This document shows, one piece after another, positions 1-64,000 of a DNA stretch of 64,000 bases. This DNA comes from Hypanus sabinus (taxonomy: Eukaryota). The number at the start of each line of letters is the position of its first letter. The stretch's first letter is position 1. A model generated the notes under the pieces. The model had not been told where the DNA came from. It was given only the letters and a program-made list of their open reading frames with translations, and made no database searches. Where the stretch lies: NCBI RefSeq assembly GCF_030144855.1, contig NC_082709.1:149110001-149174000 (forward strand). The letters run 5' to 3'. Made by a program: the position numbers and the translations under genes.

Positions 1-960
1 GGAGGTCGGTGACCAGTGGTGTGCCTCTGATCTGTTCTGGAACCTTTACTCTTCATGACTTTTATAAATGACCTGGATGAGGAAGTGGAGGGATGGGTTA
101 GTAAGTTTGCTGATGGCACAAAGGTTGGAGGTGTTATGGATAGTGTGGAGGGCTGACCAGAGTTTACAGTGGGACATTGATAGGATACAAAACTGGGCTG
201 AGAAGTGGCAGATGGAGTTCAACCCAGCTAAGTGTGAGGTGGGTCAAATATGATGGCAAAATATAGTATTAATGGTAAGACTCTTGGCAGTGTGGAGCAT
301 CAGAGGGATCTTGGGGTCTGAGTCCATAGGATGATCAAAGCTGCTAAATAGGTTGACTCTGTGGTTAAGAAAGCATATGGAGCATTGGCCTTCATCAATT
401 GTGGGATTGAGTTTAGGAGCCAAGAGGTAATGTTGCAGCTATATAGGACCCTGGTCAGATCCCATTTGGAGTACTGTGATATTTCTGGTCGCCTCACTAT
501 AGGAAGGATTTGGAAACCATAGAAAGGGGGTACAGGAGGTTTTCAAGGATGTTGCCTGGACTGGGGAGCATGCCTTGTGAGAATAGGCTGAATAAACTTG
601 GCCATATTTCCCTGGAGTGGCGGAGGATGAGAGGTGATCTGATAGAGGTGTATAAGATGATGAGAGGTATTGAATGTGTGGATAATCAGAGGCTTTTTCC
701 AGGGCTGAAATGGCTAGCATGAGAAGGCATAGTTTTAAGGTGCTTGGAAATAGGTACAGAGGTGATGTCAGTGGTAAGTTTTTTTTTAAACGCAGAGAGT
801 GGTGAGTGTGTGGAATGAGCTGCCAGCGTAGTGGTGGTGGCAAATACAACAGAGTCTTTTAAGAGACTCCTGGATAGGTACATGGAGCTCAGAAAAATAG
901 AGGGCTCTGGGCAAACCTAAGTAATTTCTAAGTTAGGGACCTGTTTGGCACAGCTTTGTG
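1..960 (+). mobile_element. CR1 LINE 3' fragment
   Basis: RT C-terminal motifs (WQMEFNPAKC, RMRGDLIEVYK). Confidence 0.85.
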
Positions 961-999
961 GGCCAAAGGGCCTGTATTGTGCTGCAGGTTTCCAATGTT

Positions 1000-3400
1000 T
1001 GTGTTTGCTCCTTTTCAGTCTTCTGGAACCATACCAGAAACTAGTCATTCCTAGAAGATCATTACTAATGCCTCCACAGTTTCTCCTGCCTCCTTTTTTA
1101 GAGCCCTGGGCTGTACACCATCTGGTCCAGGTGACTTATTTAATTTCAGACCTTTCAGTTTCCCAAGAACCTTCTCCTTAAAAATGGAAAATCAACACAC
1201 TTCTAGCCCCTGACACTCTGGAACTTCCACTATACTGCTAGTGTCTTCCATAGTGAAGACAGATGCAAAATACTTCATCTGCCATTTACTTGTCCCCCAT
1301 TACTATCTCAACAGCATCATTTTCCAGTGGTCCAATATCTATTCAAACCTGTCTTTTACACTTCATGTATCTCAAGAAACTTTTCTTTAATATTATTGGC
1401 CAGCTTATTTTCGTATTCCATTTTTTTCCTTCTTAGTGATGTTTGTAGTTGCCTTCTGTTGGTTTTTAAAAGCTTCCCAATCCTCTAACTTCCCACTAAT
1501 TTTTGCTCTATTACATCCCCTGTCTTTGGCTTTTATGCTGGCTTTAACTTGTTTGCCATGCTTGTGTCATCTTGCCTTTTGAATGGGTCTTCCTCTTTGG
1601 GATGTATTTATCTTGTGCCTGCTGAATTGCTTAGAGAAATTCCAGACATTGCTGCCATGTCATCATCCCAGCCAGTGTTCTTTTCTAATCAATTCTGTCC
1701 AACTCCTCTCAGGCCTCTGTAATTCCCTTTACTCCACTCTAATATGGATCATCTGACCTTAATTTCCCTTCTCAAATTCAGGGTGAAATTAGTCATATTA
1801 TGATCACTTGCCACTAAAGGTTCTTTTACCTTCAGCTCTCTAATCAATTCTGGTTCACTGCCCAACACCCAATCCAGAATAGCTGATCCCCTAGTGGCCT
1901 CAACCATTAGCTGAGCAGCTCTAAAAAGAACAGCTTTTAGGCACTCTGGAAATTCCCACTCCTGGAATCTACTCCTGTTGTAATTGGCAGACTGCATTCT
2001 TATTACCATTTGTTAATAACTCCCATCAGGGTCTTTTCACCCGTGCAGTGGTTTAGCTCTATGCACAATGATTTGACACCTTTTGTCCATGCATCATCTC
2101 TTTCTAATGATTTAAGTTTTTACCAATGGAGCTTTCAACCATGATTTTGTCATGCCTACGTCATACCTGCCAATCTGTAACTGTGTTACAAGTGCACCTG
2201 TTGCAATGAGTGACTGAGGAAATGAACCGAGGTGCAGGACGCAGACGGAGATTGAGTTTGGATGCTTACATGGGTATGAATACTGAACAGCAAATAGGAG
2301 AGATCTTGACATGGAGCCCTGATATGTAACCTCGACATGGAGCCTTGACTCAGAGACTTGACACAGTGCCCTGACTCAGAGAAATGGCGTCTCATAGGAA
2401 ACCCTTGAAACTGGAGCTAGGCTTAGAACAAATGGTTCTAAGCAGTCGGGAAATGTAGTTAACTCACAGTTAAAAAAAACAACGAATTGGTAACTAGTGG
2501 TTGTGACGCTGGAGTTCTTGTACTGCAGTTCTTGATGGAAACCAGGTGTGCCATCATCAAAGCGAATGAGAAGCAATTGGGAAATTAATGGTCAGAACTG
2601 TGACACAATCAAAGGAAATTAGGAGCAGGATAGAAAAATAATGATCAGGGCAGTGACAGCACCTACCTACCTTATTCCGTTTACTACATTCATTAAAATA
2701 TAACAATTTCAGCACTGTATTCACCCTTTTCAATGTTCTCCCCTTTTACACTGCAACTCATCCTGTTGACTGCAGATTTGCCCTGTCAACAGCCCTTCCT
2801 TTCTAGGAGTCTCATTGCAAATTGCTTTTGTTTGTAAGCCAACTCCCTCATCCTCAGGACTAGCACCTCTGTTCCCATCATGCTACCAAATTAGTTTAAA
2901 CCTTCCCAAACAAATCAACTGTTCTCAGACTTCCAGCCGGGTATTGATTATAATTAACGTTTCGATGTCAATCTCTGCCATCTTCTTCAGAGATAATGCC
3001 TGGGCATGTCTTGTCCAGGGGTATTTAAACCCCCGTTGTCCGTTCCTCCGGTTTGGTAAATGTTCATCAAATCAGGGTTCAGCTCCCCCACCTTGTTAAC
3101 AATTGAATTCCAGTTCATCCGTTAGAGGAGGAGCTTTGTTACACACAGTGATAGCACTAGATCCATTTACAAACCTGCCTGTGAGGATGTCGGAGCCTCT
3201 CGGGCACAGTTTGTACCTTGATCCCAATGATCCATCAATCTGAACCCCTGTCCCCCACACCAGTTCCTCAGCCACGCCTTCGCCTGCCAAGTCATCCCAT
3301 TTTTACACTCACTGTTGCTTTCTATCCTCTGCCCGGTCATCCATGCCAACTGTGTCTTAAGTTCAAAGTATGTATACTTTATACAAGCTTAAAAATTGTT
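1000..3400 (-). mobile_element. Degenerate CR1 fragments (endonuclease and ORF1 esterase) mixed with unassigned sequence
   Basis: TRGSAILDWVL...SDHNM (endonuclease) and AWLRNWCGGQGFRLMDHWD (ORF1 esterase); boundaries approximate; duplicated at ~45200-47590. Confidence 0.6.
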
Positions 3401-3554
3401 TCCTTACAGGCAGAGAACCCCAACAGAACCCGTTAGAAACAAAATAAGACCATCAAACACCTTGTGTGCAGGGAGAGAGAAAAATAATGCAGAATATAAA
3501 AGGCAAGGGAACACCACTGAGAACTGAAGTTTACAAAGCCAGGCATCATAGAAT

Positions 3555-5950
3555 CATACAACATTACAGCACAGAAACAGGGCCTTCAGCCCTTCTTGGC
3601 TGTGCTGAACCATTTCTCTGCCTAGTCCCACTGACCATATCGCTGCATAACCCCTCTCATCCATGTAGCTATCCAAGGTTTTCTTAAATGTTAAAAGGGA
3701 GTCCACATTTACCACTTCATCTGGCAGCTCATTCCACACTCCCAATTACTCTCTGTGTGAAGAAGCCCCTCACTAATGTTCCCATTAAACTTTTCCCCCT
3801 TCACCTTTAACCCATGTCCTCTGGTTTTTTTCTCCCCTAGCCTTAGTGGAAAAAGCCTGCTTGCATTCACTATCTATACCCATCATAATTTTATACACCT
3901 CTATCAAATCTCCCCTCATTCTTCTACACTCCAGGGAATAAAGTCCTAACCTATTCAACCTTTCTCGGTAGCTCAGTTTCTCAAGTTCCAGCAACATCCT
4001 TGTAAACCTTCTCTGCACTCTTTCAACCTTATTAATATCCTTCTTGTAATTCAGTGACCAAAACTGCATACAATTCTCCAAATTTGGCCTCACCAATGTT
4101 TTATACATCACCATAACACTCCAACTCTTACACTCAATATTCTGATTTATAAAGGCAATGTACCAAAAGCTCTCTTTACAACCCTATCTAGCTGTGACAC
4201 CACTTTTAGGGAATTATGTATCTGTATTCCCAGATCCCTCTATTCTACTGCACTCCTCAGTGTCCTATCATTTTTCTTGGATGTTCTACCTTGGTTTGTC
4301 CTTCCAAAGTGCAATACTTCACACTTGTCTACATGAAACTCCATCTGCCATTTTTCAGCCTATTTTTCCAGCTGGTCCAAATCCCTCTGCAAGCTTTGAA
4401 AACCTTCCTCACTGTCCACTACACCTCCAATCTTTGTATCATCAGCAAATTTGCTGATCCAATTTACCACATTATCATCCAGATCATTGATATAGATGAC
4501 AAATAACAATGGACCCAGCACTGATCCCTGTGGCACACCACTAGTCACAGGCCTCCACTCAGAGAAACAATCCTCCACTACCACTCTCTGACTTCTTCCA
4601 CTGAGCCAATGTCTAATCCAATTTACCACCTCTCCATGTATACCTAACGACTGAATCTTCCTAACCTCCCATGCGGGACCTTGTCAAAGGCCTTACTGAA
4701 GTCCATGTAGACAACATCCACTGCCTTCCCTTCATCCACTTTCCTGGTAATCTCCTCGAAAAATTCTAATAGATTGGTTAAACATGACGTACCACGCACA
4801 AAGCCATGTTGACTCTCCCTAATAAGTCCCTGTCTATCCAAATACTTGTAGATCCTATCTCTTAGTACTCCTTCCAATAATTTACCTACTACTGGCATCA
4901 AAATTACAGGCCCATAATTTCCCGGATTACTTTTAGAGCTTTTTTTAAACAACGGAACAACATGAGCTATCCTCCAATCCTCCGGCACCTCACCCGTAGA
5001 TACCTACGTTTTAAATATATCCGCCAGGGGCCCTGCAATTTCAACACTAGTCCCTTTCAATTTCTGAGGGAATACCCTGTCAGGTCCTGAGGATTTATCT
5101 ACTCTGATTTGCCTCAAGGCAGCAAGCACCTCCTCTGCTTCAACCTGTATAGGTTCCATGACCTCACTACTTGTTTGCCTTATTTCCATAGACTGCATGC
5201 CAGTTTCCTTAGTAAATACAGATGCAAAAAACCCATTTAAGATCCCCCCCCCCCACCATAATTTCTTTTGGTTCCATACATCACCGACCACTCTGATCTT
5301 CGGGAGGACCAATTTTATCCCTTACTATCCTTTTGCTCTTAATATACCTGTAGAAGCTCTTAGGATTAACCTTCAGCTTGACTGCCAAAGCAACCTCATG
5401 TCTTCTTTTAGCCTTCTTGATTTCTTTCTTAAGTATTTTTTGTACTTTTTATACCACCCAACAGTTGGTATACAAATCGGTATACTTGTTGAGGTGAATG
5501 GCCACAGGGGAGCCCTGCTCTGCCTGCCCTTTCCCCTTCCCTCGCCTGTGCCCTGCTTCTTTGGCGTAACTACCTCCCTGAAGCTACTATCTATAAACAC
5601 CTCGTTCTCCTGAATGATCCGGAGGTCATCCAGCTCCCTAACGCGGTTTGTTAGGAGCCGCAGGTGTCGTTGTCAGGGACACCAGAGGTCTCCTTGACTT
5701 CCCACATATCCTGCAAGAGGAGCATTCCAACTTCCTGCCTGGCATTCTCTCTACCCTGAACAAACAAAACTTACCGGAACCTACCCTCACCCCTGAGCCA
5801 AAGCCGCCCCACTCCGCCGCCTGCTGGATAGGGTGGTCACCCTTTTTAAACCTTTGGCTGACGTCACGTGCCCGCGCAGTACCACCTTCTTTCCCGAGCT
5901 GTGTAAAAAAATGGCTTCTCTCCGAGATTCCTTGCTCAATCACTCTCAGC
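3555..5950 (-). mobile_element. CR1 LINE with 5' end and internal deletion
   Basis: ORF1 start (LECSSC), RT segments ([32 protein letters not shown]) and 3' end; duplicated at 47744-50140. Confidence 0.88.
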
Positions 5951-6735
5951 CTCTAGCTCCGATCATTGCAGGCGATCCAGCAGACCACTAAACTGCAGGC
6001 CACAGCCTCAGGTCAACGCAGATACGAGCAAACCCCGCGGAGTATTGAGCCGGGGTGACCCGCCCTCGCTTCCGACCCCGACACCCAGACTATTTCAATC
6101 TGGCCCGACGCTTAAATCGTATAAATCGCTGGTCGTTCCTCACTCTCTGCCACTTCGATACGCTCTTCGGCTCCATTCAGTCGGTGCACGACCTTCCCAA
6201 TTCAGTTCGGCTCTTAAATCATTCGAGCCTCGGATCCTTCCTCCACTTCGCCCTGCCTTGGTTCTGCCGCATGGAATTGCCTCCAAGCCAGCTCCAGCAA
6301 CTCCGAGTCCGGACTTGCTACAACCGTCCTGCCGCCTTTCGTTGCTTTATGAGTGGACAATTGTTTATTACTTGTCAATATTTTTCATATAGTTGGCCTT
6401 CCATTTTCTAATAAAAATGACCTTGTCTTCGTCCGATAATCTACCTAACTGGAACCCCGCGCTCTTGTAATTATTCTATTCAACCCGTCTGTATCTTCTG
6501 CCTATTTTACGATAACATACAGCTCCAGTTTCTTTATATCAATTCCGTATATTGAAATAAATGATTCTGCAATAAAAGTCTGTAGATACTGAGGGCGTTA
6601 CCCGAATTTTTGCTCTTCAGCTTAACGAATGGCATTCACCCCAAGGTTTGTATAAATTTACAAAATGTACTTCCAATTTCACCCGTGATTCGGAGGAGCA
6701 AGTTGTGGGATTTATTCCCGTTGTAAACCACTTAC

Positions 6736-7029
6736 CTCGGTTGAAAGTCAAACTTTTCCTCACACTCCCTGTAACGTGGTGAACCAGGCAGGTGGCGACG
6801 GGAACTGACCCCCGCCGACAGTCGGTCACCCGCAGCCGGGAGCTCAGGTTGTAGGTATGGTCCTCGTTTACCCTCAGCAGATCCGCCTCTGTTTCATACG
6901 AGACATTTCCCGTTACGATCCAAGAAATACTCAGATCTTTCGGGAAAAATCCCGCAGCCACACAAATCAGGGTCTGAACCTCAGCGGCTTCGTTCTTGGG
7001 ATCCAGAGAGAGGGAGACGTCAGGCTTCG
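6736..7029 (-). CDS. Copy A C1-set exon
   Basis: 294 nt, phase 1-1, GTAAGT donor. The downstream intron is nearly identical to that of copy B C1-e, so a TM exon is expected ~7.5 kb left of the window. Confidence 0.92.
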
Positions 7030-7883
7030 CTGCAGATAACGGGAGAATTAACACATGGTGAATGTTACTGTAACCCACATGGACACAGACAGCAACAGTG
7101 GACACAACTGAAGACGGGTGCACGATACAAAGGTAACACTCTGAACCGAATTAATTATTTTATGTCTCTAAATTCACACCGGCCCGAAGAGAAACAAACT
7201 ACAGCCCGGGAACGGAATGAATGTGAAATGTTACAGCGCGTGAAAAAAAAATAAAAAGATGCCGGAGATCTAAAATATTTTTTTTGAACAACAGAACCCG
7301 TTGGAAATATCCGCGGGTCTGGTGGAAGAGTCGAAGAGCTCTAACGAAAGGTCTCCCATACCAAACATTAACTCTGTTTCTCTCTCCGCATTTGCGACCT
7401 GACCTGCTGAGTGTTTCCAGCACTTCCTAGCTTTATTTTTCACTTTCTTTCGACCAGGTAAACTTTAGTCACAGGATGCAAATTACACTAGCAGTGAGTC
7501 CCAAACAGGAGGTTTCGCGGTGCCGATTCCCCATTACCAATCCCTCTGGCGTTTCTTGTCGGCTCTTTTAACCGCCTCTCTACCAGTGAATTTTTGGGAC
7601 GTGGTGGCGCTGATGAATTCAGCGACAGGTCTTCCCTTCCCCATGCGGGAGATTGTTTCGATGTTGGTTAATCTGGTTACTTTGGGTCAGAAGCAAAACA
7701 GAAACCAAACGCGGAGAAGACAGGATTCCTCCAGCAGGTCAGGGCGCGTTTGGAGAAAGGGACCTAAAGACCCGTTATCCAGCTCGGCCATTGGTCTGAG
7801 GCATTGACCCCAGTTCCCTCGCTTCACACTTTGCCCGGCCTGCTGAGTATTTCCAGCGTTTACTGCTTTCATTTCACACGTAC

Positions 7884-8216
7884 CTCGGATGGTCACTTCT
7901 GTTCCGCTTCCAAAATATGTTTTCCAGTGGTTCGAATCCATTGTCAGCGCTGAGCATTGGTAAGTGTCAGAGTCATCCACAGTCACCTCGCGAATGACCA
8001 GCCAGCCTTCTTTCCCCGATAGACAGATCCAACTGTTATTTTTCAGGAAATTACTGGACCCGTTTACAGGTTTGTCTCGTGTCCGAGTCCAATAATACCT
8101 CGCCGAATCCACCCGCTCGTCCCCGGATAACAGGGAACAGTAGATCCGAGCTGTCTGTCCTCGGAGAAGGGTCAGAGCCGAAGGTGTCTGGTTCACTTTC
8201 GGAGCAACAACGGGAG
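7884..8216 (-). CDS. Copy A VJ exon
   Basis: 333 nt, phase 1-1; IYC...YYW...DSDTYQC...FGSGTEVTIR. Confidence 0.92.
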
Positions 8217-8309
8217 CTAGAACAGAAAATCACCGCAATTAGCAACAAGATCCAAAATTATGAGAGGACAACGAGAATATATGTCAAACGGAGAGAGCGC
8301 GTGAATTAC

Positions 8310-8358
8310 CCGGGAGAAACAGCCAGACCGAGTACAATAAGCTTCCGAGTAGTGACAT
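8310..8358 (-). CDS. IgSF receptor copy A, leader exon
   Basis: Same coding sequence as the copy B leader; GTAATT donor. Confidence 0.85.
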
Positions 8359-8440
8359 GTTGGGTAAAGGAAGCGTCGACTCGGGACAGGAGTCACCCAG
8401 CACTGAGAAATAGATGCGAGTTTGGGGCAGGTTTAGCTTA

Positions 8441-8475
8441 ATACGTCACGTGGGCGGCAGACTGGCTGGAAGTTT
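8441..8475 (-). promoter_or_regulatory. Candidate proximal promoter cluster (GC box, E-box CACGTG, CRE-like TGACGTA, ETS-like GGAAG)
   Basis: Overlapping motifs ctgccgcccacgtgacgtat ~85-100 nt upstream of the ATG; present in both copies and absent from the internal repeat units. Function is inferred. Confidence 0.45.
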
Positions 8476-8599
8476 AACGGAACGCAAGCCCGTCTCTTCT
8501 TTTGCAAAACGATACAAGTTTATTTTCATCACATATCCACAAGAACAGATTCAATATTTACGAGACAGCACATATACTCAGATTAAAATACGGTTACTA

Positions 8600-9600
8600 C
8601 CGTCTATCTAACAGTCTATACCCCGGGAGGGGGCACCGCTCCCGAAAGTCCCCCACTGTACACTTTGTGACAGGTTGTTTCCTCTCCAAGCACAACCAGG
8701 CACGAAGGAGCGTCAGTGAGATTATAAAAGACATCAGTAGATAGTTTGTCTCCAGAGATGGAGACAGAGAGATCAAGAAAAGGAGAGAGGAGTGAAATAG
8801 ACCAAGTTGGAAGTTGGAGGCAAAGTTAATGAAATTGACAAGCTCAGCGTGGGTGTACGAAGCTGCAACAATGCAGACATCATTTGCAGCGTAGGAAGAG
8901 TTGGGAGCAGTGCTGGAACATAGACTGTTCCACATTGCCGTCAAAAAGGCAGGCACAGCTGGGATCCATGCGAGTGCCCATGAGTTTGAAAGAAGTGGGA
9001 GGAGCCAAAGGGCCAGTTCCACCAGACAGCCCAGAGTGGTGTTGGAGGGGAACTGGTTGGGTCCGGTGTCCAGAAAGAGCTTTAAGGCCCTCCTGATGGG
9101 GGATAGAAGTGTATTGCGATTCGACATCCAAGGCAAGGCAAGTCACTTTTTATTGGCATTTCGACCATAACTGCCAGTACAGTACGTAGCAAAAATGACA
9201 CAACATTTTTCAGGACCATGGTGATACATGAAGCAGTACAAAAACTACACTGAACTATGTAAAAGAAAACACAGAAAAAAAACTACACTGGACTACAGAC
9301 CTACCAAGGACTGCATAAGGAGCACAAAACAGTGCAGACATTACAATAGATAATAATAAATCCATTGTGAAAATGAGATGATCAGGACCAGGAAACTGTA
9401 AAAGTCATTGAAAAGATTGAGAGTGTGTGAAGTGTCATGGGTGTAGGTAGGAAGGGGCTGAAACAATGGAGAATAAAACAGTCGAGGTATGTAGACACGA
9501 GTTCTGTGGGGCAGGAGCAGGCAGAAACAATGGGTCTACCTGGACAGTCAAGTTTGTGGATCTTGGGTGGAAGGTAGAACTGGGCAGTGCAGGGACATCT
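8600..9600 (-). mobile_element. Penelope-like element RT fragments
   Basis: MGTRMDPSCACLF..VEQSMFQ and [25 protein letters not shown] motifs; duplicated at ~60230-61230. Confidence 0.7.
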
Positions 9601-10110
9601 GGACAGCGAAATGAGGATGCTCTTCATTGACTACAGTTTGGCATCAATACTACAGTATCATCCCCTCAAAATTAATTATTGTGAGGCCAAGTACAGCTCG
9701 AATGCCATATTTAAGTTTGCTGACGATAACATTGTTGTTGGCCGAAACAAAAGTGGTGAAAAATCAGCATATAGGAGGGAGATTGGAAATCTGGCTGAAT
9801 GGTGCCACAACAACAACCCCTCACTTAATGTCAGCAAGACCAAAGACCTTATTATTGATTATAGGAGGAGGATACTGGATGTATATAAGCCAGTCCTCGT
9901 CAGGGGATCAGAAGTGAAGAGGATCATCTACTTTAAATTCCTCAGTATTATTACTTATTTATTCATTATTATTTTGTTTTATTTGATCGATTTGTCATTC
10001 TTTGCACTCTGATTGTCCATTTCTGCTGTGTGCAGTTTTTCATTGATTCTATTTCTTTGTATTTACTGTGAATGCCTGCAAAAAATTGAATCTCAGAGTA
10101 CTATATGGTG
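9600..10110 (+). mobile_element. Rex1/Babar-type LINE 3' fragment
   Basis: [33 protein letters not shown]; duplicated at ~61230-61740. Confidence 0.75.
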
Positions 10111-10117
10111 ACACATA

Positions 10118-11590
10118 CAGTGGTATATAAAAGTTTGGGCACCCTTGGTCAAAATTTCTGTTACTGTGAATAGTTAAGTGAGTAGAAGATGAACTGATCT
10201 CCAAAAGTGATAAAGTTAAAGAGGAAACATTCTTTTCAACATTTTAAGCAAGATTAGTGTATTATTTTTGTTTTGTACTATTTTAGAGTGAAAAAAAAGG
10301 AGCACTTTGCAAAAGTTTGGGCACCCCAAGAGATCTGAGCTCTTTGATAACTTTTACCAAGGTGTCAGACCTTAATTAGCTTGTTAGGGCTATGGCTTGT
10401 TCACAGTCATCATTAGGAAAGGCCAGGTGATGCAGATTTCAAAGCTTTATAAATACCCTGACTCCTCAAACATTGTCCCAACAATCAGCAGCCAAGGGCT
10501 CCTCTAAGCAGCTGCCTAGCACTCTGAAAATTAAAATAAATGGTGCCCACAAAGCAGGAGAAGGCTATAAGAAGATAGCAAAGCGTTTTCAGGTAGCTGT
10601 TTCCACAGTTTGTAATGTAATTAAGAAATGGCAGTTAACAGGAACAGTGGAGGTCAAGTTGAGTTCTGGAAGACCAAGAAAACTTTTTGAGAGAACTGCT
10701 CATAGGATTGCTAGAAAGGCAAATTAAAACCCCTGTTTGATTGCAGAAGACCTTCAGGAAGATTTAGCAGACTCTGGAGTGGTGGTGCACTGTTCTACTG
10801 TGCAGCGACACCTGCACAAATATGACTGTCATGGAAGAGTCGTCAGAAGAAAAACTTCCCTGCAACCTCACCACAAAATTCAGCATCAGAAGTTTACAAA
10901 GGAACATCTAAACAAGCCTGATGCATTTTGGAAACAAGTCCTGTGGACTGGTGAAGTTAAAATATAACTTTTTGGCTGTAATGAGCAAAGGTATGTTTGG
11001 AGAAAAAAGGGTGCAGAATTTCATGAAAAGAACACCTCTCCAACTGTTAAGCACAGGGGTGAATCGATCACACGTTGGGCTTGTTTTGCAGCCAGTGGCA
11101 CAGGGAACATTTCGCTGGTAGAGGGAAAAATGAATTCAATTAAATACCGGCAAATTCTGGAAGCAAACATCATACTGTCTGTTAAAAAGCTGAAGATGAA
11201 AAGAGGATGACTTCTACAACAGGATAATGATCCTCAACACACCTCAAAATCCACAATGGACTACCTCAAGAGGCACAAGCTGAAGGTTTTGCCATGGCCC
11301 TCACAGTCCCCCGACCTAAACATCTGTGCATGGACCTCAAAAGAGCAGTTATGCAAGATGACCCAAGAATCTCACAGAACTAGAGGCCTTTGCAAGGAAG
11401 AATGGGTGAAACTCCCTCAAACAAGAATTGGAAGACTCTTAGCTGGCTTCAGAAAGCGTTTACAAGCTGTGATACTTGCAAAGGGGGTATTACTAAGTGC
11501 TCACCATGCATAATGCCCAAACTTCTGCTTCAGGCCTTTTTTCATTTTTGTTATTTTGAAACTGTAAAAGATGGAAATAGAAAAGTAATG
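10118..11590 (+). mobile_element. Tc1/mariner transposon, disrupted transposase
   Basis: TA + CAGTGG start; repeated aagtttgggcacc IR/DR motif and its inverse at ~11514; ORF fragments with HTH and WPSQSPDLN; right IR truncated. Confidence 0.92.
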
Positions 11591-11899
11591 GAAGTTAACA
11601 GGGTGAATGTGTGAATTAGACAGGAGAAGACAGAACATCTATTCTAATCTGCATAGAGGTTTATTCCATTGAGAATAAAGAACAATTCACTTAATATAGT
11701 ATTTCAAAAAATATATAAAATTAATACCAGCAAATTTGACATAAATATTGATTACACATATTTGTCATGTTTTATTTTACTTAGAAACTGGTTTCATAAA
11801 GAATTTAGCTTTATCACATCTGGCTCAGAATGATTTCATTTCCCCAATGCTGGAGCCAAGTGGACAATGAAACAGCAACGTAAGTGTTCAGTTCAGGAT

Positions 11900-14440
11900 G
11901 CCTCTACACCCTCTCCAGCTTGACAATATATTTCATATAACAGGGTGATGCAAACTATACGCAATTCTCGAAGTGCGGCTTCACCAATGACTTGTATAAG
12001 AGCAATGTAGTGTATCCACTCCCAAATTGACTGCCCCGAATGATGAAGTCCAGCATGCTGAACACCCTCTTTGCTACAGTTGTGCAGCCACTTCCTGCAA
12101 GCTCTATTCGTGTGCTTTCAGGCCCCTCTGTTCCACAACACTCGTCCGTGCCCTGCCATTCACTGTATAAATCCTACTCTGCTTTGACTGTTCGAAATGC
12201 ATCAGGTCCATACTAAATTGAAATCTATTTGCCATTCCTCAGCCTATCTCCCTAACTAATCAAGATCTCTTGGCTATTCATTGCAATGAGCTTCACTGTC
12301 AACAAGACCCCCAAGTTAATATATCAGCAAACTTGTTGATCATGCATGTACACTTATATCCAATCATTTACATAAATAATGAATAATGAATAACAAAAGT
12401 CCTTCAACTAACACCATCTGCTTTCTAACATCAAACCAATTCTGAATCTACCTCACTACCTCTCCATAAATATTATGCAATCTAACCTTCGACACCATCC
12501 TGCCATGCAGGACCTTGTCATGTGAAGTCCATATAGACAACATCCACTTTCCCACCTTCATCTATTCCATTAGTTATGTCTTTGGGGAAAACTCCAAAGC
12601 TTTCTCAGTTATTTCCTCCCATGCACAAATCTATGCTGACCATTCCTGGTCAGGTCATGACTATCTACATCAGTGATGGTGAACCTGACCTTCAGAAGAT
12701 ACTCAGATTACTTCCCTACAGTTTAATCAAGCTCACCAGTGTGTAGTTCCCTGGCCAATCCTCATTACCAATCTTGAACCCTCTACCCTCCAGTCTTCTG
12801 GAACTTTGACAATAGCTAACAACAAAGCAATTAGGGGTTTTGTGATATCTTCACTGGGCTCCCATTAGGTCTGGGGATGCACTGTTCTGGCCCACCTTAA
12901 TGCACTTCAAAACTACAAAAACCTCCTTCATAATAAGCAAATGATTCAAAATTCACTACTTTTTAAATTCATTTCCCTGGAATCCATGATATTCTTCTTA
13001 GCAAACAGAGAGGAGAAATGGACATGAAAGTTCTACAGGACCCAAAGTGCTCCTCAGGTGCCATTTCAGTAATTAGGTCCACAGGTCCATAGGAGCAGAA
13101 TTAGGCCTTTTAGCTCATCGAATCTGCTCCACCATTCCATCATAGCTGATCCCAGATCCCACTCAACCCCATACCCCTGCCTTCTTGCCACATCCTTTGA
13201 TGCCCTGGCCGATCAGAAAGTATCAACTTCTGCTTTGATTATACAGATGGACTTGACCTCCACCACAGTCTGTGGCAGAGCATTCCATCAATTTACTACT
13301 CTCTGGCCAAAAGAATTCTTCCTAACCTCTGTTCCAAAGGGTTGCTCCTCAATTTTGAGGCTGTGCTGTCTAGTTATGGTTACCCTAACCATAGGAAACA
13401 TGCTCTCCCCATCCACCCTATCTTGTCCTTTCAACATTTGGTAGGTTTCAGGGAGATCCCCATGCATTCTTCTAAATTCCAGTGAGTACAGGACCAAAGC
13501 AGCAAAATACACCTTATATGTTAACCCCTTCATTCCCAGAATCATCCTTGGAACCTCCTCTGGAATCTCTCCAATGACAACATACCCTTTCTGAGATATG
13601 AGGCCCAAAACTGTTGACAATACTCTGTGCAGCCTGGCTAGTGTCTTATAAAGCTTCAGCATCATCTCCTTGCTCTTATCCTCTATTCCCCTTGAAATAA
13701 ATGCCAACATTGCATTTGCCTTCTTTACCACAGACTCAACCTGTAAATTAACCTTCTGGGAGTGTTGCATGAGGACTCCTAAGCCCTTCTACATCTCCGA
13801 TGTTTGAACCTTCTCTCCATTTAGATAAAAGTCCGCACTATTGTTCCTTTTATCATACATTTCCCAACACTGTATTCCATCAGCCACTTCTTTGACCATT
13901 CTTCCAAGTCCTACTGCAATCACATTGCCTCCTCAGCACAACCTACCCTTCCAGCTATCTTTGTATCACCTGCAAACTTTGCCATAAAGCCGTCAATTTC
14001 ACTATCTAAATCACTGACAAAATGTGAAAATTAGTGGTCCCAATACTGGTCCCCTGAGGAACACCACTAGTCACTGTCAGCCAAACAAAAAGGCCTCTTT
14101 TATTGCCACTCACTGCCTCCTGCCTGTCAACCATTCCCCTATCCATGCCAGTAACCTTCTTGTAACGCCATAGGATTTTATCTTGTTAAGCAGCCTCATG
14201 TGTGGCACTTTATCAAAAGCCTTCTGAAAATTCAAGTAAATGACATCCTCTGCCTCTCCTTTGTCCACCCTGCTTGTCACTTCCTCAAAGAACTCGAACA
14301 GATTTGTCAGGCAAGATTTCCCTTTACAGAAACCATGCTGACTTCGACTTATTTTATCATTAGTCTCCAAGTACCTTGAAACCTCAACCTTAATAATAGA
14401 CTCCAACACTTCCCCTTCCAGTTTTGGAACATTTCTGCAC
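11900..14440 (-). mobile_element. CR1 fragments (old 11900-12780; younger 13080-14440)
   Basis: [32 protein letters not shown] pieces. Confidence 0.8.
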
Positions 14441-14965
14441 ATCTTTTTTTCCTGCATTTTCTATTAAAATGAGTTAATCTTTTTCAGACAATCGACACAA
14501 CTGGACTCTTGCGCTCTTCTAACTATCCATTTTAACCTAAAAAGGCGGAGCTGATAATTGGCCCCGATAATCCCGAATGAAGCCACGCTAACATTTTACA
14601 GAGGTTTCGTATAACATCCGACTTGTTCAATCGGTGTATATTTCTAAATCCTTGAAGCTACTCGCTATCGGTAGCATTGCTCATTTCTATGTCGCCATTA
14701 ATTGTTTCTACAAAAACGCTCCAATTTGCCTACCACCATATCCGGTCCATAGCCGTATCTGGTTAAATAAATCGGGTTACCTTTACGTCTTGTGGGTATT
14801 TTAGTTAGAATTCTAAAAGTTATGATAAAAAGTCTTTCAGTTGAAACACTCTCTCGTCAGGGACCCTCTGAATGGGAACTCTGGACCTAACTGATATCGT
14901 CACCAACTGTCGATTACAGTTGTACTCGCTGACTTTGAGATTTTCTTTTACCCGTGTAAACCCAC

Positions 14966-15245
14966 CTTGCTGAATCTGAAACTTTTCCTTATTCCTTATA
15001 GACTCATTCCGGTTCCGTGCCGAACTAAGCAGGTCGCTCCCGCCGAGAGTTGCCCGCAGCTGGAATCATAGGCTCTCGAGACGGTCCCCATTTACCCTCA
15101 AGGGGCCCACCTCTGTTTAACCGAGACATCTCCCGTAACAGTCCAAGAAATGTTCAGATCTCTCGGGGAAAATCCTGCAGCCACACGAATAAGTGTGTAA
15201 ATACCAGCAGCTTCATTCTTCGGATTCAGTGAGAGGGAGGCTTCA
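14966..15245 (-). pseudogene. Decayed C1 exon of the older paralog
   Basis: SLSLNPKNEAAGIYTLIRVAAGFSPRDLNISWTVTG: Cys changed to Arg, acceptor lost, early stop; flanking intron is homologous to the intact units. Confidence 0.8.
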
Positions 15246-15759
15246 CCGCACAAACCCCGCCGACAACACGTTGTGAATTTTGTTTTTACACAGATGGATA
15301 CATGTGTGGACACAACTGAAGACGGTGCACGGATACAAAGGAAACAATGTAAACTGAACTGATTAGTTTGTGTCTCAAAATGCACACCGGCAGGAAGAGA
15401 AATAAAATACCGCCCGGGAAAGGAATGAATTCGAAGTAACACAGCGAGTGATTTTTTTTAAAAAAAAGCGGTTGCCTGTGATCTGGAATTAAAAATTGAA
15501 ATAGCAGAGAAACAGACTTAAAGTTTCAGGTCAGTGTTCTGCCAAAGGGTTTCAATACCAAACATTAACTGTTTCTCTCTGCGCATTTGCGACCTGACCA
15601 GTTTCCAGCACTTTCTAGTTTTATTTTTCAGTTTCTTTCGTCCAGGCACACTTTAGTCCCAGGATGCAAATTACACTGGCAGTGAGTCCCAAACAGGATG
15701 TTTAACGGTTCCGATTCCCCATTACCAGTCTCTCTGGCGTTTAAACGATTTCAGAATCA

Positions 15760-16430
15760 GAATCAGAATCAGGTTTATTATCACTGGCATGTGACGTGAA
15801 ATTTATTAATTTGGCAGCAGCAGTTCAATGCAATACATAATCTAGCAGAGAGTAAAAAAATAAATAAAATAAAAATAATATATAAACAAGTAAATCAATT
15901 ACAGTGTACGTATATTAAATAGATTTTTTAAAACACATCCAAAAACAGAAATAATATCTATTAAAAAGTGAGGTAGTGTCCAAAGCTTCAAAGTCCATTC
16001 AGGAATCGGATGGCAAAGGGGAAGAAGCTGTTCCTGTGTCTCTGAGTGTTGCCTCCAGACTTCTGCATCTGCTGGTACCTGATGGTAACAGTGAGAAAAG
16101 GGCATGCCCTGGGTGCTGGAGGTCCTTAATAATGGATGTTGCCTTTCTGAGACACTGCTCCCTGAAGATGTCATGGGTACTTTGTAGGCTAGTACCCAAG
16201 ATGGAGCTGAGCAGAATTACAACCTTCTGCAGCTTCTTTCGGTCCGGCGCAGTAGCCCCTCAATACCAGATGGTTTGCAGCCTGTCAGAATGGTACAACT
16301 AAATAAAGTTTTTGAGTGTATTTGTTGACATGCCAAATCTCTTCAAACCCCTAATAAAGTATAGCCGCTGTCCTCCCTTGGTAATAACTACATCGATACG
16401 TTGGACCAGGTTAGAAATTCAGAGATCTTG
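15760..16430 (-). mobile_element. Rex1/Babar LINE 3' fragment inserted between the pseudogene V and C
   Basis: CLRKATSIIKD..HPGHALFSLLPSG motif and a (TTCTGA)n-type tail at ~15750-15770. Confidence 0.75.
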
Positions 16431-16605
16431 TTGGCGTTGCTAAAGCGGTCGGAGTGTTGCATTTCACCGCCTCTCTTTCAGTGAACTTTTGGAAATCTGC
16501 ACCAACGACCCTGCTGCCCACCCAAGTTGTGGAGCTGTTGTATCAGCAGCATTTTCTGTATCTTCCCCGTACATGGGATTGTTTGGGTGAAGGTTAATCC
16601 AATTA

Positions 16606-16960
16606 CCTCGGGCCACAAAAGGAAAAGCCAAACTAAACGTGGCGAAGCCATACCACCCTCTGTGAAAAATCCCGAGAGACCAGCGAGCGCTCAGGCTGCC
16701 GAGTGCCTGTCTTCAACAAGTTCCAGCTGACAATCCCGGCACTGTCCGGCGTCCGAGACCATTCTCGCCGGATCCTTCGGCTCCTCCTCGATTCGCAGGG
16801 GCTATTGATTCGAGCTGTTTGCCCTCGACGAGGGGTCAAAACCGTAGGGGACTGGATAATTTTTAGACTGACAACGATCCCTGCGATTAACACCATCAGC
16901 AAATTGTGGAAGGAAAACGGGAATACTGTAGAAGACAGCAGCGGTGAAGGCGTGAATTGC
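16606..16960 (-). pseudogene. Decayed leader remnant plus V exon of an older paralog
   Basis: GIVVSLKIIQSPTVLTPRRGQTARINS aligns with APVVAPKVNQTPSALTLLRGQTARIYC; the B-strand Cys is lost, the leader donor reads GC, and the 3' half is diverged with a stop. Confidence 0.7.
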
Positions 16961-17179
16961 CCATGAGAAAGAACCCGAACTATTTATTCCATTGACAATA
17001 AAGAACAGTTCGCTTAATGTAGTGTTTCAAAACATACAGTAAGTAAAATCAATATCAGCAAAATTAATATTGAATACACACACGTCATCACTCATAGTTG
17101 AACCTACGCTGTGAGTTTCCTTTGTTTTACTTGGAAAGCGGCTTCGTAATGATCTTGCCTAAATCATATTTGACAATAG

Positions 17180-17700
17180 ACAATAGGTGCAGGAGTAGGC
17201 CATTCGGCCCTTCTAGCCAGCACCGCCATTCACTGTGATCATGGCTGATCAGACACAATCAGTACCCCATTCCTGCCCTCTCCCCATATCCCTTGACCCT
17301 GCTATCTATAAGAGCTCTATCTAACTCTCTCTTGAATGCATCCAGAGACTTGGCCTCCACTACCTTCTGGGGCAGAGCATTCCACATATCCACCACTCTC
17401 TGGGTGAAAAAGTTTTTCCGCATCTCTGTTCTAAATGGCCTACCCCTTATTCTTAAACTGTGGCCTCTTGTTCTGGACTCACCCATCAGCGGGAACATGC
17501 TTCCTGCCTCCAGCGTGTCCAATTTCTTAATAATCTTATATGTTTCTATCAGATCCCCTCGCATCCTTCTAAATTCCAGTGTATACAAGCCCAGTCGCTC
17601 CAATCTTTCAACATATGACAGTCCCGCCATTCCGGGAATTAACCTTGTGAACCTATGCTGCACTCCCTCAATAGCAAGAATGTCCTTCCTCAAATTTGGA
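17180..17700 (-). mobile_element. Young CR1 3' fragment
   Basis: Uninterrupted 144-aa RT C-terminal ORF plus typical 3' UTR. Confidence 0.88.
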
Positions 17701-18579
17701 TCGGAAAGTTTTTATTTCCCCTGTTCTGGGACCAAGTGGAGCACGAAACAACAGCGAAAGTGTACAGCACCTAATAGACATTGAATGCCGCCGGCAATGC
17801 AACTTGTTACTTTGGGTATACTGTTGCCATGTGTACTGAAATAGATTGAGAAGCTTTTGTACTGTGTGCCAGCCAGCCGGAATATTCCCTGAGATAGCTA
17901 AGAGGAAAACGGATTGCAGAACAGTGCTACAGTTACAGAGAAAGTGCAAAGAAAGCAGAGAAGTGCGAGGAAAGTAACACGAAGAAAAAAGATAAATATC
18001 TGGGTCATCAAGTATGTTTGTCCACCCAGAGACTCCGAGCCAGGTGATTCGAGATCGTTTCCTGACCCGAATTGCCTCTCACATCTCTGTAACCTTTTTC
18101 TACAATCAACACATGCAGCTCAGTTCCATTTTATGTTCAATGTTCTGGATAAGGCTTGATCTTTAATTTACTATGAACTTCGCCACGCCACATTAATGAA
18201 TTTGCCACGTCCAAAACGGTTGGACGGTTCAGCTTTAAGCAATATGCATCAATATTTTGGATGCAAAAACCAAATTCAATGTTTTTAAGTTTAGTGAATA
18301 TGCTTGCGAGGAAAGCACAAAGAGAACAAAGTGAACAGGCAAAAAGGCAACAGAAACAATATAAACACAGGATAAATATTCACTTCAGAAGGATAAACAT
18401 GAAGGCAGAATACTATGTAAATGGTGACAGTTTGGGAAACATTACCATAGAAATGGGGTGTCCTTATCTACCACCAAACATTCAGGTGCAGCAAGACATA
18501 GGACAACAGGTGACATGTTTTGTAAAAGATTTTGAATATTGTAAAACGTTTTGAATTCAGGACAGGTGATACCTTGCTA

Positions 18580-19160
18580 TTAAAAAATGCCTTGGTGCGA
18601 GACAGTTTCTGGAATGTTTGGCTCCTTACCTAAACTATGCACATCCCTGAGGTTTTGCTGCATAGATTCACTAGATTCACTTAATAAGCTGGTAAGGAAG
18701 GCGGGCTCTGTCGTGGGCACAGAACTGGAGAGTATGACATCGGTGGCAGAGCGGAGGGCGCTGAGTAGGCTACGGTCAATCATGGAAAACCCTGAACCAT
18801 CCAGAGACAGAGAAGCAGCTTCAGCGGCAGGTTGCTGTCAATGCAATGCTCCTCAGACAGGATGAAGAGATCATTACTCCCCAACGCCATTCGGCTCTAC
18901 AATTCAACCACCAGGGGCAAGACATGTTATAGTGCCAGGGTTAGGACTGAGCTTAAGTTACCACTCAATGCACTTTAGTAAACTATTTAAGAACTTTTTA
19001 AAAGCTATTTATTAATGCTTTTTGGGAGGGTGATTTTAGATGCATATCATATTTATACTGAATTAAATACTGTATGTAATTAGTTTTGCTACAATAAGTG
19101 TATGGGACACTGGAAAAAAGTTGAATTTCCCCTTGGAGATGAATAAAGTATCTATCTATC
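18580..19160 (+). mobile_element. Rex1/Babar LINE 3' fragment
   Basis: LNKLVRKAGSVVG motif; ends AATAAA + (TATC)n. Confidence 0.75.
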
Positions 19161-20066
19161 TAGACTGGTGGAGTGATTTGGTCAACTAGGCATATCGCCA
19201 CTACTTTTAAGAATCAGAGAAGATCTTGTTTACATGTACATGATTCTGACAGAGCCAGGTAGCCACAAAGTGAGGGTAGTTACCCTAGTCAAGATATCTA
19301 GGAGAGGATCATAGTCTCATCAGAGTACAGGATAAAACAAATATTTATCACTAAGAGGAATTCCTTTAGAGACTTAAACCATGCAATTCTCTCACTGGAG
19401 ACAGTGGGTACTAAAACTCTGAATATATTTATGGAGGAGATGGATCAATTTCCAGACAAAAGGCAATAAGGTTTATGGGGAAGGAAATGGGGGAAAAATA
19501 CTGAGATGGGGAATCAAGCAAGCTTGCAAAGCCAAATGGCCTACTGTTGCTCCTATTTTTCCTTGGTAGGCTTCATATTGCCAGCACTCACTCCATGGAC
19601 TGTCATTTTGAAATGTTGAAATTAAAGTGGATTTTAGAAAATTTATTTTATGATTTATATCAGGAATTTCGATTATTGATTGTGCTTCCTGGTTTTAGTG
19701 CGTCAATTTTCTCTGACTTGGAATTCTATTGATGCTAGGTACAGTTTGTATATGCATTGTTTAAATAATCCCTCTCTTTCATCAGTTTCAACTGTAATGT
19801 TTGGTTTCTGAAACCTAGACAAGGGTCTTGGCCCAAATAAATGTATTTATTGGACAAAAGTGTGAGATACATATTAAAAAAAATGTGCCCATCAATACAA
19901 TGACACGTTTATTTTTACTTTGTGAAATGCATGAAAACAGTCCTGATGAATCATCTCGGCTTGAAACTCCGAGCTTGTTTACTCTTTTCCAAGAATGCTG
20001 AGTAGCCTGCTGAGTTCTCCAGCGTTTTGTGTGTGACACTTCCGTTGTTCCTCTGTCTTATCACAG

Positions 20067-20149
20067 GTCATGTTGGTCTCCCTCTGTGCTGGTGGTGTGG
20101 GTTTGAATCTTATTGGAGGCAATAACCTTTTCCTATTAGATATGCACTG
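20067..20149 (+). CDS. TTF2: TTF2 exon ([31 protein letters not shown]2 helicase motif V region); probably part of an orphan partial duplicate
   Basis: cacag/GTAAG splice sites; matches the recalled human TTF2 sequence [28 protein letters not shown]. Confidence 0.85.
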
Positions 20150-23100
20150 GTAAGATTAAAGATTAGCAGTCACGCTATTGTACCTTTCAATTATTTTTAA
20201 AGATGGGATAGGTTGAATATATTTTCCTCATGCACAGAAAGCACTGAATTATTGATAAAATTGTATCAGCTTGATTTTTTTTGTGCAATTGATTTTCCAT
20301 TGCTTAAATACTTTTATTTTCACATTCTCCTCTTCCTTCTTTAGTAAGGATGGAGACAAGTAAGAATACCTCAGATAAGTAAACTGGGCACAGCCATTTG
20401 AAATAAGTCCACATGACAAACTGAAGTCATTCGAAAGTAATTTAGCATTAGGATTTCTGCAAGTTGGGGCAAAGAAACAAACACGTGGAACTCTGGATGC
20501 TAAAGCTGTATTCGGGGTTGTATAAAGAACACAAAAGCAAATGGCAGGAGTTTGTTCTCCCCGTGACCATGTGGATTTGCTGTGGATGCTCTGTATTCCT
20601 CCCATGTTCCAAAGATGTTAGGTTATTAGGTTAAATTATCACATGGGTATAATTGGGCAATGCGGACTTGTTGGGTCAGATGGATCTGTTTCCGTGCTGT
20701 ATCTCTAAAATAAAAAAATATAATGATCAGCTGAATTCAGGGGAGGTCCAAATTAGTGAAGAGTTATTGGGGGGGAAATGAAAAAAAGGGGAAGCTCAAA
20801 ATATAAGTGTGAATTTCCTTAGTCTTAGAACAGTTTGGACATATGTTTAAGGGCGAGGAAGTAACCAAGGAAAGAATGGGGCCCATGGGTATGCTGTGCA
20901 TGGAGTCAGTTTGTGGGTAAGGTTTTAATTGTCTATACACAGTAAGGGAAAGGACATTGTAGTTGGAGAATTCAGGGAGAGGAGAACATTAAAAAAGGAG
21001 GAAGACAAAAGTGGACAAATCCCCATGGCCTAATGAGATGTAACCCAGCTCTGGGAAATAAGGGAAGAGATTGTCAGGGATCTGGCAGAAATTTTAAACC
21101 TTCAGTGGCCACAGATGATATATCAGATATTTGGAGGACAGAAGATGTACATTTCTTTAAGAATAGCTGCTCAGATAAAGCTGGTTACCACAGGAAATTG
21201 AGTATAATAATGGTTGTAGAAAAGTTATTAAGGAATAAAATTAGTCTACAATTGGAAAGGCAAGAAATGATCCAACATAGCATGGCTCTGTGCAATGGAA
21301 ATTTATTTGTTTGACAAATTTGATAGTGTGTTGATAGGGTACTGCACCTGGCATAGTTTACATAAACTTTGGTAAGGTTTTAGACAAGTTCCAACATGAG
21401 TGAGTATACCAAAAGGTTGGAGCCCATGATTTCCAGGACAACATGGATTCAAATTTGCAAGGGTGGGGGGGGGGGAATAGAGGAACATAACAGAATAGCT
21501 AAAGCCAGAGGGAATAGGCTTAATGGGTAGCAGGCTTGAAGAGGTTGAGGAAGAAACCTTTTAACTGATTGTGGGGCTAGAATCTGAAATGTGCTGCCAG
21601 GGAGTGTGGCAGTAGCAGAGACACTCATTACGTTTTTTTTATCCAAAGAGCACTTGAGTCACCAAAGGCATAGAAGGCTACAGGTCAAGTGTTGGAAAAT
21701 GGAATTGGTATAATGAGTATTGTGACGGTTGGCACGGATGTGGTGGATTGAAGGCTCAGTTTCTCTGTTGTAGGACTGACTCTCCTTGCTCTGAGTATCA
21801 AACAATGCTACTTTTGTCTCATCTTGTTACTAATTAGTAATTTCTTTTTTGTTTGTTCTGTACTTTGCTTAACTGAGTTGTGGCTCAGTATTTCAAACTA
21901 GGATAATCCAAGATTATCTGAATTTGGTTAATTAATCCATGTAACTGAGCCACCTGTATGTTGCTGAGACCAAGAACCTTCTCTCTGTCCACCATATAAA
22001 GTGAGAATTCCCAGTGGCCACCCATTTCAATTCTACTTCCCATTACCATTCCGACATGCCGGCCGCCTCTACTGCCAGCATAAGGCCACATTCAGGTTGG
22101 AGGAGCAATACCTTGTATTCTGTCTGGGTAGCCTCCAACCTGATGGCATGAAGATGGATTTCTTGAACTTCTGGTAATTGCACACCCACTCTCCTGTTTC
22201 CGTGCTGGATCTCTAAAATAAAAAAAATAAAGATCAGCTGAATTCAGGGGAGGTCCAAATTGTCAAAGAGTTACTGGGGGGTGGGGAATGAAAAAAAGGT
22301 AGCTCAGGGTTTGGACCAATAGAGAAATGGTGATTTCCGGGTTAGGAAACAGTATGAGATTGGGTAGAGACTTGCCTTTTCAATTGATAGATGTTGAAAG
22401 TTTTGGCGTGCTGTTAAAACTTTGAGTTCTAGAGATGCATTTTGTACATGATGTTCCAGTGTAGACAAAGTGCTTGTTTGAGCTATTGTTCAGATGGGCT
22501 TGCTCCCGGTTACTGGGTGAATGAGTAGCACCTGGGAGTAAGGATGAGAATAGTAGAAGCAACAAGACATTTGAATCCATTTTGTACTGTAGTCAATATA
22601 GAAGAATGAGGGCTGTTTTAATTTGTAGACCAGCAGTAGAATAATTAGAATCAGAAAAAATAATTTTCAGGGAATCAAATTTTAAGGTTAGACAACAGAA
22701 TTTACCAGTAACTCTTTATAAACTACCAACTCAGCTGAAGTGGTCCTGAAGTGGGAGCTTGCAGGATAAAGATGATGATCAGTAAATTCACAAATATATT
22801 CATGCAAAAGGTCCCAAAGCAAGCAAGACATCCAAAGCTAACACTACCCAAAAAAGAAGAAATAAATCTATCAAATGCTAAGCATACTGCTAGGCTTAGC
22901 CAGAACAATCAAAATCTGTATGTTTATGTAATCTGTAGAAACAAAGCTTTAAAATTTAAAATGTGACATATTTAAAAAATCCTAAAATACAAAGCTTTGG
23001 ACATTTTATACCCTCCCCCCCAAAAAAAACCTAAAAGCATACTTACTGGTAGTCTTTGCAGCTATTACAGTTTAGATCAAAAGGAAAGCTATTGATACTC

Positions 23101-23919
23101 CGGAGGAAGGGTGAGAGTCAATTTTACACCATAAACTGTGGGCATGAAGTGCAATTTTACACTTCCCTGCTATTCTTCAGCACCACAATTCAGTTTGCAG
23201 TCAGAACGGTATAGATAACAGCAGTTTAGCATTTCTTCTTTCACAGATAGTGAGGAATTAACTAAATTTTGTTCATGATAACTTTGTTAACAGTGAAGGG
23301 AGTGTTTATTCAAATGTTCAGTTTTTTAAAAAATCAAGGTCATTCAGGTTTTGATGTTTTAAGGCTAACTCTAAAGGAATGAGAGGCAACATGTCAAAAC
23401 AGGTCTGGTTGAAACTACGGATAAACAGCAAGATAATTAAAAACTTACATTTTTGAACACAGAAACTGTATGTACGCCTTCAGGGAGCAGAGCTGTACTG
23501 ACCAAATTGAATAGTCACGGTTGACCAAAGTTGCAGAGCAACCCAAAACACAGATAAGGCCTGTAAATGATCAACAAACTGTATACCTAGGGGGCTAAGC
23601 AATGTAAAGCAAAGGTTAAGGAAAAATGAAATGGTAATTTTATAAAGGAATATGAAAAGGACCTTGAGGGATAAGAAGCTTAACACACCATGGAAATTAG
23701 AAGGCAAAGGCGATATCCTTAAATCAATTTGATTACATTGAAAATGAAAATAAGGAATAAGCTTGTTGAATTGGTACTTGCCATTGTCCAAGCAGAAGAG
23801 ATCCAGAGAATCACGAATTCAGATTTAGTAAAAATAGGAACAAATGTAACAAAACGCAAATTTCTAGGACCGGCTCTACTTTATGGTTTTTGAAAGAAGA
23901 GATGTATTAGCCGATAAGA

Positions 23920-25420
23920 CATTGGAGCAGAATTAAGTCATTTGGCCCATCAAGTTTGCTCTGCCATTCAATCATGGCTGATCCTTCTTTCACTTCCTCA
24001 GCTCCACTTCTGGCCTTCATCCCTAAACTTTGATGCCGTGTCCAATCAAGAATCTATTAGGCTCTGCCTTAAGTACACCAAACGAATTGACCTCCACAAA
24101 TTCACTACCATCTGGTTAAAGAAATTTCTCCACAGCTCTGTTTTAAATGGATGCCTCTCTATCCTGAGGCTGTGCCCTCTTGCCCTAGACTCCCCACCAT
24201 GGGAAATATACTTTTTGCATCTACTCTGTCTAGGCCTTTCAACATTCAAAAGGTTTCAGTGAGATTCCACCCTCCCCATCCTTCAAATTTCCAGCAAGTA
24301 CAGACCCAGAGCAATCAAACGTTCCTCGTTGCTAACCCTTACATTCCCAGAATCATCCTTGTGAACCTCCTCTGGACCCTCTCTAATGACAGTTAATCTG
24401 TTCTTAGATGAGGAGCCTAAAACTGTTCACAATTCTGAAGGTGAGGCCTCACCAGTGCCTTATAAAGCCTCAATATTACATTACTGCGTTTGTGTTCTAG
24501 AGCTCTTGAAATGAATGCTAACATTGCATTTGCCATCCTCACCATGAACTCTTCCTGCAAGCTGACCCCTAGTGTGTTCTGCACAAGCACACTCCCAAGT
24601 CCCTTTGCATCTCAGATTTTTGGATTTTCGGATTTTCTCCCTGTTTAGAAAATAGTCTGCACATTTATTTCTACAATCAAAGTGCATGACCATGCATTTT
24701 TCAACATTGCATTTCATTTGCCACTTTCTTGCCCATTCTCCTAATTAGTCTTGTCCTTCTGTAGCCTGTTTCCTGACCCTGCTTGCCCCTCCACCAATCT
24801 TTGTACCACCTGCAGACTTGGCAACAAAGCCACCTATTCTGTCACCTAAATCATTAATATACAGTATAAAAAGAAGCGATCCCAACACCAACACCTGCAG
24901 AACACCACCAGTCACTGGGAGCCAACCAGAAAAGGATCCCTTTATTCCCACTCACAGCCTCCTAGCAATCAGCCAATGCTCTAATCATGCCAGTAGCTTT
25001 ACTGTAATACCCTGGGCTCTTAACTTGGTAAGCAGCCTTATATCTAGCACCTTGTAAAAGGCCTTCTGATAGACAAAATTTCTATCCTACTAGAAATCTC
25101 AAAGAATTCCAACAGGTTCATCAGGCAAGATTTTCCCTTAAGGAAACGATGCTGACTTTGTCCCATCTTGTCCTGTGTCATCTGGTAGTCCATAATCTCA
25201 TCCTTAACACTTGACTCGAACATGTTCCCAACTACTGAGGTTAGGCTAACTGGTCAATAATTTCCTTTCTGCTGTCTTCTTCGTTTCTTGAAGAGTGGAG
25301 TAACATTTGCAATTTTCCAGTCTTCTGGCACCATGCCAGAGCACAATGATTTTTGAAAGATCATTATTATTGTCTTCCCAATCTCTAATGCTACCTCTTT
25401 CAGAACCCTAGGGTGTAGTT
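23920..25420 (-). mobile_element. CR1 fragment
   Basis: PEDWKIANVTPLFKK, GSLLFILYINDL and 3' motifs. Confidence 0.8.
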
Positions 25421-27170
25421 CAGTGGTCCCCAACCACCGGGCCGTGACCCAGTGCAGCTCCACAGTCCAGTGGTTGAGGATCACTGGTGCAGTTCATCTG
25501 GTTTGAGTGACTTAATTAAAAATTTTCAACCATGATGAGCAATTATCTATAAGTGAGAGAAATGAGGAAATGTTAAAAGTAGATCTACCAGCTGGTTTGG
25601 GGACGGCACAAACCAACCAAATAGCCAGTGTATTCTTTGAGATAGGTCATGTCTAATGAACCCAAGTCTCTTTATGAAGTGACAACTGCCCAGTGTCTGT
25701 GGTATGTTTTATATGTGCATTACCAACATTAAGGGTTGGTATTTATTACTAAAGCTATGGAATTAAGAGCAAATTATTAAGCAGTTTAGGAGATTAACAG
25801 GGCATTAAACAATGGTGAAATAGCAGGAAGTAACAACCACTGGATCACAACAGATTGTCCATTTATATTTATTGGTAGTGCGGTAAAACACCATGTATGC
25901 ATGTGGAAGGTAAGGTTACAAAGATGAAACAAAAAAAAATCAAACAAAATTGTAATGAATTTCAATGTAGCCAAGTACAAGAATATTTTAGGTAAAAGTG
26001 AAAGTTAAATGATAACTTGAACAGTGAAGTTACAAATATTACATATCACTAAACTAATCAGCTACAAATTTAATCCAGCACTTGTAGGGTAATTGTCCGT
26101 ATATCCAGAAACTAAAAATGTTCTAAATATATCATTGTAGGTGCACTTGCTATTGATAGAATTTTGTTAGGAATGCAGTGTAAATTCACTGGAATGATAG
26201 AGCTGTGCAAGAAGTGCATAAACTAGGCTTGTGCTCCCTGGGTACAAGAACTTAAAGAGCAAATTGGTTGGGGTATGGTGGGGGTGGAGGTTTGTTAAGA
26301 TGTTAAAAAATTGATAGGCTAAGCAAACCTCCAACTGATGCGGATAATCAGGACAAGGTGGGGAGGAACCTTAAAATTACAACCAGGGATCTTTAAGAAG
26401 CAACATCAAAACTGAAAATCCTGGAAACAAAACTGTGGAAACAATCAGCAGGTCTGCAGCATCTATGCAAACAGAAACAGTTTAACATTTCAGGTCACAG
26501 ACTTAGCATTAAAATTACAGGAGATATCCATTTGTATAAAGGGTGGTTGAGATATGAAACATACTACCATAAACAGTCAATGTTAGATATTAGGATTATT
26601 TTTTACTATAACCAAGGATATTGGTCATGGATACAGATGGCAAACAATTTCATTGACTAGTTGACAGAACAGAAACAAGTAACATTGGACATTTTTGATG
26701 TGCCCTTGTAGAAATGGTTTATTCTGTCCATTTACTTTATTGAAAATGTTGAGTTCATTTACAGAATACTTACTAGATTGTGGTATCATCTATTACGGGG
26801 GAAAACAAGTGTTTCGGGTCAAACCCATAACATTACTGCTGAGAATATGGCATTTTATCTGGGTCAGTATTTGTTTGAACAGGCTTCAGATGCATCTGAC
26901 TTGCTATTGTAACTGAAGTTGTTTTCACTGCCTCAAGTAAAGATGAAAGAAAAGCTTTATTTGTGATATATACATCAACACATACAGTGACATATGTTAT
27001 TTGTGTCACTCTTAAGTTGTATGCAGGACAGCTTTCAAGTGTCGCTATGGTTCCAGTGCCAACATGGCATGCCCACAACTGACAGACTAACTGTAACTCA
27101 TACATCTTTGGAACGTGGAAAGAAACTGAAGCACCGTAAGGAAACCCACACAGTCACAGGCAGAACATGC

Positions 27171-28002
27171 TGTTACGAATTCCCGTAACTGGATCACTTA
27201 CTAGCAAAGATAGAGAGGTCCGTTGAAGTCTGATGGTACTATTTTTAAAAGTATTTATTGATAAAGGGCACAAAAATAAGATTAATGCAAACATACAGAT
27301 AATATACGTCATCAATACTAAATCTAAGCGCGGGTATAATAATAACCAATAAGAAATAGCTCTATCGTTGTTTAGGGGGTTAATGTATTGTCCAATGGAA
27401 AGATAACAGTCACTGTCAGTTCGTTCAAGCTGCAGCGTTGTTGGGTTTAAAAGTGATGCGGTTTAAACTTTCCCCAGGTCTTTTAAGGTGCCGATCCATT
27501 GAGTCAGGGGAGCGGGCTTCCCCGTTGTTAGCTAAAAGCTGTTTTCCCGTGGTTCCAGCCACCAATTCCAGCCACGGAATCGAACGCACGTGGCTTATTT
27601 CAGATGACTTCCTGCTGTTACGTGGTCGCTTAACATTTCTTCTGGTGCGTCTAAAGGGGTTGTTCCCCAGACCCTCTTTTATACTTCCTCACGGGGTCTC
27701 CGATGTCAATCAGGTTGGGATGATGCAATCCCTCAACCAGCCCACTCTGGCCATCCCCTGAGGGGCTTCAATGAATAGTACAGTACTCAATACACAACTT
27801 GGTCTTCCAGAGACAATGGCCATGTCCCGTAGCTTTACATCGCTGGGGAAACGAGGCATTTTGCACGTCCCATTCTCATTTCCTGGGCCCCTTGACTCAA
27901 CCCACTAGTGACCTTGCGATTCTCACAAAGGAGGGGGCTATGGACATAACAACGCAAACTCCTTACAGCCGGCAGCGGAGTAAAGTTACACTGACCGTTA
28001 CA
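27171..28002 (-). mobile_element. Solo LTR (Gypsy-like)
   Basis: TGTTACG...CGTTACA termini, ~830 bp, minus-strand TATA-like and AATAAA motifs, imperfect 4-bp flanks (atgc/atac). Confidence 0.6.
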
Positions 28003-28087
28003 ATACCATTTCACCCCTAATAATGTCAAAATATCCTAAAAGAAAAATTTTGTAGATTGCAGATTAATGTTATTCTTTCCCTTGTAG

Positions 28088-28232
28088 GTTTGTGTGTGAA
28101 GGAACTATTGAAGACAAAATCTTTGAACTTCAGGAGAAGAAGAAGGAGCTGGCAAAGAAAGTGCTGTCAGGGACTGGAGAAACATTTACCAAGCTTACTC
28201 TTGCTGATCTTCGAATCCTTTTCGGCATCTGA
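28088..28232 (+). CDS. TTF2: TTF2 terminal coding exon ([47 protein letters not shown])
   Basis: cttgtag acceptor; matches the recalled human TTF2 C-terminus [47 protein letters not shown]. Confidence 0.9.
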
Positions 28233-28861
28233 GTCGATCTAAGTGGAAAATAAGATAATTTTTCAAACTCTAACATAACAGTCAAAGTACACTCTTAAAA
28301 AGATCCTCAGAAAATACTACATGATTTCTGAAACATATCAAAACATCTGAATGCTATTGTATAATTATGGCAACATACAAAAGCTTCATAAACTAAAGTT
28401 ATTTACATTTGGTATATACCGTATAATTGTCTCAAAGGTTAATCCCCATCCCACATTTGGTTAGATGTTGTCTTGATAAATGTAAGATACCTCAACAAAT
28501 TCATCATCAATGTTATATTGGCTATTACCCGCAAAATACTAAAATTACAAAAAATTGTTTTTGTTCTTAGCATCGGTTAAGATTCAAGCAACCAAACTAT
28601 TTACTTTTGTATCCAAATGAAGTGCCTACTCGTGCATTGTTCAGGTAATGATATACTTAGGTTAGTGATTAAATTGACATTGTCAACAATTTTGTACAAT
28701 GTGACAGTTCCAGCTTCTTGGGTGACAGATGAAATTTAGATCAATGCTTATTCTTGCATTAAGAGAACATTCCCTCATTTAATCTCATCTCCATTCTCCA
28801 GGTTTCGATGTGAGAACTGTAATTTTAGTTTCTCTTGTGTAAACTAATGTACCATTGCACT

Positions 28862-31800
28862 TATAACCGTAAAACCATATAGCAATTACAGCACTGAAAC
28901 AGGCCATCTCGACCCTTCTAGTCAGTGCCGAATGCCTACTCTCACCTAGTCTCACTGGCCCACACTCAGCCCATAACCCTCCATTCCTTTCCTGTCCATA
29001 TACCTACCCAATTTTACTTTAAATGACAATACCAAACCTGCCTCTACCACTTCTACTAGAAGCTCATTCCATACAGCTACCTTTCCGAGTAAAGAAATTC
29101 CCCCTCGTGTTACCCTTAAACGTTTGTCCCCTAACTCTCAAATCATGTCCTCTTGTTTGAATCTACATTGCTCTCAATGGAAAAAGCCTATACACGTCAA
29201 CTCTATCTATCCCCCTCATAATTTTAAATACCTCTATCAAGTCCCCCCTCAACCTTCTACGCTCCAAACAATAAAAACCTAACTTGTTCAACCTTTCTCT
29301 GTAACTTAGGTGCTGAAACCCAGGTAACACTCTAGTAAATCTTCACTGTACTCTCTCTATTTTGTTGACATCTTTCCTATAATTCGGTGACCAGAATTGT
29401 ACACAATACTCCAAATTCGGCCTTACCAATGCCTTGTACAATTTTAACATTACATCCCAACTCCTATACTCAATGCTCGGATTTATAAAGGCCAGCATAC
29501 CAAAAGCTTTCTTCACTACCCTATCCACATGAGATTCCATCTTCAGGGAACTATACACCATCACTCCTAGAACAAACAACACACACAAAGTGCTGGTGGA
29601 ACAAAGCAGGCCGGGCAGCATCTATAAGGAGAAGCACTGTCGACGTTTTGGGCCGAGACCCTTCATCAGGATGCCTGGCCTGCTGTGTTCCACCAGCACT
29701 TTGTGTGTGCTGCTCAAATTTCCAGCATCTGCAGATTTCCTCGTGTTTACTCCTAGATCATTCTGTTCTACTGCATTCCTCAATGCCCTACCATGTATGT
29801 CCTATTTTGATTAGTCCTACCAAAATGAAGCACCGCACAATTATCAGCATTAAACTCCATCTGCCATCTTTCAGCCCACTCTTCTAACTGGCCTAAATCT
29901 CTCTGCAAGCTTTGAAAACCTACTTCATTATCCACAATGCCACCTATCTTAGTATCATCTGCGTATTTACTAATCCAATTTACCACCCCATCATCCAGAT
30001 CATTAATATATATGACAAACAACAATGGACACAGTACAGATCCCATCACTAGTCACCGGCCTCCAACCTGACAAACAGTTATCCACCACTACTTTCTGGC
30101 ATCTCCCATCCAGTCACTGTTGAATCCATTTTATTACTTCAATATTAAAACCTAACGATTGAACCTTCCTAACTAACCTTCTCTGTGGAACCTTGTCAAA
30201 GGCCTTACTGAAGTCCATATAGACAACACCCACTTTTTTACCCTCGTCAACTTTCCTCGTAACCTCTTCAAAAAATTCAATAAGCTTTGTCAAACATGAC
30301 CTTCCATGCAAAAATCCATGCTGACTGTTCCTAATCTGACACTGTCCATCCAGATAATTAGATATACCATCTCTAAGAATACTTTCCATTAACTTACCCA
30401 CCACTGACGTCAAACAGCCAGGCCTATAATTGCTAGGTTTACTCTTAGAACCCATTTTAAACAATGGAACCACATAAGCAATACGCCAATCCTCCAGCAC
30501 CATCCCCATTTCTAATGACATTTGAAATATTTGTCAGAGCCCCTGCTATTTCTACACTAACTTCCCTCAAGGTCCTAGGGAATATCCTGTCAGGACCCGG
30601 AGATTTATCCACTTTTATATTCCTTAAAAGCGCCAGTACTTTCTCCTCTTTAATTGTCATAATTTCCATAACTTCCCTGCTTGTTTCCCTTACCTTACAC
30701 AATTCAATATCCTTCTCCTTAGTGAATACCGAAGAAAAGTAATCGTTCAAAATCTCCCCCATCTCTTTCGGCTCCACACATAGCTGTCCACTCTGATTCT
30801 CTAAGGGACCAATTTTATCCCTCACTATCCTTTTGCTATTAATATAATTGTAGATACCCTTTGGATTTTTTTTACCTTACTTGCCAAAGCAAACTTGTAT
30901 CTTCTTTTAGCTTTTCTAATTTCTTTCTTAAGATTCTTCTTACATTCTTTATATTCCTTGAGCACCTCATTTACTCCATGCTGCCTATATTTATTGTAGA
31001 TATCTCTCTTCTTCTTATCCAAGTTTCCAATATCACTTGAAAACTGTGGCGCTCTCAAACTTTTGACCTTTCCTTTCAACCTAACAGGATTACAAAGATT
31101 CTGTACCCTCAAAATTTCACCTTTAAATGACCTCAATTTCTCTATTACATCCTTCCCATATAAAAAAAATTGTCCCAATCCACTCCTCCTAAATCCTTTC
31201 GCACCTCCTCAATGTTAGCCTTTCTCCAATAAAAAATCTCAACTCTGGGTCCAGTCCCATCCTTCTCCATAATTATATTGAAACTAATGGTATTGTGATC
31301 ACTGGACCCGAAGTGCTCCCCAACACATACATCTGTCAGCTGACCTATCGCATTCCCTAACAGAAGATCCAACACTGCCCCTTCTCTACTCAGTACCTCT
31401 ATGTATTGCTGCAAAAAACTATCCTGCACACATTTTACAAACTCCAAACCATCCATCCCTTTTACAGTATGGGCTTCCCAGTCTATGTGTGGAAAATTAT
31501 AATCTCCCACAATCACAACCCTGTGCTTACTACAAATATCTGCTATCCCCTTGCAAATTTGATCCTCCAATTCTCGTTCCCCATTAGTTGGTCTATAATA
31601 CACCCCTATAAATGTTACTACACCTTTCCCAATCCTGAGTTCCACCCAAATAGCCTCCCTAGATGAGCTCTCTAATCTATCCTGCCAGAGCACCGCTGTA
31701 ATATTTTCTCTGACAAGCAACACAACAGCTCCCCTCTTGTCCCTCCGATTCTATCACACCTGAAGCAGCGAAATCCAAGAATATTTAGTTGCCAATCACA

Positions 31801-33300
31801 CCCCTCCTGCAACCATGTTTCACTAATAGCTACAACATCATATTTCCAGGTATCAATCCTTGCTCTAAGCTCATCCACCTTTCTTACAATGCTCCTAGCA
31901 TTAAAACACATTTAAGAAATTCTACAGCTCTTCCTCTATGTTTATCTCTAACAGTACAAAGAATTTTAATGTTTTTTTTTCTTCCTGCTCCCATACATCT
32001 GTTGCTACATTCTGATTCCCCTCCCACCTCGTATCCAGTTTAAATCCACTGGAGCCTCTCTAGCAAACCTACCTGCAAGAATATTTGTCCCCCTCCAGTT
32101 CCGATCCCACCGGAACAGGTCCCACCTTCACTGGAAAACTGTCCAATTATCTATAAATCTGAAGCCCTCCATCCTGCTCCATGTCTTCAGTCACGTGTTG
32201 ATCTGCACTATCTTACTATTTCTAAACCCACCAGCACGTGGCACTGGTAGCAATCCTGAGATTGCTATCCTGGAGGTCCTGTCCTTTAACTTGGCACCTA
32301 GCTCCCTAAACTCACCTTTCAGGACCTCCTCACTCTTCCTACCCACATCATTGGTCCCTACATGGACCATGACATCCGGCTGCTCACTCTCCCTATTGAG
32401 AATACTGAGAAGTCGATCCGAGATATTGTGAACCCTGGCACCAGGGAGGTAACTGACCATCTGGGATTCTCAATCTCTTCCACAGAACCTCCTATCTGTC
32501 CCCCTAACTGTTGAATCCCCTATCACTACTGCTCTCCTCTTTTCCCTCCTTCCCTTCTGAGCTCAGGGTCCAGTCTCAGTGCCAGAGACTCAACCACTCC
32601 AACTTGTCCCTGGTAGGTCATCCCCACCAACAGTATCCAAAATGGTATACTTATTGTTGATGGGAACGGCCACAGGGATGCTCTGCTCTTCCTGTCTATT
32701 CCCCTTCCCTCTCCTGACTGTCACCCAACTACCTGTCTCCTTTACTCTTAGGGGTGACTATCTCCCCGAAACTGCTGTCTATTTCTGCCTATACCTCCGG
32801 AATGATCCGAAGTTCATCCAGCTCCAGTTCCCTAACACGGTTGGTCAGGAGCTGCAGCTGGATGCACCTTTCAGAGGTGTAGTCATCAGGGACAGCTGTG
32901 CTCACACTGACTTCCCACATACTGCAAACGGAGCACCCAACTGCCCTAACTGCTGCCTCTTTACCTACCCCTAAGCTAATTAGATTAATTAAAGGAGCTT
33001 ACCTGGCCTTACCTCACCTGGAGTGAAGTTCGTACTCAGCCTCTGCTCGCTGATCTCAGAGGCGGACTTTCACGCGCCTGCGCAGTCTAGCCTCTTTGCC
33101 CTGATCAGTTAAAAAAAAACAGCCTCTCTCCGAACTTCTTTTACCTCTTCCCTCTTCGCCTCTTGCTTCGATTTAAATGACTGTTGAAAACTTCCTCTCC
33201 TTTTTAAACCTTTGGCGCGCTAGTCACGCGCGTGCGCAGTCTAGCCTCTTTGCCCCGATCAGTTAAAAAAAAACAGCTTCTCTCCGAGCTTCTTTTGCTT
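28862..33300 (-). mobile_element. Near full-length CR1 LINE (5' UTR, ORF1, EN, RT) in the TTF2 3' UTR region
   Basis: Collinear ORF1 esterase (SYLPGARV, VHVGTND), EN (NARSI, SETWL, GDYNFP, SDHN) and RT fragments with frameshifts; ~70-bp direct repeat in the 5' UTR (33070/33225). Confidence 0.92.
29575..29745. mobile_element. Short palindromic element inserted in the CR1
   Basis: acacacaaagtgctggtggaac...gcagcatc and its inverse flank a CTGATGA-agggtctcggccc-AAAAC core on the minus strand. Confidence 0.7.
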
Positions 33301-33787
33301 TGGCTACTCAAATGAAAGTGGATCTATTTACATTTAAGGTACCAGTTTGTAACCAACAGTTTACACTTGGAATAGTGAATTCTACCGTTATAATGCACTG
33401 TTAGATCTCTAGTTTAAATTCATTATTCAACAAGTTCTGAGATCTTGCAGATCTTGCCAGCACTTCCACAGAATCATAAGTACGAAACTGGGTAAAAATT
33501 TTGGCTACCCATGGTATCGCATTTGGCTAACTATACTTCAGAAGAAAACTTTGTGCATAGGTATACAGTATAACTAGGATATTTTTTAATGTAATTGTAG
33601 GATTACATTTAAAAATATTGTCCTATTGAGCGATTACCATGTAATTTGTTGAATTAGTTGGATGTAATTTTTATTTTGCCAAAAGACTTTTCATTAGCGG
33701 TCAGTAATGCTGCGTATTCCACATTGATGCATTTCCTGCCTGTTTACATTTACCTATTTATAGATACATGTAGTCTACATTTATCAA

Positions 33788-33830
33788 AATAAAGCTTTTG
33801 TGATAACTTTTGTGGATTGCAATAATAAAG
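33788..33830 (+). terminator. Candidate poly(A) signals of the TTF2 3' UTR, which is split by a CR1 insertion
   Basis: Two AATAAA hexamers in AT-rich unique sequence resuming after the CR1; assignment is inferred. Confidence 0.3.
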
Positions 33831-34639
33831 ATCAACATTTCATTATGTAAACAAATATTTAAAAAAAATGAGACTAGTAATTGAAAAAAACTCTCCAATC
33901 CATAGCTCATCTTGAAAAATGAAATGGAACATCATTACACAAAAAAGGATGTACTAAACTGATTCTTGGGTTAGTGGGTCAGCTGTTCAAGGGAGAGATT
34001 AAGTTGGGTGGGTTTACTGAGAGGGGGGCTCATTTATCCATTGAGCTTTGCAAGTATTTCAGTACATTTCCACTGACTGGAATGTCTAGAACTCTCAAAA
34101 TTAGGGTTTACTGATTTAAGATGGGGTATAAATCTTTATTGTAACTTGTGATCTGAGTGACCAGAGAGACAATGAAGCTGGTGATATAAAGGTCTTTATT
34201 CTTCACAAGTTTGCATTCTCCTGGAGACCCACAGTAGAGTCTCTCGTATTCAAAGTACATCATATTTTTGTCCTTCAGATCAATAACAATAGATATTCAA
34301 TCCAATTTCAATAGTTACAGTGACATCATTTATTTCATTATTTTAGGTTTGACAATGCTTCCTGTGAGGTACCTATCTACAGTGGAAGCATATTTTCATG
34401 TTCAGATACCTGAAACATGAGAAATTCTGTATATCCTGAAAATGCAAAACATCACACAAACTGCTGGAGGAACTCAGCAGGTCAGGCAGCATCTAGGGAA
34501 ATTAATAAAGTGTCAGCATTTTGGGCCAGGACCCTTCTTCAGGACTGGAAAGGAAGGGGGTAGATGCCAGAATAAAAAGGTGGGGGTGGGAAAGGAGGAT
34601 AGCTAGAAGGTGATAGGTGACACCAGGTAGGTAGGAAAC

Positions 34640-35350
34640 TTAGAAGCCTAGAAAACCTACATCACAATACAAGCCCTTCGGCACACAAAGCTGTGCCAAA
34701 CCTGTCCTTACCTTTGAAATTACCTAGGGTTACCAACAGCCCTCTATTTTTCTGAGCTCCATGTACCCATCCAGGAGTCTCTTAAAAGACCCTATCGTAT
34801 CCGCCTCCACCACCGTCACCAGCAGCCCATTCCATGCACTCATTCTGCATTGAAAAAAACTTGTCCCCGACACCTCCTCTGTACCTACTTCCAAGCATCT
34901 TAAAACTGCCCCCTCTTGCTAGCCATTTCAGCCCTGGGAAAAAGCCTCTGACTATCCACACGATCAATGCCTCTCATCATCTTATACACCTCTACCAGGT
35001 CACCTCTCATCCTCCGCTGCTCCAAGGTAACAAGGCTGAATTCACTCAACCTATTCTCATAAGGCATGCTCCCCAGCCCAGGCAACATCCTTGTAAATTT
35101 CCTCTGCACCCTTTCTATGCTTTCCACATCCTTCCTATAGTGAGGTGACCAGAACTGAGAACAGTACTCCAAATGGGGCCTGACCAGGGTTCTATATAGC
35201 TGCAACATTAACTCTCGGCTCCTAAACTCAGTCCCACGGTTGATGAAGGCCAGTGCACCGTATGCCTTCTTAACCACAGAGTCAACCTGCACGGCAACTT
35301 GAGTGTCCTATGGACTCGGACCCCAAGATCCCTCTGATTCTCTACACTGC
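34640..35350 (-). mobile_element. CR1 3' fragment
   Basis: 130-aa RT C-terminal ORF. Confidence 0.85.
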
Positions 35351-35762
35351 CAAGAGTATTATTATTAATATTCTAAATGGTAAAGGCTGGAGAGGAAGGG
35401 GAGGAGTAGGGGCCCAGGGGGAGATGATAGTGAGAAGAGGTAAAAGGCCAGAGTTGGTTGGGACAAAGTAATGTCTAAAAGCTTCTGGGGAGAGAGATGC
35501 CAAAAACCCAAAATTAATCTGTGAGGGCTTTAAGTAAGGAAATATCTCAACCATGGATTGATCAGGTGTGTCTGTGTGATGTGCTCAGTGACAATCTCGG
35601 TCTGCTCTGCGAGCTTCCTTGTACTCAGTCAGCATGGTGTAAATAACTTAAGCAGCGTCATCTGGTTTGATGTACACCAATTAGCATAACCCCATTGTTT
35701 TATGAAAAAGAAAAGAATCGAGTGCTTTCAAAGCATATATGACAAATAAACTCCTCTCAGGC

Positions 35763-36390
35763 TGATTTTAACCAACGGTTTGATGACAAACTCTGCTGTC
35801 TTCATCAGTGACAATAGCTAGGAATGTCTAGTCCTGTGGTATACATACTCCCAACCATCCGTCCTTCCTGATTGGTTAGTTCTCATCCAATCAAGTTTCT
35901 GCTGTCCCAGTTTGTTTACAATTAAATTCCAGTTCTTACTAATTTTATTTCAATGTGATGAGATGCACGGTGGAAACCCAAATCAAGGAGCATAGAAGTT
36001 GTATCTGTTTGGGTTACACAGAGAAATCAGTGGTAGCAAAATACTGCATTCACAATGGCCATGGGATTGACTTCGATGGTACAAAACTGCTGTGCCAGGC
36101 AAATGTCTTTGGGGATCACCTGGTGAAGGAAGAGATTGAAATAAAACTAGAGAAAAAGAATTTTAACAAAGACGAAGGTCTTGCTCTAAGTAAGAACTGG
36201 AATTTGATCATAAATAAGGCAGTACAGCAGAAACCTGATTGTATGATGTCTAACCAATCAGGAGGGACAGACTGCAGGGGTATAAATATGCCCAGGCATC
36301 ATCCCTGATGAAGATGACAGAGTTTGTCATTGAAGCATCAGTTAAAATCGATATCTGTACCTGGCTGGAAGCCCGAGAAGAGTTTATTTC
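35763..36390 (+). mobile_element. Penelope-like element 3' end with inverted pseudo-LTR
   Basis: GIY-YIG C-terminal ORF 35955-36308 (IKEH...KEEIEI...NFNKDEG..LSKNW); 35763-35810 is an inverted copy of 36305-36350. Confidence 0.75.
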
Positions 36391-36630
36391 CCATTGTGTT
36401 TGGCTGATGCAAACCAGAACTCATGGTCACTTCACTTTGTAAGCCATATCTTTTAGCAGCCAAACATATTGTTTGTTTGCAAAATTGTCCTTTTAATTTA
36501 CAGAATTGTTTACTTTAAGAACTGAAGACTGTTTCTTGCTTGAATTCATATCTGCTATATTCATATAATTTCTTAGCTTCAGAATAATCCTTAATATAGC
36601 TTCTAAAGAATTTCATTCATTGCGACTTAC

Positions 36631-36723
36631 CAACAAAACTGAACGCAATCAGTACCAGCAATAATAAACTAATTCCCACGATGATGATGACAGCATGTGA
36701 GATAAATGGGATGAGGTGGTCAT
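36631..36723 (-). CDS. Putative transmembrane exon of copy B (DDHLIPFISHAVIIIVGISLLLLVLIAFSFV)
   Basis: tttgcag acceptor, GTAAGT donor, 93 nt, phase 1-1 and in frame with C1-e; uninterrupted hydrophobic run. Linkage across the ~14-kb repeat-filled intron is inferred. Confidence 0.72.
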
Positions 36724-38039
36724 CTGCAAATGGAGTATACAGATCATCATCATTTAAGAACCTTAATGCAAACTGAAATTCTTGCTGAATTTTCAAAAAT
36801 TCTGGCCATTTTACAAATCAAATAACTGAGAGACAAAAGACTTGGCGTAGGTGGCTTCTTTGTTTTCTGCGGTTTTGTTTTCAAGGGATCTAAGCATCTT
36901 AAAATAAATTGGATTGTCACTGACCTACTTTTGCATGTGTATGACAATCACATGTTTTTGCCCTTTATCTGCATTTCTTCTAGGGTTAACTCTAACCTTA
37001 AAAAGCACAGATAGGAAATGTGAGTTTTTTTAAAAAGTAAAAAATGATATAAAAACCAGATGTTGAAATTAAATTAATCAGTTTGTCTGATGCAAATTAT
37101 ATTTTGTTTATTAATGAAATGTGCTAAATGTGGTTCAGTGTAATTCATGCAGCACAGTATGAAACAAGTATTGTAAATGTCATAATATCTGAATGTTCTA
37201 GAATTTGATAGCGTCTGTCAATAGTAAATGAAAAGTAAAACATTCCAGATTTTGAACATTTCAAATTCTGAAAATATTTGTCATTTGGAGAAGGAACATT
37301 TCAGATTAAATATTAATGATGTAATTGAATTTCCTTAGTGTATACTTATTCTAAGTAAATCTAAAGGAATAACTTGTGGATTCAGAAGTCCAAAATATAT
37401 TCAGTACTTTTTAAAAAAGGAAATGATCATTCTAACCAATTAGCATCAATTCATTCCATATCATTATTAGCTGCTCTCATGGGGGAGGGAATTAACAGTG
37501 GCTAGAGATCATGTGAAATCAAATGTGCTTTCAAAAGTCTAGCAATGATTTGATGTCCTTCCGTGACCAAGTTTCTGTAAATATCTCCATGGTGCATCCT
37601 TCGTTACTCGGTGCCCGTGCAGACCCTGATTTATAACTGCACCCATATATTCACTTTAATTGTGCAATTTAGATTTTCCACTACACATCTGTTTCATCTC
37701 AAACTATTGCAGTTACTTGACCACAAGTAAACTGTGTGGTAACTTACATTTTTCCACAAGTTAAATTCTGGTTTTAATTGTTTTAACTAAATATTATGCC
37801 TCACTATATTCCAAATATACACTGATAAGATTATAATAACACTCTAGGAGAGTGACAATATTTATGATAAATTATGTTTGATTAAATACAATTTAAAAAC
37901 CCCAGGATTAATCTTGCTGGACTCACAGTTATTTTCCTTTATAGTATAATAGCATATATATTCAGCTGAAGTCTGCTGTGCAGATGGTTTAAAGAACAGT
38001 GATATTAGGAAAATAAATTCAAGCATACATTAATTTTCC

Positions 38040-39600
38040 AATGGTAAATTCCCTCCATGCACCTATCAAATTTCTCTTAAATTCACAATTTCTGCTGGCA
38101 GTTCATTCTGCACTCTCACCACCCTCTAGGTGAAGAAATTCCCCCTCATGTTCCCTTTCAACAATTCTCCTTTCATCTTAACCCATGACCTCTAGTTCCG
38201 GTCTCACCCATTCTCAGTGGAAAAAGCCTGCTCGCATCTATTGCTCAGAATTTTGTATACCTCCATCAAATCTCCTCTCATTCTTCTGTGCACTGTGGAC
38301 TAAAATCCTAACCTATTCAACCTTTCCCTATAACTCAGGTTCTCGGGTCCTAGTACTATTGTTGCAAATTTTCTCTGCACTCTTTCAATCTTATTGACTT
38401 GGTTCCTGTAGGCAGGTGGCCAGAAATGCACACGGTACTCCAAATTAGGCCTGACCAACGTCATATACAACTTCGACATAACACTGCCAACTCTGGTACT
38501 CAATACCGGACTATGAAGGCCTATGTGCCAAAACCTTTCTTAATGGCTCTATCTGTGATGCCACTTTCTCAGAATTATGGATCTATATTCCCCAGTCCCT
38601 CTGTTCTACCACACTCCTCAGTAAACCCAAGCCAGGTTTGTCCTACCAAAATGCACCTCCTCACACTGCCAGTTTTCAGCCAGTTTTTGTCATCTGGTCC
38701 AGTTCCTATTCCAAGCTTTGATAGTCTTCCTCACTGTCGGCTACACCCCCAATTTTGCTGTCATCACAAATTTGCTTATTGCTTATGTACAAGACCCAGA
38801 ACATATTCTCTGAAATGGATAACACTGAGGAATTTAAAGCTGCTGACACTCTCCACCTCTGATCTTCCAATGAGGACTGTCTTATGGACCTCCAGTTTCA
38901 CCCACCTGTAGTCAATAATCAGCTCTTTGGCCTTATGACATGCAGTGAGTGGTTCCTGTTGTAGCACCACACAATCAGGAATCTCATTCTTATCCACAGA
39001 AGCATCTGTCTGTTCCCCAAACCAATGACACCACTATCATTACAGCTCACCTCTTTTCCTCCCTTCCCTTCTCAGCCACAGTGCCAAAGACCTGACTGAC
39101 CATAAGAGCAGAATTGAGCCATCACGTTTGCCCCACTAGTTCATCATGGCTGATCCATTTCTCCTCTTGGCCCCAATCTCCTCCCTTCTCTCCATTTCCT
39201 CTCCTGCCCCAACCAATCAAGAATCTATCAACCTCTGCTTTAAAATGTACAAAATGACTTGGCCTCCACAGCTGCCTGTGACAACAACTTCCATAGATTT
39301 ACCACTCTCTGGTAAAGAAATTCCCCTTCATCTCCATTATGAAAGCCTCTATTCCGAGGCTGTGGTCTCTGGTCCTGGACTCTCCTACCATTAAAATCAT
39401 CTTCTCCACATCCACTCTATCAAGACCTTTCAACACTCGATATGTTTCAATGAGGTCACCTCTCATTCTTCTTAATTCCAGTGAATACAGGCCCAAAGCC
39501 ATCAAACACTTTTCATATGACAAGCCATTCAATCCTGGAATCATTTTCCTATGAAGAACTCCTATGAACCCACCTCAGTGTCAGTACATCCTTTCTAAGA
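38040..39600 (-). mobile_element. Stacked CR1 and Rex1 fragments
   Basis: RT C-terminal ORF pieces at 38300, 38776 and 39299. Confidence 0.75.
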
Positions 39601-39619
39601 GAGGTTGTTTAAGAGATAA

Positions 39620-42600
39620 CAGATCCATTGGTCATGATCTTTCAAGAATCAACTGATTCTGGATGGTTCCAGAAGAGTGCAAATGTTATTCCACTCTTTA
39701 AGAAGGCAAAGGAAAGGAAATTATTTGAGCATGTAGTTATTAAGAAAGAGGATGTGCTGGAGCTTTTGGAAAGCATCAGGTGGGATAAGTCACTGGGACT
39801 GGACAAGATGTATCCCAGTCAACTGTGGGAAGCATGGGAGGAATTTGCTGAGCCTCTGGCAATGATCTTTGCATCACCAATGTGGATGGGAGAGGTTCCA
39901 GAAGATTGGAGGGTTGAGGATGTTGTTCTGTTATTCAAGAAAGTGGGTAGATCTAGCCCAGGAAATTATAGATCAATGAGTCTTACATCAGTGGTTGGTA
40001 AGTTGATGGAGAAGATCCTGAGAGGCACGATTTATGAACATTTGGAAAGGCATAATATGATTAGGAATAGTCAGCATGGCTTTGTCAAAGGCAGTCATGC
40101 CTTGTGAGCCTGATTGAATTTTTTGAGGATGTGACTAAATGCATTGATGAAGGTAGAGCAGTAGAAGTAGTGTATATGGATTTCAGCAAACATTTGAGAA
40201 AGTATCCCATGAAAGGCTTATTGGGAAAGTAAGGAGGCATGGGATCCCAGGGGATATTATTTTGTGTGTAACCCCCAGGTTGCCTCAGGCTCGCTCAGCT
40301 TGTTCTCGTCTAGGGGGAGCAGCCTTCGACCCCACCAAACTGGGTAATCAGCTGGTGTGGATGCTGTGTGATGTCCCCGCCTTGCCCAAAAACAGACAGT
40401 TCACCATATGCGATTAAATTAGTACAATTTATAAAGGTTACTATAACTAAGTGATTAATAACGATACAGTATATATGAAGGGGAAAAAAATAAAGAAAAG
40501 GCGCCAAACTTATCAAAGTCCAAACCACTTCGTGCACAACCATTGGAGCTCAATTACTGAAGTCTTCTGGCCACTATTCAATCCCCTCTGAACCCCTCGA
40601 CTCGCTGCTCAGGACCACCCGAAGTGGTCAACCAAGCACATCTATCTTTGTCTCCTCTCCTCGGGGTACCTCCTAGCCTCGGACACCCACCTTGGGGTCC
40701 GTTCCACGCCCAGTTTACAGCGTCGCGTCCTCTCTCTCTCACCCCCTCACGCCGATCTTCCCAAAAGCCCGCCAACAATAGCTTACAGACTCAGAAGAAA
40801 GAACAACATTAATCCCAATTGGTTAACAAAGGAATACAATTCTCGTTAACGGTAAATTTTAACCCAAACAAGCTTCCAGCACTCTCTCGTAACAAAGAAG
40901 CATTCCTACTTTTAACAAAACAAAGAAGCCATTTTGATTACATACACAGTAACAAAGAAAAAGAAGAAATCCACTTTACACTCTCCCCCCACCAAATAAA
41001 AGTCATGTCCTGATAACTATTAAATAACTCGCCACCTTTCCTGCCAACACAACCTAACCCAAGCACAAACAGTGACATCTCCTCCCCACACAGTAAACCT
41101 CACGCCCTGTTCCTCAGGAGCTACCTAGGCCAACTATCTGGGAGTTCCCTAACCCTTCTGAGACCTCCGTACCCCCTCACCTAAACCCTTCAGGCTCGGA
41201 CACAACTGGGGATACCTTGGGCCCACTACCAACTCCTCTCTCAACCTCTCACTCATGCCCCACACTGCACACAGCTAACCCTCCCCGCTACACCTGACTC
41301 AATGGGAGAAGGGCCAAAGGTCTCTTCCTCAATCGAGGGAAAGTCAGCAAAAGGCAGCATGTACCACACATCCAGCACATTATCCATCGAATCTGTATTC
41401 TTCCTCATTTCTGCGATTGGTAGCTGCTGTTTGATCTTCTCCAAATGGAAACACGTGGCCTGCATTGCTCCTGCAGTCTCTTCAGCCTCCTGTTCAGTAT
41501 TCACGGCACTTCTCTCCAACTTTTTCTTCCTCATGACTTCTTCCAGATCAACTTTCTCCAGTCTCTTCATCTTCATTTCAAACTTGATTCTGTAGAGACA
41601 GTCACTCATGAGCTGCAACCTTCGCCAGCCCTGGCACGTGTCCAGAAAACACTTTAACTCTGTAGTTCTCAGCCACTCCTGCAACGACCTCACTTCATAT
41701 TCTCCTGAGGCAAATCCAAATACCAAGATATCATCCACATACACCAAAACGCCTCCATATCCCCTATGGTCTTCCACCTGCCCCGCAGGAAGGTTGCAAG
41801 GGCTCCGGATATGCCCTGTGGCATCTTTTCGGACTGGAAGACTCCTAGGGAATTTATAACGGCCATCTTCTCCTTGTCGGCCCCACTCATCGGGATCTGG
41901 CAACATCCACTCCTCAGATCCAGCACCTTAAACCACGTCGCACCACTCAGACAGGCCATCGCCTCTCTGGCCCTCAGGGCCATATTCTGGTCACTGACAG
42001 TGCGCCTCTTCAACGCAATATAATCCATACACACGCTGCCTACATCTTCCACGGCTGTAGGGGCCAGTCGCCGCAACCTCTCTCTCTCTCTCCGAGGTGT
42101 CTTCAGCGGTCAACTTCCCTCCCTCGTGGTATTTCGCAGTGTCCACTAAGAGGGTCTCATCCTCAGATACTTTCCCCAGGCCGTACCACCACCGGCTCTT
42201 GTTTGAATTCGGTATCGGCCCAATGCTGCTACACATGTCCGCACAAGCTGCTCGAAACCCTGGGTGCATCGACAATGCCTCCAAACAGCGCTCACCCGCC
42301 TCCTCTGGGCAGGCCCCCAAGCGCACCAGCAGGATATTGGTTCTCTCCAGAACCGAAATGCTGCCCATCTCAACAGTGTCCGGACACATCAGCATTAACG
42401 ATTCACGAACCTCAGTCACCTCCACATTTGCCTCTAAGAACTCCATTTTCACTGACCAACAACCGTCATCTGGATAATCACCGACACCGGCACCCCAAAT
42501 CTCCAGTGCCCTCAATGTCGTCAAGGGTAAATGCTTCCAATAACGGTTAGAAAACAAACTGTAAAGCAAATTAACCGGCGCCCCGGTGCCGAAGATGGCT

Positions 42601-45160
42601 TTAACTTGACTTCCATCCATCCGTAACAACACCTGTGCGCTTGGTCCCTCTAAGCCTTCAGGAATAGGGTCTGTTACTTTCGGGAGTTCCTTGGTACATT
42701 GCTGGGAACGTGCTCCCCCAGAGACCCCAAGCCATTCCCCCACAGGGCCTCCTCTAAGTTTCCCGACACCTCTCGGATCAACGGAACAACTGATCCCCTT
42801 GACAGATCCCCTTGGCACTGCAAGCAATTTATCTGCCCCCCTAGACAAAAGGGATACCCTAAAAACTTCCCACAAATCTCCTGCCACGGATATGATAAGC
42901 CCCCCAGCTGCGGCATTTGACTTCCAGTCGAACCACACACATTTTCCCACACTTTCACATAACTGACAGCTGTCACCCCGAGGTAATTGTACCCAACAGT
43001 TCTAACAATGCCACCAGCCCGCCTACTCAAACTTCCAACCAATTCCTGTCGCTTTCCCTCAGCCAAGCACTGCCACTCACCCAACAACTGAGAGGTCTGC
43101 TCCACCCACGCCTCCGCCCCTTTAGGGCTGGACATTATTCCAACAACCGGGCGGAGCTCACCACTGCTGAAACATCCCAACCTGTCACTCCTCAATCTCC
43201 AAACAGTACGGACAACCCATGGTCCCACCACCATTTCGTCAGCGTTAGTCGGAACTTGAACAACGCCCCCTGGGGCACCAACAGCCACCCCACCCAACAC
43301 ACATACAGAGATAACCAGCAATCGCACACCCACAAAGGCACACCAGCTCTTTGCCACAGACATAATTTAAATAGGGTGATCACACAGCTTCCACGGAAAT
43401 CAACCCCGGATGAGCACCCCACAATGTAACCCCCTGGGTCACCTCAGGCTCGCTCAGCTCGTTCTCGTCTAGGGGAAGCAGCCTTTGGCCCCGCCAAACT
43501 GGGTAATCAGCTGGTGTGGATGCTGTGTGATGTCCCCGCCTCGCCCAAAAACAGACAGCACACCATATGCGATTAAATGAGTACAATTTATAAAGGTTAC
43601 TATAACTAAGTGATTAATAACGATACAGTATATATGAAGAGAAAATTAAAGAAAAGGCGCCAAACTTATCAAAGTCCAAACCACTTCGTGCACAACCGTT
43701 GGGAGCTCAATTACTGAAGTCTTCTGGCCACTATTTGATCCCCTCTGAACCCCTCGACTCGCTGCTCAGGACCACCCGAAGTGGAAAACCAAGCACATCT
43801 ATCTTCGTCTCCTCTCCTCCTGGCCTCGGAACCCCCCCCCCCCCCCCTTGGGGTCCGTTCCTCGCCCAGCTTACAGCATCGCGCCCTCTCTCTCTCACCC
43901 CCTTGCGCCAATCTCCCCAAAAGCCTGCCAACAATAGCTTACAGACTCAGAAGAAAGAACAACATTAATCCCAATTGGTTTACAAAGGAATACAATTCTC
44001 GTTATCAGTAAATTTTAACCCAAACAAGCTTCCAGCACTCTCTCGTAACAAAGAAGCATTCCTACTTTTAACAAAACAAAGAAGCCATTTTGATTACATA
44101 CACAGTAACAAAGAAAAAGAAGAAATCCACTTTACATGTGGACCCAGAACTGGCTTGCTCACAGAAGGCAAAGAGTGTTTGTAGACGGGTCATATTCTGC
44201 ATGGAGGTCGGTGACCAGTGGTGTGCCTCTGATCTGTTCTGGAACCTTTACTCTTCATGACTTTTATAAATGACCTGGATGAGGAAGTGGAGGGATGGGT
44301 TAGTAAGTTTGCTGATGACACAAAGGTTGGAGGTGTTATGGATAGTGTGGAGGGCTGACCAGAGTTTACAGTGGGACATTGATAGGATACAAAACTGGGC
44401 TGAGAAGTGGCAGATGGAGTTCAACCCAGCTAAGTGTGAGGTGGGTCAAATATGATGGCAGAATATAGTATTAATGGTAAGACTCTTGGCAGTGTGGAGC
44501 ATCAGAGGGATCTTGGGGTCTGAGTCCATAGGATGCTCAAAGCTGCTAAATAGGTTGACTTTGTGGTTAAGAAAGCATATGGAGCATTGGCCTTCATCAA
44601 TTGTCGGATTGAGTTTAGGAGCCAAGAGGTAATGTTGCAGCTATATAGGACCCTGGTCAGATCCCATTTGGAGTACTGTGATATTTCTGGTCGCCTCACT
44701 ATAGGAAGGATTTGGAAACCATAGAAAGGGGGCACAGGAGGTTTTCAAGGATGTTGCCTGGACTGGGGAGCATGCCTTGTGAGAATAGGCTGAATAAACT
44801 TGGCCATATTTCCCTGGAGTGGCGGAGGATGAGAGGTGATCTGATAGAGGTGTATAAGATGATGAGAGGTATTGAATGTGTGGATAATCAGAGGCTTTTT
44901 CCAGGGCTGAAATGGCTAGCATGAGAAGGCATAGTTTTAAGGTGCTTGGAAATAGGTACAGAGGTGATGTCAGTGGTAAGTTTTTTTTTAAACGCAGAGA
45001 GTGGTGAGTGTGTGGAATGAGCTGCCAGCGAAGTGGTGGTGGCAAATACAACAGAGTCTTTTAAGAGACTCCTGGATAGGTACATGGAGCTCAGAAAAAT
45101 AGAGGGCTCTGGGCAAACCTAAGTAATTTCTAAGTTAGGGACCTGTTTGGCACAGCTTTG
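39620..45160 (+). mobile_element. CR1 RT fragment split by the Gypsy insertion (39620-40266 and 44137-45160)
   Basis: RT sequence reads through across the TGTG target duplication. Confidence 0.85.
40267..44136 (-). mobile_element. Gypsy/Ty3 LTR retrotransposon, degenerate and without integrase
   Basis: LTRs 40267-40980 and 43425-44136 with TGTAA...TTACA ends; TGTG target duplication; tRNA-Pro-like PBS at ~43405-43421; PPT at 40981-40993; PNMA-like gag, protease and RT (YVDDILVFG) remnants. Confidence 0.93.
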
Positions 45161-47743
45161 TGGGCCAAAGGGCCTGTATTGTGCTGCAGATTTTCAATGT
45201 TTGTGTTTGCTCCTTTTCAGTCTTCTGGAACCATACCAGAAACTAGTCATTCCTAGAAGATCATTACTAATGCCTCCACAGTTTCTCCTGCCTCCTTTTT
45301 TAGAGCCCTGGGCTGTATACCATCTGGTCCAGGTGACTTATTTAATTTCAGACCTTTCAGTTTCCCAAGAACCTTCTCCTTAAAAATGGAAAATCAACAC
45401 ACTTCTAGCCCCTGACACTCTGGAACCCACTATACTGCTGGTGTCTTCCATAGTGAAGACAGATGCAAAATACTTCATCTGCCATTTACTTGTCCCCCAT
45501 TACTATCTCAACAGCATCATTTTCCAGTGGTCCAATATCTATTCAAACCTGTCTTTTACACTTCATGTATCTCAAGAAACTTTTCTTTAATATTATTGGC
45601 CAGCTTATTTTCGTATTCCATTTTTTTCCTTCTTAGTGATGTTTGTAGTTGCCTTCTGTTGGTTTTTAAAAGCTTCCCAATCCTCTAATTTTTGCTCTAT
45701 TACATCCCCTGTCTTTGGCGTTTATGCTGGCTTTAACTTGTTTGCCATGCTTGTGTCATCTTGCCTTTTGAATGGGTCTTCCTCTTTGGGATGTATTTAT
45801 CTTGTGCCTGCTGAATTGCTTAGAGAAATTCCAGACATTGCTGCCATGTCATCATCCCAGCCAGTGTTCTTTTCTAATCAATTCTGTCCAACTCCTCTCA
45901 GGCCTCTGTAATTCCCTTTACTCCACTCTAATATGGATCATCTGACCTTAATTTCCCTTCTCAAATTCAGGGTGAAATTAGTCATATTATGATCACTTGC
46001 CACTAAAGGTTCTTTTACCTTCAGCTCTCTAATCAATTCTGGTTCACTGCCCAACACCCAATCCAGAATAGCTGATCCCCTAGTGGCCTCAACCATTAGC
46101 TGAGCAGCTCTAAAAAGAACAGCTTTTAGGCACTCTGGAAATTCCCACTCCTGGAATCTACTCCTGTTGTAATTGGCAGACTGCATTCTTATTACCATTT
46201 GTTAATAACTCCCATCAGGGTCTTTTCACCCGTGCAGTGGTTTAGCTCTATGCACAATGATTTGACACCTTTTGTCCATGCATCATCTCTTTCTAATGAT
46301 TTAAGTTTTTACCAATGGAGCTTTCAACCATGATTTTGTCATGCCTACGTCATACCTGCCAATCTGTAACTGTGTTACAAGTGCACCTGTTGCAATGAGT
46401 GACTGAGGAAATGAACCGAGGTGCAGGACGCAGACGGAGATTGAGTTTGGATGCTTACATGGGTATGAATACTGAACAGCAAATAGGAGAGATCTTGACA
46501 TGGAGCCCTGATATGTAACCTCGACATGGAGCCTTGACTCAGAGACTTGACACAGTGCCCTGACTCAGAGAAATGGCGTCTCATAGGAAACCCTTGAAAC
46601 TGGAGCTAGGCTTAGAACAAATGGTTCTAAGCAGTCGGGAAATGTAGTTAACTCACAGTTAAAAAAAACAACGAATTGGTAACTAGTGGTTGTGACGCTG
46701 GAGTTCTTGTACTGCAGTTCTTGATGGAAACCAGGTGTGCCATCATCAAAGCGAATGAGAAGCAATTGGGAAATTAATGGTCAGAACTGTGACACAATCA
46801 AAGGAAATTAGGAGCAGGATAGAAAAATAATGATCAGGGCAGTGACAGCACCTACCTACCTTATTCCGTTTACTACATTCATTAAAATATAACAATTTCA
46901 GCACTGTATTCACCCTTTTCAATGTTCTCCCCTTTTACACTGCAACTCATCCTGTTGACTGCAGATTTGCCCTGTCAACAGCCCTTCCTTTCTAGGAGTC
47001 TCATTGCAAATTGCTTTTGTTTGTAAGCCAACTCCCTCATCCTCAGGACTAGCACCTCTGTTCCCATCATGCTACCAAATTAGTTTAAACCTTCCCAAAC
47101 AAATCAACTGTTCTCAGACTTCCAGCCGGGTATTGATTATAATTAACGTTTCGATGTCAATCTCTGCCATCTTCTTCAGAGATAATGCCTGGGCATGTCT
47201 TGTCCAGGGGTATTTAAACCCCCGTTGTCCGTTCCTCCGGTTTGGTAAATGTTCATCAAATCAGGGTTCAGCTCCCCCACCTTGTTAACAATTGAATTCC
47301 AGTTCATCCGTTAGAGGAGGAGCTTTGTTACACACAGTGATAGCACTAGATCCATTTACAAACCTGCCTGTGAGGATGTCGGAGCCTCTCGGGCACAGTT
47401 TGTACCTTGATCCCAATGATCCATCAATCTGAACCCCTGTCCCCCACACCAGTTCCTCAGCCACGCCTTCGCCTGCCAAGTCATCCCATTTTTACACTCA
47501 CTGTTGCTTTCTATCCTCTGCCCGGTCATCCATGCCAACTGTGTCTTAAGTTCAAAGTATGTATACTTTATACAAGCTTAAAAATTGTTTCCTTACAGGC
47601 AGAGAACCCCAACAGAACCCGTTAGAAACAAAATAAGACCATCAAACACCTTGTGTGCAGGGAGAGAGAAAAATAATGCAGAATATAAAAGGCAAGGGAA
47701 CACCACTGAGAACTGAAGTTTACAAAGCCAGGCATCATAGAAT

Positions 47744-50140
47744 CATACAACATTACAGCACAGAAACAGGGCCTTCAGCCCTTCTTGGCTGTGCTGAACC
47801 ATTTCTCTGCCTAGTCCCACTGACCATATCGCTGCATAACCCCTCTCATCCATGTAGCTATCCAAGGTTTTCTTAAATGTTAAAAGGGAGTCCACATTTA
47901 CCACTTCATCTGGCAGCTCATTCCACACTCCCAATTACTCTCTGTGTGAAGAAGCCCCTCACTAATGTTCCCATTAAACTTTTCCCCCTTCACCTTTAAC
48001 CCATGTCCTCTGGTTTTTTTCTCCCCTAGCCTTAGTGGAAAAAGCCTGCTTGCATTCACTATCTATACCCATCATAATTTTATATACCTCTATTAAATCT
48101 CCCCTCATTCTTCTACACTCCAGGGAATAAAGTCCTAACCTATTCAACCTTTCTCGGTAGCTCAGTTTCTCAAGTTCCAGCAACATCCTTGTAAACCTTC
48201 TCTGCACTCTTTCAACCTTATTAATATCCTTCTTGTAATTCAGTGACCAAAACTGCATACAATTCTCCAAATTTGGCCTCACCAATGTTTTATACATCAC
48301 CATAACACTCCAACTCTTACACTCAATATTCTGATTTATAAAGGCAATGTACCAAAAGCTCTCTTTACAACCCTATCTAGCTGTGACACCACTTTTAGGG
48401 AATTATGTATCTGTATTCCCAGATCCCTCTATTCTACTGCACTCCTCAGTGTCCTATCATTTTTCTTGGATGTTCTACCTTGGTTTGTCCTTCCAAAGTG
48501 CAATACTTCACACTTGTCTACATGAAACTCCATCTGCCATTTTTCAGCCTATTTTTCCAGCTGGTCCAAATCCCTCTGCAAGCTTTGAAAACCTTCCTCA
48601 CTGTCCACTACACCTCCAATCTTTGTATCATCAGCAAATTTGCTGATCCAATTTACCACATTATCATCCAGATCATTGATATAGATGACAAATAACAATG
48701 GACCCAGCACTGATCCCTGTGGCACACCACTAGTCACAGGCCTCCACTCAGAGAAACAATCCTCCACTACCACTCTCTGACTTCTTCCACTGAGCCAATG
48801 TCTAATCCAATTTACCACCTCTCCATGTATACCTAACGACTGAATCTTCCTAACCTCCCATGCGGGACCTTGTCAAAGGCCTTACTGAAGTCCATGTAGA
48901 CAACATCCACTGCCTTCCCTTCATCCACTTTCCTGGTAATCTCCTCGAAAAATTCTAATAGATTGGTTAAACATGACGTACCACGCACAAAGCCATGTTG
49001 ACTCTCCCTAATAAGTCCCTGTCTATCCAAATACTTGTAGATCCTATCTCTTAGTACTCCTTCCAATAATTTACCTACTACTGGCATCAAAATTACAGGC
49101 CCATAATTTCCCGGATTACTTTTAGAGCTTTTTTTAAACAACGGAACAACATGAGCTATCCTCCAATCCTCCGGCACCTCACCCGTAGATACCTACGTTT
49201 TAAATATATCCGCCAGGGGCCCTGCAATTTCAACACTAGTCCCTTTCAATTTCTGAGGGAATACCCTGTCAGGTCCTGAGGATTTATCTACTCTGATTTG
49301 CCTCAAGGCAGCAAGCACCTCCTCTGCTTCAACCTGTATAGGTTCCATGACCTCACTACTTGTTTGCCTTATTTCCATAGACTGCATGCCAGTTTCCTTA
49401 GTAAATACAGATGCAAAAAACCCATTTAAGATCCCCCCCCCCCACCATAATTTCTTTTGGTTCCATACATCACCGACCACTCTGATCTTCGGGAGGACCA
49501 ATTTTATCCCTTACTATCCTTTTGCTCTTAATATACCTGTAGAAGCTCTTAGGATTAACCTTCAGCTTGACTGCCAAAGCAACCTCATGTCTTCTTTTAG
49601 CCTTCTTGATTTCTTTCTTAAGTATTTTTTGTACTTTTTATACCACCCAACAGTTGGTATACAAATCGGTATACTTGTTGAGGTGAATGGCCACAGGGGA
49701 GCCCTGCTCTGCCTGCCCTTTCCCCTTCCCTCGCCTGTGCCCTGCTTCTTTGGCGTAACTACCTCCCTGAAGCTACTATCTATAAACACCTCGTTCTCCT
49801 GAATGATCCGGAGGTCATCCAGCTCCCTAACGCGGTTTGTTAGGAGCCGCAGGTGTCGTTGTCAGGGACACCAGAGGTCTCCTTGACTTCCCACATATCC
49901 TGCAAGAGGAGCATTCCAACTTCCTGCCTGGCATTCTCTCTACCCTGAACAAACAAAACTTACCGGAACCTACCCTCACCCCTGAGCCAAAGCCGCCCCA
50001 CTCCGCCGCCTGCTGGATAGGGTGGTCACCCTTTTTAAACCTTTGGCTGACGTCACGTGCCCGCGCAGTACCACCTTCTTTCCCGAGCTGTGTAAAAAAA
50101 TGGCTTCTCTCCGAGATTCCTTGCTCAATCACTCTCAGCC
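47744..50140 (-). mobile_element. CR1 LINE, duplicated copy
   Basis: ORF fragments identical to 3555-5950. Confidence 0.88.
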
Positions 50141-50924
50141 TCTAGCTCCGATCATTGCAGGCGATCCAGCAGACCACTAAACTGCAGGCCACAGCCTCAG
50201 GTCAACGCAGATACGAGCAAACCCCGCGGAGTATTGAGCCGGGGTGACCCGCCCTCGCTTCCGACCCCGACACCCAGACTATTTCAATCTGGCCCGACGC
50301 TTAAATCGTATAAATCGCTGGTCGTTCCTCACTCTCTGCCACTTCGATACGCTCTTCGGCTCCATTCAGTCGGTGCACGACCTTCCCAATTCAGTTCGGC
50401 TCTTAAATCATTCGAGCCTCGGATCCTTCCTCCACTTCGCCCTGCCTTGGTTCTGCCGCATGGAATTGCCTCCAAGCCAGCTCCAGCAACTCCGAGTCCG
50501 GACTTGCTACAACCGTCCTGCCGCCTTTCGTTGCTTTATGAGTGGACAATTGTTTATTACTTGTCAATATTTTTCATATAGTTGGCCTTCCATTTTCTAA
50601 TAAAAATGACCTTGTCTTCGTCCGATAATCTACCTAACTGGAACCCCGCGCTCTTGTAATTATTCTATTCAACCCGTCTGTATCTTCTGCCTATTTTACG
50701 ATAACATACAGCTCCAGTTTCTTTATATCAATTCCGTATATTGAAATAAATGATTCTGCAATAAAAGTCTGTAGATACTGAGGGCGTTACCCGAATTTTT
50801 GCTCTTCAGCTTAACGAATGGCATTCACCCCAAGGTTTGTATAAATTTACAAAATGTACTTCCAATTTCACCCGTGATTCGGAGGAGCAAGTTGTGGGAT
50901 TTATTCCCGTTGTAAACCACTTAC

Positions 50925-51218
50925 CTCGGTTGAAAGTCAAACTTTTCCTCACACTCCCTGTAACGTGGTGAACCAGGCAGGTGGCGACGGGAACTGACCC
51001 CCGCCGACAGTCGGTCACCCGCAGCCGGGAGCTCAGGTTGTAGGTATGGTCCTCGTTTACCCTCAGCGGATCCGCCTCTGTTTCATACAAGACATTTCCC
51101 GTTACAGTCCAAGAAATATTCAGATCTTCCGGGAAAAATCCCGCAGCCATACAAATCAGGGTCTGAACCCCAGCGGCTTCGTTCTTGGGATCCAGAACGA
51201 GGGAGACGTCAGGCTTCG
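50925..51218 (-). CDS. Copy B C1-e (membrane-proximal) exon
   Basis: Open 294-nt exon, GTAAGT donor, extra Cys in VTDCRRG; no V exon between it and C1-d. Confidence 0.9.
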
Positions 51219-52336
51219 CTGCAGATAACGGGAGAATTAACACATGGTGAATGTTGCTGTAACCCAGATGGATACAGACAGCAACAGTGGACACAACTGA
51301 AGACGGTGCACGATACAAAGTAACACTCTAATCCAAGTTGATTATTATCTGTCTCAAAATTCACACTGGTAGGAAGAGAAACAAAATAGAGCACGGGAAA
51401 GGAATGAATTCGAAATGTGACATTTCACGGTTCTGATTCCACATTACCAATCCCTTTGGTGTTTACCGTACTTCATGTCGGCGTTGAAAAGCGGTCTGAG
51501 GTTCGCGTTTTAACCGCCTCTCTTCCGACGAACTTTTGGGAATTTGTATGAACAATCCTGCTGCCCCTGGACGTGGTGGCGCTGATGAATTCAGCGACAG
51601 GTCTTCTCTTCCCCATGCGGGAGATTGTTTCGGTGTTGGTTAATCTGATTACTTTGGGTCAGAAGCAAAACACAAACCAAACGCGGCAAAGTTGATGATG
51701 TTCCCTCAATAGAGCTACTGAACTTCGCTCCGTTGAGAACAAAATTAGAAAGGGCTTGATAATCGGTGCACAATAGTATCTGTATGAAGGAAACCGGTTA
51801 CCTTTACGGACTTGTGGGCATTTTAGTTAGGAGTCTCAACGTTATATTTAAAAAGTCTTGAAGTCGAAGCTTTAACTCCAAAGCCCCCCTAACAACGTGT
51901 CTATTCCGTGTTCGCGAACCGTGGGCTTTGTTCCTTTTGTAAACCACCAACCTCGGCTAAAATTGAGAGGTTTATGTAGAAAGTTAGCGAGGGTGGGTGC
52001 TTCTAATCCAGAATCCGAGGGTACTCACAGGTGTTTGTTTCTGTCTAGTTAGTACTTATTACCAATTCCATTCATAAATCTTCACAAGTAGCATAATTAT
52101 TTGAAATATGCACGATAACATACTGCGCAAGTTTTCTATCAATTCAATAAATTGAAATAAATGATCTGGCAATAAGAGACTGTAGATATTGAGGGCGTTA
52201 CACGATTTTTTTACTCTTCAGATTAACGAATTGCTTTCGACCTATTATTTGTATTAATTTACAAATTTTATCTCCAATTTTCACCAGTAATTGGGAGAAG
52301 CAGGTTGTGGGATTTATTCCTGTGTGAAACACCTAC

Positions 52337-52630
52337 CTCGGTTGAAAGTGAAACTTTTCCTCACACTCCCTGTAACGTGGTGAACCAGGCAGGTGGCGAC
52401 AGGAACTGACTCCCGCCGAGCGTCGGTCACCCGCAGCCGGGAGCTCAGGTTGTAGGTATGGTCCTCGTTTACCCTCAGCAGATCCGCCTCTGTTTCATAC
52501 GAGACATTTCCCGTTACGATCCAAGAAATACTCAGATCTTTCGGGAAAAATCCCGCAGCCACACAAATCAGGGTCTGAACCTCAGCGGCTTCGTTCTTGG
52601 GATCCAGTGAGAGGGAGACGTCAGGCTTCG
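52337..52630 (-). CDS. Copy B C1-d exon
   Basis: Open 294-nt exon with intact splice sites. Confidence 0.9.
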
Positions 52631-53222
52631 CTGCAGATAACGGGAGAATTAACACATGGTGAATGTTACTGTAACCCAGATGGATACAGACAGCATAAGT
52701 GGACACAACTGAAGACAATTGATTATTTGGTGTCTCAAAATGCACGCCAGCAGGAAGAGACAAAATACAGCCGGGAAGCGGAATGACTTCGACATGACGC
52801 AGCGCGTGATAAACTAATATTGAAAATAGTAACAATTGGAAATATCCATCAGGTCAGGTCGCAACTTTGGGAAGAGAAACAGTGGTAAAGTTCTGACGAA
52901 GGGTTTTCAATGCCAAGTGTTTGTTGCTCATCAGCGGATGGGCCCGATTGTTTCCTTCATTTCCTGGTTTTATTTTTCCGCTTCTTTCATTTGACCACAA
53001 GTTGGTCAGTTAGCTCCAATTCCACTGATAGTGTCCGAACGTTTCACGGTTCAGAAGCAAAGGATTCCTCCAGCAGGTCAGGGCGCGTTTGGAGAAAGGG
53101 ATCTAAAGACCCGTTATCCAGCTCGGCCATTGGTCTGAGGCATTGACCCCAGTTCCCTCGCTTCACACTTTGCCCGGCCTGCTGAGTATTTCCAGCGTTT
53201 ACTGCTTTCATTTCACACGTAC

Positions 53223-53555
53223 CTCGGATGGTCACTTCTGTTCCGCTTCCAAAATACGTTTTCCAGTGGTTCGAATCCATTCTCAGCGCTGAGCATTGGT
53301 AAGTGTCAGAGTCATCCACAGTCACGTCGCGAATGACCAGTCGGCCTTCAGACCTAGACAGAGAGATCCGAGCGCCATTTTTTAGGAAATTACTGGATCC
53401 GCTTTCAGGTTTGTCTAGTGTCCGCGTCCAAAAATACCTCGCCGAATCCACCCGCTCGTCCGCGGATAACAGGGAACAGTAGATCCGAGCTGTCTGTCCT
53501 CGGAGAAGGGTCAGAGCCGAAGGTGTCTGGTTCACTTTCGGAGCAACAGCGGGAG
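53223..53555 (-). CDS. Copy B V4: VJ exon
   Basis: Open 333-nt exon with intact splice sites. Confidence 0.9.
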
Positions 53556-54428
53556 CTAGAACAGAAAATCACCGCAATTAGCAACAAGATCCAAAATTAT
53601 GAGAGGACAACGAGAATAAATGCCAAACGGAGAGAGCGCGTGAATTACCCGGGAGAAACAGCCAGACCGAGTACAATAACTTCCAGGTTGTGTGAAGGAA
53701 GCGCCGAGACACGGATTTATTCTGTGTAAACTATTAAACGTGTTCGCTATTGATTCTATTCTCAGGTTTATTTCAAATGCAAGTTGATGTTGTTCCCTCA
53801 ATAGAGCTACTGAACTTCGCTCCGTTGAAAACAAAATTAGAAAGGGCGTGATAATCGGTGCACAATAGTATCTGTATGAAGGAAACCGGTTACCTTTACG
53901 GACTTGTGGGCATTTTAGTTAGGAGTCTCAAAGTTATATTTAAAAAGTCTTGAAGTCGAAGCTTTAACTCCAAAGCCCCCCTAACAACGTGTCTATTCCG
54001 TGTTCGCGAACCGTGGGCTTTGTTCCTTTTGTAAACCACCAACCTTGGCTAAAATTGAGAGGTTTATGTAGAAAGTTAGCGAGGGTGGGTGCTTCTAATC
54101 CAGAATCCGAGGGTACTCACAGGTGTTTGTTTCTGTCTAGTTAGTACTTATTACCAATTCCATTCATAAATCTTCACAAGTAGCATAATTATTTGAAATA
54201 TGCACGATAACATACTGCGCAAGTTTTCTATTAATTCAATAAATTGAAATAAATGATCTGGCAATAAGAGACTGTAGATATTGAGGACGTTACACGATTT
54301 TTTTACTCTTCAGATTAACGAATTGCTTTCGACCTATTATTTGTATTAATTTACAAATTTTATCTCCAATTTTCACCAGTAATTGGGATGAGCAGGTTGT
54401 GGGATTTATTCCTGTGTGAAACACCTAC

Positions 54429-54722
54429 CTCGGTTGAAAGTGAAACTTTTCGTCACACTTCCTGTAACGTGGTGAACCAGGCAGGTGATGTCGGGTACTG
54501 ACCCCTGCCGAGAGTCGGTCACCCGCAGCCGGGAGCTCAGGTTGTAGGTATGGTCCTCGTTTACCCTCAGCGGATCCGCCTCTGTTTCATACGAGACATT
54601 TCCCGTTACGGTCCAAGAAATACTCAGATCTTTCGGGAAAAATCCCGCAGCCACACAAATCAGGGTCTGAACCTCAGCGGCTTCGTTCTTGGGATCCAGT
54701 GAGAGGGAGACGTCAGGCTTCG
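54429..54722 (-). CDS. Copy B C1-c exon
   Basis: Open 294-nt exon with a variant C-terminal half (DSRQGSVPDITC). Confidence 0.9.
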
Positions 54723-55320
54723 CTGCAGATAACGGGAGAATTAACACATGGTGAATGTTACTGTAACCCACATGGACACAGACAGCAACAGTGGACACAA
54801 CTGAAGACAATTGATTATTTGGTGTCTCAAAATGCACGCCAGCAGGAAGAGACAAAATACAGCCGGGAAGCGGAATAACTTCGACATGACGCAGCGCGTG
54901 ATAAACTAATATTGAAAATAGTAACAATTGGAAATATCCATCAGATCAGGTCGCAACTTTGGGAAGAGAAACAGTGGTAAAGTTCTGACGAAGGGTTTTC
55001 AATACCTAGTGTTTGTTGCTCATCAGCGGATGGGCCCCGATTGTTTCCTTCATTTCCTGGTTTTATTTTTCCGCTTCTTTCATTTGACCACAAGTTGTCA
55101 GTTAGCTCCAATTCCACTGATAGTGTCCGAACAAGGACGTTTCACGGTTCAGAAGCAAAGGATTCCTTCAGCAGGTCAGGGCGCGTTTGGAGAAAGGGAT
55201 CTAAAGACCCGTTATCCAGCTCGGCCATTGGTCTGAGGCATTGGCCCCAGTTCCCTCGCTTCACACTTTGCCCGGCCTGCTGAGTATTTCCAGCGTTTAC
55301 TGCTTTCATTTCATACGTAC

Positions 55321-55653
55321 CTCGGATGGTCACTTCTGTTCCGCTTCCAAAATATGTTTTCCAGTGGTTCGAATCCATTCTCAGCGCTGAGCATTGGTAA
55401 GTGTCAGAGTCATCCACAGTCACCTCTCGAATGACCAGCCGGCCTTCAGACCTAGACAGAGAGATCCGAGCGCCATTTTTTAGGAAATTACTGGATCCGC
55501 TTTCAGGTTTGTCTAGTGTCCGCGTCCAAAAATACCTCGCCGAATCCACCTGCTCGTCCCCGGATAACAGGGAACAGTAGATCCGAGCTGTCTGTCCTCG
55601 GAGAAGGGTCAGAGCCGAAGGTGTCTGGTTCACTTTCGGAGCAACAACGGGCG
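55321..55653 (-). CDS. Copy B V3: VJ exon
   Basis: Open 333-nt exon; translation identical to V2. Confidence 0.9.
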
Positions 55654-56525
55654 CTAGAACAGAAAATCACCGCAATTAGCAACAAGATCCAAAATTATGA
55701 GAGGACAACGAGAATAAATGCCAGACGGAGATAGCGCGTGAATTACCCGGGAGAAACAGCCAGACCGAGTACAGTAACTTCCAGGTTGTGTGAAGGAAGC
55801 GCCGAGACACGGATTTATTCTGTGTAACCTATTAAACGTGTTCGCTATTGATTCTATTCTCAGGTTTATTTCAAATGCAAGTTGATGTTGTTCCCTCAAT
55901 AGAGCTACTGAACTTCGCTCCGTTGAAACCAAAATTAGAAAGGGCGTGATATATCGGTGCACAATAGTATCTGTATGAAGGAAACCGGTTACCTTTACGG
56001 ACTTGTGGGCATTTTAGTTAGGAGTCTCAACGTTATATTTAAAAAGTCTTGAAGTCGAAGCTTTAACTCCAAAGCCCCCCTAACAACGTGTCTATTCCGT
56101 GTTCGCGAACCGTGGGGTTTGTTCCTTTTGTAAACCACCAACCTCGGCTAAAATTGAGAGGTTTATGTAGAAAGTTAGCGAGGGTGGGTGCTTCTAATCC
56201 AGAATCCGAGGGTACTCACAGGTGTTTGTTTCTGTCTAGTTAGTACTTATTACCAATTCCATTCATAAATCTTCACAAGTAGCATAATTATTTGAAATAT
56301 GCACGATAACATACTGCGCGTTTTCTATCAATTCAATAAATTGAAATAAATGATTTTGCTATAAGAGACTGTAGACACTGAGAGCGTTACACGATTCTTT
56401 TACTCTTCAGATTAACGAATTGCTTTCGATCTATTATTTGTATTAATTTACAAATTTTATCTCCAATTTTCACCAGTAATTGGGAGAAGCAGGTTGTGGG
56501 ATTTATTCCTGTGTGAAACACCTAC

Positions 56526-56819
56526 CTCGGTTGAAAGTGAAACTTTTCCTCACACTCCCTGTAACGTGGTGAACCAGGCAGGTGGCGACAGGAACTGACT
56601 CCCGCCGAGCGTCGGTCACCCGCAGCCGGGAGCTCAGGTTGTAGGTATGGTCCTCGTTTACCCTCAGCAGATCCGCCTCTGTTTCATACGAGACATTTCC
56701 CGTTACGATCCAAGAAATATTCAGATCTTTCGGGAAAAATCCCGCAGCCACACAAATCAGGCTCTGAACCCCAGCGGCTTCGTTTTTGGGATCCAGAGAA
56801 AGGGAGACGTCAGGCTTCG
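56526..56819 (-). CDS. Copy B C1-b exon
   Basis: Open 294-nt exon with intact splice sites; protein identical to C1-a. Confidence 0.9.
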
Positions 56820-57417
56820 CTGCAGATAACGGGAGAATTAACACATGGTGAATGTTACTGTAACCCACATGGACACAGACAGCAACAGTGGACACAACTG
56901 AAGACAATTGATTATTTGGTGTCTCAAAATGCACGCCAGCAGGAAGAGACAAAATACAGCCGGGAAGCGGAATAACTTCGACATGACGCAGCGCGTGATA
57001 AACTAATATTGAAAATAGTAACAATTGGAAATATCCATCAGATCAGGTCGCAACTTTGGGAAGAGAAACAGTGGTAAAGTTCTGACGAAGGGTTTTCAAT
57101 ACCTAGTGTTTGTTGCTCATCAGCGGATGGGCCCCGATTGTTTCCTTCATTTCCTGGTTTTATTTTTCCGCTTCTTTCATTTGACCACAAGTTGTCAGTT
57201 AGCTCCAATTCCACTGATAGTGTCCGAACAAGGACGTTTCACGGTTCAGAAGCAAAGGATTCCTTCAGCAGGTCAGGGCGCGTTTGGAGAAAGGGATCTA
57301 AAGACCCGTTATCCAGCTCGGCCATTGGTCTGAGGCATTGGCCCCAGTTCCCTCGCTTCACACTTTGCCCGGCCTGCTGAGTATTTCCAGCGTTTACTGC
57401 TTTCATTTCATACGTAC

Positions 57418-57750
57418 CTCGGATGGTCACTTCTGTTCCGCTTCCAAAATATGTTTTCCAGTGGTTCGAATCCATTCTCAGCGCTGAGCATTGGTAAGTG
57501 TCAGAGTCATCCACAGTCACCTCTCGAATGACCAGCCGGCCTTCAGACCTAGACAGAGAGATCCGAGCGCCATTTTTTAGGAAATTACTGGATCCGCTTT
57601 CAGGTTTGTCTAGTGTCCGCGTCCAAAAATACCTCGCCGAATCCACCTGCTCGTCCCCGGATAACAGGGAACAGTAGATCCGAGCTGTCTGTCCTCGGAG
57701 AAGGGTCAGAGCCGAAGGTGTCTGGTTCACTTTCGGAGCAACAACGGGCG
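57418..57750 (-). CDS. Copy B V2: VJ exon
   Basis: Open 333-nt exon with intact AG/GT sites, 2097 bp from V1. Confidence 0.9.
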
Positions 57751-58622
57751 CTAGAACAGAAAATCACCGCAATTAGCAACAAGATCCAAAATTATGAGAG
57801 GACAACGAGAATAAATGCCAAACGGAGATAGCGCGTGAATTACCCGGGAGAAACAGCCAGACCGAGTACAGTAACTTCCAGGTTGTGTGAAGGAAGCGCC
57901 GAGACACGGATTTATTCTGTGTAACCTATTAAACGTGTTCGCTATTGATTCTATTCTCAGGTTTATTTCAAATGCAAGTTGATGTTGTTCCCTCAATAGA
58001 GCTACTGAACTTCGCTCCGTTGAAACCAAAATTAGAAAGGGCGTGATATATCGGTGCACAATAGTATCTGTATGAAGGAAACCGGTTACCTTTACGGACT
58101 TGTGGGCATTTTAGTTAGGAGTCTCAACGTTATATTTAAAAAGTCTTGAAGTCGAAGCTTTAACTCCAAAGCCCCCCTAACAACGTGTCTATTCCGTGTT
58201 CGCGAACCGTGGGGTTTGTTCCTTTTGTAAACCACCAACCTCGGCTAAAATTGAGAGGTTTATGTAGAAAGTTAGCGAGGGTGGGTGCTTCTAATCCAGA
58301 ATCCGAGGGTACTCACAGGTGTTTGTTTCTGTCTAGTTAGTACTTATTACCAATTCCATTCATAAATCTTCACAAGTAGCATAATTATTTGAAATATGCA
58401 CGATAACATACTGCGCGTTTTCTATCAATTCAATAAATTGAAATAAATGATTTTGCTATAAGAGACTGTAGACACTGAGAGCGTTACACGATTCTTTTAC
58501 TCTTCAGATTAACGAATTGCTTTCGATCTATTATTTGTATTAATTTACAAATTTTATCTCCAATTTTCACCAGTAATTGGGAGAAGCAGGTTGTGGGATT
58601 TATTCCTGTGTGAAACACCTAC

Positions 58623-58916
58623 CTCGGTTGAAAGTGAAACTTTTCCTCACACTCCCTGTAACGTGGTGAACCAGGCAGGTGGCGACAGGAACTGACTCCC
58701 GCCGAGCGTCGGTCACCCGCAGCCGGGAGCTCAGGTTGTAGGTATGGTCCTCGTTTACCCTCAGCAGATCCGCCTCTGTTTCATACGAGACATTTCCCGT
58801 TACGATCCAAGAAATATTCAGATCTTTCGGGAAAAATCCCGCAGCCACACAAATCAGGCTCTGAACCCCAGCGGCTTCGTTTTTGGGATCCAGAGAAAGG
58901 GAGACGTCAGGCTTCG
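58623..58916 (-). CDS. Copy B C1-a: Ig C1-set exon
   Basis: 294 nt, ttatctgcag acceptor and GTAGGT donor, phase 1-1. Contains LICVAAGFFPKDLNISW, NEDHTYNLSSRL and TCLVHH. Confidence 0.92.
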
Positions 58917-59514
58917 CTGCAGATAACGGGAGAATTAACACATGGTGAATGTTACTGTAACCCACATGGATACAGACAGCAAAAGTGGACACAACTGAAG
59001 ACAATTGATTATTTGGTGTCTCAAAATGCACGCCAGCAGGAAGAGACAAAATACAGCCGGGAAGCGGAATGACTTCGACATGACGCAGCGCGTGATAAAC
59101 TAATATTGAAAATAGTAACAATTGGAAATATCCATCAGGTCAGGTCGCAACTTTGGGAAGAGAAACAGTGGTAAAGTTCTGACGAAGGGTTTTCAATGCC
59201 AAGTGTTTGTTGCTCATCAGCGGATGGGCCCGATTGTTTCCTTCATTTTCTGGTTTTATTTTTCCGCTTCTTTCATTTGACCACAAGTTGGTCAGTTAGC
59301 TCCAATTCCACTGATAGTGTCCGAACAAGGACGTTTCACGGTTCAGAAGCAAAGGATTCCTCCAGCAGGTCAGGGTGCGTTTGGAGAAAGGGACCTAAAG
59401 ACCCGTTATCCAGCTCGGCCATTGGTCTGAGGCATTGACCCCAGTTCCCTCGCTTCACACTTTGCCCGGCCTGCTGAGTATTTCCAGCGTTTACTGCTTT
59501 CATTTCACACGTAC

Positions 59515-59847
59515 CTCGGATGGTCACTTCTGTTCCGCTTCCAAAATATGTTTTCCAGGGGTTCAAATCCATTCTCAGCGCTGAGCAATGGTAAGTGTCA
59601 GAGTCATCCACAGTCACGTCGCGAATGACCAGTCGGCCTTCAGACCTAGACAGAGAGATCCGAGCGCCATTTTTTAGGAAATTACTGGATCCGCTTTCAG
59701 GTTTGTCTAGTGCCCGCGTCCAAAAATACCTCGCCGAATCCACCCGCTCGTCCCCGGATAACAGGGAACAGTAGATCCGAGCTGTCTGTCCTCGGAGAAG
59801 GGTCAGAGCTGAAGGTGTCTGGTTCACTTTCGGAGCAACAGCGGGAG
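59515..59847 (-). CDS. Copy B V1: germline-joined VJ-type Ig V-set exon
   Basis: 333 nt, ttttctgttctag acceptor and GTACGT donor, phase 1-1. Contains IYC, YFW, DSDTYHC and the J motif FGSGTEVTIR in one exon. Confidence 0.92.
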
Positions 59848-59940
59848 CTAGAACAGAAAATCACCGCAATTAGCAACAAGATCCAAAATTATGAGAGGAC
59901 AACGAGAATAAATGCCAAACGGAGAGAGCGCGCGAATTAC

Positions 59941-59989
59941 CCGGGAGAAACAGCCAGACCGAGTACAATAAGCTTCCGAGTAGTGACAT
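59941..59989 (-). CDS. IgSF receptor copy B, leader (signal peptide) exon, MSLLGSLLYSVWLFLP
   Basis: ATG at 59989-59987, 49-nt hydrophobic exon, phase-1 donor GTAATT, 93-nt intron to the V exon; typical Ig leader layout. Confidence 0.85.
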
Positions 59990-60071
59990 GTTGGGTAAGG
60001 GAGGCGTCGACTCGGGACAGGAGTCACCCAGCACTGAGAAATAGATGCGAGTTTGGGGCAGGTTTAGTTTA

Positions 60072-60106
60072 ATACGTCACGTGGGCGGCAGACTGGCTGG
60101 AAGTTT
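60072..60106 (-). promoter_or_regulatory. Copy B candidate proximal promoter cluster
   Basis: Same motif cluster as 8441-8475. Confidence 0.45.
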
Positions 60107-61747
60107 AACGGAACGCAAGCCCGTCTCTTTTTTTGCAAAACGATACAGGTTTATTTTCATCACATATCCACAAGAACAGATTCAGTATTTACGAGACAGC
60201 ACATATACTAAGATTAAAATACGGTTACTACAGTCTATTTAACAGTCTATACCCCGGGAGGGGGCACCGCTCCCGAAAGTCCCCCACTGTACACATTGTG
60301 ACAGGTTGTTTCCTCTCCAAGCACAACCAGGCACGAAGGAGCGTCAGTGAGATTATAAAAGACATCAGTAGATAGTTTGTCTCCAGAGATGGAGACAGAG
60401 AGATCAAGAAAAGGAGAGAGGAGTGAAATAGACCAAGTTGGAAGTTGGAGGCAAAGTTAATGAAATTGACAAGCTCAGCGTGGGTGTACGAAGCTGCAAC
60501 AATGCAGACATCATTTGCAGCGTAGGAAGAGTTGGGAGCAGTGCTGGAACATAGACTGTTCCACATTGCCGTCAAAAAGGCAGGCACAGCTGGGATCCAT
60601 GCGAGTGCCCATGAGTTTGAAAGAAGTGGGAGGAGCCAAAGGGCCAGTTCCACCAGACAGCCCAGAGTGGTGTTGGAGGGGAACTGGTTGGGTCTGGTGT
60701 CCAGAAAGAGCTTTAAGGCCCTCCTGATGGGGGATAGAAGTGTATTGCGATTCGACATCCAAGGCAAGGCAAGTCACTTTTTATTGGCATTTCGACCATA
60801 ACTGCCAGTACAGTACGTAGCAAAAATGACACAACATTTTTCAGGACCATGGTGATACATGAAGCAGTACAAAAACTACACTGAACTATGTAAAAGAAAA
60901 CACAGAAAAAAACTACACTGGACTACAGACCTACCAAGGACTGCATAAGGAGCACAAAACAGTGCAGACATTACAATAGATAATAATAAATCCATTGTGA
61001 AAATGAGATGATCAGGACCAGGAAACTGTAAAAGTCATTGAAAAGATTGAGAGTGTGTGAAGTGTCATGGGTGTAGGTAGGAAGAGGCTGAAACAATGGA
61101 GAATAAAACAGTCGAGGTATGTAGACACGAGTTCTATGGGGCAGGAGCAGGCAGAAACAATGGGTCTATCTGGACAGTCAAGTTTGTGGATCTTGGGTGG
61201 AAGGTAGAACTGGGCAGTGCAGGGACAATTGGACAGCGAAATGAGGATGCTCTTCATTGACTACAGTTTGGCATCAATACTACAGTATCATCCCCTCAAA
61301 ATTAATTATTGTGAGGCTAAGTACAGCTCGAATGCCATATTTAAGTTTGCTGACGATAACATTGTTGTTGGCCGAAACAAAAGTGGTGACAAATCAGCAT
61401 ATAGGAGGGAGATTGGAAATCTGGCTGAATGGTGCCACAACAACAACCTCTCACTTAATGTCAGCAAGACCAAAGACCTTATTATTGATTATAGGAGGAG
61501 GATACTGGATGTATATAAGCCAGTCCTCGTCAGGGGATCAGAAGTGAAGAGGATCATCTACTTTAAATTCCTCAGTATTATTACTTATTTATTCATTATT
61601 ATTTTGTTTTATTTGATCGATTTGTCATTCTTTGCACTCTGATTGTCCATTTCTGCTGTGTGCCGTTTTTCATTGATTCTATTTCTTTGTATTTACTGTG
61701 AATGCCTGCAAAAAATTGAATCTCAGAGTACTATATGGTGACACATA

Positions 61748-63220
61748 CAGTGGTATATAAAAGTTTGGGCACCCTTGGTCAAAATTTCTGTTACTGTGAA
61801 TAGTTAAGTGAGTAGAAGATGAACTGATCTCCAAAAGTGATAAAGTTAAAGAGGAAACATTCTTTTCAACATTTTAAGCAAGATTAGTGTATTATTTTTG
61901 TTTTGTACTATTTTAGAGTGAAAAAAAAGGAGCACTTTGCAAAAGTTTGGGCACCCCAAGAGATCTGAGCTCTTTGATAACTTTTACCAAGGTGTCAGAC
62001 CTTAATTAGCTTGTTAGGGCTATGGCTTGTTCACAGTCATCATTAGGAAAGGCCAGGTGATGCAGATTTCAAAGCTTTATAAATACCCTGACTCCTCAAA
62101 CATTGTCCCAACAATCAGCAGCCAAGGGCTCCTCTAAGCAGCTGCCTAGCACTCTGAAAATTAAAATAAATGGTGCCCACAAAGCAGGAGAAGGCTATAA
62201 GAAGATAGCAAAGCATTTTCAGGTAGCTGTTTCCACAGTTTGTAATGTAATTAAGAAATGGCAGTTAACAGGAACAGTGGAGGTCAAGTTGAGTTCTGGA
62301 AGACCAAGAAAACTTTTTGAGAGAACTGCTCATAGGATTGCTAGAAAGGCAAATTAAAACCCCTGTTTGATTGCAGAAGACCTTCAGGAAGATTTAGCAG
62401 ACTCTGGAGTGGTGGTGCACTGTTCTACTGTGCAGCGACACCTGCACAAATATGACTGTCATGGAAGAGTCGTCAGAAGAAAAACTTCCCTGCAACCTCA
62501 CCACAAAATTCAGCATCAGAAGTTTACAAAGGAACATCTAAACAAGCCTGATGCATTTTGGAAACAAGTCCTGTGGACTGGTGAAGTTAAAATATAACTT
62601 TTTGGCTGTAACGAGCAAAGGTATGTTTGGAGAAAAAAGGGTGCAGAATTTCATGAAAAGAACACCTCTCCAACTGTTAAGCACAGGGGTGAATCGATCA
62701 CACGTTGGGCTTGTTTTGCAGCCAGTGGCACAGGGAACATTTCGCTGGTAGAGGGAAAAATGAATTCAATTAAATACCAGCAAATTCTGGAAGCAAACAT
62801 CATACTGTCTGTTAAAAAGCTGAAGATGAAAAGAGGATGACTTCTACAACAGGATAATGATCCTCAACACACCTCAAAATCCACAATGGACTACCTCAAG
62901 AGGCACAAGCTGAAGGTTTTGCCATGGCCCTCACAGTCCCCCGACCTAAACATCTGTGGATGGACCTCAAAAGAGCAGTTCATGCAAGATGACCCAAGAA
63001 TCTCACAGAACTAGAGGCCTTTGCAAGGAAGAATGGGTGAAACTCCCTCAAACAAGAATTGGAAGACTCTTAGCTGGCTTCAGAAAGCGTTTACAAGCTG
63101 TGATACTTGCAAAGGGGGTATTACTAAGTGCTCATCGTGCATAATGCCCAAACTTCTGCTTCAGGCCTTTTTTCATTTTTGTTATTTTGAAACTGTAAAA
63201 GATGGAAATAAAAAAGTAAT
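61748..63220 (+). mobile_element. Tc1/mariner transposon, duplicated copy
   Basis: Copy of 10118-11590 within the segmental duplication. Confidence 0.92.
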
Positions 63221-64000
63221 GGAAGTTAACAGGGTGAATGTGTGAATTAGACAGGAGAAGACAGAACATCTATTCTAATCTGCATAGAGGTTTATTCCAT
63301 TGAGAATAAAGAACAATTCACTTAATATAGTATTTCAAAAAATATATAAAATTAATACCAGCAAATTTGACATAAATATTGATTACACATAGTTGTCATG
63401 TTTTATTTTACTTAGAAACTGGTTTCATAAAGAATTTAGCTTTATCACATCTGGCTCAGAATGATTTCATTTCCCCAATGCTGGAGCCAAGTGGACAATG
63501 AAACAGCAACGTAAGTGTTCAGTTCAGGATGCCTCTACACCCTCTCCAGCTTGACAATATATCCATATAACAGGGTGATGCAAACTATACACAATTCTCC
63601 AAGTGCGGCTTCACCAATGACTTGTATAAGAGCAATGTAGTGTATCCACTCCCAAATTGACTGCCCCGAATGATGAAGTCCAGCATGCTGAACACCCTCT
63701 TTGCTACAGTTGTGCAGCCACTTCCTGCAAGCTCTATTCATGTGCTTTCAGGCCCCTCTGTTCCACAACACTCGTCCGTGCCCTGCCATTCACTGTATAA
63801 ATCCTACTCTGCTTTGACTGTTCGAAATGCATCAGGTCCATACTAAATTGAAATCTATTTGCCATTCCTCAGCCTATCTCCCTAACTAATCAAGATCTCT
63901 TGGCTATTCATTGCAATGAGCTTCACTGTCAACAAGACCCCCAAGTTAATATATCAGCAAACTTGTTGATCATGCATGTACACTTATATCCAATCATTTA

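What the first reader, a model, noticed from the sequence alone, without database searches (positions are those of the whole stretch)
36631..59989. Non-rearranging receptor with a tandem array of antigen-receptor-like VJ-C1 modules: L-(VJ-C1)x4-C1-TM
Seen: one leader, four germline-joined VJ exons, five C1 exons and one TM exon, all open, all with canonical splice sites and all phase 1, giving ~981 codons plus a tail. Established: VJ-type V (FGxGT) paired with C1 is the Ig/TCR unit, and non-rearranging VJ-C1 proteins exist (SIRPs are V-C1-C1; PRARP-type genes). The junction EVTIR|AKP resembles SIRP ELSVR|AKP. Inference: a string of light-chain-like modules in one membrane protein is an architecture I do not recognise from a named family, and it could give multivalent binding.
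Basis: partly seen in the sequence, partly recalled or inferred. Interest (0 to 1): 0.9.

Follow-up and report, generated by a model that had tools for sequence, protein, structure and literature searches.

The report
SIRP-like gene with repeated V-C1 modules
A stingray gene of the SIRP immune-receptor family carries a recent four-fold tandem copy of its binding-domain and constant-domain exons, all still readable and spliceable, so it may encode an unusually long receptor with four binding heads, but no transcript has been seen yet.

Summary
All have AG/GT sites and all junctions are phase 1. Joined, they give an open 995-codon frame.

The family can be named. It is an elasmobranch SIRP-like family, known only from automatic annotation. 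Shark members are V-C1-TM with four tyrosine motifs spaced as in SIRPalpha. Stingray members next to TTF2 have a different TM and a short tail, like SIRPbeta.

The four modules are a 2.1-kb tandem unit, 93-100% alike. The unit carries a leader remnant whose ATG was lost by an 11-nt deletion. Hemitrygon akajei has the same deletion, but its second V is a dead exon. A 99% paralogous copy in this window has one V and one C1.

So this is a young, lineage-specific exon-pair amplification in a locus that often gains and loses such exons. By default splicing it would give L-(VJ-C1)x4-C1-TM. Expression is untested. I found no annotated protein of this family with more than one V, but the search for products over 842 aa was uninformative.

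Earlier notes of this scan on this same window raised several of these points.

Verdict: real structure, new variant of a known kind.

The parts
59941..59989 (-). Leader exon of copy B (ATG, 16 codons + 1 nt, donor gtaatt)
   Evidence: It is identical to the leader of Hypanus sabinus XP_059824346 (P0154).
59515..59847 (-). VJ exon V4 (module 1), 333 nt, phase 1-1
   Evidence: Pfam V-set; G strand FGSGTEVTIR lies in the same exon.
58623..58916 (-). C1 exon C1d (module 1), 294 nt
   Evidence: Pfam C1-set.
57418..57750 (-). VJ exon V3 (module 2)
   Evidence: Identical in nucleotides to V2.
56526..56819 (-). C1 exon C1c (module 2)
   Evidence: Identical in nucleotides to C1d.
55321..55653 (-). VJ exon V2 (module 3)
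54429..54722 (-). C1 exon C1b (module 3), the most divergent of the array (89% aa identity to C1c)
53223..53555 (-). VJ exon V1 (module 4)
52337..52630 (-). C1 exon C1a (module 4)
50925..51218 (-). Fifth C1 exon (C1e), outside the 2.1-kb array. It is the C1 that followed the type-2 V in the inferred ancestral arrangement.
36631..36723 (-). TM exon (DDHLIPFISHAVIIIVGISLLLLVLIAFSFV), phase 1-1
   Evidence: It matches the TM of annotated P0001 and P0002.
28195..28238 (-). Tail exon ([14 protein letters not shown], then stop). It lies antisense to the last coding exon of TTF2.
   Evidence: It is used in the annotated models of H. akajei and Mobula hypostoma.
51689..59977 (-). Tandem array of about 3.95 units of 2092-2099 nt. 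Each unit holds a leader remnant, a V exon, a C1 exon and a spacer.
57844..57879 (-). Leader remnant of an internal unit: an 11-nt deletion removed the ATG, and no in-frame ATG lies upstream. The same remnant ends at 55747 and 53649 in the next two units.
6736..8358 (-). Paralogous copy A, with only one module: leader 8358-8310, type-2 VJ exon 8216-7884, C1 exon 7029-6736. Its TM exon lies off the window.

Best explanation
Copy B is a short-tailed, SIRPbeta-like member of an elasmobranch SIRP-like family of non-rearranging VJ-C1 receptors. It lies tail-to-tail with TTF2.

A 2.1-kb segment holding the 3' part of the leader, the V exon, the C1 exon and a spacer was amplified to four tandem copies. 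The mechanism was unequal crossing-over, followed by patchy gene conversion.

The internal units have no start codon and no promoter region, so they cannot be genes of their own. They can only be read as internal exons of the one transcript that starts at 59989. All exons are symmetric phase-1 cassettes with the same splice signals as the exons used in annotated orthologues. Default ordered splicing would therefore give a 995-aa type I membrane protein: signal peptide, four near-identical VJ-C1 modules joined by the short linker NR-APVVAPK, a fifth C1, a TM helix with His near its outer end (Arg in the orthologues), and a 14-residue tail.

Inferred function: it binds the same ligand class as its long-tailed inhibitory paralogues, as paired receptors do, but with up to four heads and a longer reach. 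It would signal through an adaptor or act as a decoy.

Shown here: the gene anatomy, the family, the origin by tandem duplication, and the lack of independent starts. Inferred: that the transcript joins all exons, and what the protein does.
For: - Open 995-codon frame with canonical AG/GT sites and phase 1 at every junction.
- Pfam V-set and C1-set on the exons.
- The AlphaFold model of orthologue P0001 (mean pLDDT 82.6) folds as V plus C1 plus a TM helix. It matches two-domain Fab and TCR chains in the PDB.
- Family members: P0001, P0002, P0004, P0006, P0007, P0154, P0196-P0204 from 12 elasmobranch species.
- The best PDB sequence hit of P0154 is SIRPalpha 2wng, E 3e-22, collinear over V-C1-C1 including GTE.. 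VRAKP.
- Shark members carry four tyrosine motifs at the same spacing as chicken, mouse, possum and crocodile SIRPalpha.
- TM and tail exons match the annotated H. akajei and Mobula models, and both loci abut a TTF2-like gene.
- Array and mosaic structure.
- Internal leader remnants lack the ATG and have stop codons upstream.
- The same C1-spacer-leader remnant-V junction, with the same 11-nt deletion, is present in H. akajei. The internal-V arrangement therefore predates the split of the two species.
- Among the units, exons have 0 indels and 0 stop codons, against 5-6 indel events in the introns. P(0) is about 0.06-0.10.
- Exon sites vary more than intron sites: 31/635 against 40/1365, Fisher p 0.037.
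- C1-to-C1 splicing (FNR|AKPDVS) is used in the annotated Hypanus and Mobula birostris V-C1-C1 products.
- Precedent: UrIg2 has nearly identical tandem pairs of C exons, and the full-length transcript was recovered (PMC12227049).
Against: - There is no transcript evidence of any kind.
- No protein encoded by this window, and none of this family with more than one V, turned up among 150 representatives or in the word-index searches up to 842 aa. The search meant to reach 1000 aa was swamped by amniote SIRPs and is uninformative.
- The units differ by only 0-7%, so intact frames are weak evidence of selection. dN/dS among units is about 0.3-1 on very few changes.
- Relatives show that extra V or C1 exons at this locus usually die. 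In H. akajei the second V lost its acceptor and has an 8-nt frameshift, and that locus has no fifth C1. Mobula has a V fragment with stops between V and C1. Every unit's spacer holds the relic of a C1 3' end.
- The 99% twin copy A has a single module.
- An AATAAA sits about 20 nt after each C1 donor and could end transcripts early.
- Copy B sits in a segmental duplicate next to what looks like a truncated TTF2, so its expression cannot be assumed.
Confidence: 0.45

Rival explanations
1. The array is real but young and functionally neutral. Either copy B is a silent or weakly expressed duplicate, or the extra V-C1 cassettes are mostly skipped in splicing. The protein actually made would then be the ordinary L-VJ-C1(-C1)-TM form, and the extra exons are on their way to decay.
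For: - Units are 93-100% identical and dN/dS is not clearly below 1.
- Extra V and C1 exons have decayed in H. akajei, in Mobula, in the spacer relic and in the upstream pseudogene.
- Twin copy A and all annotated orthologues have one V.
- All cassettes are phase 1, so skipping any of them keeps the frame.
Against: - The internal exons have exactly the same splice signals as the exons that are used, and their introns are short, 0.6-1.1 kb. Ordered inclusion is therefore the default expectation.
- There are no indels or stops in 2.2 kb of extra exon, while the introns of the same units carry 5-6 indels.
- Exons vary more than introns. Simple neutral decay of dead exons does not predict that.
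Confidence: 0.33
2. The unit count is an assembly artefact. The true locus would have fewer units, or copies A and B would be two haplotypes of one locus placed in tandem.
For: - The period is near-perfect at 2097 nt, and two stretches of about 1 kb are 100% identical between neighbouring units.
- Copies A and B are 98.5-99.2% identical in their flanks.
Against: - Every unit differs from every other somewhere, in a mosaic pattern.
- There are no gaps.
- The 8.4-kb array is shorter than a typical long read (general knowledge).
- A and B are separated by unique sequence holding the TM exon and TTF2 exons.
- A carries a different V type, which H. akajei also has as its second V.
Confidence: 0.08
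3. The locus mainly makes a secreted one-module protein. Transcripts would end at the AATAAA just after the first C1 donor. The frame then reads through as ...FNRGRCFTQE-stop, a light-chain-like tail with a free Cys, and the downstream units are never transcribed.
For: - AATAAA lies about 20 nt after every C1 donor. In the four array units the in-frame stop lies inside that hexamer.
- The C1 end KSFTFNRG..C recalls the kappa light-chain end (my memory of that sequence).
- Light chains are among the best PDB hits of the C1 exon.
Against: - The read-through stop is not conserved. H. akajei has one extra G that shifts the frame, and C1e and C1A read on for 38 codons.
- Mobula has AGTAAA instead of AATAAA.
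- The C1 donor is a good consensus site and is used in all annotated orthologues to reach the TM exon.
- A strong 5' splice site next to a poly(A) signal usually suppresses it (general knowledge).
Confidence: 0.1
4. The four units are four separate tandem genes, like a minicluster of germline-joined light-chain-like genes.
For: Each unit holds a leader-like piece, a V exon and a C1 exon, the same parts as a cartilaginous-fish Ig minicluster.
Against: - The three internal leader pieces lack the ATG. They have stop codons and no Met upstream in frame.
- Homology to the true 5' flank ends about 25 nt before the ATG position, so no promoter region was copied.
Confidence: 0.02

Closest known systems
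SIRP family (SIRPalpha / SHPS-1, SIRPbeta, SIRPgamma)
   Same: - N-terminal V domain with a J-like G strand, fused in the germline and joined to C1-set domains through ...VR|AKP.
- SIRPalpha is the best PDB sequence match of the Hypanus paralogue, collinear over V-C1-C1.
- Long-tailed members carry four tyrosine motifs at SIRPalpha spacing.
- The family also has short-tailed members with a basic residue at the outer end of the TM (Arg in P0001 and P0002), like SIRPbeta.
- The paired paralogues have 84-93% identical V domains.
   Different: - Mammalian SIRPs are V-C1-C1. Sharks have V-C1. This gene has (V-C1)x4-C1.
- The V is about 10 residues shorter between the conserved Trp and the second Cys than SIRPalpha V. 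That is my count. This shortness resembles VNAR, which with TCR Valpha is the best PDB match of the V exon.
- The window gene has His, not Arg or Lys, in the TM.
- The locus neighbours TTF2, which in human is at 1p13 while the SIRP cluster is at 20p13 (my memory).
- No ligand is known.
UrIg2 (elasmobranch non-rearranging VJ plus 9-11 C1 plus TM; PMC12227049)
   Same: - Non-rearranging single-exon VJ followed by C1 domains and a TM.
- Nearly identical tandem duplications of a pair of adjacent Ig exons, homogenised by gene conversion. Exon number differs between species, and the full-length transcript was recovered.
- The C1 exon here hits the UrIg2 structure 9dmx at E 1.4e-14.
   Different: - UrIg2 has one V; only C exons are repeated.
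- Here the repeated pair includes the V, so the binding domain itself is reiterated.
- The families differ: SIRPalpha scores above UrIg2 for the whole ectodomain.
UrIg (VJ plus 3 C1, secreted, MHC-linked)
   Same: A non-rearranging VJ-C1 gene of elasmobranchs.
   Different: It is secreted only, made in liver, has one V and three distinct C domains, and is linked to the MHC.
Two-V antigen-receptor chains (NAR-TCR delta: V-V-C)
   Same: More than one V domain in one antigen-receptor-like chain.
   Different: - Those V domains rearrange, are stacked directly with no C1 between them, and differ in type.
- Here the units are germline-joined, identical in type and alternate with C1.
Axolotl model XP_069483859 (P0024), V-C1-V-C1-TM, in a different VJ-C1 family
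   Same: An automatic gene model with two nearly identical V-C1 modules joined directly and followed by one TM. It suggests that V-C1 pair duplication recurs in non-rearranging VJ-C1 receptors.
   Different: - It belongs to another family, with an IPPP...GxGTxL..A.PRV type V.
- It has two modules, not four.
- It is uncharacterised and may itself be unverified.

Membership tests
SIRP family | N-terminal V-set domain with a germline-fused J-like G strand, joined directly to a C1-set domain | tested here: met
   Pfam V-set and C1-set. FGSGTEVTIR|AKPDVS lies across one exon junction. It aligns to GAGTELSVRAKPS of SIRPalpha 2wng.
SIRP family | Ectodomain order V-C1-C1 | tested here: not met
   Met by the paralogues P0154 (Hypanus) and P0196 (Mobula birostris). 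The window's copy B is (V-C1)x4-C1, copy A is V-C1, and shark members are V-C1.
SIRP family | Closest solved relative by sequence is a SIRP | tested here: met
   P0154 against the PDB: SIRPalpha 2wng is first, E 3e-22, one collinear stretch 23-311. For single exons the picture is mixed. The C1 exon hits a light chain, SIRPalpha and UrIg2 at E 2e-15 to 1.4e-14. The V exon hits TCR Valpha and VNAR.
SIRP family | Long-tailed members carry four cytoplasmic tyrosine (ITIM-type) motifs | tested here: met
   In the last 125 residues, P0006 and P0198 have motifs at offsets 48-51, 76-79, 95-98 and 117. Mouse and possum SIRPalpha have them at 47-49, 71-73, 88-90 and 114; crocodile has four at the same offsets and chicken three matching the last three. 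This holds for the family, not for the window's own genes. The window has no such exons.
SIRP family | Short-tailed (beta-type) members have a basic TM residue for an adaptor such as DAP12 | tested here: inconclusive
   P0001 and P0002 have Arg (FISRTV, FILRAV). The window gene has His (FISHAV). The adaptor is unknown.
SIRP family | Binds CD47 or another defined ligand through the V domain | not testable with these tools
   No binding data are available.
SIRP family | Phylogenetic placement of V and C1 with SIRPs rather than with IgL, TCR, UrIg or PRARP | not tested
   No tree was built, because I held no named IgL, TCR or PRARP sequences. The nearest non-elasmobranch hits are auto-named SIRPalpha/beta-like.
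UrIg / UrIg2 | One VJ followed by three or more C1 domains; no repeated V | tested here: not met
   Four V exons alternate with C1 exons. Compare the description in PMC12227049.
Rearranging Ig / TCR | V and J are separate germline segments that must be joined by recombination | tested here: not met
   V and J motifs lie uninterrupted within each single 333-nt exon.
PRARP (Fu et al. 2019, cited in PMC10751288) | Sequence membership in the PRARP VJ-C1-TM family | not tested

The most novel reading that the evidence does not exclude
Copy B is expressed as one 995-residue SIRPbeta-like membrane protein that strings four germline VJ-C1 modules, each resembling the V-C unit of an antigen-receptor chain, in a single chain. 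This would be the first natural receptor in which the VJ-C1 unit itself, and not only C domains, is reiterated. The symmetric phase-1 cassettes could also let splicing set the number of heads.
Probability: 0.4. Interest if true: 0.65.

Novelty: new variant of a known kind. Interest (0 to 1): 0.5.

Why it matters
If the mRNA really joins all cassettes, it would show that the VJ-C1 unit of antigen receptors can be multiplied in series in one chain. Natural Ig, TCR, SIRP and UrIg proteins are not known to have that layout. It would also give a natural test of what valency and reach do for a paired innate receptor.

The locus is also a clear, datable example of how unequal crossing-over builds and destroys Ig-exon arrays. 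One inferred ancestral arrangement explains three states. In copy B the module was amplified. In copy A it was lost. In H. akajei the second V decayed.

A by-product may matter more widely. Sharks and rays have SIRPalpha-like genes with the four-tyrosine tail. A 2026 survey dates the SIRP family to tetrapods (PMC13262535).

Tried and rejected
- Tandem Repeats Finder found nothing, because its longest period is 500 nt. The repeat finder and self-BLAST found the 2.1-kb array.
- A literature search for PRARP returned only unrelated acronyms. A search for signal-regulatory protein plus elasmobranch returned nothing.
- P0004 and P0005 could not be placed on contigs.
- The last word-index search used an alignment headed by a 608-aa skink SIRP model, to widen the length window to about 1060 aa. 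It returned only amniote SIRPs and none of the stingray proteins. It therefore says nothing about a 995-aa product.
- The Foldseek search of the P0001 model gave only generic Fab and TCR two-domain chains, with poor superposition because of the elbow angle. It does not discriminate between families.
- I looked for inhibitory-type TM and tail exons in the window and found none.
- The reading as four separate genes is rejected.
- A conserved secreted form is considered unlikely.
- I did not identify the species. It is a dasyatid-like stingray, 93-94% identical in DNA to the H. akajei orthologous locus. It is 92-97% identical to a paralogous Hypanus sabinus locus.
Full report
**What is there**

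The gene lies on the minus strand. ORF listing and direct reading show four nearly identical V-type open exons and five C1-type open exons between 50.9 and 59.9 kb.

I fixed the boundaries from the splice signals and joined the exons in a script:
- leader 59989-59941;
- V exons 59847-59515, 57750-57418, 55653-55321 and 53555-53223 (333 nt each);
- C1 exons 58916-58623, 56819-56526, 54722-54429, 52630-52337 and 51218-50925 (294 nt each);
- TM exon 36723-36631;
- tail exon 28238-28195.

Every acceptor is AG, every donor is GT and every junction is phase 1. The joined frame is 2988 nt, 995 codons plus a stop, with no internal stop. Pfam gives V-set for the V exons and C1-set for the C1 exons. Each V exon contains its own J-like G strand (YFGSGTEVTIR), so nothing needs rearranging. 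That exon is 91% identical to the TM of an annotated orthologue.

**The repeat**

The four V-C1 pairs sit in a head-to-tail array of about 3.95 units of 2092-2099 nt (51689-59977). Copies are 93-100% identical.

An alignment of the units shows a mosaic. Units 1 and 2 are identical over the C1 half and differ in the V half. Units 2 and 3 are identical over the V half and differ in the C1 half. Unit 4 differs again. This is the footprint of unequal crossing-over and gene conversion among real copies. The window has no N.

Each internal unit begins with a remnant of the leader exon. An 11-nt deletion has removed its ATG. Upstream in frame there are stop codons and no Met. Homology to the true 5' flank stops about 25 nt before the ATG position. 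The internal units therefore cannot be genes of their own.

**A twin copy and the origin of the array**

Window 1-7235 matches 44203-51422 at 99.2%, and 7715-12370 matches 59345-64000 at 98.5%. This copy A has one leader, one V and one C1. Its V is a second type. It differs from the array V mainly in the stretch TRDKPVNGSSNFLKNNSWICLSGKEGW, against TLDKPESGSSNFLKNGARISLSRSEGR in the array.

The orthologous locus of Hemitrygon akajei (L001) is collinear with the window. It reads leader, type-1 V, C1, spacer, leader remnant with the same 11-nt deletion, then a type-2 V. That second V has lost its acceptor AG and carries an 8-nt deletion. No fifth C1 follows it.

The simplest history is an ancestral arrangement L-V1-C1-spacer-L'-V2-C1e-TM. 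Copy B would have amplified the V1-C1 unit and lost V2, with a junction at about 51689. Copy A would have lost V1-C1 by recombination between L and L'. H. akajei would have let V2 decay. This history is inference.

Other relics fit a locus in constant turnover:
- the 3' end of a C1 exon with its donor sits in every spacer;
- Mobula hypostoma has a V fragment with stops between V and C1;
- a decayed V and C1 lie upstream of copy A.

**What family it is**

A word-index search with the V exon found 270-aa proteins of H. akajei and Mobula hypostoma (90% and 85% identical). They have the order leader-VJ-C1-TM-14-residue tail. Both lie tail-to-tail with a gene carrying GRF zinc-ribbon, SNF2 and helicase C domains, which is TTF2-like. 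In the window the TTF2 end...[13 protein letters not shown], is at 28068-28232 on the plus strand. It overlaps the receptor's tail exon in antisense.

An exhaustive representative search and a second word search added members from 12 elasmobranch species. Automatic annotation names them SIRPbeta-1-like, SIRPalpha-like (PTPNS1-like), kappa-like or TCR-beta-like. Shark members are V-C1-TM with a long tail. Hypanus sabinus and Mobula birostris have V-C1-C1-TM with a long tail.

The best solved relative of the Hypanus protein is SIRPalpha, at E 3e-22 and collinear over all three domains. The long tails carry four tyrosine motifs, of the LHYASV, TEYAVL, VQYSAV and TIYASL kind. Their spacing is the same as in chicken, mouse, possum and crocodile SIRPalpha.

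The window's genes have the other TM and the short tail, and the window holds no inhibitory-type exons. I therefore read the family as elasmobranch SIRPs, and the window's genes as their short-tailed, beta-like members.

I found no paper on this family in the library. One 2026 survey dates SIRPs to tetrapods.

**Will the four modules be in one protein?**

In favour:
- The internal exons have the same splice signals as the exons used in annotated orthologues.
- The introns are 0.6-1.1 kb and all phases match, so ordered inclusion is the default.
- C1-to-C1 splicing is already used in the Hypanus and Mobula birostris models.
- The extra exons show no indel or stop, while the unit introns carry 5-6 indel events. 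P(0) is about 0.06-0.10.
- Exon sites vary more than intron sites: 31/635 against 40/1365, p 0.037.
- UrIg2 shows that near-identical tandem exon pairs can all be included in a real transcript.

Against:
- I have no transcript.
- No multi-V protein of this family turned up, and the one search that could have reached 1000 aa was uninformative.
- dN/dS among units is 0.3-1 on few changes.
- Relatives let such extra exons die.
- An AATAAA follows each C1 donor. Neither it nor the read-through stop is conserved, however.

I put the multi-module protein at about 0.4-0.45, the "young, skipped or silent" reading at about 0.33, a mainly secreted one-module product at about 0.1 and an assembly artefact at under 0.1.

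**How it would work (inferred)**

The model of the orthologue folds as V plus C1 plus a TM helix. It resembles two-domain Fab and TCR chains.

In the four-module protein, each C1 would be tied to the next V by NR-APVVAPK. In module 1 this stretch is the end of the split leader. The V domains are 94-100% identical and differ at a few loop positions. The gain would therefore be valency and reach, not new specificity.

The TM has His where the orthologues have Arg, and the tail has no motif. Signalling would need an adaptor, or the protein is a decoy for the ligand of the inhibitory paralogues.

**Comparison and verdict**

The unit is SIRP-like. The mechanism of growth is the one described for UrIg2. 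What is new is that the repeated pair includes the V domain.

An axolotl model of another VJ-C1 family shows the same idea with two modules.

This is a real structure and a new variant of a known kind. Its interest is moderate until a transcript is shown.

Noticed in passing
window 1-12370 versus 44203-64000: A segmental duplication, 98.5-99.2% identical and 44.2 kb apart. Copy A has one type-2 V and one C1, where copy B has four type-1 V and five C1. C1A looks chimeric: its 5' half resembles C1a and its 3' half and flanks resemble C1e.
   Followed up: yes
   Followed up: partly
window 20037-20150 and 28068-28232, plus strand: Exons from the 3' part of TTF2: a helicase C motif exon and the last coding exon, ...[13 protein letters not shown]. 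The receptor's tail exon overlaps the last one in antisense. There is little room for the rest of TTF2 (about 1190 aa in relatives) between 17 and 20 kb. This copy may be a truncated duplicate.
   Followed up: partly
window 51927-51958, 54019-54050, 56118-56149, 58215-58246, minus strand: Each unit's spacer holds a relic of the last bases of a C1 exon with its donor and downstream sequence. It is also present in H. akajei, so it is a trace of an older round of duplication and deletion.
   Followed up: partly
window, about 20 nt after each C1 donor (for example 58596-58601): An AATAAA follows every C1 exon. In the four array units the read-through frame stops inside it (FNRGRCFTQE-stop). H. akajei keeps the hexamer but not the frame, and Mobula has AGTAAA.
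   Followed up: partly
P0006, P0197-P0204, P0154, P0196 (sharks and rays); L003: Elasmobranchs have SIRPalpha-like genes. Sharks have V-C1 and some rays V-C1-C1. Their cytoplasmic tail has four tyrosine motifs at the same spacing as amniote SIRPalpha. A 2026 survey (PMC13262535) dates the SIRP family to tetrapods.
   Followed up: partly
window 39300-43400 and 47900-49500 (also 3700-5300): Reverse-transcriptase and LINE-like ORF fragments fill much of the 14-kb intron between C1e and the TM exon.
   Followed up: no
P0024 (axolotl XP_069483859): An automatic model of another VJ-C1 family with two nearly identical V-C1 modules joined directly before one TM. Duplication of the V-C1 pair may recur in vertebrates.
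   Followed up: partly
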